Source: Pyrodictium delaneyi (GTDB lineage: Archaea; Thermoproteota; Thermoprotei_A; Sulfolobales; Pyrodictiaceae). Taken from it: a DNA stretch of 32,000 bases. Shown here piece after piece: positions 1 to 32,000 of this stretch. Positions within the stretch are counted from its first letter, which is position 1; every line of letters begins with the position of its first letter. The stretch is from the NCBI RefSeq assembly GCF_001412615.1, contig NZ_CP013011.1, forward strand, positions 54,931 through 86,930, in the 5' to 3' direction. The notes below the pieces were generated by a model. That model was not told where the DNA came from. It ran no database searches and saw nothing but the letters and a program-made list of their open reading frames with translations. The translations under genes and the position numbers were made by a program.

Positions 1-1073
1 GTACAGCACCAATGTACTTTATCTCAGGAAGCCCTAAGGTGTATGCGACACGGCCTACAGCACAGATGGCCAAGCTAATGCTAGAGGACTTCCTAAAGCT
101 CAATGGCTATTACTCACCATACGAGCATCGTGAGGTAAAGGCTCTACTTGATGCAGTAGAGTACGTCAGATACGGTCAGCGTATAGACATAGACGGAGTA
201 GAACTTTCAGTATATTCTGCCGGACATATTCCAGGTAGTACGTTTTCAGTAATAGACATAGATGGAGTCAAAATAGGGTTTACAGGGGATATAAACACAA
301 TAGAGACTAAACTAATGAAACCAGCACACCTTGATTCGATAGGCAAAGTAGATGTACTAATAACTGAAGCTACCTACGGTTCTAGTCTTCACCCGCCGCG
401 TGCCAGAGCCGAGGAGAGGCTACTCTCCATAATAGAAGAGGTTATTGATCGCAGAGGCACTGTACTCATACCAGCGTTTAGCATAGCAAGAGGACAAGAA
501 ATAATGATGATTCTCGCAGAACACGATCCCGGCGTACCTGTATATGTAGACGGTATGATTAGAAAAGTTACTGAGATATTCCTCGAGAATAGTGAGTATA
601 TCAACAACCCAAGCTTGCTACGCAAGGCTTTCAATGAGTTCAATATAGTTAAGGGATGGCGCGACCGTAACAGAGCCTGGAAACATCCTAGCATAATAAT
701 AGCGTCAGCCGGCATGCTAAAGGGAGGACCCAGCCTATACTACCTCAAGCGTATCGGTGGAAATCCTAAGAATGCCGTCATACTCGTTAGCTTCCAGGCA
801 CCGGGCTCTCATGGTCGCAGAGTTGTAGAGGAGGGACTAATGCCTGGCAGCGAAGAGCCTGTAAGAGCCCGTGTGGAATGGCTCGACTTTAGCAGTCATG
901 CAGACCGTAAAGGTCTCCTCGAAGTAGTTAAAGCTACCAAACCCAGAGAAGTAGTCATAATACATAGCGAAGAGGATGTAGCGCAAAAGTATGCAGAATA
1001 TCTGCAGGAAACCGGGGTACCAGAAAAAGTAGTAATAGGCGAAAATAACTCAGATATACCAATAGAATTATGA
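1..1073 (+). CDS. MBL-fold beta-CASP ribonuclease (aCPSF-like), 5' end outside window
   Basis: Track ORF 12..1073. The frame stays open back to nt 3, so the ATG at 12 is probably internal. The motif order SAGHIPGS ... LITEATYG ... FSSHAD ... VIIHSEE fits the late MBL motifs followed by beta-CASP motifs A-C. Confidence 0.7.
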   Translation, partial: TAPMYFISGSPKVYATRPTAQMAKLMLEDFLKLNGYYSPYEHREVKALLDAVEYVRYGQRIDIDGVELSVYSAGHIPGSTFSVIDIDGVKIGFTGDINTIETKLMKPAHLDSIGKVDVLITEATYGSSLHPPRARAEERLLSIIEEVIDRRGTVLIPAFSIARGQEIMMILAEHDPGVPVYVDGMIRKVTEIFLENSEYINNPSLLRKAFNEFNIVKGWRDRNRAWKHPSIIIASAGMLKGGPSLYYLKRIGGNPKNAVILVSFQAPGSHGRRVVEEGLMPGSEEPVRARVEWLDFSSHADRKGLLEVVKATKPREVVIIHSEEDVAQKYAEYLQETGVPEKVVIGENNSDIPIEL

Positions 1074-1211
1074 CAGAGCCAATAATGCTTTCAGCTAAAT
1101 ATCTTATTAAAGCCTTAGAAGCAAAGCAGTACAAACCTTTGTGGCTAATTCTCCAGGATGGAAATTGAGTTGATACCGTTAGGCAAGGTATTAGGAGGGA
1201 GGCCCGGGCGG

Positions 1212-1371
1212 TGGTCCCGCCGCGGGGATTCGAACCCCGGACCGCCCGGTATCTGCCTCCCAGGCCCCCGATGCCGACGCGCCCTCATCCAGCCCCCGTC
1301 GGGGGTGTCGGGCGCGTGGGGGGCCTGAGCCCCACCTACAGCCGGGCGCTCTGCCGCTGAGCTACGGCGGG
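1212..1371 (-). tRNA. tRNA-Tyr(GUA) with 85-nt intron, CCA encoded
   Basis: Hand-folded cloverleaf on the minus strand. Acceptor CCCGCCG/CGGCGGG (C1:G72, the archaeal Tyr identity pair); D arm GCTC-AGCGGCA-GAGC; anticodon stem CCCGG/CCGGG with loop CU-GUA-GA; T arm CGGGG-TTCGAAT-CCCCG; discriminator A plus CCA. Exons are 1336..1371 and 1212..1250. Confidence 0.85.
1251..1335 (-). other. tRNA-Tyr intron (after position 37), GC-rich rod with K-turn-like internal loop
   Basis: The intron reads GTGGGGCTCAGGCCCCCCACGCGCCCGACACCCCCGACGGGGGCTGGATGAGGGCGCGTCGGCATCGGGGGCCTGGGAGGCAGAT. Helices by eye: CAGGCCCCC/GGGGGCCTG, ACGCGCCC/GGGCGCGT and CCCCC/GGGGG. The central BHB helix would be CUGU/GCAG. Confidence 0.75.
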
Positions 1372-1450
1372 ATCCCCAGTGGACCGCCATGTATACTCCG
1401 GCAAGACGAGAAGGCGTTTTAAAAGATTTCTCATATCGTAGCATCTTAGT

Positions 1451-2296
1451 CTAGTATATATGTACACACGGAGTAAATTTGCTAGCATACTCTCTGTCGG
1501 TGGTTATGACGTAGCATTGGTCGATGTTGTAGTCTTTTACTATTCTGACTATAAGATGTGGGGGGAGATCAATAGGCTCTACTAGTATTAGTATGTCAGG
1601 TCTAAACTCTTCTAATGCACTAATAACGCCAATGAGTTTATCGCTAACATATAATCTATCTCCTAGATATTTGACAATAACGTGTTTGTTATTCAAAGAA
1701 TCTGTAAGAATGTTCTTCATATCAACAACTAGCGATATAGTATCTCTATTAATTGTGTCCAGAATTTGATTAACAATAGACTGTATATTGTTATGTTTAC
1801 CAAGTATAGCGCAGCATCTGTCTATATTATGAACTGTACCATCGCTATTACATACTGTTGCCTTTATACTGCTTGTATACATATTTATTATTCTAACGAT
1901 ATCTTCATATGATAAAGAAGATGCCTCAATATATAGTCGGGCCCTTGGAGGTATACCTTCTATGACATAGGTTACACGTTTAGAAGAAAACGAAAGCCTG
2001 CGTAGTATATGCTCAAGATTCCTTGTATCATTTGTCAAGACAGTTTTAGGTACTATACGCGAAGATCTTAACTCTATGCAGAGAATATCACGTCTTTTCC
2101 AAAAATGGTAAACTAGTATAGCGATAAGGATTGTGAGTGCGTAAGGGAGTAGTAGAGAGTCAGCGTGTATGTTTATGGTGGGCAGTATCTTATGTAAGGA
2201 GAGGCCTAGCCCGTTTGCTAGCAGTAAGATACTTGCAACTAAAAGAAGTATGGCTGGTCTTGGCATATTATGAAGCTTCCCTAGTATTTCGCGCAA
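1451..2296 (-). CDS. hypothetical membrane-anchored protein (2 N-terminal TM segments), low-GC ORFan
   Basis: Track ORF of 281 aa. Hydrophobic segments PAILLLVASILLLANGLGLSL and LLLPYALTILIAILVYHFW are followed by a soluble domain of about 200 aa with no motif I recognise. One 60-nt line counted by hand (1681-1740) gives 32% G+C. Confidence 0.6.
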   Translation of the reverse strand: MREILGKLHNMPRPAILLLVASILLLANGLGLSLHKILPTINIHADSLLLPYALTILIAILVYHFWKRRDILCIELRSSRIVPKTVLTNDTRNLEHILRRLSFSSKRVTYVIEGIPPRARLYIEASSLSYEDIVRIINMYTSSIKATVCNSDGTVHNIDRCCAILGKHNNIQSIVNQILDTINRDTISLVVDMKNILTDSLNNKHVIVKYLGDRLYVSDKLIGVISALEEFRPDILILVEPIDLPPHLIVRIVKDYNIDQCYVITTDREYASKFTPCVHIY

Positions 2297-2407
2297 TGAT
2301 TAGTGCAGCATAAGGCTGGCAGAGGCAAGCGAAGCTTTTTTCTTCAAAAGCCTTCTGCTAAACTACAGAGGCGAAGGATAAGACATGAAATAAAGCTAAA
2401 CTATATT

Positions 2408-2794
2408 TCAGAGTTTCGAGATTTTTATATAGATTTTCTCAATTGGATTAATATCAAGTTTTTCCTTAGACCTTATAATGAATAGCAAACCGCCTATAGA
2501 CACTAGAACAGCAAATTTGCCGTCTTCTTCCTTCATTGATACAACAGTGCCGTAGCCGACGAAGTCTTCACCCTCCTTATACTCGGGTATATCCTTTGAT
2601 ATGGTTACCTCAACTTCAGTTCCGGGCTCGTATATCACTAGGTCTTTATGGAGGTCCATCTCTACCTCATAGTCGCCGTCAAAGCTCTTTATTTTTGCTA
2701 GGAACATCTTTGGTATAAGTTCTGGCTCTAACGACTCAACTTTACCTTTAAATTCTACTATGATATCTGCCAACTCTGTATTACACCCTAGCAT
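2408..2794 (-). CDS. rpo8: RNA polymerase subunit Rpo8 (RpoG)
   Basis: 128 aa. The central DFVGYGTVV ... AVLVSIGGLLFIIRSKEKL resembles the Sulfolobus Rpo8 pattern FCGHGYIV ... ISLFGLLVKIISNKE, recalled from memory. Confidence 0.65.
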   Translation of the reverse strand: MLGCNTELADIIVEFKGKVESLEPELIPKMFLAKIKSFDGDYEVEMDLHKDLVIYEPGTEVEVTISKDIPEYKEGEDFVGYGTVVSMKEEDGKFAVLVSIGGLLFIIRSKEKLDINPIEKIYIKISKL

Positions 2795-2912
2795 AGCCTC
2801 TACACTTACGGAGATAAAACTCTACACTCTATGTTCTCGGTCTTGCCTATAACCTGGATAGCCGTATTTAAAAATCCCATTACCTGTACTGAAGTGATAC
2901 GGTGCAGAAGTA

Positions 2913-3371
2913 GTGGCTTCCGTAATGGCTCCTTCTGCAGCTAGACGGCTACTTGCCGAGCTAAACAACCTAGTAGGGAAACGTATCGAGGTAGTACTCG
3001 TTGATGGACGTAAATATTCTGGGACGCTTCTAGGCTTTGATCATCCGGAGATGAATATAGTGCTTGGCAATGTTGAAATAGGTGAGGAAAGGATACCAAG
3101 AATATTCATAATGGGGCGGGTAATAGCTGAGATAAGAGCGTATGAGACGACACTCTTCGATCCACGTGAGTTTGCAAACTATGTGGCAAAGAAGCTTGGT
3201 TTACGTCCCGACGCTATAAAGGTATTCCAAGACGCGGGTGTAGTAGTCATATACAATAGTATCCGCGTAACCGCGAATGGCGTAGAGGGTGCAGGACCAC
3301 TCGTAGCAAAAGTAAGCTACGTGCTCAAAGAGTATCTTGAAGCTAAGAGGAGGGGAGAACAGCCCCATTGA
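2913..3371 (+). CDS. Sm-like protein with C-terminal extension (SmAP3-type)
   Basis: Sm fold signature LVGKRIEVVLVDGRKYSGTLLGFDHPEMNIVLGNV followed by about 70 extra residues. The start is GTG 2913 or ATG 2925. Confidence 0.65.
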   Translation: MASVMAPSAARRLLAELNNLVGKRIEVVLVDGRKYSGTLLGFDHPEMNIVLGNVEIGEERIPRIFIMGRVIAEIRAYETTLFDPREFANYVAKKLGLRPDAIKVFQDAGVVVIYNSIRVTANGVEGAGPLVAKVSYVLKEYLEAKRRGEQPH

Positions 3372-4936
3372 ATAGGATAGGAGTTTTTGAAATAAAGGAT
3401 AAAGATCTAGCTGGGAGAATAGGTAAGCTCTACACACCCCATGGTATACTAGAGACTCCAGCACTACTACCTGTTATAGACATAGTACGCCAGGAAGTCT
3501 CTATCAAGGAAATAGAGTCTCTAGGCTTCAATGCAGTAATTACTAACGCCTATCTGCTATGGAAACGCATGAGAAGTAGAGCTGTAGAACAAGGAGTACA
3601 CGGCATACTAGGATTCAATGGAATAATAATGACGGACTCCGGTGCATACCAGATACTACAATACGGCAGGGTGAGTATAACACCTGGCGATGTTATCGAC
3701 TTCCAGAAAAAGATAGGTAGTGATATAGCTGTAATTCTAGACATACCTACCGGAAATACTAAAGATCCCGAACAGGCGCGATACAGCGTTGAAGAGACGC
3801 TGAGACGTGCACGCGAAGCCCTTAGCTATATAGATGATAACAGAATATGGACACTCCCCGTGCAAGGAGGCCCCTTCCTTGATCTCCTTGAGAAAAGTGC
3901 TAGAGAATCGGCACAGATGTCTCGCTACAGACTTTATGCATTGGGAAGCCCTACAGTACTTCTAGAAAGATATGATTACGCAACCCTAGTAGAAATGATA
4001 TACACTGTACGCCTCCATCTGCCTAGAAGCAGGCCACTCCATCTCTTCGGAGCAGGGCATCCAATGATAATACCATTTGCAGTAGCACTCGGGGTGGATA
4101 TGTTCGATTCGGCATCTTACATACTGTACGCGCGAGACAACAGGTATATGACTCTAAGCAGAACATACCGGCTCGACGAGCTAGAATATTTCCCTTGCAG
4201 CTGTCCAGTATGCACTAGGTACACGCCACAAGACCTCCGAGAAATGCCAAAGCAAGAGCGTACCCGGCTCATAGCGCTGCACAACCTCTATGTACTCCGG
4301 ACAGCTATAAACGAGGTAAAGACAGCTATACGTGAGGGGAGGCTGTGGGAGCTATTAGAGGAGAGAAGCAAGGCGCATCCATCACTGGCTAGAGCTTTTA
4401 GCCGGTTCCGCCGCTACAGCAAGACGCTAGCGAGGTTGACACCCAGGGTAAAAGGCTCAACAGCGAAAGGCATCTTCCTATATGGCGGTGAGAGTGTGTT
4501 TCACCCAAAACTAGTCATTCATCACGAGCGGTTATTAAGCTACTATAGACCTAGAAAAAGTAAAGCAATATTAATACCTGTACACCCATTAGAAAAACCA
4601 TTTACAACTTCAAGGCTCTACCGTATGGCAATAGAGGAGTATGGAGCTGATGCACATATAGTAGGGTATAGCATATACATAGGTGTTATACCAGAGGAGC
4701 TCGCCGAAACATATCCATTATCACAATACGAATTAAATGATACGCCATATATAGAAGTAATAGAGCAAACAGCACATCGCATATATGAATATATACAAAA
4801 GAACAGTGGCGTCTATAGAAGTATAGTAATAATGAAATGCGGCAAGCTGCAGTGGAGCGCTAAAGTAGTGGAAAGATTGGTAGACATGCTAAAAGGAGAA
4901 GGTATCGTAGTAGAAATTAAGGAGCATGAATGTTAG
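3368..4936 (+). CDS. tgtA: archaeosine tRNA-guanine transglycosylase (arcTGT)
   Basis: N-terminus FEIKDKDLAGRIGKLYTPHGILETPALLPV, DSGAYQ, and the zinc motif CSCPVC...ALHNL. The TTG start overlaps the upstream stop (cattga). Confidence 0.85.
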   Translation: MNRIGVFEIKDKDLAGRIGKLYTPHGILETPALLPVIDIVRQEVSIKEIESLGFNAVITNAYLLWKRMRSRAVEQGVHGILGFNGIIMTDSGAYQILQYGRVSITPGDVIDFQKKIGSDIAVILDIPTGNTKDPEQARYSVEETLRRAREALSYIDDNRIWTLPVQGGPFLDLLEKSARESAQMSRYRLYALGSPTVLLERYDYATLVEMIYTVRLHLPRSRPLHLFGAGHPMIIPFAVALGVDMFDSASYILYARDNRYMTLSRTYRLDELEYFPCSCPVCTRYTPQDLREMPKQERTRLIALHNLYVLRTAINEVKTAIREGRLWELLEERSKAHPSLARAFSRFRRYSKTLARLTPRVKGSTAKGIFLYGGESVFHPKLVIHHERLLSYYRPRKSKAILIPVHPLEKPFTTSRLYRMAIEEYGADAHIVGYSIYIGVIPEELAETYPLSQYELNDTPYIEVIEQTAHRIYEYIQKNSGVYRSIVIMKCGKLQWSAKVVERLVDMLKGEGIVVEIKEHEC

Positions 4937-4943
4937 GATCAGC

Positions 4944-5726
4944 CTACATGTATGCTCGCTCGCTGCTCGGCGGTGTCAACATATCACGCTGTTGCTGTTC
5001 CATCATTGTGATCATCTCCTCTATTTTCCTTGCTTGTTCTAGTAACTCGTCTATACTGAACTTCAAGCCGTACAACTCGTTTATCTTCTCTATAGCCGCT
5101 GCGGCAGCTCTCGGGTCCGGGCGGGCAGCCTCGGTATAGGGTAACACTGCAAGTGCTGGATAACCTCTCACCTCTGCATGGAAGAGAAGCAACGCTAAGG
5201 GACCAACAACGTAAAGACCTTTATCCATGCGTGGCTCCTCCAGGCTACGTGTATAGGCTGATGTAGCTACCCAGCGAAGTTTTTCATCACCTTGCTTAAA
5301 CCGTGAATCAAATCCTCCTATGAGCACGGCTTCCTTAACACCTATAGTAGCTAGGAAATCAACTATAGCCTCAGCAAATCGGCTACGCTCTTGTACTACA
5401 GGTATATCGTGGTTAACTAGTAGCGCTATACGTTTTCCATTATTGTTACAACTATATAGGGTGAAGGGGCCTACAACGCCATTCGAGCTAGGTGTAACAG
5501 CTTCCGGCATGTACTTCGTTATAATATAGCCAGCCTCCTTGCATTCAGCGGTATCAGCTAGATGTAGTGTTGCAATATACCCGACGGCACCGTACCCCTT
5601 AAACCCTGTTATGAAGAGGTCTGCATTCTCAAGCTCACTGGAATAGGCTATTCTGATTGTTTTAAACTTGTGTATGTTAAACCGGCTCACTATCTCACAC
5701 CTCTGGTGAATCATGCTACTCGGCAA
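4944..5726 (-). CDS. PAC2-family (proteasome assembly chaperone-like) protein
   Basis: LFITGFKGYGAVGYIATLHL is typical of the PAC2/COG1938 family. The track start is TTG 5726; an alternative ATG lies at 5714. Confidence 0.6.
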   Translation of the reverse strand: MPSSMIHQRCEIVSRFNIHKFKTIRIAYSSELENADLFITGFKGYGAVGYIATLHLADTAECKEAGYIITKYMPEAVTPSSNGVVGPFTLYSCNNNGKRIALLVNHDIPVVQERSRFAEAIVDFLATIGVKEAVLIGGFDSRFKQGDEKLRWVATSAYTRSLEEPRMDKGLYVVGPLALLLFHAEVRGYPALAVLPYTEAARPDPRAAAAAIEKINELYGLKFSIDELLEQARKIEEMITMMEQQQRDMLTPPSSERAYM

Positions 5727-5728
5727 AC

Positions 5729-6190
5729 TTACGTATACGTATAGCCTCCCCCCCAGCAGCCTTCTTCGAGGACCTCCGTGGGGGCGAGGCGGAGCCTACC
5801 AACACCAATCAAAATACCGTCCTCGTTTAGTACTATAACTTCGTCTCCTGCTAGGAGATTAGTATCTATACGCTTAATCATAGTGCATGGTATGCTCTTA
5901 CGTAGACTCTCGATGCCCGGAACCGATATCCATGCGCGAAGCCGTGGCTCTGGCAGACGGAGAAGTCTACGAGCACCATTTATAGATAGCGAGAACAAGT
6001 AGTCATGTGCACGAATTACTGCTAGTAAGCCCTCCTTGCCGTATACCTCGCGGATTCTCCGAGTACCCGGAGAAATGCCAACAACCACATCATCGGGTAT
6101 AAGCAGGTCACCAGCTGGATAGCCAAACTGGTAGTCAGCAATGCCCTTGAGCCTATCTATTTCCTCCTGGGTAGCTGGCCTCACTATCAT
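5729..6190 (-). CDS. PUA-domain RNA-binding protein
   Basis: N-terminal IADYQFG motif and a C-terminal PUA-like stretch LLAGDEVIVLNEDGILIGVGRLRLAP. Confidence 0.6.
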   Translation of the reverse strand: MIVRPATQEEIDRLKGIADYQFGYPAGDLLIPDDVVVGISPGTRRIREVYGKEGLLAVIRAHDYLFSLSINGARRLLRLPEPRLRAWISVPGIESLRKSIPCTMIKRIDTNLLAGDEVIVLNEDGILIGVGRLRLAPTEVLEEGCWGGGYTYT

Positions 6191-6280
6191 CCCTGGATAA
6201 CCTCCACCTTCTCACATACCTAAAGCCATGGAGAAGCATGTCATCTATGATCCCAGGTATGGGTTTTAAGAAGTAAGGCA

Positions 6281-6405
6281 TGGTGGGCCCGCCGGGATTT
6301 GAACCCGGGACCACGGGGTCCCGAGTCGGGCACATCCCCGCCCTCATACGGTTTTCGGGCGGGGATATGTGTACCCCGCATCCTACCAAGCTAGACGACG
6401 GGCCC
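6281..6405 (-). tRNA. tRNA-Pro(CGG) with 48-nt non-canonical intron, CCA encoded
   Basis: Acceptor GGGCCCG/CGGGCCC; D arm GTCT-AGCTTGGTA-GGAT; anticodon stem CGGGG/CCCCG; loop CU-CGG-GA; T arm CCGGG-TTCAAAT-CCCGG; discriminator A plus CCA. The intron sits between the 5' strand of the anticodon stem and the loop. Confidence 0.8.
6326..6373 (-). other. tRNA-Pro intron at position 31/32 (or 32/33)
   Basis: The intron reads TACACATATCCCCGCCCGAAAACCGTATGAGGGCGGGGATGTGCCCGA. A relaxed BHB is visible: a 4-bp helix CGGG(27-30)/CCCG, 3-nt bulges G-TA and A-CT, then helix CACAT/ATGTG. A shift of one nt does not change the anticodon. Confidence 0.7.
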
Positions 6406-6565
6406 ACCCAGCGCCTCCTAGCCCCATCTCGGCTCTTGAAACTTTGTGTGCAGTATTATTTGCGTTTCTGGGGTTGGCTATAATATCCAGAAATGTTCTC
6501 GAAGCAAGAGTAGTCGTAGTGGCTAGCTACCGTCTCTTGATAGACCTTTTGTTCAGTGAATTTTT

Positions 6566-6961
6566 ATGAGAGTAAGGAGGTTATCTCGAATAGGAGTAAG
6601 TGATATGCCGGCGAATGCAACGGATATAGGGTCTGTACTTGGCTTAGTTGAACTAATTCAGACAAATCCTCAACTGGCTGTGGCTATAATACTGCAACTT
6701 CTCCTAGGATTTGCTGCCGGCTACTATATGGCTAAGGTAGCGAAATACGTGCTAGCACTGGTTGGTGTATTTGTTCTAGGTTCACTTATAGGTGTCTGGG
6801 GCGCCTCAGGGAGCGTTCAGGATGCGGTAGCGAGGCTACAGAACTTAGCCGAATTTAAGGATACGGCAATAAGCATAATGAAACTATTCAGCTTCTTAAT
6901 GGTGGGCCCAACAGCTGTGGGCTTCATTGTGGGAATAATTGTGGGTCTAACGCGTAAATAA
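6566..6961 (+). CDS. small integral membrane protein (3-4 TM)
   Basis: Gly/Ala-rich hydrophobic helices (LLLGFAAGYYMAKVAKYVLALVGVFVLGSLIGVWG; FLMVGPTAVGFIVGIIVGL). The more likely start is ATG 6605 (MPANAT...). Confidence 0.6.
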   Translation: MRVRRLSRIGVSDMPANATDIGSVLGLVELIQTNPQLAVAIILQLLLGFAAGYYMAKVAKYVLALVGVFVLGSLIGVWGASGSVQDAVARLQNLAEFKDTAISIMKLFSFLMVGPTAVGFIVGIIVGLTRK

Positions 6962-7283
6962 ATAGTGTTAGATCCCTCTATACGTGGTTTTCTTCCAAAT
7001 GAATGTTTTTGTCGAGCGGAGTCATGATTGTCGAGTCTTAAGTGTCCTGGAAGCAACTTAATCATTCCGATTAACTGTACGTGGCTTCCTATCACTAACA
7101 GTATAAAGAACGATATAACTGTGTGTATGGCTGAAGATCAAGCGTAGTCTGATATGTGAAATATTCTAGAGTTGAAGCATCTATGACCCTAGGAACTCAA
7201 TGTCAACTGAAGGCTTAGCGAAGAAGATAGAATCTTAGGGCAGGTATCTTAGAGTTGAGCCGGGCAAGAAACAAGGTTAGTGG

Positions 7284-7550
7284 TTATATCTTGTCTTGGA
7301 GCTCGTTATCAAGTACCACTAGGTTCTTACACTTGTCCTTTATGGACTTTACAAACTCGATGCCTTCGTCAACGTTATCGAATACTATAGTGTATAGGTA
7401 GCGGGGAGTCCTAGCCTTTACTTTCAGTACGCGTATCCTCTTAGAGCCTTCTTCCGTGTCAACTCTCCTATAGCCTAGCTTTACACGGCATTCGGTAGAC
7501 CGTTCAAGCACCTTGACAAACTCGTCCTTGCTCTTCAGCTCGACCGGCAT
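7284..7550 (-). CDS. rpl38e: ribosomal protein L38e (eL38)
   Basis: 88 aa. EFVKVLERS...RVLKVKARTPRYLYTIVFDNVDEG matches the eL38 pattern ...KFKVRCSRYLYTLVI..., recalled from memory. Confidence 0.7.
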   Translation of the reverse strand: MPVELKSKDEFVKVLERSTECRVKLGYRRVDTEEGSKRIRVLKVKARTPRYLYTIVFDNVDEGIEFVKSIKDKCKNLVVLDNELQDKI

Positions 7551-7744
7551 ACTCCAGCCCCGAGCCGCTTCGGAAGGCTAGGCTCCTCTTAAAGGGGCTT
7601 CTCCCCGGCCTCCTCTAGAGAGGACCTGAGTACTAACTATTCATACGACATTATTGCTTTTGAGCTGATACAAACTTGGTGAGAGAATGAATTAATGAAT
7701 GTAATGTTGTTGTGGGTGATACAGGGGTAGGAGAAGGCCCGCGG

Positions 7745-7820
7745 TGGAGCCGCCGCCGGGATTCGAACCCGGGACCTCCGCCTTACCAGGGCGGCGCTCT
7801 GCCGGCTGAGCTACGGCGGC
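7745..7820 (-). tRNA. tRNA-Thr(GGU), intron-less, CCA encoded; integration target
   Basis: GCCGCCG-TA-GCTC-AGCCGGCA-GAGC-G-CCGCC-CTGGTAA-GGCGG-AGGTC-CCGGG-TTCGAAT-CCCGG-CGGCGGC-T-CCA. This is a perfect 76-nt cloverleaf. Confidence 0.9.
7776..7820. repeat. attL core (45 bp, equals nt 1-45 of tRNA-Thr)
   Basis: CTCCGCCTTACCAGGGCGGCGCTCTGCCGGCTGAGCTACGGCGGC, identical base for base to 22015-22059. The flanking bases differ (c/g on the left, g/a on the right). Confidence 0.95.
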
Positions 7821-8039
7821 GCTCCGGGGCGCCAGTGATACTATTACCTCGACTAAGTCTCTTGCGGTCAGAACTGAAAGCAGCTTGTCGCAGAGCGAGG
7901 CGCTGACGTTCCTCTTCCCGTTCGCTATCATGTTCGCGTAGGCGTTGCTTATCCCCAGCTCCTTCGGCTTAACCCCCCGAGTCTTCCACGCATAGAGAAA
8001 CAATGCCCTAGAGAGCTCGGGGCCCAGGATATCACACAT
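7776..8039 (-). CDS. integrase N-terminal fragment Int(N), HTH-like
   Basis: ATG at 8039, then 73 codons plus the 15 att-core codons (AAVAQPAERRPGKAE). In the integrated state the frame runs on through the tRNA to a stop at 7692 (track ORF 7692..8039). KELGISNAYANMIANGKRNVS looks like a helix-turn-helix. Confidence 0.7.
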
Positions 8040-8152
8040 GGACAGGTTACATCACCAAGAACCAGGGGCACGAGGAGTTGCATATTAGTGTTATATCAGA
8101 AGGCTTGAAGACTAGTACCGCCCCGGAGCCTATCTAGCACGGTGCGGAGAGG

Positions 8153-8707
8153 GTGCGGCCCGAGCCCGTGTATGCTGCTGTGCTGCTCCTGGGCCTGGCT
8201 CTGGGCTTTGCTGCTGGCCAGTTCACGGCACAGCCCAAGGAGATAGTGCGCGAGACCGTGCTAACGACCACCGTCACCGAGACCGTTACCGAGACGGTTA
8301 CAGTCACGCCGCCCAAACCGAGGATAGAGTGCAGGCCGCTACGGGTGCTCTACAGCAACACCAGCTTAACGCTTGGTGTCTACCTTGTAGAGGAGAAGAG
8401 CAATGTGAGCGGAATAAGCCTACCAACGATTAAGAAGAAGAGAGATGTTATCAGGCTGAGCTTTGAAGGTGGCGGCGAGGGCCAGAGGCTACACATCCAC
8501 ATAGACGCCTACCCCTCGCAGCTAAGGTGGCTGAGCATAGAGCTCTACAACCCAGCCGACCTGCTCGCCTACGTGGCTATGCCCAAGAGCAAGGACATAG
8601 TATTCAGCATACCCTACCCCGACAACTACACCCTAGTCATAGAGCCACAGAGCACAGTAAAGCTCTACAACGTCACAGTGTGGATAGAAGAGTGTCAGCA
8701 ACAATAG
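8153..8707 (+). CDS. membrane-anchored/secreted glycoprotein with Thr/Val-rich stalk
   Basis: GTG start. The N-terminal hydrophobic segment VYAAVLLLGLALGFAAGQFTAQ is followed by TTTVTETVTETVTVTPP. Four N-x-S/T sequons are present (NTS, NVS, NYT, NVT). Confidence 0.65.
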   Translation: MRPEPVYAAVLLLGLALGFAAGQFTAQPKEIVRETVLTTTVTETVTETVTVTPPKPRIECRPLRVLYSNTSLTLGVYLVEEKSNVSGISLPTIKKKRDVIRLSFEGGGEGQRLHIHIDAYPSQLRWLSIELYNPADLLAYVAMPKSKDIVFSIPYPDNYTLVIEPQSTVKLYNVTVWIEECQQQ

Positions 8708-8799
8708 CGATGTATGCCCACCCCCAGCCCAGCTTTTTACATCAACCCATCCCCCTCATTCCCCCATGCCATATACCCGCACTTTTTCGGAGACAAGCC

Positions 8800-8970
8800 A
8801 TGAGCTGTGAGCGGGAAACCGTACTGAAGCTATTAGTGAAGCTCCGTCGAGAGATAAGAGCACTTGACATAGATGAACAAGCTAAAGCGAAGGTTCTCGA
8901 AAAGATCAGAGCCTATGAGCTTGAGCTTGAGGAGCTGCTGGCCGAGGAGCCCGTGTTCTCTAGGAGCTGA
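8800..8970 (+). CDS. small coiled-coil protein (56 aa)
   Basis: The ATG at 8800 lies within track ORF 8527..8970, whose upstream part is a Pro/His-rich shadow. The protein reads MSCERETVLKLLVKLRREIRALDIDEQAKAKVLEKIRAYELELEELL. Its 3' end overlaps the convergent gene by 58 nt. Confidence 0.4.
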   Translation: MSCERETVLKLLVKLRREIRALDIDEQAKAKVLEKIRAYELELEELLAEEPVFSRS

Positions 8971-9266
8971 TACATGGCTCTAAGCAGGTCAGCTATCTTT
9001 TTGCCCTTCTCGGTCAGCTTGACGCATGTTACCTCTTTCTTCTTGCGCGGGTCGTAGCAGACACCACGCTCAACTAGGCCTAGATCCTCTAGGTGCCTAT
9101 AAGCATCATAGAATGTGCCCGAGCCAAGCTCTACTTGTAGCTCGTACTGTGGGATCTCATCCTTGCCGCCTTCTATGAAAGCACGTAGGAATTTCTCGAT
9201 GCTCTTAGCCTTGAAGATTATGAGCCCCACTTCCTTTTCCCGAATCCAGAGAGGGGGTGTATGCAA
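8913..9266 (-). CDS. winged-helix DNA-binding protein
   Basis: GSGTFYDAYRHLEDLGLVERGVCYDPRKKKEVTCVKLTEKGKKIADLL reads as recognition helix plus wing. The start is uncertain: TTG 9266 or an in-frame GTG 12 codons downstream. Confidence 0.6.
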   Translation of the reverse strand: MHTPPLWIREKEVGLIIFKAKSIEKFLRAFIEGGKDEIPQYELQVELGSGTFYDAYRHLEDLGLVERGVCYDPRKKKEVTCVKLTEKGKKIADLLRAMYQLLENTGSSASSSSSSSS

Positions 9267-9296
9267 ATTTCAGCTTTTTTCGTGGTAGTAGTCTGA

Positions 9297-9689
9297 CTAC
9301 CAGTCTCCCGCGCCCGCTCTCTCCTCTACTCTCTGCGTTTTGGCTAAACTAAGAGCATGTTCTAACAAGCTTTCTTTGAGCTCTCCATCCTTTAGAAGTC
9401 GGAGTAAAAGGATTCTAAGCAGCTCTAGCTCCTGGTAGAGATCTGGTCTTGCACGTTCTAGTTGCTCAAAGAACTTATTCACGCGTTCAAGTAGTGTCTC
9501 CCCGACTGGGGTCTTTAACCCACAATTAGGACATGTTGCGCGTTTTGCCGCTCCTCTATAACACCATGTATAGCCGCAGTGTTTACAGACCACCCATGTG
9601 CCTGGACACATTCCGTTACTATGCCCGCTGGCGTGGTTGGTGGTCAGACTACTACCACGAAAACCGCGCATTCCCGCTCCCGTTTTCAT
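9297..9689 (-). CDS. zinc-ribbon protein with C-terminal helical domain
   Basis: CKHCGYTWCYRGAAKRATCPNCG has the C-x2-C-x14-C-x2-C pattern. I trimmed track ORF 9297..9887 to ATG 9689 because its first 66 codons overlap the divergent RHH gene and its promoter. Confidence 0.6.
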   Translation of the reverse strand: MKTGAGMRGFRGSSLTTNHASGHSNGMCPGTWVVCKHCGYTWCYRGAAKRATCPNCGLKTPVGETLLERVNKFFEQLERARPDLYQELELLRILLLRLLKDGELKESLLEHALSLAKTQRVEERAGAGDW

Positions 9690-9756
9690 CTCTTTGCTGG
9701 CCTCTTTTTTCGGTTTCTGGATTCGGAGAAGGGCAATAAGCTTATATCTGATGCAA

Positions 9757-9774
9757 TCCGACTCTAGAATCGGA
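9757..9774. promoter_or_regulatory. near-palindromic operator candidate TCCGAcTCTAGAaTCGGA
   Basis: An 18-bp inverted repeat with one mismatched pair, centred on TCTAGA. It lies between a TATA-like CTTATAT (9741-9747) and the RHH start. A third half-site, ATTCGGA, lies at 9721-9727. Confidence 0.45.
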
Positions 9775-9788
9775 GCCCAGAGCCCGAG

Positions 9789-9986
9789 GTGAGAGGTGTG
9801 CCCCGACCCAAGATTGGAAGGCGTGTAACCGTCTCTCTCCCGCCCGAACTCTACGAGAAGATCGAGAACTACCGAAAGAAGGAGCATCTAACAGAGATGA
9901 GCGAGGCAATACGTCGCCTGCTCTACAAGGCTATTGAGATCGAAGAGGAGAGGGCTCGAGCGGTAGCTGCGGCAACTACTGCCTAG
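9789..9986 (+). CDS. ribbon-helix-helix (CopG/Arc-like) DNA-binding protein
   Basis: GRRVTVSLPPELYEKIENYRKKEHLTEMSEAIRRLLYKAI reads as beta strand, helix, helix. An alternative start is GTG 9798, preceded by GAGGTG. Confidence 0.75.
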   Translation: MRGVPRPKIGRRVTVSLPPELYEKIENYRKKEHLTEMSEAIRRLLYKAIEIEEERARAVAAATTA

Positions 9987-9993
9987 GGGGTGG

Positions 9994-10218
9994 ATGGGGA
10001 TGGTGCGGTTCACCTACGAGAGCCTCATCGACTACGTGTTCACGAAGATGAATAAGGCGATGGAGCTGCTGGACGAGGCTATGCAGGCGCTCTGGTGTCG
10101 CGGCAAGAGCGTAGACGAGTGCCTCAAGGGCATCGACAAGGCGTACAGCCTCATCGAGGACGCCAAGCTCGAGCTCAGCGAGGCAATATCAGAGATACTG
10201 GTCGTAATGGTGGGATGA
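9994..10218 (+). CDS. small helical hypothetical protein (74 aa)
   Basis: Track ORF with an ATG start, packed between two RHH genes. I recognise no motif. Confidence 0.5.
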   Translation: MGMVRFTYESLIDYVFTKMNKAMELLDEAMQALWCRGKSVDECLKGIDKAYSLIEDAKLELSEAISEILVVMVG

Positions 10219-10392
10219 ATGCGGGTCGTGACGTTCAAGGTGGATGAGGACTTCCTCGAAAAGCTAGACAGCTTCGCCCGCTTGAAGGGCGTGACCAGGA
10301 GCGAGGTCATCAGGAAGGCGTTGGAGCTGTACCTGAGGCTAGAGGATTGGAAGGTGCGCCCCGAGCCGAAGATAGTGAGGCTGCTGAGCTAG
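10219..10392 (+). CDS. second ribbon-helix-helix protein (57 aa, below ORF-track cutoff)
   Basis: Translated by hand: MRVVTFKVDEDFLEKLDSFARLKGVTRSEVIRKALELYLRLEDWKVRPEPKIVRLLS. The ATG directly abuts the upstream TGA (tgaatg). Confidence 0.7.
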   Translation: MRVVTFKVDEDFLEKLDSFARLKGVTRSEVIRKALELYLRLEDWKVRPEPKIVRLLS

Positions 10393-10404
10393 GGTGGCAC
10401 AGCA

Positions 10405-10911
10405 GTGCACCATATCTGCCTCTTCATAGTCGAGGCAGACTCTAGGGAAGAGGCTGAGGAGCTGGCGCTGTGTGCCTGGACGGGGGACACGGCCTACTGC
10501 GCTCCGAGGTGGTGGCCGCCGCCCGTCAGGGTGCTCTGCGGCGTCAAGTGGGACTATGCCACTACAGTAGGCAAGCTCAAGCTGTACGAGCGCCAGCTCA
10601 TAGAGGGCGGCGTCCCGCCGAGCTGCGCCCGCCGCATCATGGAGCGGCTGCCCAGGTGCCCCCACGAGTGGGACAGGGACGACGTCACCGTGGCCTGCCT
10701 GGACTTCCCTGCGAGGGTGTCAGACCTGGGCATAGACGCGGCCTACGCGATAGCAGCCGCGTTCAACGGCATGGGCGACATCTGCCTCAACATCCTCTAC
10801 AGGGAAGACACGGCAATCATCTACAGCAGCGGCCTGTGGAAGCTCCGCAAACTGCTAAACACCAGGAGCCACGACAAGCTATGGCTAGTCATAGTAGACG
10901 CCCACGAGTAG
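10405..10911 (+). CDS. hypothetical protein (168 aa)
   Basis: GTG start 13 nt after the RHH stop. I preferred it over the overlapping Arg/Pro-rich frame 10470..10919 and the antisense ORF 10339..10665 because of its balanced amino-acid composition. Confidence 0.55.
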   Translation: MHHICLFIVEADSREEAEELALCAWTGDTAYCAPRWWPPPVRVLCGVKWDYATTVGKLKLYERQLIEGGVPPSCARRIMERLPRCPHEWDRDDVTVACLDFPARVSDLGIDAAYAIAAAFNGMGDICLNILYREDTAIIYSSGLWKLRKLLNTRSHDKLWLVIVDAHE

Positions 10912-10915
10912 AGGG

Positions 10916-11218
10916 GTGACACCCGTGGCGGCTGAGCGTCTCCTGGCGTGGCTGGACAAGAACTCTGACAGGCTGCTGCTGGTGGGGGTGCTCTGGCTCG
11001 CCGCCGTCATGACGCTACAGCTGGCGCTCACAGCGCTTGGGCACAAGACCATCGAGGACGTGGCCAGGGAAGAGGTGCGGGAATGGCTGGTGACGCATAA
11101 CATCACCGTGGTGGTGCAGCAGCCGAGGACCGTCGAGCTGCCAGAGAACCTGTTCTACCTGCTGGTGTTTGCGCTACTCTTCATGCCACTAGTAGGGGCA
11201 ATACTCCGAGACAGGTGA
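10916..11218 (+). CDS. small membrane protein (2 TM)
   Basis: Hydrophobic segments LLLVGVLWLAAVMTLQLALTAL and LFYLLVFALLFMPLVGAIL. Confidence 0.55.
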   Translation: MTPVAAERLLAWLDKNSDRLLLVGVLWLAAVMTLQLALTALGHKTIEDVAREEVREWLVTHNITVVVQQPRTVELPENLFYLLVFALLFMPLVGAILRDR

Positions 11219-11224
11219 TACGCC

Positions 11225-11758
11225 GTGGCGCTGGACGCTAGGCAGCTCAAGGCCCGGTACCAGCAGAAGTGGCGTATCGCTGCAAGGCGGGAGCTTGCTG
11301 TGCTGAATCTGCTGAACATCCTGCTGCCGGACGGCTACGTGGCTATAGCGGCTGGGCTCGGCACGGGTACGACGGACTTCATCGACCGGAGCTATGGGAG
11401 CCCGCTGGACGCGTTCGACCTGGTGGTGCTCCGGGGCATGGACGCTGTGGCGTTCATAGACGTTACGGGGTTCTGGAGCGAGCAGGCCGCCAGGACGGTA
11501 AACGGCGGCAAGGAGCTCTGCGTGGGCGCGTGGAAGCTCTGGAAGGCCCAGCGCTTCGGCCTGCTCGACCGCGCCTGGATAGTCCACGTCGCCGACAAGC
11601 GCGTCAGCCTACGCTGGCTCCCCCTAGCAGCCCTCGAGGCCGAGAAGCACATGGCACGCCTAGTCCACGGCGAGCGCCCATACTACTGCCTACCCCAGCA
11701 GAAGTGGCGCGACACAAGCGCGTTCATCCGCTGGCTCACTGCCCAGGCCCACGCCTAG
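11225..11758 (+). CDS. hypothetical protein (177 aa), possible nuclease-like fold (weak)
   Basis: I preferred it over the Arg-rich shadow frame 11269..11859. The pattern ERELAVL...LDAFDLVV...AFIDVTG...VGAWK is only loosely PD-(D/E)xK-like. Confidence 0.5.
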   Translation: MALDARQLKARYQQKWRIAARRELAVLNLLNILLPDGYVAIAAGLGTGTTDFIDRSYGSPLDAFDLVVLRGMDAVAFIDVTGFWSEQAARTVNGGKELCVGAWKLWKAQRFGLLDRAWIVHVADKRVSLRWLPLAALEAEKHMARLVHGERPYYCLPQQKWRDTSAFIRWLTAQAHA

Positions 11759-11787
11759 CCCTCTTTCTCCCCGCATACTCCCTTCAA

Positions 11788-11816
11788 CACACGTACACAT
11801 GGGGGTGGTACGTGTG
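11788..11816. other. 9-bp inverted repeat CACACGTAC-N11-GTACGTGTG (hairpin or operator)
   Basis: A perfect inverted repeat in the 131-bp gap between the 177-aa ORF and the wHTH gene. Confidence 0.4.
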
Positions 11817-11889
11817 CCCGGGCGTTGTGGCTTCACAGCTGTCACGCGCCGGGAACTGAAGAAGCTAGAGAAGACGGGGGTGGCCGAAG

Positions 11890-12162
11890 ATGCGCTTTGT
11901 GGATAAGATTGGTGTGCTGCTTGAGCTCGCGGAGAGGAGCGATGGCTGCATCGAGCAGCGAGAGCTGGCGCATGAGCTGGAGAAGCGTGGACTCAACCCG
12001 GTGACTGCTAAGAGCAGTGCTAGCCGGCTCGTTAACAAGCTACTGTCCGCCGGGCTGGCCGTGGAGTGTTCGCCAAGCCCCAGGGGCTCCAAGCGCATAT
12101 ACGTAGAGCCTGACATCTTGCGCACACTCATCCAAGTATGCAAGCTATGCAAGGAAGTCTAA
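11890..12162 (+). CDS. winged-helix (MarR-like) DNA-binding protein
   Basis: IEQRELAHELEKRGLNPVTAKSSASRLVNKLLSAGLAVECSPSPRGSKRIYV reads as HTH plus wing. Confidence 0.65.
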   Translation: MRFVDKIGVLLELAERSDGCIEQRELAHELEKRGLNPVTAKSSASRLVNKLLSAGLAVECSPSPRGSKRIYVEPDILRTLIQVCKLCKEV

Positions 12163-12176
12163 CAGGGTGGCCGGCA

Positions 12177-12740
12177 ATGGGTAGGCATGTGTTGTACTCT
12201 ATATTCTACCGCTGTGGTGATGGCCGGGAGCGGCTGCGTTGTGTGGACGAGGCGGGGTTCCGGCGGGCGCTGGCTGGTATCGCTGAGGCTGGCTGCCGGG
12301 TGGAGTTCATCCACGACGACGTGCTGCCGCGCGAGCCATGGCTCGCCGACTACGTGCTCGCGCTGCTACACTATGCTGGTAGGCCGCTGAGGCTCTACCA
12401 GGTGGTGAGGCTGCTGAGCGTCTTCGCGATGCTGGCGGGGCTCGAGGACGAGCTAGAGGTCTATGACACCGGCAAGGGCCCCTGGAGCACCGAGGTAGAG
12501 ACCACGGTGTACGAACTGGTGTACACCGGGTACCTGGAGTCCACGAAGCGGGGCTACGCGCTCACCGAGGCCAAGGGCGTCGACGAGGCACGCTGCGCGG
12601 CGGCGGTGATAGAGGCCTGGAGCAGCGACGAAGCCAAACTCCTCAAACGCCTAGCCGAGAAAACCAGGCGGATGAACAGGGCCCAGTTCAACGCGTTCAT
12701 AGAGAAACTACGGCCAGTGAGGGCGGCCACCCATGTATGA
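12177..12740 (+). CDS. hypothetical protein (187 aa)
   Basis: Track ORF 12138..12740 trimmed to ATG 12177, which lies after the upstream stop at 12162. The C-terminal half (GPWSTEVETTVYELVYTGYLESTKRGYALT) looks winged-helix-like. Confidence 0.5.
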   Translation: MGRHVLYSIFYRCGDGRERLRCVDEAGFRRALAGIAEAGCRVEFIHDDVLPREPWLADYVLALLHYAGRPLRLYQVVRLLSVFAMLAGLEDELEVYDTGKGPWSTEVETTVYELVYTGYLESTKRGYALTEAKGVDEARCAAAVIEAWSSDEAKLLKRLAEKTRRMNRAQFNAFIEKLRPVRAATHV

Positions 12741-12885
12741 GCTTGACCCCGAGGCCATGGAGATGGCGGTGTACTGGCTCTTCGACCACGAGCTCTGGGA
12801 GCTGCTCAGCGACATAGAAGCCGCCAAGCGCGACGCAGAATGGCTCAAGAAAATCCTCAGAAAGAGGGTGGCCGGGGATGGCTAG
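12733..12885 (+). CDS. small helical protein (50 aa, below cutoff)
   Basis: Translated by hand: MYELDPEAMEMAVYWLFDHELWELLSDIEAAKRDAEWLKKILRKRVAGDG. The ATG overlaps the upstream stop (atgtatga). Confidence 0.4.
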   Translation: MYELDPEAMEMAVYWLFDHELWELLSDIEAAKRDAEWLKKILRKRVAGDG

Positions 12886-13078
12886 TCGTCTTGCACGTTT
12901 CTTGGGGCGTGTCCTCAGGCCCCTGGAGCTCCTTGGGGAGATAGAGCGCCGGGCCCGCTGCATACGCTGGGAGCAGGAGTGCCGTTTCTACGGCAAGAAC
13001 TGCCTCGAGTATAAGCTCACATGCCACGATACAAAACCGCTGGGCCGGCTCCTGAGGGGGCTGCTCCGCAGAGGCTAG
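12878..13078 (+). CDS. small Cys-containing basic protein (66 aa)
   Basis: Its start overlaps the previous stop (ATGGCTAG). It carries four Cys in CIRWEQECRFYGKNCLEYKLTC. I preferred it over the antisense ORFs 12697..12963 and 12857..13114. Confidence 0.4.
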   Translation: MASRLARFLGRVLRPLELLGEIERRARCIRWEQECRFYGKNCLEYKLTCHDTKPLGRLLRGLLRRG

Positions 13079-13098
13079 AGTATATGTATATGTATATA

Positions 13099-14010
13099 CT
13101 ATATGTAGCCCCACTCGCGGGCGATGTCCTCGAGCTCCAGCTCTTCCACCGCTTCTTTATCGTCGCTCTCGGCTATCTCCTCTAGCTCCTCTGCCGCCTT
13201 CTCCGCGAGCTCCTCTAGCTCCTTCTGTATCTTCTTGGTGCCCGCCTCTACGTATTTGTCGCGCATCCTCTTGTAGTCCAGGTATATCTCGTCCGGCAGG
13301 ACTGCCATGAACCTGTACTCCCAGAGCGGCTCGGGCATCTTCCGGCGGTAGAAGAGCCACTCGAAGTCCTCGCTGTCGACTATGTAGCCCCTCGTCTTGC
13401 TTATCTTGACGAAGCACTTCTCGTGTGCCTCTGCCAGCTCCCTGTACGTCTTGCCCCGGTTGGCTTCTATCAGCCTGCGGCACTCGGGGATGTCCCGGCG
13501 GGGTTTCACGTTCTCGACGCTGACGAGATCCACGAGGCTCAGCGACTCCCTTATGCCCTTGGCGAGCTTCCCGTAGCTGGTCGCCGTGAATATCATCGTG
13601 GAGACGTGGGTACGTATCACCTCTAGGTGCTCGACCACGGCCATCACGAACTTGGACTTGTAGCGGCCGCGGAACAGCCAGGCGCCAGCGTCGTCCCATA
13701 TCGCGAGGGGTATCCTCTTGTGGTGGTCGACCAGCTCCTTGAAGACCCGGACGAACTCGGTCGGGCTGTAGAAGATGTACTTCTTCGCCGTGTCCCAGTC
13801 CCTGTAGACGCCCAGCAGGAGCTTGATAGCCAGCACGGACTTGCCTATCCCGCGCTTGAAGATGGCGTTGGGGTACGCGAATATCCCCCAGAGCAGCCCG
13901 TAGTCGTTCACGTAGCTCTCCCATATAACCTCTAGGTGCGGCATCTTCGCCGTATGCCTGTTTATGAACTCCTGCAGTGTTAGCTGTTTCTTGGCCTTCG
14001 CCAGGCTCAT
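13099..14010 (-). CDS. P-loop NTPase with acidic coiled-coil tail
   Basis: Walker A-like FKRGIGKS (aa 51-58, KGGxGK[ST]-like), Walker B PLAIWDDAG (aa 101-109), and a possible motif C MIFTATS. The C-terminus is rich in E/K. The overlapping frame 13157..13924 is an Arg-rich shadow. Confidence 0.75.
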   Translation of the reverse strand: MSLAKAKKQLTLQEFINRHTAKMPHLEVIWESYVNDYGLLWGIFAYPNAIFKRGIGKSVLAIKLLLGVYRDWDTAKKYIFYSPTEFVRVFKELVDHHKRIPLAIWDDAGAWLFRGRYKSKFVMAVVEHLEVIRTHVSTMIFTATSYGKLAKGIRESLSLVDLVSVENVKPRRDIPECRRLIEANRGKTYRELAEAHEKCFVKISKTRGYIVDSEDFEWLFYRRKMPEPLWEYRFMAVLPDEIYLDYKRMRDKYVEAGTKKIQKELEELAEKAAEELEEIAESDDKEAVEELELEDIAREWGYI

Positions 14011-14033
14011 TCTCCCAGCCCTACATAGCCGCC

Positions 14034-14420
14034 TTATTCTTCGCTCTCTTCGCCGTATATGATGCGCTTCACAGGCTTCATCATGATTGGCGTCTGCGCC
14101 TGGCCCCTCGCAGCCCTCATCACGCTTATAATCTCCTTCAAGCGGCGGCGCCTGCGGCTAGCACGGAGTATCAGCAGGTTCTCGGTCATGCTCCTCAGTA
14201 TGGTGGGCTGCTGCCAGCCCATGTGCTGGCGGAGCATCTCGTCCACAGCCAGCAGCATCGCTATGCTCCGTATCTCGCCGTCCTTCAGGTCGCTCAGAGT
14301 GTACTTTGCTAGGCCCTCTGGCTCGACAAGCCGCTCAACCACGTAGTTCATAGCGCGGAACGGGTCGGGGCCCTCTCCGCCGCCCTTCCTCGCCTTCTGA
14401 ATCTTATCCAAGAGCCTCAT
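14034..14420 (-). CDS. hypothetical protein (128 aa)
   Basis: Track ORF with an ATG start that overlaps the upstream stop (ATGA). It contains a basic stretch, RASRRRRRLKE. Confidence 0.6.
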   Translation of the reverse strand: MRLLDKIQKARKGGGEGPDPFRAMNYVVERLVEPEGLAKYTLSDLKDGEIRSIAMLLAVDEMLRQHMGWQQPTILRSMTENLLILRASRRRRRLKEIISVMRAARGQAQTPIMMKPVKRIIYGEESEE

Positions 14421-14581
14421 GAGACATCCACCTGACGGGTAAGCCAGGTAACTGCGTATTTCGCTGTGAGTATCACCGTGATTGCGAGAGCGATAGTAAC
14501 ATCTTTCGTGAGTAGATAAGCCAGCATACCCATTGATGCTATAATCATCATAATCGCCAAAACTGCTAGAGTGCGGAACAT
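14417..14581 (-). CDS. small 2-TM membrane protein (54 aa, below cutoff)
   Basis: Translated by hand: MFRTLAVLAIMMIIASMGMLAYLLTKDVTIALAITVILTAKYAVTWLTRQVDVS. It fills the only gap in the operon, sitting 5 nt after the upstream stop, and its own stop overlaps the next ATG. Confidence 0.55.
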   Translation of the reverse strand: MFRTLAVLAIMMIIASMGMLAYLLTKDVTIALAITVILTAKYAVTWLTRQVDVS

Positions 14582-14586
14582 GACTC

Positions 14587-15261
14587 TCACCCTGGCGTGT
14601 AGTTGCCGGGCGGCGGAAGCTCGTAGAGCGGCTTGCTCGGCAGCGTCACCTTGATGTCTATCGGCTTGGCTCCGATTTGGACTGGAACGCCCATGGCTGG
14701 CAGCACCACCAGGATGACTAGCACCGCGAGGCCCAGCCCCAGGAACATGCCGTACATCAGCAGGCTGTAGTCCTGTGCAACTACTCTTGCCACCTTGCTG
14801 AGCAGCTTGCTGTTGATTACCGCATAGCTCAACTCTGGTGGAAGCTGCCGCGCCTTAGCCCGCAGCGCCTCGCCGTCTACCTCGACTTCGAGGATGTTGC
14901 CCTCGCGGTCGGCTATCCACATGGGGACTAGGCGCTTGACCAGGTAGCGGCGTATCTCCACGTACTGCGGCCTAATCCCCCTCACGAGCCACGACTTCCC
15001 GCTCTTGTCCGAGACCGCCCAGCCGTCGCTCGTAATCCTCACAGTGTGCAGGACATAGTTGTTCTCGTCCACCTGCTCAAGCACCCAGCCATGCCCGACC
15101 ACTTTCTTCGCCGCCGTTATGCCCTGCTTCTCGGCCTCTTGCTCAGCCTCGGCTGTCTTCAGCCTGACTTCCCGCCTCATGCTCCAGAGCAGCAGCGCCA
15201 GGACTCCTATCGCGAGCGTGAGGGCGAATCCGGCTAGGCCTAGGATGGCCTCGAACTGCAT
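14587..15261 (-). CDS. bitopic membrane protein (N- and C-terminal TM)
   Basis: Hydrophobic segments ILGLAGFALTLAIGVLALLLW and LLMYGMFLGLGLAVLVILVVLPAMG flank a soluble middle domain. Confidence 0.7.
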   Translation of the reverse strand: MQFEAILGLAGFALTLAIGVLALLLWSMRREVRLKTAEAEQEAEKQGITAAKKVVGHGWVLEQVDENNYVLHTVRITSDGWAVSDKSGKSWLVRGIRPQYVEIRRYLVKRLVPMWIADREGNILEVEVDGEALRAKARQLPPELSYAVINSKLLSKVARVVAQDYSLLMYGMFLGLGLAVLVILVVLPAMGVPVQIGAKPIDIKVTLPSKPLYELPPPGNYTPG

Positions 15262-15271
15262 CCTCTCACCC

Positions 15272-15976
15272 CTAGACGGGCTTGATTATGTCTACTATGA
15301 GCTTCACGATTTCGGCCACGGTCTTGAACAGCTTCTCGAACATCCGGTAGATACGCTCGAAGAAATCGAGCCACATGGTTATGAAGCCGAGCAGCGGGAA
15401 CAGCGACCGCTCCCTCGCGGCGCGGTTAGCGCTGTCCACGAACGTTGCTAGTATCATCGTCAGCACTATCCAGGGTATCCACGGTATGATGTTCACGCCC
15501 CAGGCCTTTATGGTTGCAAACGCCCACACAACTATCTCGACGAACGACGTTAGTGCTGCTATCAGGGCGGCGCCTATGTTGAAGATGAGCCAGCCTAGGT
15601 TGAATATCAACTGTAGGATGTAGCTGCCGAACACGTCCAGGAACTTGACCACGGCGCCGATTATCGGCACGGCTTCTATCTTGTCCTTTATCCAATTCCA
15701 GAGGGATTTGGCCCCCTCTTGCACCTTGCAGCCTATGTAGCCGAATACGTCCCAGCTCAGCCAGCTGTCTGGCGGCTGGCAGCCAGTAGTGTTCGTGAAG
15801 TTGAAGCTCTGCACGAACTCGCGGAACGGTGTTGTATTATCGCTGTATATCGGGTTCTGGGCACCGGTAACATTGTAGAGTATCTCTATCGGGTTGGGCG
15901 GAGTAGTCATGTTCCAAGTAGTGGTCTGCCCCACTAGCAGCAAAGAAACAATGAGCAGGGGCAGCAGCCGGCGCAC
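15272..15976 (-). CDS. polytopic membrane glycoprotein with signal peptide
   Basis: MRRLLPLLIVSLLLVG-QTTT, five sequons in the first 65 aa (NMT, NVT, NTT, NFT, NTT), then at least 4 hydrophobic helices. Confidence 0.7.
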   Translation of the reverse strand: MRRLLPLLIVSLLLVGQTTTWNMTTPPNPIEILYNVTGAQNPIYSDNTTPFREFVQSFNFTNTTGCQPPDSWLSWDVFGYIGCKVQEGAKSLWNWIKDKIEAVPIIGAVVKFLDVFGSYILQLIFNLGWLIFNIGAALIAALTSFVEIVVWAFATIKAWGVNIIPWIPWIVLTMILATFVDSANRAARERSLFPLLGFITMWLDFFERIYRMFEKLFKTVAEIVKLIVDIIKPV

Positions 15977-15986
15977 GGTGCACCAC

Positions 15987-16268
15987 CTAGGCGGGCTTCT
16001 TCTCGACTAGGTATATCTCGACGGGTATCGGGCTGTACGCCTTCACCCAGTTCTTGTAGAGCTGGAACGCCTCGTCCCTGGCGATTCCCTCTAGTTCTAC
16101 TTCGGCCCTCTTCGCGTGGTCGCCGTAGACTTCCTTCGAGGCCGAGATGAACTGGAGTGTGCGGTGTGCTGCGAAGAGCCAGATTTTGAGTCGGCCGCGG
16201 ATTGCTATCGTTTTCCTACGCAGCGTTTTGCCGTCACCGTTGTATATCTTGACGATTATCTTGGGCAT
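15987..16268 (-). CDS. small basic soluble protein (93 aa)
   Basis: Track ORF 15987..16529 trimmed to ATG 16268 (MPKIIVKIYNGDGKTLRRK...). The upstream 87 codons are a His/Arg/Gly/Pro-rich shadow that overlaps the next gene. Confidence 0.6.
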   Translation of the reverse strand: MPKIIVKIYNGDGKTLRRKTIAIRGRLKIWLFAAHRTLQFISASKEVYGDHAKRAEVELEGIARDEAFQLYKNWVKAYSPIPVEIYLVEKKPA

Positions 16269-16285
16269 GCCCGTCACCCCGAGCT

Positions 16286-16522
16286 CTAGATTATCGCCTT
16301 CCCGAGGCGGTAGAGCAGCCACCCCGCTATCACCCCGAGAACCACCATCCAGACCGTGTTGGCGTCTATGCTCAGCGTGTAGTGGTGCTCCGGAGTCAAG
16401 GTTACCGTCGTGGTTACGGTTACGGTGGTCATGTTCGTGGTGTTGGTGTCGGTCTGGGCGAGGGACAGGAGAGCCACCACCGGGGCTATCCGGGGGATAC
16501 GTAGGCGCCACAGCTGCAACAC
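16286..16522 (-). CDS. small secreted/TM-anchored protein (78 aa), distant member of the AQT family
   Basis: An in-frame GTG at 16522 gives MLQLWRLRIPRIAPVVALLSLA-QTDTNTTNMTTVTVTTTVTLTP...VWMVVLGVIAGWLLYRL. The track ORF extends to 16609, but that extra part lies in the promoter region. Confidence 0.6.
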   Translation of the reverse strand: MLQLWRLRIPRIAPVVALLSLAQTDTNTTNMTTVTVTTTVTLTPEHHYTLSIDANTVWMVVLGVIAGWLLYRLGKAII

Positions 16523-16572
16523 CCAGCACCGATTGTAACTAGGAGCCCCGGCTCTGACTAAACTATTGTGGC

Positions 16573-16600
16573 GTGATGCACCTACATCACAGTGATGTAG
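16573..16600. promoter_or_regulatory. three GTGATG(C/T)A half-sites forming two overlapping palindromes in a divergent promoter
   Basis: GTGATGCA-CC-TACATCAC-A-GTGATGTAG. CTACATCAC-A-GTGATGTAG (16582-16600) is a perfect 9+1+9 palindrome. It lies in the 151-bp gap between the minus operon (start 16522) and the plus operon (start 16674). Confidence 0.5.
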
Positions 16601-16673
16601 CAACAACACTTAGCAGCCCATATCTAATTCCTGCTGCAACAACTGTTACACGACAGAGCGTGAGGTGTGAGAG

Positions 16674-16919
16674 GTGCGCATCCTATCCCGGCTCAAGGAG
16701 AAGATAGACGAGAAGAAGATAGCCAGGAAGATAGCCGAGCACCCCGAGGCAGTGGCGGCTCTAACCCTCGTGGCTCAGACAACTACAAACGACACCGCAA
16801 CCACGACAACAACTGTAGACCTAAGCCCGATGGTCAGCATAATCAGCAGCGTCATCCCGCTATTCGTGCTAGTAGCAGTCATAAAGATACTCTTCAAGAG
16901 CTTCAAGGACGTAGCATAG
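16674..16919 (+). CDS. small signal-peptide/TM protein, paralog 1 (81 aa)
   Basis: GTG start preceded by GAGGTG. Charged N-terminal helix ILSRLKEKIDEKK, then AVAALTLVA-QTTTNDTATTTTT, then C-terminal TM VIPLFVLVAVIKILFKSFKDVA. Confidence 0.7.
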   Translation: MRILSRLKEKIDEKKIARKIAEHPEAVAALTLVAQTTTNDTATTTTTVDLSPMVSIISSVIPLFVLVAVIKILFKSFKDVA

Positions 16920-16934
16920 CGGGGCTGAGCAGTA

Positions 16935-17141
16935 ATGGCCAGCATCAACCGAATCAAGGAGAGAGTAAAGAGCCTGGCCAGCAGGCTGGGCCCGCCTGCC
17001 GCCGGCGCCGCCGTCCTAGTCGCGCAGACCGACAGCATGACAACCACAATATCTCTGGTAAACAGTGTCATCCCGGTGCTAGTGCTGGTGATGGTTCTGA
17101 AGTTACTGTTCTCCAGCTTCAAGGAGATAAGCAAGGACTAG
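16935..17141 (+). CDS. small signal-peptide/TM protein, paralog 2 (68 aa)
   Basis: MASINRIKERVKSLASR...AAVLVA-QTDSMTTT...VIPVLVLVMVLKLLFSSFKEISKD. It is collinear with paralog 1. Confidence 0.7.
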   Translation: MASINRIKERVKSLASRLGPPAAGAAVLVAQTDSMTTTISLVNSVIPVLVLVMVLKLLFSSFKEISKD

Positions 17142-17143
17142 GG

Positions 17144-17362
17144 GTGGGACACGTGTTCAAGCAGCTCAAGGAGAGACTGAGGGCGGGTTTTCGCAGGGCG
17201 GCCCCAGCCGCCGCAGCGGCCCTAGCACTGGCGCAGACGAGCACTTCAACATCTGGCTACGACGCAGTCGGCACGGTAGTCACTATGCTCATAGCCGTGG
17301 CGCTGCCAGCGCTGATACTCGTCAGCATCGTAAAGATGATTATGAACCATATACGCGCCTAG
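17144..17362 (+). CDS. small signal-peptide/TM protein, paralog 3 (72 aa)
   Basis: The start is GTG 17144 or GTG 17153. (MGH)VFKQLKERLRAGFRR...AAALALA-QTSTSTS...LPALILVSIVKMIMNHIRA. It forms the C-terminal end of track ORF 16667..17362, the rest of which is a shadow. Confidence 0.65.
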   Translation: MGHVFKQLKERLRAGFRRAAPAAAAALALAQTSTSTSGYDAVGTVVTMLIAVALPALILVSIVKMIMNHIRA

Positions 17363-17544
17363 CGCCACTCGTAGCAGCGATAGCGTTCACGGCGCAGAGC
17401 GCAGTAGAGACAGTCATAGACGTAAACCAGCAGGTCGCGGCGCTCATAGGGGCGCTCACGGTCTTCCTGCCGGTCGCCATACCTGCCATCATACTGCTGA
17501 CTCTGCTGAAGATACTCTTCAGCGCCATGAAGCCAACGAGGTGA
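17359..17544 (+). pseudogene. fourth paralog with no start codon in its own frame
   Basis: Frame 1 reads LAPLVAAIAFTA-QSAVETVIDVNQQVAALIGALTVFLPVAIPAIILLTLLKILFSAMKPTR*. That frame is open from 17131 but contains no ATG, GTG or TTG before 17527. Confidence 0.45.
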
Positions 17545-17549
17545 CCCGC

Positions 17550-17657
17550 ATGGGGTTTTTCGAGCCCCTTCTCCTCGGCGCCCTGGTCTACATGGTTATC
17601 CTGTTCTCGATGGTGATGCGGGTTGGCGGTGAGGATGAGGAGTCTGGCGGTGGCTAG
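17550..17657 (+). CDS. possible 35-aa single-TM peptide
   Basis: Translated by hand: MGFFEPLLLGALVYMVILFSMVMRVGGEDEESGGG. It overlaps the start of the glycoprotein gene by 23 nt. It is short, so the call is weak. Confidence 0.3.
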   Translation: MGFFEPLLLGALVYMVILFSMVMRVGGEDEESGGG

Positions 17658-20091
17658 CCTGATTGCCCTCGCTGTGCTACTGCCCCTAGCGAGCTCGCAG
17701 ACCACGATGCTCCAGAACGTCTACTACCTGGACGTAGTCCAGGGACATTGGTACGCAGTATACACCGGCGGCACTCCATACAGAGTCTTCTACGTGGACG
17801 GCAGCGGGCAGACAGTCTATGTGACGTCGTACTGGTGGGACGCGAACCAGAGCTACATCATATTCCAGGCACCCATCACCGGTAAGGTGTATCTGCGCGA
17901 GGAGCCGAGCCTCACACTATCAACACTCAGCACCACGGGATGGTGGAACTCCATCTCTGCGAGCGTGACAATCACGACTAATAGCACGTTTCCGAACGGA
18001 ACATACACAATGACGTTTAATCCGGCAAGCATAACGTATGATGGGAAGCAGCTAAAGATTGGATACGCGGCGAGCATCACGAAGGGATGGTATGGCCGGC
18101 TCGATGTCAACACTAAGTATTTCTTCGACTTCCAGTCATCAATAACGATAGACGATAGCAGCCTGAGCGTGTATGCGCGCTACGTGACAAGCTACTACTG
18201 CTATCCGTCACCGACGTACTGTTGGGAGCAGCGGCCTGTCTACAGCTCGCCAATCAATGGCGTGGCCGTGAACAGACCCGACCCGACGCAGTGTAACGTA
18301 GTTGCAAAATATTCGTATGTCCATGGACTACTGACTGTCACTGCAACAATCACGAACTATGGTGGAAGTTGTGAAACAGGTCAGAACGAGTACATATTGA
18401 CACTATATACAACTAAGACAGTTGTTGTGAACGACTCGTTTACAGCGGACAATGGAAACACAGTTCATATTGTTGACAGTCTCACTTACGCGGACATAGT
18501 TGCAACCAGTAGTAGCGCGACGTACTATCTCCAGAGCAGCCAGTGGAGCATAACGTTCCCTAACAGCACAGACATTGATAAGCCGCTCGTGCTTCTGCTA
18601 CCAAGCAACATAAGCATGAGCAACCCGGCGGCCTACATCAAGAGTCCGCTAACGGCGTGGGCTGGCGTCGTGGCTAGGAGCGCTGGCAACTACACGCTGC
18701 TGGTCTTCAGCCCACCGGCCATGTACAACACTAGCAGCGTCAGCCTAGACCTGGTGGCAAACTATCCCTACCGCTACGCGATACCACCAATCAACGTGAG
18801 ATATGCAACCAGATTGGACATAGGCAGCATCCTGCCGGTATCGGGGAGCTTCAGCGTTGTGAACGGAGTAGCTGTGATAGACGGCAACATAAGCCTCGGG
18901 CAGCTCATAGGCTCAACGCTGCTGCTCCGCGGCGACCTAAGCAACGCCACCATCACAGGCGCAGAGGCCGGCAACATCACCATAGACGGCACCACGTGGC
19001 TAGCGCTCTACGTCTACGACACTAACGCCATGATAAGCGGGCATGCGGAGATAGCCGAGCTCATAGTCCTCGAGAACACCAGGACTATGATGGACTACAC
19101 TGCCAGCATGACGGCGGGCTGGGACATTAGACCGTATGAAGTAGTCTCGGTAGAGGCTATCAGCTCGGCGAGCGTCTCCGGGAGCTGGGCTTATAGGATA
19201 CCGGTCTACATCACGCTGTCGTATCTCCCGCAGAGCCTCACGGATACTGGCTACTTGTTCAGGCTGGAGCTGCCCATCGGCGACTGGATTAGAGCGGGGC
19301 TGCTATCACCTGCGCTCGAGGACTTGCTCATAGTGGACAGCTCGATGCAGCCGCTGCCATTCGCCATCATAAAGAACGACGGTGAGAAGGCCGTGGTATA
19401 CGTGCGCTACACCAGGCCGCTGCTCAGCCAGTCCATCGTGATATACATCCTGCTGAAGAACGAGCAGCTCTGGGGCACCGGGAACAGCTTCGCCAGCCTC
19501 GTAGCCACGTTCGACCGTATCAATCCCGCCGAGGGAGTGGACGACCTGGGGTGGAGCTACGGCTACAGCTACATGGTCTACAACGCCTGGCTGTTCATAG
19601 GCAACGCTACCATTGCAGCCGGGCCTACCACATTCGACTTCGTGGCCTGGGAGCCGTCCAGCGGGCTCATCTACGAGCAGCACGGCAGCCTGGTTACACA
19701 AAACATCTCAGTGACCCCCGCGAGCGGCGACGAGGTGCTGGTGCTCTTCAGCAACAATTATCAAGATGCTCTCGTGTATGTCGATGGCAAACCATGGTAT
19801 AGTATACCACTGGCAAGCTTCAACATGACATCGCCGGCGTACTACGTCAAGTGGAAGAGCGCCGGAGCCGTCTACGCTGGCAAGATGATACCATACTCGT
19901 ACGCAATCGGGCAGATTGTAGGCTCGCTGGAGCAGCCAGCGAAGGTGGAGATACAGCAGCCGGTGCCGCAGCAGCCGCAGCAGAGCGCGAGCATGTGGGA
20001 CTTGCTCGCCGCGATGGCACCGCTGTTCCTGCTAGCCATCATAGTGAGGCTGATGCAGAACCCGCCAGCGCCAGCCCCCTACCCCAGATAG
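17635..20091 (+). CDS. large virion-surface-type glycoprotein (818 aa): signal peptide, 14 sequons, C-terminal TM anchor
   Basis: Track ORF 17623..20091. ATG 17635 gives MRSLAVASLIALAVLLPLASS-QTT. I counted 14 N-x-S/T sequons by hand. The C-terminus is a QQPVPQQPQQ linker, then the TM segment MWDLLAAMAPLFLLAIIVRLM, then a Pro-rich tail. Confidence 0.85.
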   Translation: MRSLAVASLIALAVLLPLASSQTTMLQNVYYLDVVQGHWYAVYTGGTPYRVFYVDGSGQTVYVTSYWWDANQSYIIFQAPITGKVYLREEPSLTLSTLSTTGWWNSISASVTITTNSTFPNGTYTMTFNPASITYDGKQLKIGYAASITKGWYGRLDVNTKYFFDFQSSITIDDSSLSVYARYVTSYYCYPSPTYCWEQRPVYSSPINGVAVNRPDPTQCNVVAKYSYVHGLLTVTATITNYGGSCETGQNEYILTLYTTKTVVVNDSFTADNGNTVHIVDSLTYADIVATSSSATYYLQSSQWSITFPNSTDIDKPLVLLLPSNISMSNPAAYIKSPLTAWAGVVARSAGNYTLLVFSPPAMYNTSSVSLDLVANYPYRYAIPPINVRYATRLDIGSILPVSGSFSVVNGVAVIDGNISLGQLIGSTLLLRGDLSNATITGAEAGNITIDGTTWLALYVYDTNAMISGHAEIAELIVLENTRTMMDYTASMTAGWDIRPYEVVSVEAISSASVSGSWAYRIPVYITLSYLPQSLTDTGYLFRLELPIGDWIRAGLLSPALEDLLIVDSSMQPLPFAIIKNDGEKAVVYVRYTRPLLSQSIVIYILLKNEQLWGTGNSFASLVATFDRINPAEGVDDLGWSYGYSYMVYNAWLFIGNATIAAGPTTFDFVAWEPSSGLIYEQHGSLVTQNISVTPASGDEVLVLFSNNYQDALVYVDGKPWYSIPLASFNMTSPAYYVKWKSAGAVYAGKMIPYSYAIGQIVGSLEQPAKVEIQQPVPQQPQQSASMWDLLAAMAPLFLLAIIVRLMQNPPAPAPYPR

Positions 20092-20094
20092 CGC

Positions 20095-20099
20095 TTTTT
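20095..20099 (+). terminator. oligo-T (T5) immediately after the glycoprotein stop
   Basis: tag-cgc-TTTTT-g. Archaeal terminators are typically oligo-T tracts, but a single T5 is weak evidence. Confidence 0.3.
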
Positions 20100-20139
20100 G
20101 CACTATCCGCTGCTCTCTACACTAGAGGGTGCACCAGAT

Positions 20140-20427
20140 ATGGCAAGGAATGTCTATCTGGGGCGCGACTGCCTAAGCCCGCCATGCGTAGATGACCGTG
20201 GCCGGAGAGGCCTAGACCGCATCTCGGAAGTCAAGGACATAGCCGACCGCATCATAGAGGACTGTGAGGCTGGACGCATATCCTATAGAACAGCAATGGC
20301 AAGGATGAATCTCCTAGAGCTCGTGGTCAGCAGGGACAGCAGCTTCTCGGTGGAGCAGCGGCTGAAGGCCCGCCGGCTCATAGACCGCAAGAGAGAGGAG
20401 CTCATGGAGAAGTGTGGCGGTGAGTAA
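20140..20427 (+). CDS. hypothetical soluble protein (95 aa)
   Basis: Track ORF 20098..20427 (TTG start) trimmed to ATG 20140 (MARNVYLGRDCLSPPC...). Confidence 0.5.
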   Translation: MARNVYLGRDCLSPPCVDDRGRRGLDRISEVKDIADRIIEDCEAGRISYRTAMARMNLLELVVSRDSSFSVEQRLKARRLIDRKREELMEKCGGE

Positions 20428-20430
20428 GCC

Positions 20431-21102
20431 GTGCTGGAGAGCCTGGTGGCCGGCACCCTCGCTTACCTCTTTTTGCGTAGGGACGTTCCCTCTACGCTCA
20501 TTCCGTATCTTGCTTCCTTCGCAGCATTCCTGGATCAAGTCACTACAGTAGCAGCTATCAGTCTAGGCGCCCACGAGACTAATCCGTTCGTGCGCCTGTT
20601 CCTCGCGAGCCCCACACTCTTCTTCGCACTCTCGGCAGCCAAGATTCTGGTAGCGTGGCACATAGCCAGGCGGAGCCCAAGACTCGGGCTCTGGCTAGCT
20701 CTAGTCTTCCTAGCAGCCGCAGCGATAAACGCCCACAACGCCTACGCGCTCTACAACAATACCTCAACCATAGAGCTTGGCGGCCACACGCTCCAGGTCT
20801 ACATAGCTGACACAGAAAGGGAGAGGGAGTGCGGCTACTACTGCTACGACCACCCGGCGATAGCCTTCATCTGGCCAGGGGGGACACCGCCGGAAGTAAC
20901 CTTCACCATGGAAGGCCTGGACTACCCGCTGCTCCTAGTCCACGTCAGGGACTGCACAGTCATAGACGTGCTGGAGATGCAGCCCGGCGAGAAGTATAGA
21001 ATAGATAATGTAGGGCCACAAGACTGGTTCATCGAGGTAAAGAACGCGAGCCTAGAGATAGAGCCTGGCGAAAATGTTTGGGGGCTAGTCTGCGAGGGCT
21101 AG
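20431..21102 (+). CDS. fusion of a 4-TM domain (HETNP motif) with a DUF192-like domain
   Basis: The N-terminal half has hydrophobic helices and AHETNPF. The C-terminal LQVYIADTERERECGY...AIAFIWPG...TFTMEGLDYPLLLVHV...VIDVLEMQPG follows the DUF192 pattern (vAdt..eR..G ... mlF.f ... fwM.n...PLd..f), recalled from memory. Confidence 0.6.
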   Translation: MLESLVAGTLAYLFLRRDVPSTLIPYLASFAAFLDQVTTVAAISLGAHETNPFVRLFLASPTLFFALSAAKILVAWHIARRSPRLGLWLALVFLAAAAINAHNAYALYNNTSTIELGGHTLQVYIADTERERECGYYCYDHPAIAFIWPGGTPPEVTFTMEGLDYPLLLVHVRDCTVIDVLEMQPGEKYRIDNVGPQDWFIEVKNASLEIEPGENVWGLVCEG

Positions 21103-21981
21103 GACTACGGCCCGGCGCGGCGGCTTCCTCTGCAACTCCCGAAACTTTTCGGGCCTCTCTAGCCCCTCTTCCAGCATCTTAAGGAGCTCGGGATAGCTCG
21201 CGTCTGCAAGCTGCCTGAGATTCTCGTAGGCCAGGTCGCCCACTTTGAGGCTCCCTAGCCTAGAGTGGTAGAACTCGCACACGTCACGGCCAAGTACACG
21301 GCGGCATACCTGGCGGTGCAGCTTTCTCAGCTTGGACGCCTCGAAGCCGAAGTCCCTGGTGAGCCGCCTCGTAAAGGTCTTGTAGCCTATGACCGTGCCC
21401 GCGTGCTCCTCTATAGCCTCTAAGAGTCTGGCCGGGAAGTAGATGTAGTCGCAGCGCTTCTTGCCACGCTTCCAGAAGAGCCCATATCTCGCCACGCCGT
21501 CGGGGAGAATCTCTAGTCTAGAGGGATCGTACTCGGCTATCATCCGGAGCACCTCGTCTATCCTGGCGCCGCTATAGTATAGTATGTAGAGTGATAGCCG
21601 CCATTCGGGCCTAACATGCTCTGCCACGTCCCTCAGGGCCGAGACTAGCTCTGCCCAGTCTATCTCCACGCGCTCCGACACCTTGCTCTCCGTCTTGCGC
21701 TTCAGCAGTGAGAGATAACGCTCCTTGGCGTCCTTGCTCAGTCTCCCAGTCTCGAAGAGAAACTGCACCAGCTTCCTGGCGGCCTTGTAGGCCTTGTCGT
21801 TGCCGAGGGCCTCTAGGGCCTTCTCCTCGTCCAGGTAGTCCAGCTTCTCCAGCGCCGAGACGTAGTCGTTCGCGGTGCGCTCCTCTATACGCTCCTTCTC
21901 TATGAGCCACCGCCTAAAGGACTGGAGCAGGCCCGAGTGCAGCGATATAACAGGCAGGCCCGATGACCCCGGCTCGACCAT
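21085..21981 (-). CDS. tyrosine recombinase, C-terminal part Int(C) of a split SSV-type integrase
   Basis: SAM-like N-domain (FRRWLIEKERIEERTANDYVSALEKL). Catalytic motif order: YYSGARIDEVLRM (Arg), FWKRGKKRCDYIYF (Lys), KLRK, FYHSR and LAY (Tyr). The frame is open upstream through the att core to 22083. Confidence 0.85.
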   Translation of the reverse strand: MVEPGSSGLPVISLHSGLLQSFRRWLIEKERIEERTANDYVSALEKLDYLDEEKALEALGNDKAYKAARKLVQFLFETGRLSKDAKERYLSLLKRKTESKVSERVEIDWAELVSALRDVAEHVRPEWRLSLYILYYSGARIDEVLRMIAEYDPSRLEILPDGVARYGLFWKRGKKRCDYIYFPARLLEAIEEHAGTVIGYKTFTRRLTRDFGFEASKLRKLHRQVCRRVLGRDVCEFYHSRLGSLKVGDLAYENLRQLADASYPELLKMLEEGLERPEKFRELQRKPPRRAVVLALAD

Positions 21982-22014
21982 GCGCCTTGCGCGATATAAC
22001 AGGTCAAGAACTTG

Positions 22015-22059
22015 CTCCGCCTTACCAGGGCGGCGCTCTGCCGGCTGAGCTACGGCGGC
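22015..22059. repeat. attR core (orphan 5' half of tRNA-Thr)
   Basis: Identical to 7776-7820. On the minus strand it is followed by non-tRNA sequence (caagttcttgacc...). Confidence 0.95.
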
Positions 22060-22202
22060 ACGCTCCAGTGGTATCGGCTCTATCTACAGCCCCAGGTAAA
22101 TCCCTTACGGCCCTATTACCGTGATATGGTTTCGCCTAGGCTGCAGTAGCAGTATTATTCTGGCAGCATCTCTGTACGCCTCCCCTGGGGTGGCTACACA
22201 GA

Positions 22203-23204
22203 ATGAGCTACACGCTGCCAAAGGCACTCGTTACAACAGTTGTCGGTAGCTACCCAAAGCTGCCGGAGGCCGAGCAAGCTATCCAGAAGAGAAAGCGTGG
22301 GCTAATAAGTGAGGAGGAGTTCCACGAGCTGGTCAAGCCGGCTATAAAGGCCGTCGTTATGGACCATATAGAGGCTGGTGTTGATGTAATAAGTGATGGT
22401 GAGCAAGCGCGCGAAGACATGGTAGTGTACTTTGCCGAGAGGCTAGGCGGCTATCAGAGTGGCGACTGGGTCCGCATCTTTGACAACGTATACTTCCGTA
22501 AGCCGGTGGTAGCCTCTAGGCTCAGCTACATAGCCCCCATGGCTGTGACAGACTGGGAGTATGCCCGGAGCGTAGCCCAGGGTAGACCAGTCAAGGCCAT
22601 AATAACTGGGCCTTACACTATGGTTGACTGGAGCTTCGACCTAGCCTACGGAGACCGTCGAGAACTAGTACTCGAGATGGCTCGCGTACTGCGTCACGAG
22701 ATAGAAGAGTTTGCACGCAGGGGTGCCGAGTTCATACAAGTAGACGAGCCAGCGCTGTCTACAAGGCCGTATAAGGAGGAGGCTGAACTCCTACGTGAAG
22801 CCCTAGAAATAATGTTCAAAGGGATAAGTGCCAAGAAGATTATACACATATGTTTTGGTAGGATAGAAAAGATACTGCCTTACGCACTAGAGTTCCCAGT
22901 AGACCAGATAGATCTAGAGTTCAAGAACAGTAACTTCCGCCTCCTGCCATACCTCAAAGAGTATGGGTTCGACAAGGAGCTAGGATACGGCGTAATAGAC
23001 GTGCATAGTACACGTATCGAGAGCGTCGAGGAGATAAAGAACGACATCTACAAGCTCATAAAGATGGATATAATACCACCAGAGAAGATATACATCGACC
23101 CAGACTGTGGCGTCAAACGACTCCCAAGAGAGATTGCCAAGGCGAAGCTACGCAATATGGTTAAGGCAGCGCGTGAGGTGCGTCGCGAGCTAGGCTACGA
23201 GTAG
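22203..23204 (+). CDS. cobalamin-independent methionine synthase catalytic-domain protein (short MetE-like)
   Basis: VVGSYPK, ISDGEQ, VDEPAL, HICFG, IDVHS and IDPDCG occur in the order of the MetE C-terminal domain. Confidence 0.7.
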
Positions 23205-23421
23205 CCTTCTAATGAACTTAGCACTGGCGCATGGCTCCATCCACTAGTGGTGAATAGCCACAATTTCGTTGTTTTAACCCTTCTTTACTCTTTATGATTA
23301 AAGTTATGTATTTCGTATTGTGTAGTGTGTAGTACTCTAGACCTCTAACTGCTCTTACTAGCAGCCACAATCGCGATGTGATGATTAGATATAGGAAGAG
23401 GAAGTATGAGGGCAGCCATCT

Positions 23422-24648
23422 ATGGCGTCCGGCAAGCTACCTTACCCAACTAGAAGGATAAAGGAAGGAAAGGCTGAGATAATCGTTCCAGACCCTGACG
23501 CCTATCGCCGTAAAGACGGAGTATATGAGCCAGCGTGGGCGCCGGTATTTTACAATCCCAAAATGCGATTCAATCGAGATATAGCGATACTAGTTGCTAA
23601 TGCCTATCGGGAGATGATAGGTCAAGAAAGACTTGTGGTTGCCGAGCCGTTGACAGGTAGCGGTGTCCGAGCTATACGTTATGCGCTAGAAGCTGATGCG
23701 CAAGTATACGCTGCTGATATAGATCCAGATGCTGTATATTTAGCTAGGCTTAATGTGGAGGCAAATGGTGTGCAAGAGCGCGTAACCGTCGAGCGTGCTG
23801 ACGCAAATGAATACCTAGCTAAGCTGAGAAGAGAAGGAGTAAGACTCTCCATAATAGACATAGACCCGTTTGGAAGCCCAGCACCTTTTCTTGACACAGC
23901 AATACAGTCCATCAGCGTACGTGGTATAATAGCAGCTACGGCCACGGACACAGCTCCACTCTCGGGCACTCATCCACGTGCCCTACGCCGGAGATACGAT
24001 GTACAGCCAGCTCGTACTGCCTGGGAGAAGGAGCAAGCAGTAAGGCTGCTCGCTGGCTACATAATAAGAAGAGCAGCAAGCCACGAATATGGAGTTCGCA
24101 TACTTCTTGCATATTATGCAGACTATTATGTAAGAGTCTATGCTGAGCTCTGGCGAGGCGCGTCAAGAGCTGATGATAGTCTTTCTAAGCTGGGCTATGG
24201 AGTATACTGTCCATATTGTGGCTATACAGGCTATACCGATAATCCTCGTACACGGTGTCCTTACTGTGGTGGAACTGTGCAGATAGTAGGTCCGCTCTAT
24301 ACTGGTCCTTTATGCAACCAAGAGTTCATGGAGATGCTACGTTCAACCCTAGATAAGAGGGTCGGCTCACTAGCAGAACCTAAGCGTGCAGTTAAGCTAT
24401 TCGAGCAACTCAGCCTTGAGTGTACGATAACAAAGCCATACTATAGACTAGATAAGCTTTGCAGTATCCTACATATGAACATGCCGAAGCCGGACAGCAT
24501 GGTAGAAGCGCTTAGACGCAAGGGCTACAAGGCTGCCCGGACCCACTTTGATCCACGAGGATTTAGAACTAATGCACCTCATACAGAAGTACTAAATACT
24601 CTTATAGAGATGCAAGCGCGTATAGCTAGAGAGGATGATGACAACTAG
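23422..24648 (+). CDS. trm1: tRNA (guanine26-N2)-dimethyltransferase Trm1
   Basis: FYNPKMRFNRDIAILV, IDIDPFGSPAPFLD, and the zinc ribbon CPYCG...CPYCGG. Confidence 0.8.
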   Translation: MASGKLPYPTRRIKEGKAEIIVPDPDAYRRKDGVYEPAWAPVFYNPKMRFNRDIAILVANAYREMIGQERLVVAEPLTGSGVRAIRYALEADAQVYAADIDPDAVYLARLNVEANGVQERVTVERADANEYLAKLRREGVRLSIIDIDPFGSPAPFLDTAIQSISVRGIIAATATDTAPLSGTHPRALRRRYDVQPARTAWEKEQAVRLLAGYIIRRAASHEYGVRILLAYYADYYVRVYAELWRGASRADDSLSKLGYGVYCPYCGYTGYTDNPRTRCPYCGGTVQIVGPLYTGPLCNQEFMEMLRSTLDKRVGSLAEPKRAVKLFEQLSLECTITKPYYRLDKLCSILHMNMPKPDSMVEALRRKGYKAARTHFDPRGFRTNAPHTEVLNTLIEMQARIAREDDDN

Positions 24649-24703
24649 GAACGGCTATATTTTATTGCGGTTTGTGTAGGACTGTTATATGATGATGTTA
24701 ATA

Positions 24704-25237
24704 CTACATAGACATTGCTTGTTTTAGTCGTGCTATTTTGGCTGTTAGCCAGTTTGACAGTAGAGGGCATGTTGTCGGGTCAAAGAAGCCACCATTATGG
24801 CATCGCTCAAGATTCTTGCAACTAAAGCAGGGCACTTCTATGATACTGCCTATTCTTATTTCAATCTTTATGGCTTGCTTTGCATGTTTAGCTATAAAGA
24901 GCTTATAGGTCCTTCTGCCTTTATGTACTGTCGGCTCACGTGTGATAAGGCCCTTCTTGAGTAGACGGAGGGCTAGCCTAGAACCTTCTCTGCTATCTAG
25001 ACCTAGAGTTTTCCATAGCTCGTGCTGGTATATGCCCTCATCGCCATGAGCCTTGATTATCTCAAGTGCCTTGGCTTCGAGGTCTTCAAGACTTTTCCTC
25101 TCGCCAACGGAGGGCTCTATAGCAGCTGCCAAGGCTCCTAGATCCCCCACCCGTAATCGGATTCTACATTTGTAATCGTTAGTATCTCCCGGGGTAGCCG
25201 GGGTGACACCATGAATCCTAACTATGTCTGCTCTCAC
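24704..25237 (-). CDS. TFE-beta-like protein (wHTH plus 4-Cys cluster domain)
   Basis: wHTH IYQHELWKTLGLDSREGSRLALRLLKKGLITREPTVHKGRRTYKL, followed by VPCFSCKNLERCHNGGFFDPTTCPLLSNWL. The latter matches the RPC34/TFE-beta pattern PC..C.....C..GG...P..C.....WL as I recall it. The GTG start is uncertain. Confidence 0.6.
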   Translation of the reverse strand: MRADIVRIHGVTPATPGDTNDYKCRIRLRVGDLGALAAAIEPSVGERKSLEDLEAKALEIIKAHGDEGIYQHELWKTLGLDSREGSRLALRLLKKGLITREPTVHKGRRTYKLFIAKHAKQAIKIEIRIGSIIEVPCFSCKNLERCHNGGFFDPTTCPLLSNWLTAKIARLKQAMSM

Positions 25238-25633
25238 CCTATAACCTTATCCCAATCTGGGTCTACGGCCTTATCCATACCTCTCTCATTAACGCCATTA
25301 TGAGGCCGGTTCTACAAAAATGCATCTACACCTATTATGGGGCTAAATAGTGTCAAATACAAAATAGAGGCAGGCTAAGACCCGTGGATATGCAGATTCT
25401 CCTTCAATGTCGCCAGTATAGGTAGTGTGGACGCTGCCACCGGGATGGGATAGAGTAGGGTTTAGCACCAGGTCTGTCTATATGCTATCTGCTTCCTATT
25501 AGACGGGAGAGAGTAGAACGGAATCGCATAGAGTTAACGACAAAATCTAGTTAGTGTATTTAATCAATTTAATTAAAGGTTGGATCGTGTGCTGCATAGT
25601 CATGAGTGTCGTATTAGTAGAGAGGGGGTTAAC

Positions 25634-26515
25634 TTAAAGACGAACCTCTATGTAGAAGTTGTCCACTATGTCGCGGTACCTGTTGCGTATAGTGGCGTCG
25701 GTTACGCCTATAGCCTTTGCCACTGTTAGCTGGTTCCTCTTCTGGTCAAGTAGTATAGACGAGACGTAGACAGCTGCAGCTGCTAGCGCCTCTGGGGGCT
25801 TACCCTGTGCTAGGCCAGTCCTTGCGAGCATTATGGTGAACCTGGTAGCTAGCGCCTCTACTTCGCCGTTCAAGCCCAGCTTAGAGGCTATCTTTGATAC
25901 ATACATTTGGGGTTTTGGTGGGGTTGTGACGCGAACCTTGAGTCTTGTTACAATTCGGCGGTAAGCTCTCCATACGTCTTGCTCGCTTAGACCGAGAGTC
26001 TCGGCTACGTCGCGCATTGTAAGTGGGTGTCTCTCTATACGGGCTGCAACGACAGCTGCAGCTGCTAAGTACTCGTTGATGTTGTTCTTCTTCAAGACGC
26101 CGAGGCTTTGGAGTTGCCTAATAATCCGTGCCATAGTCTCTGCTACACGTGACGGAAGTTGTAGTCGTGCAGCGACACGGTTGGCCTCCTGGAGAACCTT
26201 AATGAGTTTCTTGTGTCCATGACTTCGGAGACTGGCTTGTATCGCGACAAGCTTCCTTGCGCGTATATCACTCCGAGGAGCATATATGTACGTGGTTAAC
26301 CCTTTGTCATGTACACGTGCGGTAAGCGGTGCGCCAACACGGCTCCTTCGCGTCCTATCCTCTTCGGTAAAGCTGCGCCACTCTGGACCCGAGTCTATCG
26401 GCGACTCCTCTAGCACAAAACCACATGATGTACATACGAGTCTTCCGTCACTTTGTCTACGCGCATATATGGATAGAGGGCCGCCACAGCTTGGACACTT
26501 ATCCATCATAGTCAT
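25634..26515 (-). CDS. tfb: transcription initiation factor B (TFB)
   Basis: N-terminal Zn ribbon CPSCGG...CTSCG, EWRSF and RVGAP (B-reader/linker), two cyclin-like repeats, and a C-terminal HTH VAKAIGVTDATIRNRYRDI. Confidence 0.9.
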   Translation of the reverse strand: MTMMDKCPSCGGPLSIYARRQSDGRLVCTSCGFVLEESPIDSGPEWRSFTEEDRTRRSRVGAPLTARVHDKGLTTYIYAPRSDIRARKLVAIQASLRSHGHKKLIKVLQEANRVAARLQLPSRVAETMARIIRQLQSLGVLKKNNINEYLAAAAVVAARIERHPLTMRDVAETLGLSEQDVWRAYRRIVTRLKVRVTTPPKPQMYVSKIASKLGLNGEVEALATRFTIMLARTGLAQGKPPEALAAAAVYVSSILLDQKRNQLTVAKAIGVTDATIRNRYRDIVDNFYIEVRL

Positions 26516-26931
26516 TTTGAACCCCTCCTGCCGCGCGGCCTCCCGCCACCCCCTCTACGCTCTCCACGTCTAGGCTGCTTGCCACCTCTGCTCCTTCTGC
26601 GCTTTTGCTCTCCTTGCTTTCTATCTCGGTGTTTTACTGGCTTTCTTGCACCCTTCGCAGCTCTAGCTGGCTTCCTGGCCCGTCTTCGGCGAGGACTCGG
26701 TGGTCTATAGTAGAGCTTCACTCCTTTCTCGACTCTCACTTCGCGGGATGAGGGCTTGACTACGGCATACGGAGACTTAACCGGCCCAATGATGTCTAAG
26801 AGTACTCCTACCCGGTTCATGTCTTCATCGTAAACTACTGTATTGAGGGGTGGAACTTGTTCTTCCTCGATCTTGGCAACTATGTAGCCGCTGGGAGTTG
26901 TATGGAGTACCGTGCCAAGCCTCTTCAGCAT
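26512..26931 (-). CDS. gar1: H/ACA RNP protein Gar1 with long Arg/Lys/Gly-rich tail
   Basis: Core LGTVLHTTPSGYIVAKI...VVYDEDMNRVGVLLDIIGPVKSPYAVVKP. Its stop overlaps the tfb ATG (ATGA). Confidence 0.75.
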   Translation of the reverse strand: MLKRLGTVLHTTPSGYIVAKIEEEQVPPLNTVVYDEDMNRVGVLLDIIGPVKSPYAVVKPSSREVRVEKGVKLYYRPPSPRRRRARKPARAAKGARKPVKHRDRKQGEQKRRRSRGGKQPRRGERRGGGGRPRGRRGSK

Positions 26932-27061
26932 CAGACGTGCCCTCGCTCCAGGGGTGGCGGGCGGCTCCTATTAGTTACAATGGAGTAATCAGAATAGATG
27001 CGGAAACGGGGTTAAAAGATGCAGGACTCGTAGTACCGGCTGTTCGAGGGGCAGGAGTTCT

Positions 27062-27973
27062 TTGGTTGGCAGCGTGGCTGTGATGGGTTGCGGCTCTGTA
27101 GGCTTATTCATTGCGGCTAGTATAGCCTCGGCGGGGTACCGGCCAAAATTACTCTGTCTGAGTTCGGACGATGCCTCCCTCCTGGTACAACGAGAGATAC
27201 GAGTATACCATGGTGGTGGCGAGGCCCGGGCTAAAGTATCAGTGGCGCACGTCACAGCAGCTAGAGGCGAGTACAGCTACATAGTACTAGCATCAAGGTT
27301 GAATAATGCTGAGGAGGCGTTGAGTGCTGCCAAAAGGCTACTCTCGCCCAACGGGGGTGTACTTGTTGTACAGCCGTCGCCGTTCATTCTAGAGCTCGGC
27401 GAAAAGCTTGGTGTCAGGATCGTAGGCGTATTAGGCCTATATACATGTATCAGAAGGATAGGCATTGATGCGGTTGAGTGGCCAGGAGCAGGCGTTCTAC
27501 GTATAGCGCTAGCGGACCCCAATGCAGCAATGGTAACAGCTGCTATCCGGGCTCCAGGTCTACGTATGGAGCACCGAGGCAGCTCTCTTAGAGAACTACT
27601 CTGGGACTACTGTATCGTGGCCTCAGCTATTCAGCCCGTCTCAGCCATACTAGGCCTCCCCTACTCGAAGCTCTGGAGACTTCGACATGCACGTGAGCTG
27701 GCAACACTAGTAGCTAGCGAGGCTGAGCGAGTAGCCGAGAAGGCTGGTGTAAAGCTTTGGAGGAGTGCTAGCGAAGCCCTAGAGGAGGCTGCGGGCATTA
27801 AGGGGTGTATGCCAAGGATGCTACAAGATGTTAATGAGCGTAGAGAGACAGAGGCCGACTACATACTCGGATACCTCCTACGGCAGGCAATAAGGCTAGA
27901 CGTATATACGCCCTACATAGACTCCATCTACCTAACAATCAAGGCTATTGAGGAGAGTATGATAACAGCCTAG
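27062..27973 (+). CDS. ketopantoate reductase-like (ApbA/PanE family) oxidoreductase
   Basis: Rossmann motif VAVMGCGSVGLF, plus a C-terminal MLQDVNERRETEADYILGYLL like the family motif S.LQD...R.TE.D...G. The start is TTG 27062 or GTG 27074. Confidence 0.65.
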   Translation: MVGSVAVMGCGSVGLFIAASIASAGYRPKLLCLSSDDASLLVQREIRVYHGGGEARAKVSVAHVTAARGEYSYIVLASRLNNAEEALSAAKRLLSPNGGVLVVQPSPFILELGEKLGVRIVGVLGLYTCIRRIGIDAVEWPGAGVLRIALADPNAAMVTAAIRAPGLRMEHRGSSLRELLWDYCIVASAIQPVSAILGLPYSKLWRLRHARELATLVASEAERVAEKAGVKLWRSASEALEEAAGIKGCMPRMLQDVNERRETEADYILGYLLRQAIRLDVYTPYIDSIYLTIKAIEESMITA

Positions 27974-28019
27974 TGGTGCACCTAGCGCTCAATGTGAATA
28001 TGTGTAGCGGTGTGCAGTA

Positions 28020-29360
28020 ATGGCTATAAAGCTTGGCAAAAAGCACGTAAAGGCGTTTATAGAGGTTCTCGAGGAATCTGAGAGGATAAAGCCCTTCCAA
28101 GTAGTAAAGAGGAGAGTATTCAGCAAGTATGGCGTACTTGGAACGCGCTACGATACGATATTCACCGCTCTGCTCTATAAGATATACCGTATGCAAGGCA
28201 TCCTAGACAAGATAGCAGAAGAGCGGCTCAGACTCAACCTCTCTAGGCTTCCCGTTGCACTCCGCCAATCTACAAGACTAGCGGTAGTGCTAGCCGTATT
28301 CGATGACGTGGGCGATATAGAGTTCAACAGAGCACTCATAGGTGGTATTGTACGCTTACTAGAGGCTCGGTTTGGGGAAAAAGCGGGGATCGTAGTAGAC
28401 CTTTACAAGAGCCTCGAGAAGGAGCCCTGGAGGCCACGAAGCAGGATAGAAGAGCTTGAGCTACGATACTTGCTTCCAGGCTTATTGATAAAGAGGCTTG
28501 AGAAACTGCTTGATCGCGGAGAACTAGAGTTATTCGCAAAAGCTGTTAACACGCGGAGGCCTATCCTAGGGTTCCGTGTAAACAGGCTAAAGGCTAGCGT
28601 CAAGGTAGTTCTACGCGTGCTTGAAGAGATGGGTGTAGAAGCCTGGGAGAGCACAAGAGTGCCCTGGCATATACGGTACCGTGGTCAGCTAGACTACAAC
28701 CGGTTTAAGCCGCTGCTCCGCGGCGAAGTAGTGCCACAAGATGAGGCGAGTGCGGCTGCAGGCGAGCTGCTGGGCGCTAGGCCGGGAGAACTCGTTGTTG
28801 ATATGTGTGCGGCGCCGGGCGGAAAGACTACACATCTAGCGGAAATAGCATCCAATAGAGCCACTATAATGGCTCTAGACGTGTTTAGCGATCGGATGGA
28901 AAGGCTCATAGAGCTGGCCAGGAAAACGGGAACAATAGCCTCCATAGTACCCGTTATCGGGGATGCGCGTAGGATTTCGACGTTTCTACGCCTGCATGCT
29001 AACCGTGTACTCCTCGACCCACCATGTACGAGCACAGGTGCGCTAGCTAAGCATCCAGAAGCTCGCTGGAGACTGACAGAAGAGGCAATAAAGAAGCAAG
29101 TGGAGAGACAGCGTGCTATGTTAGTTGAGGCGATTGAGATCCTGAAGCCTGGCGGGCTTCTACTCTATACCGTGTGTAGTGTTCTCCCCGAGGAGGGCGA
29201 GTACAATATACAATGGATCCTGGAGAATAGAAAAGATGTTGAGCTAGTGCCGCTCCAGGGTCCTTACGACGAGTCCCCGCTGCTACCCGGCACTATGAGG
29301 GCCTGGCCGCACCGGCATGATACAACTGGCTTCTTCTACGCTCTACTCCGTAAACGTTAG
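28020..29360 (+). CDS. NOL1/NOP2/Sun-family RNA m5C methyltransferase
   Basis: DMCAAPGGKT (SAM motif I), LLDPPCTSTG (motif IV Pro-Cys) and LLYTVCSVLPEE (motif VI Thr-Cys). Confidence 0.8.
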   Translation: MAIKLGKKHVKAFIEVLEESERIKPFQVVKRRVFSKYGVLGTRYDTIFTALLYKIYRMQGILDKIAEERLRLNLSRLPVALRQSTRLAVVLAVFDDVGDIEFNRALIGGIVRLLEARFGEKAGIVVDLYKSLEKEPWRPRSRIEELELRYLLPGLLIKRLEKLLDRGELELFAKAVNTRRPILGFRVNRLKASVKVVLRVLEEMGVEAWESTRVPWHIRYRGQLDYNRFKPLLRGEVVPQDEASAAAGELLGARPGELVVDMCAAPGGKTTHLAEIASNRATIMALDVFSDRMERLIELARKTGTIASIVPVIGDARRISTFLRLHANRVLLDPPCTSTGALAKHPEARWRLTEEAIKKQVERQRAMLVEAIEILKPGGLLLYTVCSVLPEEGEYNIQWILENRKDVELVPLQGPYDESPLLPGTMRAWPHRHDTTGFFYALLRKR

Positions 29361-29439
29361 CCAACCTGCCCTCCCGGGGCACTGTAAGCACGTATATCCC
29401 CGGCGCTGGATCATGCTATATTGCAGGGTATAGAGAGGG

Positions 29440-30033
29440 TTGACGACGCAGCACCCCTGTCTAATAGCCGTTGGGTCGGCTAATCCTGTGAAAGTGAACG
29501 CTGTAAGACGCGCAATAAGACTGCTATGCTTAGCTGATGTACGCGGAGTGGAAGTAGAGAGTGGTGTCCCACCTCAGCCGCTTGGCGCGCACGAAATAAT
29601 ACTAGGGGCTGTAAACCGGGCTTCTAACGCGTTAAAGAAGCTAGATGCCGACTACGGTGTAGGTGTTGAAGCAGGCGTAGTAGAGACCGATATAGAGCCC
29701 CTAGAACTCCAGGCGGCAGCTATAGTCGACCGGGACGGCTACGTCACGATAGGGCTGAGTCAAGCATTCCCGCTCCCTCGTAGCTGGGCCACGGAGCTAA
29801 GTAAACGAGTAGAGCTAGGAGCTATAGCAGCAAGGGTTACAGGGCGTAAGGGCATCGGCGAGAAGCTAGGTCTCATAGGTTACCTCACAGCAGGTCTAGT
29901 AACACGGACAGACCTCACCTATAGTGCGGTAGTAATGGCTCTAGTACCTAGACTAAACCCCGGCCTCTACACGAGTCTGCCACGAGTGGACGAGGTAATA
30001 GAGAAGTTAAGACGGGAGAAGCAGAGCTTATAG
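29440..30033 (+). CDS. inosine/xanthosine triphosphatase-like NTPase (YjjX/DUF84 family)
   Basis: [14 protein letters not shown] ... [23 protein letters not shown] matches the N-terminal family signature. TTG start. Confidence 0.65.
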
Positions 30034-30077
30034 GTAGGCAAGCACTGGTCGCATTACCGCCGGGGGCGAAGGCTAGG

Positions 30078-30473
30078 ATGGGCGTATACCAGGGTAACGA
30101 TCTCAAGAAGCCTACCGGAGGTAGGAAGTGGCCACACCAGAAGGTCAAGAGGAAGTACTGGATGGGTAGGTACCCGACACACACAAGGCTAGCAGATAAG
30201 GAGGTACGCCAGCTCATAAGAGTACGTGGCGGCAACTATAAGGTCCGGCTAAAGCGTGCGACTTATGCCAACGTGGTTGACCCAGAAACAAAGACAGCCA
30301 AGAAGGTAAAGATACTACGCGTACTAGAGACTCCGGCGAACCCGCACTACGCACGCGCCAACATAATAACTAAAGGTACAATCATAGAGACAGAGCTAGG
30401 CAAGGCGGTAGTCACGTCGCGCCCGGGCCAGGACGGCGTCATAAACGCTATACTACTTGAGAAGAAACAGTAA
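30078..30473 (+). CDS. rps8e: ribosomal protein S8e (eS8)
   Basis: [22 protein letters not shown] ... [14 protein letters not shown]. Confidence 0.8.
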
Positions 30474-30495
30474 CAATAAGCCAGTTGTATGTTTC

Positions 30496-31776
30496 TTAGC
30501 GCGGAAGCATATTCGCCAGCCTCCTTACTCTCTCTAATGCTCTCCTCCTACTCTTCTCGTCAAGCCTAGCCTCGGCTAGAACATTTTCTAGAAACTCTAT
30601 AACTCTCTCAGCGTAATCACGGCGGAATGGATATGGAATACCGTCCTTCCCTCCCGCTATATAGGCGTACCTAAATGGGTCTAGTGGAGCATTGGCGGGG
30701 TCGTTATGGCTCACGGGGACACCGTAGACTATCTCGGCCACCAGTGCGAGGCTGCGTAGTGTAGCAGGCCCAACGCCCTCAACCAGCACAAGCTCCTCTA
30801 TGCTCCTAGGTGATAGCTCGTAAACCTTTCTTAGAACCTGCTCTATATGGCGTGGCGGTCTACTTTGAGGCCGATAATACCTAGCATACCTTTTCAACGC
30901 TTCTACGGAGTTTGTGGGTCTGCTCGTCTGGAACATTGTTAGAGGCGCGACGCCCTTCACGACCATGTATGCTTGGTGTATTTGGTGCAGGAGTCTGCGG
31001 GGGTCGTCGCGAACGAGGTCTAGTATTGTATCTCGTGCCTCGCGGCTCATCTTGCTCGTCATATCTATTACGAAATCCTCTCTCCTGTTAGAGGCTATAG
31101 CTCTATGAGGCTCTAGAGTTGGTATCGGTGGCAGAGGTTTCGACCAGTGGTAACGCCGTGCAAGCCTCTTCTCTGTATTCATTCCTTGTTGTATTACGGT
31201 CCACTTACCTGTACTGGATACTATGACGGCATGATGGTACAGCTGATAACCATCCTGGAGGAGAACGGTATCGGTCTTAGCTGAGAGTCTTGAAACGAGC
31301 TTGAGTTCCTTGACTGTGGAGGAGGATAGGTTAAACGTGTCAGCTATACCATCGATCTCGCGAGGAGTTTCCCTAGCCTTCGTGCCTTTGCCGCCGGCTA
31401 CCGCTATGCCGAGGTTAGGATCTTCTAGAGTTACCTGCTTGACGATGCCTAGTGTGACTGTTGTAGAGCCACTGCTATCCCAGTCCATACCAATAGCATT
31501 GTTGAATGCCTGGAACCATATAGGATCAGCAAACCATTCTACAACTTTGTCTGGTCCATGTATCTCTACTGTAACAGCTAGTATGGCTTTAGCCAACTTT
31601 TTCATGTAACGGGCTAGCCATGCAGGTACGTGGCCATCATGGAGTGGTAACTCGGCAATACCCCACATAGCCCTATACCCGGCTACAACTACTCGAAACA
31701 CTCCCCAAGCACGTTCTTGATACCTGCTCCCAACTATACTGGGATGAAGAAGTCTAAAGAGCTTAAATCTAGACAT
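30496..31776 (-). CDS. DUF763-family protein
   Basis: 426 aa. ELPLHDGHVPAWLARYMKKLAKAI ... GMDWDSSGSTTV resembles the COG1415/DUF763 N-terminus, recalled from memory. Confidence 0.5.
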   Translation of the reverse strand: MSRFKLFRLLHPSIVGSRYQERAWGVFRVVVAGYRAMWGIAELPLHDGHVPAWLARYMKKLAKAILAVTVEIHGPDKVVEWFADPIWFQAFNNAIGMDWDSSGSTTVTLGIVKQVTLEDPNLGIAVAGGKGTKARETPREIDGIADTFNLSSSTVKELKLVSRLSAKTDTVLLQDGYQLYHHAVIVSSTGKWTVIQQGMNTEKRLARRYHWSKPLPPIPTLEPHRAIASNRREDFVIDMTSKMSREARDTILDLVRDDPRRLLHQIHQAYMVVKGVAPLTMFQTSRPTNSVEALKRYARYYRPQSRPPRHIEQVLRKVYELSPRSIEELVLVEGVGPATLRSLALVAEIVYGVPVSHNDPANAPLDPFRYAYIAGGKDGIPYPFRRDYAERVIEFLENVLAEARLDEKSRRRALERVRRLANMLPR

Positions 31777-31838
31777 TGACGGCTACAGTGTGTCGAAAAG
31801 ATGGCCGGTGAAATGTAAACACGTTTCGGCACCTTCTC

Positions 31839-32000
31839 TTACCACAGTATAGAGGGAAACTTTGTCAGCAGCCTAGCGCCGCTACGCGTGACTAGAACAA
31901 GCTCCTCTATTCGAACGCCATACCTTCCGGGAATGTATACGCCAGGCTCTATTGTTATAACCATCCCTTCTTGGAGCTCTGTATTATCTTTGTAGGATAT
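31839..32000 (-). CDS. M24-family Xaa-Pro peptidase, C-terminal 53 aa only (start outside window)
   Basis: Translated by hand from the window edge: [64 protein letters not shown] is the pita-bread fold signature. It is absent from the ORF track because there is no start codon in the window. Confidence 0.7.

What the first reader, a model, noticed from the sequence alone, without database searches (positions are those of the whole stretch)
7776..22059. A 14.2-kb G+C-rich provirus-like element integrated in tRNA-Thr(GGU), with no recognisable capsid or replicase
**Boundaries.** A perfect 45-bp direct repeat (7776-7820 = 22015-22059) brackets 14,194 bp. The left copy is nt 1-45 of an intact tRNA-Thr gene and the right copy is an orphan 5' half.

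**Composition.** The interior is compositionally foreign. My hand counts of single 60-nt lines give 67% G+C at 10441, 75% at 12241, 58% at 15001 and 63% at 19501. Outside the element they give 50% at 1, 42% at 3481, 35% at 24421 and 60% at 24001.

**Content.** It encodes no housekeeping function. It carries a split integrase, 2 RHH proteins, at least 2 wHTH proteins, a Zn-ribbon protein, a P-loop NTPase, about a dozen predicted membrane or secreted proteins, an 818-aa glycoprotein and a tandem small-protein family. These fall into three tightly packed modules: plus strand 9789-13078, minus strand 16522-13099, and plus strand 16674-21102.

**Interpretation.** Abundant RHH/wHTH/Zn-finger regulators, a tRNA target and a partitioned integrase are typical of crenarchaeal viruses. 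I could not recognise a known major capsid protein type, a Rep/primase/MCM, or any fusellovirus core gene by eye. It may therefore be an undescribed virus lineage with an enveloped or pleomorphic particle built from small membrane proteins plus one spike.
Basis: partly seen in the sequence, partly recalled or inferred. Interest (0 to 1): 0.85.

Follow-up and report, generated by a model that had tools for sequence, protein, structure and literature searches.

The report
Guttavirus-like provirus in Pyrodictium tRNA-Thr

Summary
A perfect 45-bp repeat (nt 1-45 of tRNA-Thr(GGU)) brackets a 14.2-kb G+C-rich block. Joining the ends restores one 397-aa SSV-type integrase gene. Two related Pyrodictiaceae genomes have the same flanking genes without the block.

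The "P-loop NTPase" is the DnaA-like ATPase of fuselloviruses and guttaviruses. It lies in a syntenic B277-A154-B251 block. The element also has a D244-type nuclease and a DUF5658 protein.

At least three complete circular relatives (11-14.6 kb; at least two carry an intact integrase) and about ten fragments occur in hot-spring and vent metagenomes. They share 3-5 small "signal peptide-Q-T-transmembrane" units, sometimes fused as polyproteins, plus an ~800-aa C-terminally anchored glycoprotein. No fusellovirus VP1, VP3 or VP4 homologue was detected.

Best reading: a temperate, probably enveloped, guttavirus-like virus, the first reported for Pyrodictiaceae. No virions and no excised circle have been shown. 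I rate it a new variant of a known kind, of moderate interest.

The parts
7745..7820 (-). Intact tRNA-Thr(GGU). Its first 45 nt (7776-7820) are attL.
   Evidence: ARAGORN; Rfam tRNA, 72.6 bits; repeat.
7821..8039 (-). Int(N): the N-terminal part of the split SSV-type integrase. The ORF runs on into the tRNA as far as 7692. It has an HTH-like N-terminus.
   Evidence: Joining it to 22014->21085 across one att copy gives an uninterrupted 397-aa ORF. Pfam HTH_3 hit is sub-threshold.
8153..8707 (+). 184-aa predicted secreted protein with an N-terminal hydrophobic segment, a TVTETVT repeat and 4 sequons. No homologues were found.
8800..8970 (+). 56-aa protein, homologue of APOV1 orf7-57 (56% identity). 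The longer ORF that starts at 8527 is probably a spurious extension.
   Evidence: tblastn; translation.
8913..9266 (-). 117-aa winged-helix regulator, homologue of APOV1 orf6-94 (MarR-like).
   Evidence: 40% identity, E=1e-18; phrog_11046 transcriptional regulator, E=4e-6; Pfam PadR and HxlR hits are sub-threshold.
9297..9887 (-). Zn-ribbon protein (CxxC...CxxC). The real start is probably internal to this ORF.
   Evidence: Pfam DUF5817 and Zn_ribbon_3 hits are sub-threshold.
9789..9986 (+). RHH (CopG-type) DNA-binding protein.
   Evidence: PF01402, E=1e-6, above the curated cut-off.
9994..10218 (+). 74-aa acidic protein of unknown function. It is the last gene before the point (10219/10220) where the strain Hulk copy of the element switches to unrelated sequence.
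10219..10392 (+). Second RHH protein, similar to small regulators of SSV19 and ASV1.
   Evidence: PF01402, E=5e-9; tblastn.
10405..11218 (+). Two genes of unknown function: a 168-aa protein (10405-10911) and a 100-aa two-TM protein (10916-11218).
   Evidence: No Pfam, PHROG or PDB hit; TM segments.
11225..11758 (+). Viral/archaeal nuclease of the SSV1 D244 family. The closest match is the AGV1 nuclease (41-42% identity).
   Evidence: PF12187, E=3e-6; phrog_9634, E=8e-22; tblastn.
11890..13078 (+). Four small genes: a 90-aa possible wHTH, then 200-aa, 50-aa and 66-aa proteins. No significant homologues.
13099..14010 (-). DnaA-like AAA+ ATPase, the homologue of SSV1 B251, APOV1 orf19 and APSV1 orf12.
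   Evidence: tblastn to 39 archaeal virus records; phrog_5484, E=1e-26; hhalign 99.1% against fusellovirus B251.
14034..14420 (-). 128-aa A154/A153-like protein, homologue of APOV1 orf18-132. It lies directly upstream of the ATPase gene, as in APOV1 and fuselloviruses.
   Evidence: BLAST to APOV1, E=4e-10; hhalign 87.5% to the family cluster; 91.1% to fusellovirus A153/A154.
14417..14590 (-). 57-aa two-TM protein.
14587..15261 (-). 224-aa B277-like membrane protein with N- and C-terminal TM segments; homologue of APOV1 orf17-201.
   Evidence: Family HMM against APOV1 orf17, E=2e-11, and against SSV2/ASV1 B277; hhalign 85-86%; phrog_6692, E=0.003, which is the B277 family.
15272..16519 (-). Three genes: a 234-aa membrane glycoprotein with the signal 'LLLVGQTTT' (15272-15976), a 93-aa basic protein (15987-16268), and a 77-aa 'SLAQT' protein with a C-terminal TM (16286-16519).
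   Evidence: Gene calls; homologues found only in L008; motif.
16674..17362 (+). Three tandem small pre-proteins of 81, 68 and 72 aa (16674-16919, 16935-17141, 17144-17362). Each has a basic N-region, a short hydrophobic stretch ending in A-Q-T, a Thr-rich segment, one TM helix and a basic tail. They are homologues of APOV1 orf12-85.
   Evidence: Family HMM against APOV1 orf12, E=9e-12. The reciprocal phmmer search hits only this family.
17623..20091 (+). Large (822/794-aa) beta-rich glycoprotein with a signal-like N-terminus, 14 sequons and a C-terminal TM anchor. It is the putative spike and the signature gene of the element family.
20098..20427 (+). 109-aa protein conserved downstream of the glycoprotein gene; homologue of APSV1 orf31-111 and APOV1 orf14-121.
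   Evidence: Family HMM, E=5e-10 and E=3.5e-6; tblastn.
20431..21102 (+). 223-aa membrane protein. The N-terminal DUF5658 domain matches the DUF5658 proteins of SSV1 (7122-7430), SSV2 and APOV1 orf20. It has an extra C-terminal domain.
   Evidence: PF18902, E=6e-6; BLAST; hhalign 91%; HMM.
21085..22014 (-). Int(C): the catalytic part of the integrase. The ORF with its own ATG spans 21981->21085 (298 aa); the coding sequence continues up to attR.
   Evidence: PF16795 Phage_integr_3, E=6e-19. Invariant R239, K274 and R318, plus an offset-aligned Tyr, all lie in this part. It is annotated 'integrase', Pyrde_0096.
22015..22059 (.). attR: the orphan copy of tRNA-Thr nt 1-45.

Best explanation
This is a provirus of Pyrodictium delaneyi. 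It belongs to a small, previously undescribed group of 11-15-kb circular dsDNA elements related to Aeropyrum pernix ovoid virus 1 (Guttaviridae) and, more distantly, to Fuselloviridae.

**Integration (shown from sequence).** The 14,239-bp circle carries a 45-bp attP inside codons 74-88 of its own 397-aa SSV-type tyrosine recombinase gene. Recombination with the identical attB (nt 1-45 of tRNA-Thr(GGU)) inserted the genome. This split the integrase gene into Int(N), next to the intact tRNA, and Int(C), next to an orphan tRNA half. Int(C) keeps its own ATG and all the catalytic residues.

**Regulation and replication (inferred from family knowledge).** RHH, wHTH and Zn-ribbon regulators in the variable left arm control lysogeny. 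The conserved B277-like, A154-like and DnaA-like ATPase block, together with the D244-type nuclease, drives replication and packaging by recruiting the host replisome, as proposed for fuselloviruses and APOV1.

**Particle (inferred).** The three small proteins enter the membrane by a signal peptide that is cut at the invariant A-Q-T. This leaves ~40-47-aa glycosylated single-pass membrane proteins. Together with the ~800-aa C-terminally anchored glycoprotein (spike), they would form the lipid-containing shell of a budding, guttavirus-like virion.
For: **Integration and foreign origin.**
- Exact 45-bp repeat on the tRNA 5' half.
- The integrase ORF is restored by circularisation.
- PF16795 match and conserved R/K/R/Y residues.
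- Foreign G+C and GC3.
- Empty sites: L027 has a full tRNA-Thr 139 bp from the MetE-like gene. L028 has all the left- and right-flank genes contiguous without the element.

**Viral kinship.**
- DnaA-like ATPase, A154-like 91% and B277-like 85%, nuclease, DUF5658.
- Nine APOV1 homologues: orf6, 7, 12, 14, 17, 18, 19, 20 and 21.

**A real, conserved family.**
- Circular contigs L007 (133-bp terminal overlap, intact 377-aa integrase), L009 (127-bp overlap, intact integrase) and L017 (29-bp overlap; no integrase homologue found by the searches run), plus L008 and about ten fragments. All share the glycoprotein, the small proteins, the B277-like protein, the ATPase, DUF5658 and the g109 protein.
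- 49 glycoprotein clusters among 1.84 billion representative proteins.

**Other points.**
- The Q-T signal motif is invariant in 26 units. In A+T-rich members the units are fused as polyproteins.
- The Hulk and Su06 copies are 99.96% identical, then diverge abruptly at 10219/10220. This is modular exchange typical of viruses.
- No Pfam or PHROG match to a conjugation, plasmid-Rep or housekeeping family.
Against: - No protein here has been shown to be a virion component.
- No homologue of any characterised capsid protein was found. hhalign of the small units against VP1/VP3 gives <=4.4%; the glycoprotein against VP4 gives <1%. PHROG VP1/VP3 families were never hit.
- Which APOV1 ORF is its 10.5-kDa major capsid protein could not be established from the literature held. 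The link between the small proteins and the capsid is therefore an inference.
- The AlphaFold model of the glycoprotein is poor (pLDDT 50.6) and its fold matches are meaningless.
- Relatives were not found in IMG/VR.
- The reconstituted 397-aa integrase is absent from 15 billion predicted proteins, so no assembled excised circle of this element is on record.
- The split integrase could leave the element trapped.
Confidence: 0.7

Rival explanations
1. It is a defective or satellite element. It integrated by the same mechanism but is now trapped by the split integrase, or it depends on a helper virus for particles, as pSSVx depends on SSV2. pSSVx also carries B251 and A154 homologues.
For: - B251 and A154 are the very genes shared with the satellite pSSVx (PMC9608457).
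- No recognised capsid protein.
- No excised form on record.
- This element and L008 lack the 2-unit small-protein gene and the c9/c10/c13 genes found in the circular relatives.
Against: - All ORFs are intact and tightly packed.
- It carries its own 11 membrane or secreted proteins, including the family's signature glycoprotein and small proteins. Satellites of the pSSVx type have none of these.
- L008, from an independent metagenome, has the same reduced gene set with 50-95% amino-acid identity, which implies selection.
- APOV1 and APSV1 are inducible despite having the same split integrase (PMC5882108).
Confidence: 0.15
2. It is an integrative plasmid or a vesicle-transmitted element ('plasmid vesicle' type), not a true virus. 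The membrane proteins would decorate host-derived vesicles rather than build a capsid.
For: - P. delaneyi Hulk vesiculates heavily (PMC5556600).
- No capsid-protein homologue was found.
- Relatives are not classed as viral in IMG/VR.
Against: - Nine genes are shared with a virus whose virions have been imaged.
- No Pfam or PHROG match to a plasmid Rep, conjugation ATPase or partition family.
- The SSV-type integrase, the DnaA-like block and the D244 nuclease are the hallmark set of fusello- and guttaviruses.
Confidence: 0.1
3. It is an entirely unconnected, new virus lineage with no relation to any described family.
For: The glycoprotein and most left-arm genes have no homologue in 50,697 virus records, PHROGs, Pfam or the PDB.
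Against: Significant homology to APOV1 (9 genes) and to fusellovirus core genes (integrase, B251, A154, B277, DUF5658/C102, D244), with conserved gene order.
Confidence: 0.03
4. It is an ordinary host genomic island for cell-envelope biogenesis, and the repeat is incidental.
For: Many predicted membrane and secreted proteins.
Against: - The integrase is reconstituted exactly across the repeat.
- The block is absent from the syntenic site in relatives.
- No hit to a cellular envelope family.
- Free circular relatives carry intact integrases.
Confidence: 0.02

Closest known systems
[quoted passage not shown]
   Same: - Circular dsDNA of nearly the same size (13,769 bp against 14,239 bp) and G+C (56.5% against 57.7%).
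- A provirus in a tRNA gene of a marine hyperthermophilic crenarchaeon.
- SSV-type integrase of ~399 aa, split on integration.
- Homologues of orf6 (wHTH), orf7, orf12 (small membrane protein with the same basic N-region, 'GQTTTT' motif and TM), orf14, orf17 (B277-like), orf18 (A154-like), orf19 (DnaA-like), orf20 (DUF5658) and orf21 (integrase).
- The order orf17-18-19 is conserved.
   Different: - Only 9 of 21 APOV1 genes are shared, at 25-56% identity.
- APOV1 has one small Q-T unit where this element has three (up to five in relatives).
- The ~800-aa glycoprotein has no detectable APOV1 counterpart; orf9-678 and orf16-391 were tested.
- The target is tRNA-Thr, using the 5' half. APOV1 targets tRNA-Leu, and its att encodes T-arm-like sequence.
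- DUF5658 and the integrase gene are arranged differently.
- Morphology is unknown here.
Fuselloviridae (SSV1, SSV2, SSV6, SSV19, ASV1)
   Same: - Integration mechanism, with attP inside the integrase gene and a tRNA target.
- The B277-A154-B251 block in the same order.
- D244-type nuclease, DUF5658 (C102-type) protein, and RHH and Zn-finger regulators.
- Genome size of 13-17 kb.
- A large C-terminally anchored glycoprotein gene followed by a small conserved gene, and tandem small hydrophobic protein genes.
   Different: - No detectable VP1/VP3 homologue. The small proteins here have one TM helix behind a cleavable-looking signal, not the two-helix hairpin of VP1.
- No VP4, A82, A92, C166, B115 or B129 homologue.
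- The hosts are neutrophilic marine Pyrodictiaceae or relatives, not Sulfolobales.
Aeropyrum globular virus 1 (AGV1, LC208019)
   Same: A temperate circular dsDNA virus of a marine hyperthermophile with an SSV-type integrase that carries a tRNA-derived att. Its nuclease is the closest homologue of the one here (41-42% identity). Its authors noted best hits to 'Pyrodictium sp.' proteins.
   Different: Only the nuclease and the integrase are shared (the family DUF5658 profile also gives a marginal hit, E=0.002). Its 28.5-kDa major virion protein, its ATPase and the rest have no counterpart here.
Pleolipoviridae (haloarchaeal pleomorphic viruses)
   Same: A conceptually similar predicted particle: a membrane vesicle with a small membrane protein and one C-terminally anchored spike, plus an NTPase. 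This rests on my own knowledge and was not tested here.
   Different: No sequence link was found in any search. The hosts, integrases and replication genes differ.

Membership tests
SSV-type (partitioning) integrase elements | attP lies inside the integrase gene, so integration splits the gene into Int(N) and Int(C) flanking the element. | tested here: met
   Joining 8039->7821, one att copy and 22014->21085 gives a continuous 397-aa ORF.
SSV-type (partitioning) integrase elements | Tyrosine-recombinase catalytic domain of the archaeal phage integrase family. | tested here: met
   PF16795, E=6e-19. R239, K274 and R318 are invariant with SSV1 R211, K243 and R281. A Tyr lies one residue out of register with the Tyr column shared by all ten aligned integrases; I take it as the catalytic Tyr.
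SSV-type (partitioning) integrase elements | The target is a tRNA gene, and an intact tRNA is regenerated. | tested here: met
   Intact tRNA-Thr(GGU) at attL and an orphan half at attR.
Guttaviridae (as represented by APOV1) | Circular dsDNA genome of about 14-20 kb (PMC5882108). | tested here: met
   14,239 bp after circularisation. Relatives with terminal overlaps are 11.1-14.5 kb.
Guttaviridae (as represented by APOV1) | Gene content shared with the only sequenced member. | tested here: inconclusive
   9 of 21 APOV1 genes have homologues. 12 do not, and the signature glycoprotein is absent from APOV1. No sequence-based demarcation criterion exists for the family.
Guttaviridae (as represented by APOV1) | Enveloped ovoid or droplet-shaped virions; the family is defined by morphology. 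| not testable with these tools
   Needs induction and electron microscopy.
Guttaviridae (as represented by APOV1) | Homologue of the 10.5-kDa APOV1 major capsid protein. | not tested
   The ORF that encodes the APOV1 MCP is given only in a thesis and in a figure not held here. Candidates by mass are orf2, orf8, orf12, orf13 and orf20. orf12 and orf20 have homologues here.
Fuselloviridae | VP1-type major capsid protein (a two-helix hydrophobic hairpin), usually with VP3. | tested here: not met
   hhalign of the small-unit profile against VP1/VP3 gives <=4.4%. The VP1/VP3 PHROGs (11172, 5402) are not hit by any of 17 family members.
Fuselloviridae | VP4 end-filament protein. | tested here: not met
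   hhalign <1% against both VP4 types. tblastn against all phage and archaeal virus records finds no match.
Fuselloviridae | Core genes B251, A154, the integrase and (in >90% of genomes) B277. | tested here: met
   99.1%, 91.1% and 85% hhalign probabilities, in conserved order. Core-gene definitions are from PMC9608457.
Fuselloviridae | Other absolute-core genes: A82, A92, C166 and B115. | tested here: not met
   No family cluster matched A82, C84/A92 or C166 above 10%. No profile of B115 was built; a tblastn of all ORFs of five fuselloviruses (E<=1e-4) found no match to it.

The most novel reading that the evidence does not exclude
This provirus and its metagenomic relatives represent a new family-level group of enveloped viruses of hyperthermophilic Thermoproteota, the first known for Pyrodictiaceae (hosts that grow at 90-105 C). 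On this reading the virion shell is not built from a conventional capsid protein. It is built from a set of 3-5 signal-peptidase-processed, ~45-residue glycosylated single-pass membrane proteins, encoded as a polyprotein in some members, plus one ~800-aa spike. Because APOV1 orf12 is a homologue, the same principle would explain the so far uncharacterised guttavirus particle.
Probability: 0.35. Interest if true: 0.7.

Novelty: new variant of a known kind. Interest (0 to 1): 0.55.

Why it matters
**No virus is known for this host family.** I know of no described virus for Pyrodictium or any Pyrodictiaceae (own knowledge). In the literature searched, the strain Hulk genome paper never mentions a virus, provirus or integrase, and no paper held links Pyrodictium to APOV1 or Guttaviridae. 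The public annotation of strain Su06 calls these genes hypothetical, apart from one integrase fragment.

**It gives APOV1 relatives.** Guttaviridae rests on a single sequenced genome, APOV1. This element and its circular metagenomic relatives supply a set of genomes for comparison. They define a conserved core: the B277-like, A154-like and DnaA-like block, DUF5658, the small Q-T membrane proteins and a g109-type protein. They also tie guttaviruses to fuselloviruses by gene order as well as by shared genes.

**It yields testable predictions.**
- A 14,239-bp circle with a defined junction sequence.
- Mature small proteins that begin at or next to the invariant Gln-Thr.
- An ~800-aa glycoprotein on the particle surface.

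**It is experimentally accessible.** P. delaneyi is cultivable, so this could become a virus-host system near the upper temperature limit of life.

Tried and rejected
1. **Nucleotide similarity to known viruses.** Megablast of the whole element against 50,697 virus records found nothing.
2. **Glycoprotein and polyprotein against isolates.** tblastn of the glycoprotein (this element and the L009 version) and of the L017 polyprotein found nothing.
3. **Small proteins as VP1/VP3.** They look alike by eye: a Thr-rich loop, a 'PLF' motif in the helix and a 'K.FK' tail. The link was rejected on hhalign (<=4.4%) and on PHROG membership. A weak hit to phrog_2186 'virion structural protein' (3 of 17 members, E>=0.011) is not the VP1/VP3 family, and I treat it as chance.
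4. **Glycoprotein as VP4 or as APOV1 orf9/orf16.** No support.
5. **AGV1 as closest relative.** This lead came from its paper, which mentions Pyrodictium hits. Only the nuclease and the integrase are shared (marginal DUF5658 hit).
6. **Structure route.**
   - The AlphaFold2 model of the glycoprotein, from a 5-sequence alignment, has mean pLDDT 50.6.
   - Foldseek against BFVD gave TM scores of about 0.1 to lectin/DUF2341-type proteins, which is unusable.
   - PDB sequence searches with the glycoprotein profile, the 200-aa and 168-aa proteins and the ATPase were empty.
7. **IMG/VR scan for relatives.** None found.
8. **Evidence of an excised circle.** The exact-sequence look-up shows it is not among 15 billion proteins.
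9. **Identity of the APOV1 MCP.** The primary paper, the bipartite-network paper and the review are not held.
10. **Partial tRNAs in relatives' integrase genes.** ARAGORN finds none, as expected for half-sites.
11. **Large archaeal provirus survey (PMC13573593).** Its main text does not mention Pyrodictium, and its supplements are not held.

Full report
**1.

The window has one long direct repeat, 45 nt and exact, at 7776-7820 and 22015-22059. ARAGORN and Rfam both place an intact tRNA-Thr(GGU) at 7745-7820 on the minus strand. The left repeat is therefore tRNA nt 1-45, and the right copy is an orphan 5' half.

- The interior is 57.7% G+C, against 45.3% and 50.5% in the flanks.
- Third-position G+C is 73-87% in element genes and 39-58% in flank genes.
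- The host genome averages 53.9% (PMC5556600), so the contrast is real but is exaggerated by these rather A+T-rich flanks.

**2. Source.**

Exact-protein look-ups place the genes in Pyrodictium delaneyi.

- The strain Hulk contig NCQP01000006.1 starts at window position 9898.
- The same proteins also occur on a 2,023,836-bp contig, which is the size of the Su06 type-strain genome. There they carry locus tags Pyrde_0087 to Pyrde_0096 (PMC5556600). The window is therefore almost certainly Su06.
- All genes are annotated "hypothetical protein" except Int(C), which is annotated "integrase".
- The Hulk genome paper never mentions a virus, provirus or integrase.

**3. It is an insertion made by an SSV-type integrase.**

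Joining the two ends through a single att copy gives an uninterrupted 397-aa ORF. It matches Pfam "archaeal phage integrase" (E=6e-19). The att sequence encodes residues 74-88 (AAVAQPAERRPGKAE).

In an alignment with the integrases of APOV1, AGV1 and five fuselloviruses, R239, K274 and R318 are invariant. A Tyr lies one residue out of register with the Tyr column shared by the others, and I take it to be the catalytic Tyr. All four lie in the Int(C) ORF, which has its own ATG.

The left flank carries beta-CASP RNase, RpoG, Lsm, archaeosine TGT, PAC2 and TGT-C2/PUA genes. The right flank carries MetE-like and Trm1 genes, among others. In a Pyrodictiaceae MAG (L028) the same genes are contiguous, with tRNA-Thr among them and no element.

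In a closer relative (L027; MetE-like protein 91% identical) a full-length tRNA-Thr lies 139 bp from the MetE-like gene. My computed empty-site model aligns across the junction.

**4. What the genes are.**

Pfam and PHROGs confirm two RHH proteins. They give only sub-threshold support for the wHTH and Zn-ribbon proteins.

- **P-loop NTPase (13099-14010).** It is the DnaA-like AAA+ ATPase shared by Fuselloviridae (B251), APOV1 and APSV1, among others. The evidence is tblastn to 39 archaeal virus records, phrog_5484 E=1e-26 and hhalign 99.1%.
- **128-aa upstream neighbour.** It matches APOV1 orf18 (E=4e-10). As a family profile it matches fusellovirus A153/A154 at 91%.
- **224-aa membrane protein, the next but one gene upstream.** It matches APOV1 orf17 (E=2e-11) and the B277 homologues of SSV2 and ASV1. 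hhalign gives 85-86%. It also hits phrog_6692, which is the B277 family.
- **Other fusellovirus-type genes.** 11225-11758 is a D244-type nuclease (PF12187; phrog_9634 E=8e-22). The N-terminus of 20431-21102 is DUF5658, as in an SSV1 gene, an SSV2 gene and APOV1 orf20.

According to the SSV1 minireview, B251, A154 and the integrase are absolute-core fusellovirus genes, and B277 is present in more than 90% of genomes. B251 and A154 are implicated in replication and packaging (PMC9608457). The statement "no replicase, no fusellovirus core gene" is therefore wrong.

**5. The closest known virus is APOV1.**

Nine of the 21 APOV1 ORFs have homologues: orf6 (wHTH, 40% identity), orf7 (56%), orf12, orf14, orf17, orf18, orf19, orf20 and orf21.

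- The orf17-18-19 order is conserved.
- Genome size and G+C are nearly the same (13,769 bp and 56.5%, against 14,239 bp and 57.7%).
- Both are proviruses in tRNA genes of marine hyperthermophiles (PMC5882108).
- AGV1, which I pursued because its paper reports "Pyrodictium sp." best hits, shares only the nuclease and the integrase.

**6. A family of free circular relatives.**

The 822-aa protein has few but clear homologues. Contigs that carry them include:

| Contig | Length | Terminal overlap | G+C | Note |
|---|---|---|---|---|
| L007 | 14,605 bp | 133 bp | 39% | intact 377-aa integrase |
| L009 | 11,202 bp | 127 bp | 37% | intact integrase |
| L017 | 14,098 bp | 29 bp | 45% | no integrase homologue found |
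| L008 | 8,975 bp | none | 52% | same gene order, 50-95% protein identity |

About ten fragments were also found.

Clustering all ORFs gives this conserved core:

| Core gene | Loci |
|---|---|
| glycoprotein | 14 |
| small proteins | 13 |
| B277-like | 10 |
| DUF5658 | 6 |
| A154-position gene | 6 |
| ATPase | 5 |
| g109-type | 5 |

An exhaustive HMM search of 1.84 billion representative proteins finds only 49 glycoprotein clusters, about 20 of them full length. The family is rare but diverse. None of its members was found in IMG/VR.

**7. The small proteins.**

The three tandem genes (81, 68 and 72 aa) belong to a family of units with one architecture:

- a basic N-region;
- a short hydrophobic stretch ending in L-[AG]-Q-T;
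- a Thr/Ser-rich segment, often with sequons;
- one TM helix containing a conserved Pro;
- a basic "FK.F" tail.

Q-T is nearly invariant in 26 aligned units: T in all, Q in at least 90%. A+T-rich members encode about five units, fused as one 3-unit and one 2-unit protein in which each TM is followed by the next signal-like stretch.

The same [AG]-Q-T signature follows the N-terminal hydrophobic segment of the 234-aa and 77-aa proteins. A related S-S-Q-T follows that of the large glycoprotein.

I infer cleavage by host signal peptidase next to the Q, giving ~40-47-aa type-I membrane glycoproteins, with the polyproteins processed in the same way. This is inference from sequence, not shown.

The family profile hits APOV1 orf12-85 at E=9e-12. 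APOV1 orf12, used alone as a query, hits only this family among about 1,700 ORFs. Homology to fusellovirus VP1/VP3 is not supported (<=4.4% hhalign; VP1/VP3 PHROGs never hit).

**8. The glycoprotein.**

It has a signal-like N-terminus, 14 sequons, predicted all-beta content and a C-terminal TM helix. This is the layout expected of a membrane-anchored spike.

- It has no detectable relation to VP4, APOV1 orf9 or orf16, the PDB or any isolate.
- The structural model is too poor to use (pLDDT 50.6). The Foldseek matches have TM scores of about 0.1.

**9. Signs of recent activity.**

The Hulk copy is 99.96% identical to the window from 10220 to the right end of the element and beyond. The first 328 bp of the Hulk contig, left of 10220, are unrelated. 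They encode a different small acidic protein in place of the 74-aa one.

An abrupt switch at a gene boundary between strains of 99.77% ANI is what modular recombination between co-circulating viruses produces. That reading is inference.

No assembled circular junction of this element exists in the protein collection.

**10. Verdict.**

The integrated mobile element is certain. A virus of the APOV1/fusellovirus assemblage is the best explanation (confidence about 0.7). The alternatives are a defective or satellite element (about 0.15) and a plasmid or vesicle element (about 0.1).

It fails the Fuselloviridae test, having no VP1 or VP4. It cannot be formally placed in Guttaviridae, a family defined by morphology with one sequenced member.

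I rate it a new variant of a known kind, with interest 0.55. It is valuable as the first candidate virus of Pyrodictiaceae and as the key to a conserved guttavirus-like gene core. It is not the orphan lineage first proposed.

Noticed in passing
window 1215-1371 (-): Rfam finds a 157-nt tRNA here (32.3 bits), which implies an ~80-nt intron. ARAGORN's 90-nt 'tRNA-Pro(CGG)' at 1216-1305 covers only part of it and is probably a mis-call. tRNA-like 5'-half sequence lies at about 1320-1370.
   Followed up: partly
window 10219/10220; L004 13786-14113: The strain Hulk copy of the element is 99.96% identical to the right of 10220. To the left it is completely different and encodes another 61-aa acidic protein instead of the 74-aa one. 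The Hulk contig ends 328 bp further on. This suggests module exchange in the regulatory arm between two strains of 99.77% ANI.
   Followed up: partly
window 7821-7890 and 22060-22130: Because att is the 5' half of the tRNA, the element lies upstream of the intact tRNA-Thr. The ancestral upstream motif GGCCGTAAGGGATTTACC, conserved in the empty site L027, now precedes only the orphan half. The intact tRNA is preceded by integrase-coding sequence that contains GGTAATAGTATCAC about 20-30 nt upstream. The element may have to supply the tRNA promoter.
   Followed up: no
L007 8680-9784; L009 2999-3960; L017 3713-4694; L014, L019, L021: In A+T-rich relatives the small Q-T units are fused into a 3-unit and a 2-unit protein, each TM being followed by the next signal-like stretch. 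In P. delaneyi, L008 and the L016/L018/L020 fragments the first units are separate genes. P. delaneyi and L008 lack the 2-unit gene.
   Followed up: partly
window 17363-17622: A 260-bp stretch with no plus-strand gene lies between the third small-protein gene and the glycoprotein gene. This is exactly where relatives carry the 2-unit small-protein gene. The public annotation places a 121-aa minus-strand ORF (17340-17705) here, which may be spurious.
   Followed up: no
L010 9401-10864; L011 4168-5640: Two archaeal genome contigs (a 'Sulfolobales archaeon' MAG and Desulfurococcaceae archaeon AG1) encode ~490-aa proteins related to the N-terminal part of the glycoprotein (E=5e-58 and E=2e-45). 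No other element gene lies nearby. These may be a cellular homologue or part of a different element.
   Followed up: partly
L008 5728-7659: The closest relative carries an extra 643-aa gene with a weak Laminin_G_3 hit, inserted between the glycoprotein gene and the g109-type gene. It is absent from the P. delaneyi element.
   Followed up: no
L027 1-74: The 42-kb Logan contig that shows the empty site begins inside tRNA-Thr, 2 nt short of its 3' end. An assembly break exactly at this tRNA could mean variable occupancy of the site in that sample.
   Followed up: no
window 7821-9788: The left arm of the element has lower G+C (52.6%) than the rest (57-62%). It holds the genes most similar to APOV1 orf6 and orf7. 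It lies within the part (left of 10220) that differs between the two P. delaneyi strains.
   Followed up: no
window 1501-2500: A G+C trough (36%) in the left flank covers a 281-aa ORF (1451-2296, minus strand) with no Pfam hit, next to the intron-containing tRNA.
   Followed up: no

What the first reader, a model, noticed from the sequence alone, without database searches (positions are those of the whole stretch)
7776..8039. The integrase is partitioned by integration: Int(N) here joins in frame with Int(C) at 22014-21085 to give a 397-aa ORF
**Frame arithmetic.**
- On the minus strand, the ORF starting at ATG 8039 has a codon boundary exactly at 7820/7821.
- The 45-bp core is exactly 15 codons (AAVAQPAERRPGKAE).
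- At the right-hand copy the next codon starts at 22014. From there, 33 nt (QVLDLLYRARR, no stop) lead in frame into ATG 21981 of the 298-aa recombinase ORF.
- Recombination between the repeats would therefore recreate a single 397-aa ORF (73+15+11+298) with attP inside codons 74-88.

**Interpretation.** This is the hallmark of SSV-type archaeal integrases, whose int gene is split on integration. The att-encoded segment lies at about the same relative position as in SSV1 Int. The C-part motifs SGARIDEVL / KLRK / FYHSR / LAY follow the order I recall for SSV1 Int (SGVRLSEIL / KYFRK / FIQGR / HY). Int(C) keeps its own ATG and the whole catalytic domain, so a truncated enzyme could still be made from the provirus.
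Basis: partly seen in the sequence, partly recalled or inferred. Interest (0 to 1): 0.75.

Follow-up and report, generated by a model that had tools for sequence, protein, structure and literature searches.

The report
Virus integrase gene split by integration
A 14-kb virus-like element sits inside the threonine-tRNA gene of the archaeon Pyrodictium delaneyi, and inserting there cut the element's own integrase gene into two in-frame halves at its ends; this self-splitting is well known for archaeal "suicidal" integrases, so this is a new example of a known kind.

Summary
An exact 45-bp direct repeat (7776-7820 and 22015-22059) brackets a 14.2-kb GC-rich insertion. Joining 8039-7821, the core and 22014-21085 gives an open 397-aa ORF.

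- The C part is a Phage_integr_3 (PF16795) tyrosine recombinase, with the R/K/R/R/Y residues invariant against SSV1, pTN3, pGE2 and TPV1 integrases.
- A second provirus in a metagenome has the same in-frame split. Both halves show equal dS (about 0.6) and dN/dS of about 0.2.
- Pyrodictium occultum has the same locus uninterrupted, which is the empty attB.
- Intact 430-aa integrases elsewhere carry a homologous N-terminal helix-turn-helix domain.

One correction is needed. The att is the 5' 45 nt of tRNA-Thr(GGT), read in the sense direction. That is the pTN3 layout, not the SSV1 layout (3' half, antisense). The rebuilt tRNA therefore lies behind int(N), while the native tRNA promoter now faces int(C).

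The host is P. delaneyi. The element carries a fusellovirus-type DnaA-like ATPase and a nuclease.

No unsplit copy was found in any collection, so the joined gene is still inferred.

Verdict: a new member of a known kind, of modest interest.

The parts
7745..7820 (-). Complete, reconstituted tRNA-Thr(GGT). Positions 1-45 are the att core and positions 46-76 are original host DNA.
   Evidence: ARAGORN. Rfam tRNA, 72.6 bits. 76/76 identical to the uninterrupted P. occultum tRNA.
7776..7820 (-). attL core (45 bp): acceptor-stem 5' strand, D arm and the whole anticodon stem-loop (CCGCC-CTGGTAA-GGCGG) plus 2 nt. It encodes Int codons 74-88.
   Evidence: Exact repeat. Translation AAVAQPAERRPGKAE.
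7821..8039 (-). int(N): 73 codons encoding a five-helix helix-turn-helix domain. In the provirus the ORF reads on through the tRNA to a stop at 7692 (115 aa). It is not annotated in public records.
   Evidence: HTH_3 E 2e-4, below the Pfam cutoff. AF2 pLDDT 69-91 for residues 1-70. dN/dS 0.21 against L001. 16 family representatives. Absent from the protein collection.
8040..8097 (-). Putative int promoter and leader, conserved between two otherwise unrelated elements: TATA-like GATATAAC (8097-8090) and GGTGAT (8056-8051) ahead of ATG 8039.
   Evidence: The blastn match window/L001 extends to 8097. Sequences read. Promoter function is inferred.
7851..7867 (-). CCGCAAGAGACTTAGTC inside int(N) (codons T-A-R-D-L), 31-47 nt upstream of the tRNA. 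It resembles the native tRNA-Thr upstream box and is a candidate surrogate BRE/TATA.
   Evidence: Anchored upstream comparison. Function is inferred only.
7821..22014 (.). Body of the integrated element. The circular form would be 14,239 bp including one core copy.
   Evidence: Repeat spacing 14,239. GC shift. Absent from the P. occultum syntenic locus.
13099..14010 (-). DnaA-like AAA+ ATPase of the fusellovirus/guttavirus type (Pyrde_0084).
   Evidence: phrog_5484 E 1e-26. tblastn to APOV1, SSVs and APSV1 at about 30% identity. Accession.
11225..11758 (+). Viral/archaeal PD-(D/E)XK-type nuclease.
   Evidence: PF12187 E 3e-6, above the cutoff. phrog_9634 E 8e-22. Matches the SSV1 nuclease region.
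21085..22014 (-). int(C): 11 linker codons (22014-21982) plus the 298-aa ORF from ATG 21981. It contains the core-binding region and the catalytic domain. Annotated publicly as Pyrde_0096, hypothetical protein / integrase.
   Evidence: The linker shows 2 synonymous and 0 non-synonymous changes against L001.
22015..22059 (-). attR core: a duplicated 5' half of tRNA-Thr that keeps the native upstream region and now leads into int(C).
   Evidence: Not scored as a tRNA by Rfam.
22095..22110 (-). Native tRNA-Thr upstream box CCGTAAGGGATTTACC, a probable BRE/TATA. It is conserved at the same distance in P. occultum and in the host of L001.
   Evidence: Promoter function is inferred.
21942..22003 (-). 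Two exact 13-nt direct repeats CCTGTTATATCGC (22003-21991 and 21954-21942), 49 bp apart, on either side of ATG 21981. They may be protein-binding sites next to the core.
   Evidence: Invariant in three diverged sequences. Function unknown.

Best explanation
The interval 7821-22014 is a 14.2-kb provirus related to fuselloviruses and guttaviruses, integrated in the tRNA-Thr(GGT) gene of Pyrodictium delaneyi by its own SSV-type ("suicidal", type I) tyrosine integrase.

In the free circular genome, int is a single 397-aa gene with four parts:
- an N-terminal helix-turn-helix domain (residues 1-70);
- a linker encoded by attP (codons 74-88);
- a core-binding region;
- a PF16795 catalytic domain with R239, K274, R318, R340 and Y351.

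attP is identical to tRNA positions 1-45 and is read in the tRNA sense direction. By analogy with SSV1 Int, strand exchange probably flanks the 7-nt anticodon loop, between the 5-bp stem arms that lie inside the core.

Integration has four consequences:
- int(N) is left fused to a rebuilt, complete tRNA-Thr at the left end.
- int(C) ends up at the right end, behind the native tRNA promoter and a duplicated 5' tRNA half.
- The tRNA must now be transcribed from viral sequence, either the int promoter or a promoter-like box inside int(N).

Excision needs full-length Int from an episomal copy or a related superinfecting element, perhaps helped by Int(C).

Shown: the repeat, the frames, the domain and residues, the empty site, a second split provirus, and purifying selection on both halves. 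Inferred: the unsplit gene, the crossover position, the promoter usage and the excision route.
For: 1. Exact 45-bp repeat equal to the tRNA-Thr 5' half, with an open in-frame 397-aa join.
2. PF16795 E 6e-19. PHROG 5127 integrase aligns residues 43-371. Catalytic residues are invariant across SSV1, pTN3, pGE2, TPV1, AvPV1 and L002.
3. Independent provirus L001 (9 kb). It shares only int and one small ORF with this element. It has a 49-bp repeat at the same tRNA, and its int(N) joins in frame.
4. Against L001, int(N) has dN/dS 0.21 and dS 0.63, and int(C) has dN/dS 0.24 and dS 0.60. The 11 linker codons upstream of ATG 21981 carry only synonymous changes.
5. Frame compensation. Where the tRNA 5' part is 47 nt, in the L022 int(N) and the L017 int(C), int(N) enters it in a different codon phase, so ...ERRPGKAE-QVLD... 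stays in frame.
6. Empty attB. P. occultum has L38e, an intact tRNA-Thr and MetE, collinear with the in-silico excised window.
7. The N domain is homologous (34% identity, E 9e-11) to the N terminus of intact 430-aa PF00589 integrases. pTN3 Int, a contiguous gene on a plasmid, aligns from residue 44 across its own sense-strand tRNA-Leu 5'-half peptide.
8. The literature describes exactly this architecture and its consequences for pTN3-like integrases (PMC8371274, PMC5495485).
Against: - No contiguous (unsplit) close relative was found. The junction DNA pattern gave 0 hits in the metagenome and viral collections. Protein-based scans of IMG/VR gave nothing.
- All 16 representatives of the N-domain family in 1.84 billion proteins are short. 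The Thr and Val types read through a whole tRNA, which is the integrated state.
- Identity to every characterised suicidal integrase is below 31%.
- The AF2 model is poor outside the N domain, with mean pLDDT 48.
- There are no expression or recombination data.
Confidence: 0.9

Rival explanations
1. The 73-codon HTH ORF is an independent Cro/CI-like regulator that merely abuts the att site. The 298-aa ORF starting at ATG 21981 is the complete integrase and stays intact on integration (the pNOB8, type II situation).
For: - Int(C) has its own conserved ATG, Met100, invariant in three sequences.
- The public annotation lists only the 298-aa protein as the integrase.
- An intact solo HTH ORF sits upstream of tRNA-Thr with no provirus nearby in L022, so the N part can persist on its own.
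- No unsplit gene has been seen.
Against: - The only open frame through the core is the one used on both sides.
- The 11 codons upstream of the ATG carry only synonymous changes.
- The frame is preserved when the tRNA segment is 2 nt longer.
- The PHROG integrase profile and pTN3 Int both align across the junction.
- The same N domain is covalently part of intact 430-aa integrases.
- A 298-aa product would lack the multimerisation part that SSV1 and SSV2 Int need for efficient recombination (PMC8371274).
Confidence: 0.05
2. The element is a trapped or domesticated fossil. The split is real but irreversible, and the retained int(N) now serves the host as the promoter or leader for tRNA-Thr, or as a regulator, rather than as half of a working integrase.
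For: - Identical element proteins occur in two P. delaneyi strains, under ALL... and OWJ... accessions.
- A solo int(N) (L022) and a 22-codon remnant (L011) are retained directly upstream of tRNA-Thr in other genomes.
- Suicidal integration removes the means of self-excision (PMC8371274).
Against: - The repeats are still exact.
- Neither half of int shows a frameshift or premature stop, and the element's long ORFs (up to 822 aa) remain open.
- dN/dS of about 0.2 on both halves across elements shows that the gene is maintained as a unit in the population.
- Published cases show rescue of such proviruses by related integrases (PMC8371274).
Confidence: 0.25
3. The repeat and the open joined frame are coincidental, for example a duplicated tRNA fragment unrelated to any recombination event.
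For: None beyond the fact that partial tRNA copies do occur in archaeal genomes.
Against: - The repeat is an exact 45 bp.
- The insertion is bounded precisely by the repeats relative to P. occultum.
- A second locus has the same design.
Confidence: 0.01

Closest known systems
pTN3-like suicidal integrases of Thermococcales (IntpTN3, TKV4)
   Same: - PF16795 catalytic domain.
- attP lies inside the int ORF.
- The att is the 5' half of a tRNA gene read in the sense direction: 41 bp identity with a minimal site of tRNA positions 2-44 in pTN3, against positions 1-45 here.
- The rebuilt tRNA is separated from its own promoter.
- int(C) lies behind the tRNA promoter with an in-frame start codon near its beginning (PMC8371274, PMC5495485).
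- The att peptides align: AGVAEPGQRRWTQDA in pTN3 against AAVAQPAERRPGKAE here.
   Different: - Only 24% identity over 65% of the protein, below the 30%/60% family criterion of PMC8371274.
- The pTN3-specific insertions are absent.
- The residue three positions before catalytic R318 is Ser rather than Ala.
- The host is a crenarchaeon (Pyrodictium), not a member of the Thermococcales.
- The target is tRNA-Thr, not tRNA-Leu.
- The N domain is a different HTH.
- The element is fusellovirus-like, not a pTN3-type plasmid or virus.
SSV1 integrase (D-335), Fuselloviridae
   Same: - The gene is split on integration into a tRNA gene.
- The att is 44-45 bp, at the same relative position in the protein: codons 64-78 of 335 against 74-88 of 397.
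- Same catalytic fold family and same motif order.
- The neighbouring gene set includes a DnaA-like ATPase and a nuclease.
   Different: - SSV1 int reads antisense through the 3' half of tRNA-Arg, so that tRNA keeps its own promoter.
- Identity is 26% over 42% of the protein only.
- The SSV1 N terminus is unrelated.
- SSV1 has KxxR where this protein has SxxR.
pT26-2 family suicidal integrases (pGE2 and pT26-2; TPV1 Int, whose family I did not check, is similar)
   Same: pGE2 Int is the best pairwise match: 30% identity over residues 102-374. It has a PF16795 domain, and the gene is split on integration.
   Different: - Their att peptides derive from tRNA 3' halves read antisense (GFEPAAS in pGE2, DLNPGH in TPV1).
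- Their N-terminal parts are unrelated.
- Their hosts are euryarchaea.
Intact 430-aa tyrosine integrases next to tRNA-Thr(GGT) in metagenome loci L004, L007 and L010
   Same: The N-terminal HTH domain and the following linker are homologous: 34% identity over residues 5-101, E 9e-11. They also lie at a tRNA-Thr(GGT) gene.
   Different: - They have a PF00589 catalytic domain.
- The gene lies outside the tRNA and stays whole on integration.
- Their proximity to tRNA-Thr is partly a search artefact, because one of the search patterns was the translation of the tRNA.

Membership tests
SSV-type / suicidal (type I) archaeal tyrosine integrases | Phage_integr_3 (PF16795) catalytic domain | tested here: met
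   E 6.4e-19, 68.9 bits against a cutoff of 27, residues 210-366.
SSV-type / suicidal (type I) archaeal tyrosine integrases | Catalytic signature R...K...xxR...Y (SSV1 type KxxR, pTN3 AxxR) | tested here: met
   R239, K274, R318(K319), R340 and Y351 are invariant in the 7-sequence alignment. The position three residues before R318 is Ser, as in TPV1.
SSV-type / suicidal (type I) archaeal tyrosine integrases | The recombination site lies inside the int ORF, so integration leaves int(N) and int(C) at opposite ends of the element | tested here: met
   The halves lie at opposite ends and join in frame through the 45-bp core. The same holds in L001. The insertion boundaries are confirmed by the empty site. 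The unsplit gene itself was not observed.
SSV-type / suicidal (type I) archaeal tyrosine integrases | An att of about 40-50 bp identical to part of a tRNA gene | tested here: met
   45 bp, equal to tRNA-Thr(GGT) positions 1-45. The range is taken from PMC8371274.
SSV-type / suicidal (type I) archaeal tyrosine integrases | Catalyses site-specific integration and excision | not testable with these tools
   Needs biochemistry or genetics.
pTN3-like integrase family | [quoted passage not shown] | tested here: met
   The core covers tRNA positions 1-45 in the sense direction. The native upstream flank stays with int(C).
pTN3-like integrase family | At least 30% identity over at least 60% of the protein to family members (criterion of PMC8371274) | tested here: not met
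   24% identity over residues 44-300 against pTN3 Int.
SSV family sensu stricto (Fuselloviridae integrases) | At least 30% identity over at least 60% of the protein to SSV integrases | tested here: not met
   26-29.5% identity over 42% of the query.
SSV family sensu stricto (Fuselloviridae integrases) | The att lies in the 3' half of the tRNA, read antisense by int | tested here: not met
   The SSV1 att is the reverse complement of a tRNA T-arm and 3' half. Here the att is the 5' half, read in the sense direction.
pNOB8-type (type II) integrases | The int gene remains intact after integration, and the catalytic domain is PF00589 | tested here: not met
   The domain is PF16795, not PF00589. The ORF continues upstream of ATG 21981 into the core under purifying selection.
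Fuselloviridae/Guttaviridae-like virus (the element as a whole) | DnaA-like ATPase and viral/archaeal nuclease core genes | tested here: met
   phrog_5484 E 1e-26, phrog_9634 E 8e-22, and PF12187.
Fuselloviridae/Guttaviridae-like virus (the element as a whole) | VP1/VP3-type major capsid protein and VP4-type end-filament protein | tested here: inconclusive
   Three tandem small hydrophobic paralogues (16674-17362) and an 822-aa secreted protein have no significant family hits.

The most novel reading that the evidence does not exclude
The last codons of int(N) (T-A-R-D-L, CCGCAAGAGACTTAGTC, window 7867-7851) double as a surrogate BRE/TATA promoter, mimicking the host's own tRNA-Thr upstream box (CCGTAAGGGATTTACC in Pyrodictium, GCGTAAGAGACTTAGCC in the host of L001).

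On this reading, integration into the 5' half does not silence a tRNA that is probably single-copy. Once the native promoter side is lost, the host depends on the viral fragment. That would explain why an intact solo int(N) (L022) and a 22-codon remnant holding exactly this box (L011) persist upstream of tRNA-Thr in genomes with no provirus nearby.

It would also mean that 5'-half-targeting suicidal integrases form a wider crenarchaeal family aimed at tRNA-Thr and tRNA-Val, and are not a pTN3 peculiarity.
Probability: 0.3. Interest if true: 0.6.

Novelty: new member of a known kind. Interest (0 to 1): 0.35.

Why it matters
- **Annotation.** It identifies a 14.2-kb provirus in Pyrodictium delaneyi that I could not find described in the searchable literature. 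It shows that the annotated "integrase" Pyrde_0096 is only the C-terminal half of a 397-aa gene, and that the N-terminal half is unannotated.
- **Distribution.** A 2021 review stated that integration into the 5' half of a tRNA gene by a self-splitting integrase was unique to pTN3-like enzymes of Thermococcales. This case shows it in a crenarchaeon, with a family of about 16 sequence clusters aimed at tRNA-Thr and tRNA-Val.
- **Biology.** It offers a natural system for asking how an essential tRNA stays expressed once cut off from its promoter, and how "suicidal" proviruses are rescued.

The basic mechanism is long established, so this does not change the field.

Tried and rejected
**Searches for an unsplit (episomal) int.** All were negative.
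- An exact junction DNA pattern in metagenome contigs and a core-plus-int(C) pattern in viral contigs gave 0 hits.
- Protein scans of IMG/VR with the joined protein and with two int(N) alignments gave 0 relatives. A first alignment was too diverse to use.
- Megablast of the whole element against INPHARED phages gave no match.

**Searches for the host genome.**
- The genome-contig scan returned only a distant Desulfurococcaceae MAG, not the source genome.
- Exact-product look-ups of two window ORFs failed.
- The host was finally identified through exact protein cluster look-up.

**Structure.**
- AF2 on a 3-sequence alignment gave mean pLDDT 48. Only the N domain is usable, so no fold search was run.

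**Ideas considered and set aside.**
- That the HTH ORF is a host gene upstream of the tRNA. The P. occultum empty site lacks it, so this is rejected.
- That the difference in orientation between L001 and the window reflects integrase-mediated inversion. The hosts are only about 65% identical in the flanks and differ in several genes, so ordinary rearrangement is enough.
- That the promoter-like box is general to the family. In the tRNA-Val type the equivalent box lies 48-66 nt upstream rather than 31-47 nt, so the idea remains speculative.

The bacterial sigma-70 promoter scanner was not used, because it does not apply to archaea.
Full report
**1. The observation**

The repeat finder reports one exact 45-nt direct repeat, at 7776-7820 and 22015-22059, spaced 14,239 bp apart. 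The bases just outside the repeat differ on both sides. ARAGORN and Rfam place a complete tRNA-Thr(GGT) at 7745/7748-7820 on the minus strand. The left copy is therefore tRNA positions 1-45: the acceptor-stem 5' strand, the D arm, the whole anticodon stem-loop, and 2 further nt.

The frame arithmetic is correct:
- 8039-7821 is 73 codons.
- The core is 15 codons, AAVAQPAERRPGKAE.
- 22014-21982 is 11 open codons, QVLDLLYRARR.
- These run into ATG 21981 of the 298-aa ORF, giving 397 aa with one terminal stop.

Only one of the three sense frames through the core is open. The other two contain TAG and TAA. Both halves use the open frame.

The interval between the repeats has GC 0.56-0.64, against 0.43-0.53 in the flanks.

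**2. It is an insertion, and the host is Pyrodictium delaneyi**

Exact protein look-ups place the window in P. delaneyi. The matching proteins are ALL00114-ALL00156 on a 2,023,836-bp contig. A second strain, with OWJ accessions, carries identical element proteins.

The syntenic locus of P. occultum reads L38e, then an uninterrupted tRNA-Thr(GGT), then MetE. I deleted 7821-22059 from the window in silico. The result aligns collinearly with the P. occultum locus, and the tRNA is 76/76 identical. This is an empty attB. It also shows that the helix-turn-helix ORF at 8039-7821 belongs to the inserted DNA and not to the host.

**3. The two halves are one integrase gene**

*Domain and residues.*
- The joined protein matches Pfam Phage_integr_3 (PF16795, "Archaeal phage integrase") at E 6e-19 over residues 210-366.
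- PHROG integrase family 5127 aligns residues 43-371, from inside int(N) to the catalytic domain.
- The best PDB hits are the three SSV1 integrase catalytic-domain entries. They are weak (E about 0.07) but align SGARIDEVL with SGVRLSE(I/V)L.
- In a MAFFT alignment with the SSV1, pTN3, pGE2, TPV1 and AvPV1 integrases and a Desulfurococcaceae Int(C), the invariant columns include G237, R239, K274, R318, K319, R340 and Y351. These are the catalytic R...K...xxR...Y set described for SSV-type enzymes (PMC8371274).

*A second, independent provirus.*
- The closest database protein (P0001, 79% identity) lies on a metagenome contig, L001.
- L001 carries a 9-kb element bracketed by a 49-bp repeat at the same tRNA-Thr.
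- Its int(N) is 73 codons, MCDILGPELS..., and joins in frame with its int(C) to give 399 aa.
- Apart from the integrase and one small ORF, the two elements share nothing. The integrase behaves as a mobile module.

*Selection acts on both halves alike.*

| Segment | dN/dS | dS |
|---|---|---|
| int(N) | 0.21 | 0.63 |
| int(C) | 0.24 | 0.60 |

The 11 linker codons upstream of ATG 21981 differ by two synonymous changes and no non-synonymous ones. They are therefore coding, which only makes sense if the ORF starts further upstream.

*The frame is preserved when the tRNA differs.*
- A third Int(C) (L017/P0002) sits behind a tRNA-Thr 5' part of 47 nt rather than 45 nt.
- An int(N) entering that same 47-nt tRNA variant (L022/P0003) does so one codon phase later. 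It reads RRSSAWLERRPGKAE instead of AAVAQPAERRPGKAE, so it leaves the core in the phase that continues QVLD....
- These two sequences come from different samples, so this is a consistency argument rather than a single reconstructed gene.

*The N domain is a true integrase domain.*
- It is a five-helix HTH. The Pfam HTH_3 match is below the cutoff, at E 2e-4. AF2 gives pLDDT 69-91 for residues 1-70, while the att-encoded segment is modelled as an unstructured linker at pLDDT about 30. That model comes from a shallow alignment and is poor elsewhere.
- Intact 430-aa PF00589 integrases in three metagenome loci carry a homologous N terminus, at 34% identity over residues 5-101 and E 9e-11.
- pTN3 Int, which is a contiguous gene on a replicating plasmid, aligns from residue 44 through its own att peptide.

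**4.

In SSV1, the annotated integration site is codons 64-78 of 335. That is the same relative position as codons 74-88 of 397 here. However, the SSV1 site is the reverse complement of a tRNA 3' half.

Here int reads in the tRNA sense direction through the 5' half. pTN3 Int does the same with tRNA-Leu, where AGVAEPGQRRWTQDA occupies about residues 94-108.

[quoted passage not shown] It adds that the recombinant tRNA is then expressed from the integrase promoter, that int(C) can be transcribed from the tRNA promoter, and that int(C) often keeps an in-frame start codon (PMC8371274; see also PMC5495485, S2 Fig legend).

All of this applies here:
- The rebuilt tRNA-Thr lies directly behind int(N).
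- The native upstream region now precedes the duplicated 5' half and int(C). It includes a box, CCGTAAGGGATTTACC, that is conserved at the same distance in P. occultum and in the host of L001.
- Met100 is invariant.

This integrase is nevertheless not a pTN3 family member by the review's criterion:

| Comparison | Identity | Region of this protein |
|---|---|---|
| pTN3 Int | 24% | residues 44-300 |
| pGE2 Int (best match) | 30% | residues 102-374 |
| SSV1 Int | 26% | residues 116-280 |

**5. A wider family**

An exhaustive phmmer search with int(N) plus the core (88 aa) against 1.84 billion representatives gave 16 hits at E ≤ 1e-3. All are 90-213 aa long. Their sequences show the same HTH followed by a sense-strand translation of a whole tRNA:
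- tRNA-Thr(GGT) in five of them;
- tRNA-Val with anticodon GAC, TAC or CAC in eight.

These are int(N) fragments in the integrated state. Two further hits belong to the intact 430-aa type.

No unsplit member of the Thr or Val type was found in any collection. This is the main remaining gap.

**6. The element**

The element encodes:
- a DnaA-like AAA+ ATPase (phrog_5484 E 1e-26; best tblastn matches are Aeropyrum ovoid virus APOV1 and the SSVs);
- a viral/archaeal nuclease (PF12187; phrog_9634 E 8e-22);
- an RHH repressor and a winged-helix regulator;
- three tandem small hydrophobic paralogues;
- an 822-aa secreted protein with no detectable relatives.

The set is fusellovirus/guttavirus-like, but capsid homology could not be shown.

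A preprint on Aeropyrum globular virus 1 mentions a nuclease and an ATP-binding protein with homologues in "Pyrodictium sp." (10.1101/2021.04.21.440749). I found no paper describing this provirus.

In public records, int(C) is "hypothetical protein Pyrde_0096" or "integrase". The int(N) ORF is absent from the protein collection.

**7. Mechanism**

*Shown:*
- the architecture of the split gene;
- the empty site;
- the catalytic residues;
- purifying selection on both halves.

*Inferred from the SSV1 and pTN3 literature:*
- Full-length Int is made from the circular genome. Its upstream region is conserved, with TATA-like GATATAAC and GGTGAT ahead of ATG 8039.
- It recombines attP with tRNA-Thr positions 1-45. 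Strand exchange probably flanks the anticodon loop, CCGCC-CTGGTAA-GGCGG, which lies wholly inside the core.
- Integration destroys the gene.
- Excision needs Int from an episome or a relative, possibly assisted by Int(C) translated from Met100.

**8. A speculative extension**

The int(N) sequence 31-47 nt upstream of the rebuilt tRNA is CCGCAAGAGACTTAGTC. It resembles the native upstream box, matching 12 of 16 positions against the Pyrodictium box. The L001 int(N) and the native box of its own host match at 13 of 14 positions.

Two other genomes retain this part with no provirus nearby:
- L022 has an intact solo int(N).
- L011 has a frameshifted remnant of 22 codons.

This fits a virus-supplied tRNA promoter on which the host comes to depend. 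Against it, the motif also encodes the conserved LTA(K/R)DL helix. In the tRNA-Val type it lies further from the tRNA, at 48-66 nt. I rate this idea at about 0.3.

**9. Verdict**

The correction is that the topology is pTN3-like rather than SSV1-like. This is a new, unannotated member of a well-known class, in a new host lineage and with a distinctive N domain. Interest is modest.

Noticed in passing
window 21942-21954 and 21991-22003 (minus strand): Two exact copies of CCTGTTATATCGC lie 49 bp apart on either side of the int(C) ATG, starting 12 bp beyond the att core. Both copies are invariant in the window, L001 and L017, although nearby synonymous sites vary. They could be arm-type Int sites or regulator-binding sites.
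   Followed up: partly
window 7851-7867 compared with 22095-22110; L001 4153-4169; L018 about 3898-3913: The int(N) coding sequence CCGCAAGAGACTTAGTC, just upstream of the rebuilt tRNA, resembles the conserved native tRNA-Thr upstream box (CCGTAAGGGATTTACC or GCGTAAGAGACTTAGCC). It may be a surrogate promoter.
   Followed up: partly
L022 6001-6295: An intact int(N) ORF (72% identical to the window's) with its own AT-rich upstream region sits directly in front of tRNA-Thr. There is no provirus or int(C) within 6 kb upstream or 4.8 kb downstream (to the contig end). It is a solo int(N), either retained after loss of the element or separated from the rest by rearrangement.
   Followed up: partly
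L011 about 9998-10062: A remnant of 22 codons from the int(N) tail (KALLSTLTARDLMEVVAALTPG; the tblastn match through the core is 94% identical to the window) lies immediately upstream of an identical tRNA-Thr. It is out of frame with the tRNA. It looks like the fossil of an earlier integration.
   Followed up: partly
L004 252-1544, L007 9594-10886, L010 251-1543: Intact 430-aa PF00589 integrases lie about 130 bp downstream of tRNA-Thr(GGT) genes. Their N-terminal 100 residues are homologous to int(N) plus the linker. The same DNA-binding module is thus used by both self-splitting and ordinary integrases.
   Followed up: partly
window 16674-16919, 16935-17141 and about 17150-17362 (plus strand): Three tandem small paralogous ORFs each have an (A)LxLAQT motif, a Thr-rich stretch and a C-terminal transmembrane helix. 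They lie just upstream of the 822-aa secreted protein (17623-20091). They are candidate virion proteins with no database family.
   Followed up: partly
window 6285-6405 (minus strand): A tRNA-like 3' end (T arm and acceptor, 69% identical to the tRNA-Pro T-arm segment) is not called by ARAGORN and scores below Rfam thresholds. A tRNA with an intron sits at the syntenic position in L022, so this may be an intron-containing tRNA gene that the tools miss.
   Followed up: partly
window 1215-1371 (minus strand): ARAGORN calls tRNA-Pro(CGG) at 1216-1305, while Rfam extends the match to 1371. The boundaries disagree, probably because of an intron.
   Followed up: no
window 2913-7820 compared with L001 368-4246: The host block Lsm-TGT-PAC2-PUA is syntenic between the two hosts. 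The segment holding the small 124/131-aa gene and tRNA-Thr is inverted relative to that block. As a result the provirus points the opposite way in the two genomes.
   Followed up: no
window 8153-8707 and 8913-9266: Two element ORFs contain low-complexity stretches: TVTETVTETVTVT in a membrane-anchored 184-aa protein, and a run of nine Ser at the C terminus of the winged-helix regulator.
   Followed up: no

What the first reader, a model, noticed from the sequence alone, without database searches (positions are those of the whole stretch)
16674..17544. A tandem array of paralogous small signal-peptide/TM proteins that are candidate major virion proteins
**The copies.** Four consecutive units share one architecture.
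- P1 (16674-16919): MRILSRLKEKIDEKK...AVAALTLVA|QTTTNDTATTTTT...VIPLFVLVAVIKILFKSFKDVA.
- P2 (16935-17141): MASINRIKERVKSLASR...AAVLVA|QTDSMTTT...VIPVLVLVMVLKLLFSSFKEISKD.
- P3 (17144-17362): VFKQLKERLRAGFRR...AAALALA|QTSTSTS...LPALILVSIVKMIMNHIRA.
- P4 (17359-17544): LAPLVAAIAFTA|QSAVET...VAIPAIILLTLLKILFSAMKPTR.

**Shared features.** Each has a charged amphipathic N-terminal helix with an (L/I)KE(K/R) motif, a short Ala/Leu/Val h-region, a conserved A-Q-(T/S) junction, a Thr/Ser-rich stretch and one C-terminal TM ending in K-h-h-F-x-x-h-K. The gaps between copies are only 2-15 nt.

**Interpretation.** Tandem duplicated small hydrophobic proteins placed directly upstream of a large glycoprotein recall VP1/VP3 of fuselloviruses and VP3-VP4 of pleolipoviruses. 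However, these have one TM rather than the two hydrophobic helices of SSV1-type capsid proteins. The long charged pro-region ahead of the signal-like segment is unusual for Sec substrates.
Basis: partly seen in the sequence, partly recalled or inferred. Interest (0 to 1): 0.7.

Follow-up and report, generated by a model that had tools for sequence, protein, structure and literature searches.

The report
Small envelope-protein genes of an archaeal provirus
Four tandem genes in a virus integrated in the Pyrodictium delaneyi chromosome encode leader-bearing precursors of tiny (about 45-residue) membrane glycopeptides that are probably envelope building blocks, and in related viruses the same units are fused into one protein with internal signal peptides.

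Summary
P1 (16674-16919), P2 (16935-17141) and P3 (17153-17362) are real paralogous ORFs (Pyrde_0090 to 0092). P4 (17359-17544) is a fourth, unannotated paralogue with no ATG/GTG/TTG start.

They lie in the morphogenesis module of a 14.2-kb provirus. It is bounded by 45-bp att repeats in tRNA-Thr and has a split SSV-type integrase and a DnaA-like gene. [quoted passage not shown]

A unit-level HMM hits APOV1 ORF12-85 at E = 4e-11. There is no significant link to fusellovirus VP1/VP3, Pfam, PHROGs, NCBIfam or PDB.

Across 87 units the junction is h-L-h-(A/G)|(Q/E)-T: position -1 is A or G in all, +1 is Q or E in 84. It follows a basic n-region and a 12-residue h-region. N-glycosylation sequons cluster just after it. 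The TM and tail are 91-95% conserved, whereas the leaders are 35-47% conserved.

Twenty-two of the 56 family proteins used for the unit count carry two or three units in one ORF, and in one contig a unit is fused to the large glycoprotein.

Best reading (inferred, about 0.55): signal-peptidase-processed type I membrane glycopeptides of the virion envelope. Virion presence is untested.

The parts
16674..16919 (+). P1 precursor (Pyrde_0090, 81 aa). It has a basic amphipathic n-region, the h-region AVAALTLVA, the junction A|QT, a Thr-rich stub with the sequon NDT, a TM with the invariant Pro, and the tail KILFKSFKDVA.
   Evidence: ORF. Identity to Pyrde_0090. Orthologues. AF2 gives helices 3-22, 24-34 and 51-80 with 35-50 disordered.
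16935..17141 (+). P2 precursor (Pyrde_0091, 68 aa), with the same architecture as P1.
   Evidence: (E = 4e-7 vs P1).
17153..17362 (+). P3 precursor (Pyrde_0092, 69 aa from GTG 17153; an alternative GTG lies at 17144). Its C-terminal 20 residues, from ALPALIL to KMIMNHIRA, are about 95% identical in all lineages.
17359..17544 (+). P4 unit, unannotated. It has the h-region LAPLVAAIAFTA, the junction A|QS, a stub, a TM and the tail KILFSAMKPTR. There is no canonical start codon. Its frame is -1 relative to P3 and it begins on the codon that overlaps the P3 stop.
   Evidence: Homologues start at TTG or GTG in L001, L002 and L011, and one is JGI-called (P0016). The leave-out HMM gives E = 7e-4.
17550..17657 (+). 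A fifth small membrane protein of a different family (35 aa, one TM, acidic C-terminus GGEDEESGGG). It overlaps the start of the glycoprotein gene. An equivalent ORF follows P4 in four of the five lineages (window, L001, L002, L011); it was not looked for in the fifth, L013/L014.
   Evidence: Gene calls of 31-32 aa.
17635..20091 (+). Large glycoprotein, the probable spike. Its signal peptide is MRSLAVASLIALAVLLPLASS|QTT, it has many N-x-S/T sequons, and its C-terminal TM (APLFLLAIIVRL) resembles the P-family TM. The ORF listing starts the ORF at TTG 17623.
   Evidence: (45% identity to the L001 homologue).
16286..16609 (-). Divergently transcribed small secreted membrane protein with the same leader and junction (LLSLA|QTDTNTTNMTT) and a C-terminal TM. 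It is not a full family member.
   Evidence: The leave-out HMM hits only the leader, junction and stub (E = 2e-4).
15272..15976 (-). 234-aa membrane protein of the same module, with the signal peptide MRRLLPLLIVSLLLVG|QTTTWNMTT.
7776..7820 (.). attL: a 45-bp perfect direct repeat inside tRNA-Thr(GGT) (7745-7820, minus strand). The N-terminal integrase fragment (ORF 7692-8039, minus strand) runs across it.
22015..22059 (.). attR: the second copy of the 45-bp repeat. The provirus between the two copies is about 14.2 kb.
   Evidence: GC step.
21085..21981 (-). C-terminal part of the SSV-type tyrosine integrase, which was split by integration.
   Evidence: PF16795 at 3e-19. phrog_5127..
13099..14010 (-). 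DnaA-like AAA+ protein typical of fuselloviruses and guttaviruses.
   Evidence: phrog_5484 at 1.3e-26. tblastn hits include APOV1 (listed first by coverage times identity; best E-values are to SSVs) and SSVs.

Best explanation
P1-P4 are four anciently diverged paralogues of one family of viral small membrane proteins. They are encoded in the morphogenesis module of an APOV1-like (guttavirus/fusellovirus-related) provirus integrated in tRNA-Thr of Pyrodictium delaneyi.

Proposed mechanism, with status of each step:
- (i) Shown. Each unit consists of a basic n-region, a short h-region of about 12 residues, and an almost invariant junction h-L-h-(A/G)|(Q/E)-T. After the junction come a Thr/Ser/Asn-rich stub, one TM helix with an invariant Pro, and a short basic amphipathic tail.
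- (ii) Inferred. The n- and h-regions act as a Sec signal peptide that is cut by signal peptidase after the A/G. The product is a mature type I membrane peptide of about 45 residues, with N-terminal Gln/Glu (able to cyclise to pyroglutamate), an N-glycosylated stub outside and the tail inside.
- (iii) Inferred. The four mature peptides accumulate in the cell membrane together with the 822-aa glycoprotein. They are taken into the envelope of the budding virion as its abundant small structural proteins. The strongly conserved TM and tail would then mediate lateral packing and contact with the interior.
- (iv) Shown for the gene structures, inferred for processing. In relatives the same units are concatenated in one ORF, or fused to the glycoprotein. 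The leaders would then serve as internal signal peptides of a structural polyprotein. The long charged 'pro-regions' of P1-P3 correspond to the inter-unit linkers.
- (v) Inferred. P4 has dispensed with the leader, and in P. delaneyi it also lacks a canonical start. It is therefore made by termination-reinitiation at a near-cognate codon, or by an unknown recoding event, or it is inactive here.
For: Viral context. The att repeats are, the integrase and the DnaA-like gene. The provirus is collinear with L001, shares six genes with APOV1 and five with SSV1.

Family restricted to such elements. The gene order 'units, tiny TM ORF, glycoprotein of roughly 800-850 aa' recurs in L001, L002, L005, L011 and L015; in L006 the third gene is cut off at the contig end, and L017 lacks the tiny ORF and has a unit fused to its 907-aa glycoprotein. 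L005 is a provirus with an integrase in a 363-kb archaeal scaffold. The unit HMM hits APOV1 ORF12-85 at E = 4e-11.

Junction statistics over 87 units from 56 proteins:
- Position -1 is A in 59 and G in 28, so 100% A or G.
- Position +1 is Q in 76 and E in 8.
- Position +2 is T in 81.
- The h-region has a median of 12 residues, and the same median for internal units.
- The preceding 10 residues carry a net positive charge in 90% of units.
- An N-x-S/T sequon lies within 14 residues after the junction in 34 of 87 units. Only 8 sequons occur in the other 5005 residues.

The same junction ends the classical N-terminal signal peptides of unrelated proteins of the module: the 822-aa, 234-aa and 107-aa proteins.

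Leaders look disposable. P1 orthologues have leaders of 24-39 residues with 35% identity, against 91% identity in the last 22 residues. For P3 the figures are 47% and 95%. P4 homologues start only 5-9 residues (initiator Met included) before the Q.

Fusions. Thirteen two-unit and nine three-unit proteins were found among the 56 family proteins counted. The L005 ORF was verified as continuous. In L017 a unit is fused in front of the glycoprotein's signal-like segment.

Structure. AF2 gives a helix, a disordered stub and a confident TM helix.
Against: - No proteomic, N-terminal or virion data exist for any family member.
- The APOV1 major capsid protein (10.5 kDa) is not assigned to an ORF in any text I could read. 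It could be another small ORF, for example ORF8-107 at 10.7 kDa.
- Position -3 is Leu in 57% of units. That is not the classical small residue of the signal peptidase I -3/-1 rule.
- No signal-peptide predictor was available.
- Cleavage at internal signal peptides by signal peptidase is, to my knowledge, not documented for prokaryotic viruses. A full-text search found no paper combining the terms.
- P4 has no start codon in this genome.
- The family is absent from the IMG/VR copy searched.
Confidence: 0.55

Rival explanations
1. The proteins are divergent members of the fusellovirus VP1/VP3 capsid-protein family. They would stay uncleaved at the A-Q-T site. The short h-region and the TM would form the helix-loop-helix hairpin of SSV-type capsid proteins, and only a VP1-like N-terminal pro-peptide would be removed.
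For: The element shares its DnaA-like gene, nuclease, RHH protein, DUF5658 protein and integrase with SSV1. The genes are tandem paralogues like VP1-VP3. The features are collinear: a charged N-terminal extension (SSV1 VP1 begins RLLRSLARKIASLKEAK...), a hydrophobic segment, a Ser/Thr/Asn loop with sequons, and a TM that starts LVPLFYILV, compared with VIPLFVLVAV in P1.
Against: hhalign of 87 units against 10 VP1/VP3 sequences gives probability 0.1-6% and P = 0.006-0.29. The family HMM does not hit any SSV1 or APSV1 ORF. The first hydrophobic segment has a median of 12 residues, against about 20 in VP1/VP3. P4 homologues lack it almost entirely. The invariant small residue at -1 and Q/E at +1 are explained by cleavage, not by a hairpin.
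Confidence: 0.12
2. The proteins are viral membrane proteins that act in the infected cell rather than in the virion. Possible roles are budding or egress scaffolds, viroporin-like channels, superinfection exclusion, or chaperones or escorts for the large glycoprotein.
For: Small single-TM proteins with basic tails fit many such roles. Fusion of a unit to the glycoprotein in L017, and the similar TM anchors of the glycoproteins, would also fit an escort function. There is no virion evidence.
Against: Four distinct paralogues are kept in fixed order in every lineage, directly upstream of the glycoprotein. The TM and tail are 91-95% conserved and the outer stub is variable and glycosylatable. 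Both features are what is expected of stoichiometric lattice or envelope components. APOV1 virions do contain a small major protein.
Confidence: 0.2
3. P4 in this genome is an inactivated remnant, so only P1-P3 are expressed in P. delaneyi.
For: There is no ATG/GTG/TTG upstream of the junction. The window has GTA where L002 has the GTG start. No Shine-Dalgarno-like motif precedes it. It is not annotated in either assembly.
Against: The 61-codon frame is intact and conserved (leave-out HMM E = 7e-4). A second lineage (L013/L014) also lacks a canonical start yet keeps the ORF. In all five lineages the hydrophobic stretch runs in frame from the P3 stop to the junction, with lengths of 12, 11, 10, 10 and 9 codons. 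Indels there have therefore all been in frame.
Confidence: 0.35
4. The genes encode host cellular small proteins, such as pilin-like or other cell-surface proteins, or are chance ORFs unrelated to the mobile element.
For: None beyond their small size and hydrophobicity.
Against: They lie inside the att-bounded provirus. All homologues with context are in the same viral module. The class III (prepilin) arrangement, a cut before the hydrophobic segment, is not present. There is no hit to any NCBIfam or Pfam cellular family.
Confidence: 0.03

Closest known systems
[quoted passage not shown]
   Same: It is a sequence homologue: unit HMM E = 4e-11 and 2.9e-4 with the narrow profile. The architecture is the same: a charged N-terminal helix, the h-region ALAGVALALAVLG, the junction G|QTTTT, a TM with Pro and an amphipathic tail. 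It heads a run of genes for secreted proteins (ORF11-222, ORF10-284, ORF9-678). The two genomes also share the DnaA-like gene, DUF5658, a wHTH protein, ORF7-57-like and ORF18-132-like genes, and the integrase.
   Different: APOV1 has a single copy and the Pyrodictium lineage has four. The large proteins downstream are not detectably similar by BLASTP. Whether ORF12-85 is the 10.5-kDa major capsid protein is not stated in the accessible text.
Fusellovirus capsid proteins VP1/VP3 (SSV1 and relatives)
   Same: Both are tandem paralogous small hydrophobic proteins in a related class of integrating elements. Both have a glycosylatable Ser/Thr/Asn loop and a TM starting (V/I)PLF with a basic end. 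VP1 also carries a removable charged N-terminal extension (its removal is from my own knowledge of the SSV1 literature).
   Different: There is no significant profile similarity. VP1/VP3 have two hydrophobic helices of about 20 residues, whereas here there is a 12-residue h-region followed by an invariant cleavage-type junction.
Inovirus major coat protein: the M13 procoat (with leader), and the Pf3 coat (without leader)
   Same: The working principle is the same. A mature peptide of about 45-50 residues has its N-terminus out, one TM and a basic C-terminal tail in. It is made with a cleavable leader (M13-like: P1-P3) or without one (Pf3-like: P4 homologues). It is stored in the cell membrane before assembly. 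This comparison is from established knowledge.
   Different: There is no homology: PF19199 is hit by 1 of 31 members, below threshold. The host, virion type (enveloped, dsDNA) and glycosylation all differ.
Pleolipovirus small membrane protein VP3 plus spike VP4
   Same: The gene for a small signal-peptide-bearing membrane protein lies directly upstream of the gene for a large spike with a C-terminal anchor. The virion is enveloped and acquires host membrane.
   Different: No PHROG family matched. The hosts are haloarchaea. Pleolipoviruses have one VP3 gene, not a four-unit array.
Structural polyproteins of enveloped eukaryotic viruses (alphavirus E3-E2-6K-E1, flavivirus prM-E), cut by host signal peptidase at internal signal peptides
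   Same: The fused relatives have two or three units in one ORF, and in L017 a unit fused to the glycoprotein. They alternate TM, basic linker, short h-region and small residue | Q-T, as such polyproteins do.
   Different: This is an analogy only. Cleavage is not shown, and in the window the units are separate genes.

Membership tests
APOV1 ORF12-85-like small membrane proteins (unnamed family of guttavirus-like elements) | Significant sequence similarity to APOV1 ORF12-85 | tested here: met
   The unit-level HMM built from 87 units hits ORF12-85 at E = 4.1e-11 among the six-frame segments of APOV1. The narrow 19-sequence profile gives 2.9e-4.
APOV1 ORF12-85-like small membrane proteins (unnamed family of guttavirus-like elements) | Same domain order: basic helix, short h-region, (A/G)|Q-T, Thr-rich stub, TM with Pro, amphipathic tail | tested here: met
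   Sequences compared directly.
APOV1 ORF12-85-like small membrane proteins (unnamed family of guttavirus-like elements) | Located in an integrating element with an SSV-type integrase and a DnaA-like gene, upstream of genes for large secreted proteins | tested here: met
Fusellovirus VP1/VP3 capsid protein family | Detectable sequence or profile homology to SSV VP1/VP3 | tested here: not met
   hhalign probability 0.1-6.4%. The family HMM gives no hit in SSV1 or APSV1.
Fusellovirus VP1/VP3 capsid protein family | Two hydrophobic helices of about 20 residues joined by a short loop | tested here: not met
   The first hydrophobic segment has a median of 12 residues, and only 4-8 residues follow the initiator Met before the Q in P4 homologues.
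Fusellovirus VP1/VP3 capsid protein family | Presence in purified virions as the major protein | not testable with these tools
   Needs virion proteomics.
Sec-type (signal peptidase I) signal peptide | Positively charged n-region followed by a 7-15-residue h-region | tested here: met
   Net positive charge in 90% of units. The h-region median is 12 residues.
Sec-type (signal peptidase I) signal peptide | Small uncharged residues at -1 and -3 | tested here: inconclusive
   Position -1 is A or G in 87 of 87 units. Position -3 is Leu in 50 of 87, and A, V, T or G in 26. Leu at -3 is tolerated in some systems but is not canonical. No predictor was available.
Sec-type (signal peptidase I) signal peptide | Actual cleavage giving a new N-terminus | not testable with these tools
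   Only indirect support. Position +1 is Q or E in 84 of 87 units. The same junction occurs in classical N-terminal signal peptides of neighbouring proteins. P4 starts just before the junction.
Inovirus major coat protein Gp8 (PF19199) | Match to the Pfam model above the gathering score | tested here: not met
   Only P3 matches, at 17 bits against a cut-off of 24.6. One of 31 members matches.
Archaeal type IV pilin / class III signal peptide | Cleavage motif [KR]-[GA] placed before the hydrophobic segment | tested here: not met
   The conserved A/G lies after the hydrophobic segment in all 87 units. No pilin family was hit.

The most novel reading that the evidence does not exclude
Guttavirus-like archaeal viruses build their envelope from a set of mature glycopeptides of about 45 residues. 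The peptides are released by host signal peptidase from multi-unit structural polyproteins that carry internal signal peptides, and in some lineages include the spike itself. That would make them the first prokaryotic-virus counterpart of alphavirus- or flavivirus-type envelope polyprotein processing. The Pyrodictium lineage would be a 'split-gene' version of this arrangement. Its fourth unit would be expressed without a canonical start codon, by reinitiation or recoding at the P3 stop.
Probability: 0.3. Interest if true: 0.78.

Novelty: new variant of a known kind. Interest (0 to 1): 0.58.

Why it matters
The structural proteins of Guttaviridae, and of most enveloped viruses of hyperthermophilic archaea, are essentially uncharacterised. 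To my knowledge no virus of Pyrodictium, which grows above 100 °C, has been isolated.

This family gives a concrete and testable candidate for the small major virion protein of APOV1-like viruses. It also provides a sequence signature, h-L-h-(A/G)|Q-T plus a Pro-containing TM, for finding such elements in metagenomes, where the copy of IMG/VR searched here does not hold them.

If the fused forms are cleaved, they would be an example of signal-peptidase-processed viral polyproteins in archaea. The family also shows that public annotation misses P4, calling an antisense ORF instead, and that it trims the signal peptide from the glycoprotein.

Tried and rejected
- Known virus check. Megablast of the element and tblastn of the 822-aa protein against the phage/archaeal-virus collection found no match.
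- Family libraries. Pfam, PHROGs and NCBIfam scans of P1-P4, of fused relatives and of 31 diverse members gave only scattered sub-threshold TM-type hits. PF19199 was hit by 1 of 31 members and phrog_2186 by 3 of 31.
- Solved structures. A PDB profile search found nothing below E = 0.25.
- Fusellovirus link. hhalign against SSV VP1/VP3 was not significant.
- Collection scans for more loci:
  - The 822-aa protein in IMG/VR and in GTDB genomes gave no confirmed relative.
  - P1 and P0022 in IMG/VR gave none.
  - Alignment A3 was too variable for the search for related loci.
  - A degenerate DNA pattern for the invariant KMIMNHIR found only chance matches in metagenome, viral and genome collections.
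- A third word-indexed protein search, with a diverse alignment, was saturated by low-complexity candidates and added nothing.
- Literature. No accessible text says which APOV1 ORF is the major capsid protein. The Mochizuki 2011 paper and the Krupovic 2018 review are not held. The ICTV profile gives only the mass. Database names are all 'hypothetical protein'. No paper links P. delaneyi to a provirus.
- -1 programmed frameshifting from P3 into P4 was considered and rejected as unsupported. There is no slippery heptamer before the stop (cat ata cgc gcc TAG), and the P-site tRNA could not re-pair.
- Fold search of the AF2 model was not run, because pTM is 0.36 and a single helix gives meaningless matches.
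Full report
**What is in the window.** The window is a piece of the Pyrodictium delaneyi chromosome. P1 is identical to Pyrde_0090, P2 to Pyrde_0091 and P3 to Pyrde_0092. GC content rises from about 45-50% to 57-63% between roughly 10 and 22 kb.

A 45-bp perfect direct repeat occurs at 7776-7820 and again at 22015-22059. The first copy lies inside tRNA-Thr(GGT), which spans 7745-7820 on the minus strand. The two copies bound a 14.2-kb provirus. An SSV-type tyrosine integrase is split by the integration. Its C-terminal part is at 21085-21981 (PF16795, 3e-19). An N-terminal fragment at 7692-8039 runs across attL.

The element carries a DnaA-like AAA+ gene at 13099-14010 (phrog_5484, 1.3e-26). 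Its tblastn matches include APOV1 and Sulfolobus spindle-shaped viruses. The provirus is collinear gene for gene with a 14.6-kb hydrothermal-vent contig, L001. It shares six genes with APOV1 and five with SSV1. It is not a known virus at the nucleotide level.

**The observation.** P1 (16674-16919), P2 (16935-17141) and P3 (to 17362; GTG at 17144 or 17153) are ORFs as described. P4 (17359-17544) is an open frame with the family architecture but without any ATG, GTG or TTG upstream of its junction.

Paralogy is beyond chance:
- P1 vs P2 gives BLASTP E = 4e-7, and P1 vs P3 gives 0.002.
- An HMM trained only on non-window P1/P2/P3-type sequences scored the 451 six-frame segments of the window.
- It gave P1, P3 and P2 E-values of 1e-16 to 1e-27, and P4 7e-4 over nearly its full length.

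All four paralogue types recur in the same order in five independent lineages. These are the window, L001, L002/L003, L011/12/15/16 and L013/14. The duplication is therefore old, and each copy has been kept.

**The family.** The word-indexed search found only 17 proteins. All came from Pyrodictium or from vent metagenomes.

The exhaustive HMM search of 1.84 billion representatives found 43 with E < 1e-3. I cut 56 proteins into 87 units. The junction is remarkably fixed:
- Position -1 is A in 59 units and G in 28.
- Position +1 is Q in 76 and E in 8.
- Position +2 is T in 81.
- Position -3 is L in 50.

The segment from the last charged residue to position -1 has a median of 12 residues, and the same median when the unit is internal. 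The ten residues before it carry a net positive charge in 90% of units.

N-x-S/T sequons occur within 14 residues after the junction in 34 of 87 units. Only 8 sequons occur in the remaining 5005 residues. Mature single or last units are 37-53 residues long, with a median of 44.

Among P1 orthologues the leader varies from 24 to 39 residues and is 35% identical, while the last 22 residues are 91% identical. For P3 the figures are 47% and 95%. AlphaFold2 predicts helices at 3-22 and 24-34, a disordered stub at 35-50 and a confident helix at 51-80.

**Fusions.** Thirteen of the 56 family proteins counted carry two units and nine carry three units in one ORF. I verified the L005 case on the DNA. 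ORF 10001-10594 contains three units, a fourth unit follows as a separate gene, and an 854-aa glycoprotein gene comes next. All of this lies inside an integrase-bearing provirus in a 363-kb archaeal scaffold.

L006 has three plus two units. L017 has one unit, then a two-unit protein, and then a unit fused to the N-terminus of the 907-aa glycoprotein. That last unit sits ahead of a second signal-like segment.

In these fused proteins the segment between one TM and the next h-region is a basic linker. The long charged 'pro-regions' of P1-P3 occupy the same position, separated from the preceding unit only by a stop codon, a spacer of 2-15 nt and a start codon.

**Relation to known proteins.** The unit HMM hits APOV1 ORF12-85 at E = 4e-11, and the C-terminal anchor of APOV1 ORF11-222 at 2.7e-6. 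ORF12-85 has the same architecture, with the sequence ...ALALAVLG|QTTTTDMTS.... It is annotated as a hypothetical protein.

APOV1 virions are enveloped and contain a 10.5-kDa major capsid protein plus two minor ones. The accessible text does not say which ORF encodes the major protein.

Fusellovirus VP1/VP3 look similar by eye: a charged extension, a hydrophobic segment, a glycosylatable loop and a TM starting LVPLF. However, hhalign gives at most 6% probability, and the family HMM does not hit SSV1 or APSV1. No family in Pfam, PHROGs or NCBIfam, and no PDB sequence, matches.

**Why I read the junction as a signal-peptidase site.** This reading is inference. It rests on five points:
1. The n-region, the 12-residue h-region and the invariant small -1 residue fit the anatomy of a Sec signal peptide. 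Twelve residues are too few for a stable membrane span.
2. The same ...(A/G/S)|Q-T junction ends the classical N-terminal signal peptides of unrelated proteins in this module. These are the 822-aa glycoprotein, the 234-aa protein and the 107-aa protein. In the window the motif occurs in real ORFs only there.
3. Position +1 is Q or E in 84 of 87 units. These are the two residues that can form N-terminal pyroglutamate, a constraint that makes sense only if +1 becomes an N-terminus.
4. Glycosylation sequons cluster just after the junction, which places that side outside the cell.
5. Leaders evolve fast and vary in length. P4 homologues begin only 5-9 residues (initiator Met included) before the Q: MLTAQ, MGLVAQ and MLAIFSTAQ. 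Everything before the Q is therefore dispensable for the mature function.

The weak point is Leu at -3 in 57% of units. No predictor or experiment was available.

**Why a virion role is the leading reading, and its limits.**
- Placement: the genes are the first of the plus-strand morphogenesis operon. They lie directly upstream of a spike-like glycoprotein whose own anchor resembles theirs.
- Copy pattern: four paralogues are kept in fixed order in every lineage.
- Conservation: the TM and tail are almost invariant, which suggests lateral packing, while the outer stub is variable. This is the pattern expected for abundant envelope subunits.
- Working principle: it resembles the inovirus procoat and Pf3 coat, and the pleolipovirus VP3/VP4 module.

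No proteomic evidence exists, so a non-structural membrane role remains a serious rival, which I put at about 0.2.

**P4.** In all five lineages the P4 frame is -1 relative to P3, and a hydrophobic stretch runs in frame from the codon overlapping the P3 stop to the junction. Its length is 12, 11, 10, 10 or 9 codons, so indels there have all been in frame.

Three lineages have TTG or GTG starts 6-15 nt after the P3 stop. This is compatible with termination-reinitiation. The window has GTA where L002 has GTG, and it has only the near-cognate codons ATA at 17380 and ACG at 17389. L013/L014 also have no canonical start.

The second P. delaneyi assembly has the same sequence. There is no slippery site for -1 frameshifting. 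I leave this unresolved. The options are near-cognate reinitiation, an unknown recoding event, or an inactive copy (about 0.35).

The finding is a previously undescribed family of leader-bearing viral membrane glycopeptides. It has split and polyprotein-like forms, which makes it a new variant of a known kind.

Noticed in passing
window 7776-7820 and 22015-22059: A 45-bp perfect direct repeat (att) defines a 14.2-kb provirus integrated in tRNA-Thr(GGT). The SSV-type integrase is split into an N-terminal fragment (7692-8039, minus strand) and a C-terminal part (21085-21981, minus strand).
   Followed up: yes
window 17340-17705 (minus strand) versus 17359-17544 (plus strand): In assembly GCA_002194565.1 an antisense 121-aa ORF is annotated over the P4 region and P4 itself is not called. 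The glycoprotein is called as 794 aa, starting at an internal Met after the predicted signal peptide.
   Followed up: partly
window 17550-17657 (plus strand); L001 8211-8303; L002 3164-3268; L011 1404-1502: A conserved ORF of 30-35 aa with one TM and an acidic C-terminus (…GGEDEESGGG, …GESDDEED, …DGEGDKD). It lies between P4 and the glycoprotein gene and overlaps the start of the latter. It belongs to a different family and has no known function.
   Followed up: partly
window 17635-20091 compared with L001 8278-10737 and L002 3243-5660: The C-terminal half of the large glycoprotein is nearly identical between elements (for example YRIPVYITLSYLPQSLTDTGYLFRLELPIGDWIRAGLLSPALEDLLIVD). The N-terminal half is strongly diverged, with 45% identity overall. 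This pattern fits a variable receptor-binding head on a conserved stalk or anchor.
   Followed up: no
window 16573-16609 and the surrounding 16540-16673: The divergent intergenic region between the two morphogenesis operons holds an imperfect palindrome (GTGATGCACCTACATCAC / GTGATGTAGCAACAACAC). It also holds blocks conserved in L001 and L011 (CACTTAGCAGCCCATATCTAAT, TGCAACAACTGTTACACGAC). These are probably promoter or operator elements.
   Followed up: partly
window 16286-16609 (minus strand), overlapping 15987-16529 (minus strand): A 107-aa ORF with the same LA|QT leader junction, a Thr/Asn-rich stub with sequons and a C-terminal TM. It overlaps by about 240 nt, in another frame, a 180-aa ORF whose conserved part starts further downstream. 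Relatives-77-aa and 93-112-aa genes here.
   Followed up: partly
L017 4708-7431: A family unit (…VCSVA|ETNNDT… TM …) is fused in frame to the N-terminus of the 907-aa glycoprotein. It is followed by a second signal-like hydrophobic segment before the ectodomain.
   Followed up: partly
L004 (APOV1) 6356-7024, minus strand: The C-terminal anchor of APOV1 ORF11-222 (…AVAAVMPLLVVVAVFGVVIKILDRM…) matches the TM and tail part of the unit HMM (E = 2.7e-6). The family's anchor module therefore also occurs attached to a larger ectodomain.
   Followed up: no
window 8527-8970 (plus strand) and L004 2566-2739: The C-terminal 55 residues of this ORF (MSCERETVLKLLVKLRREI…ELEELLAEEPVFSRS) resemble APOV1 ORF7-57. 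This is a small conserved coiled-coil protein of unknown function near the left end of the provirus.
   Followed up: no
window 1216-1305 (minus strand): ARAGORN reports tRNA-Pro(CGG) as 90 nt long, with the anticodon at position 36. It may contain an intron. It lies in the host flank and is unrelated to the finding.
   Followed up: no
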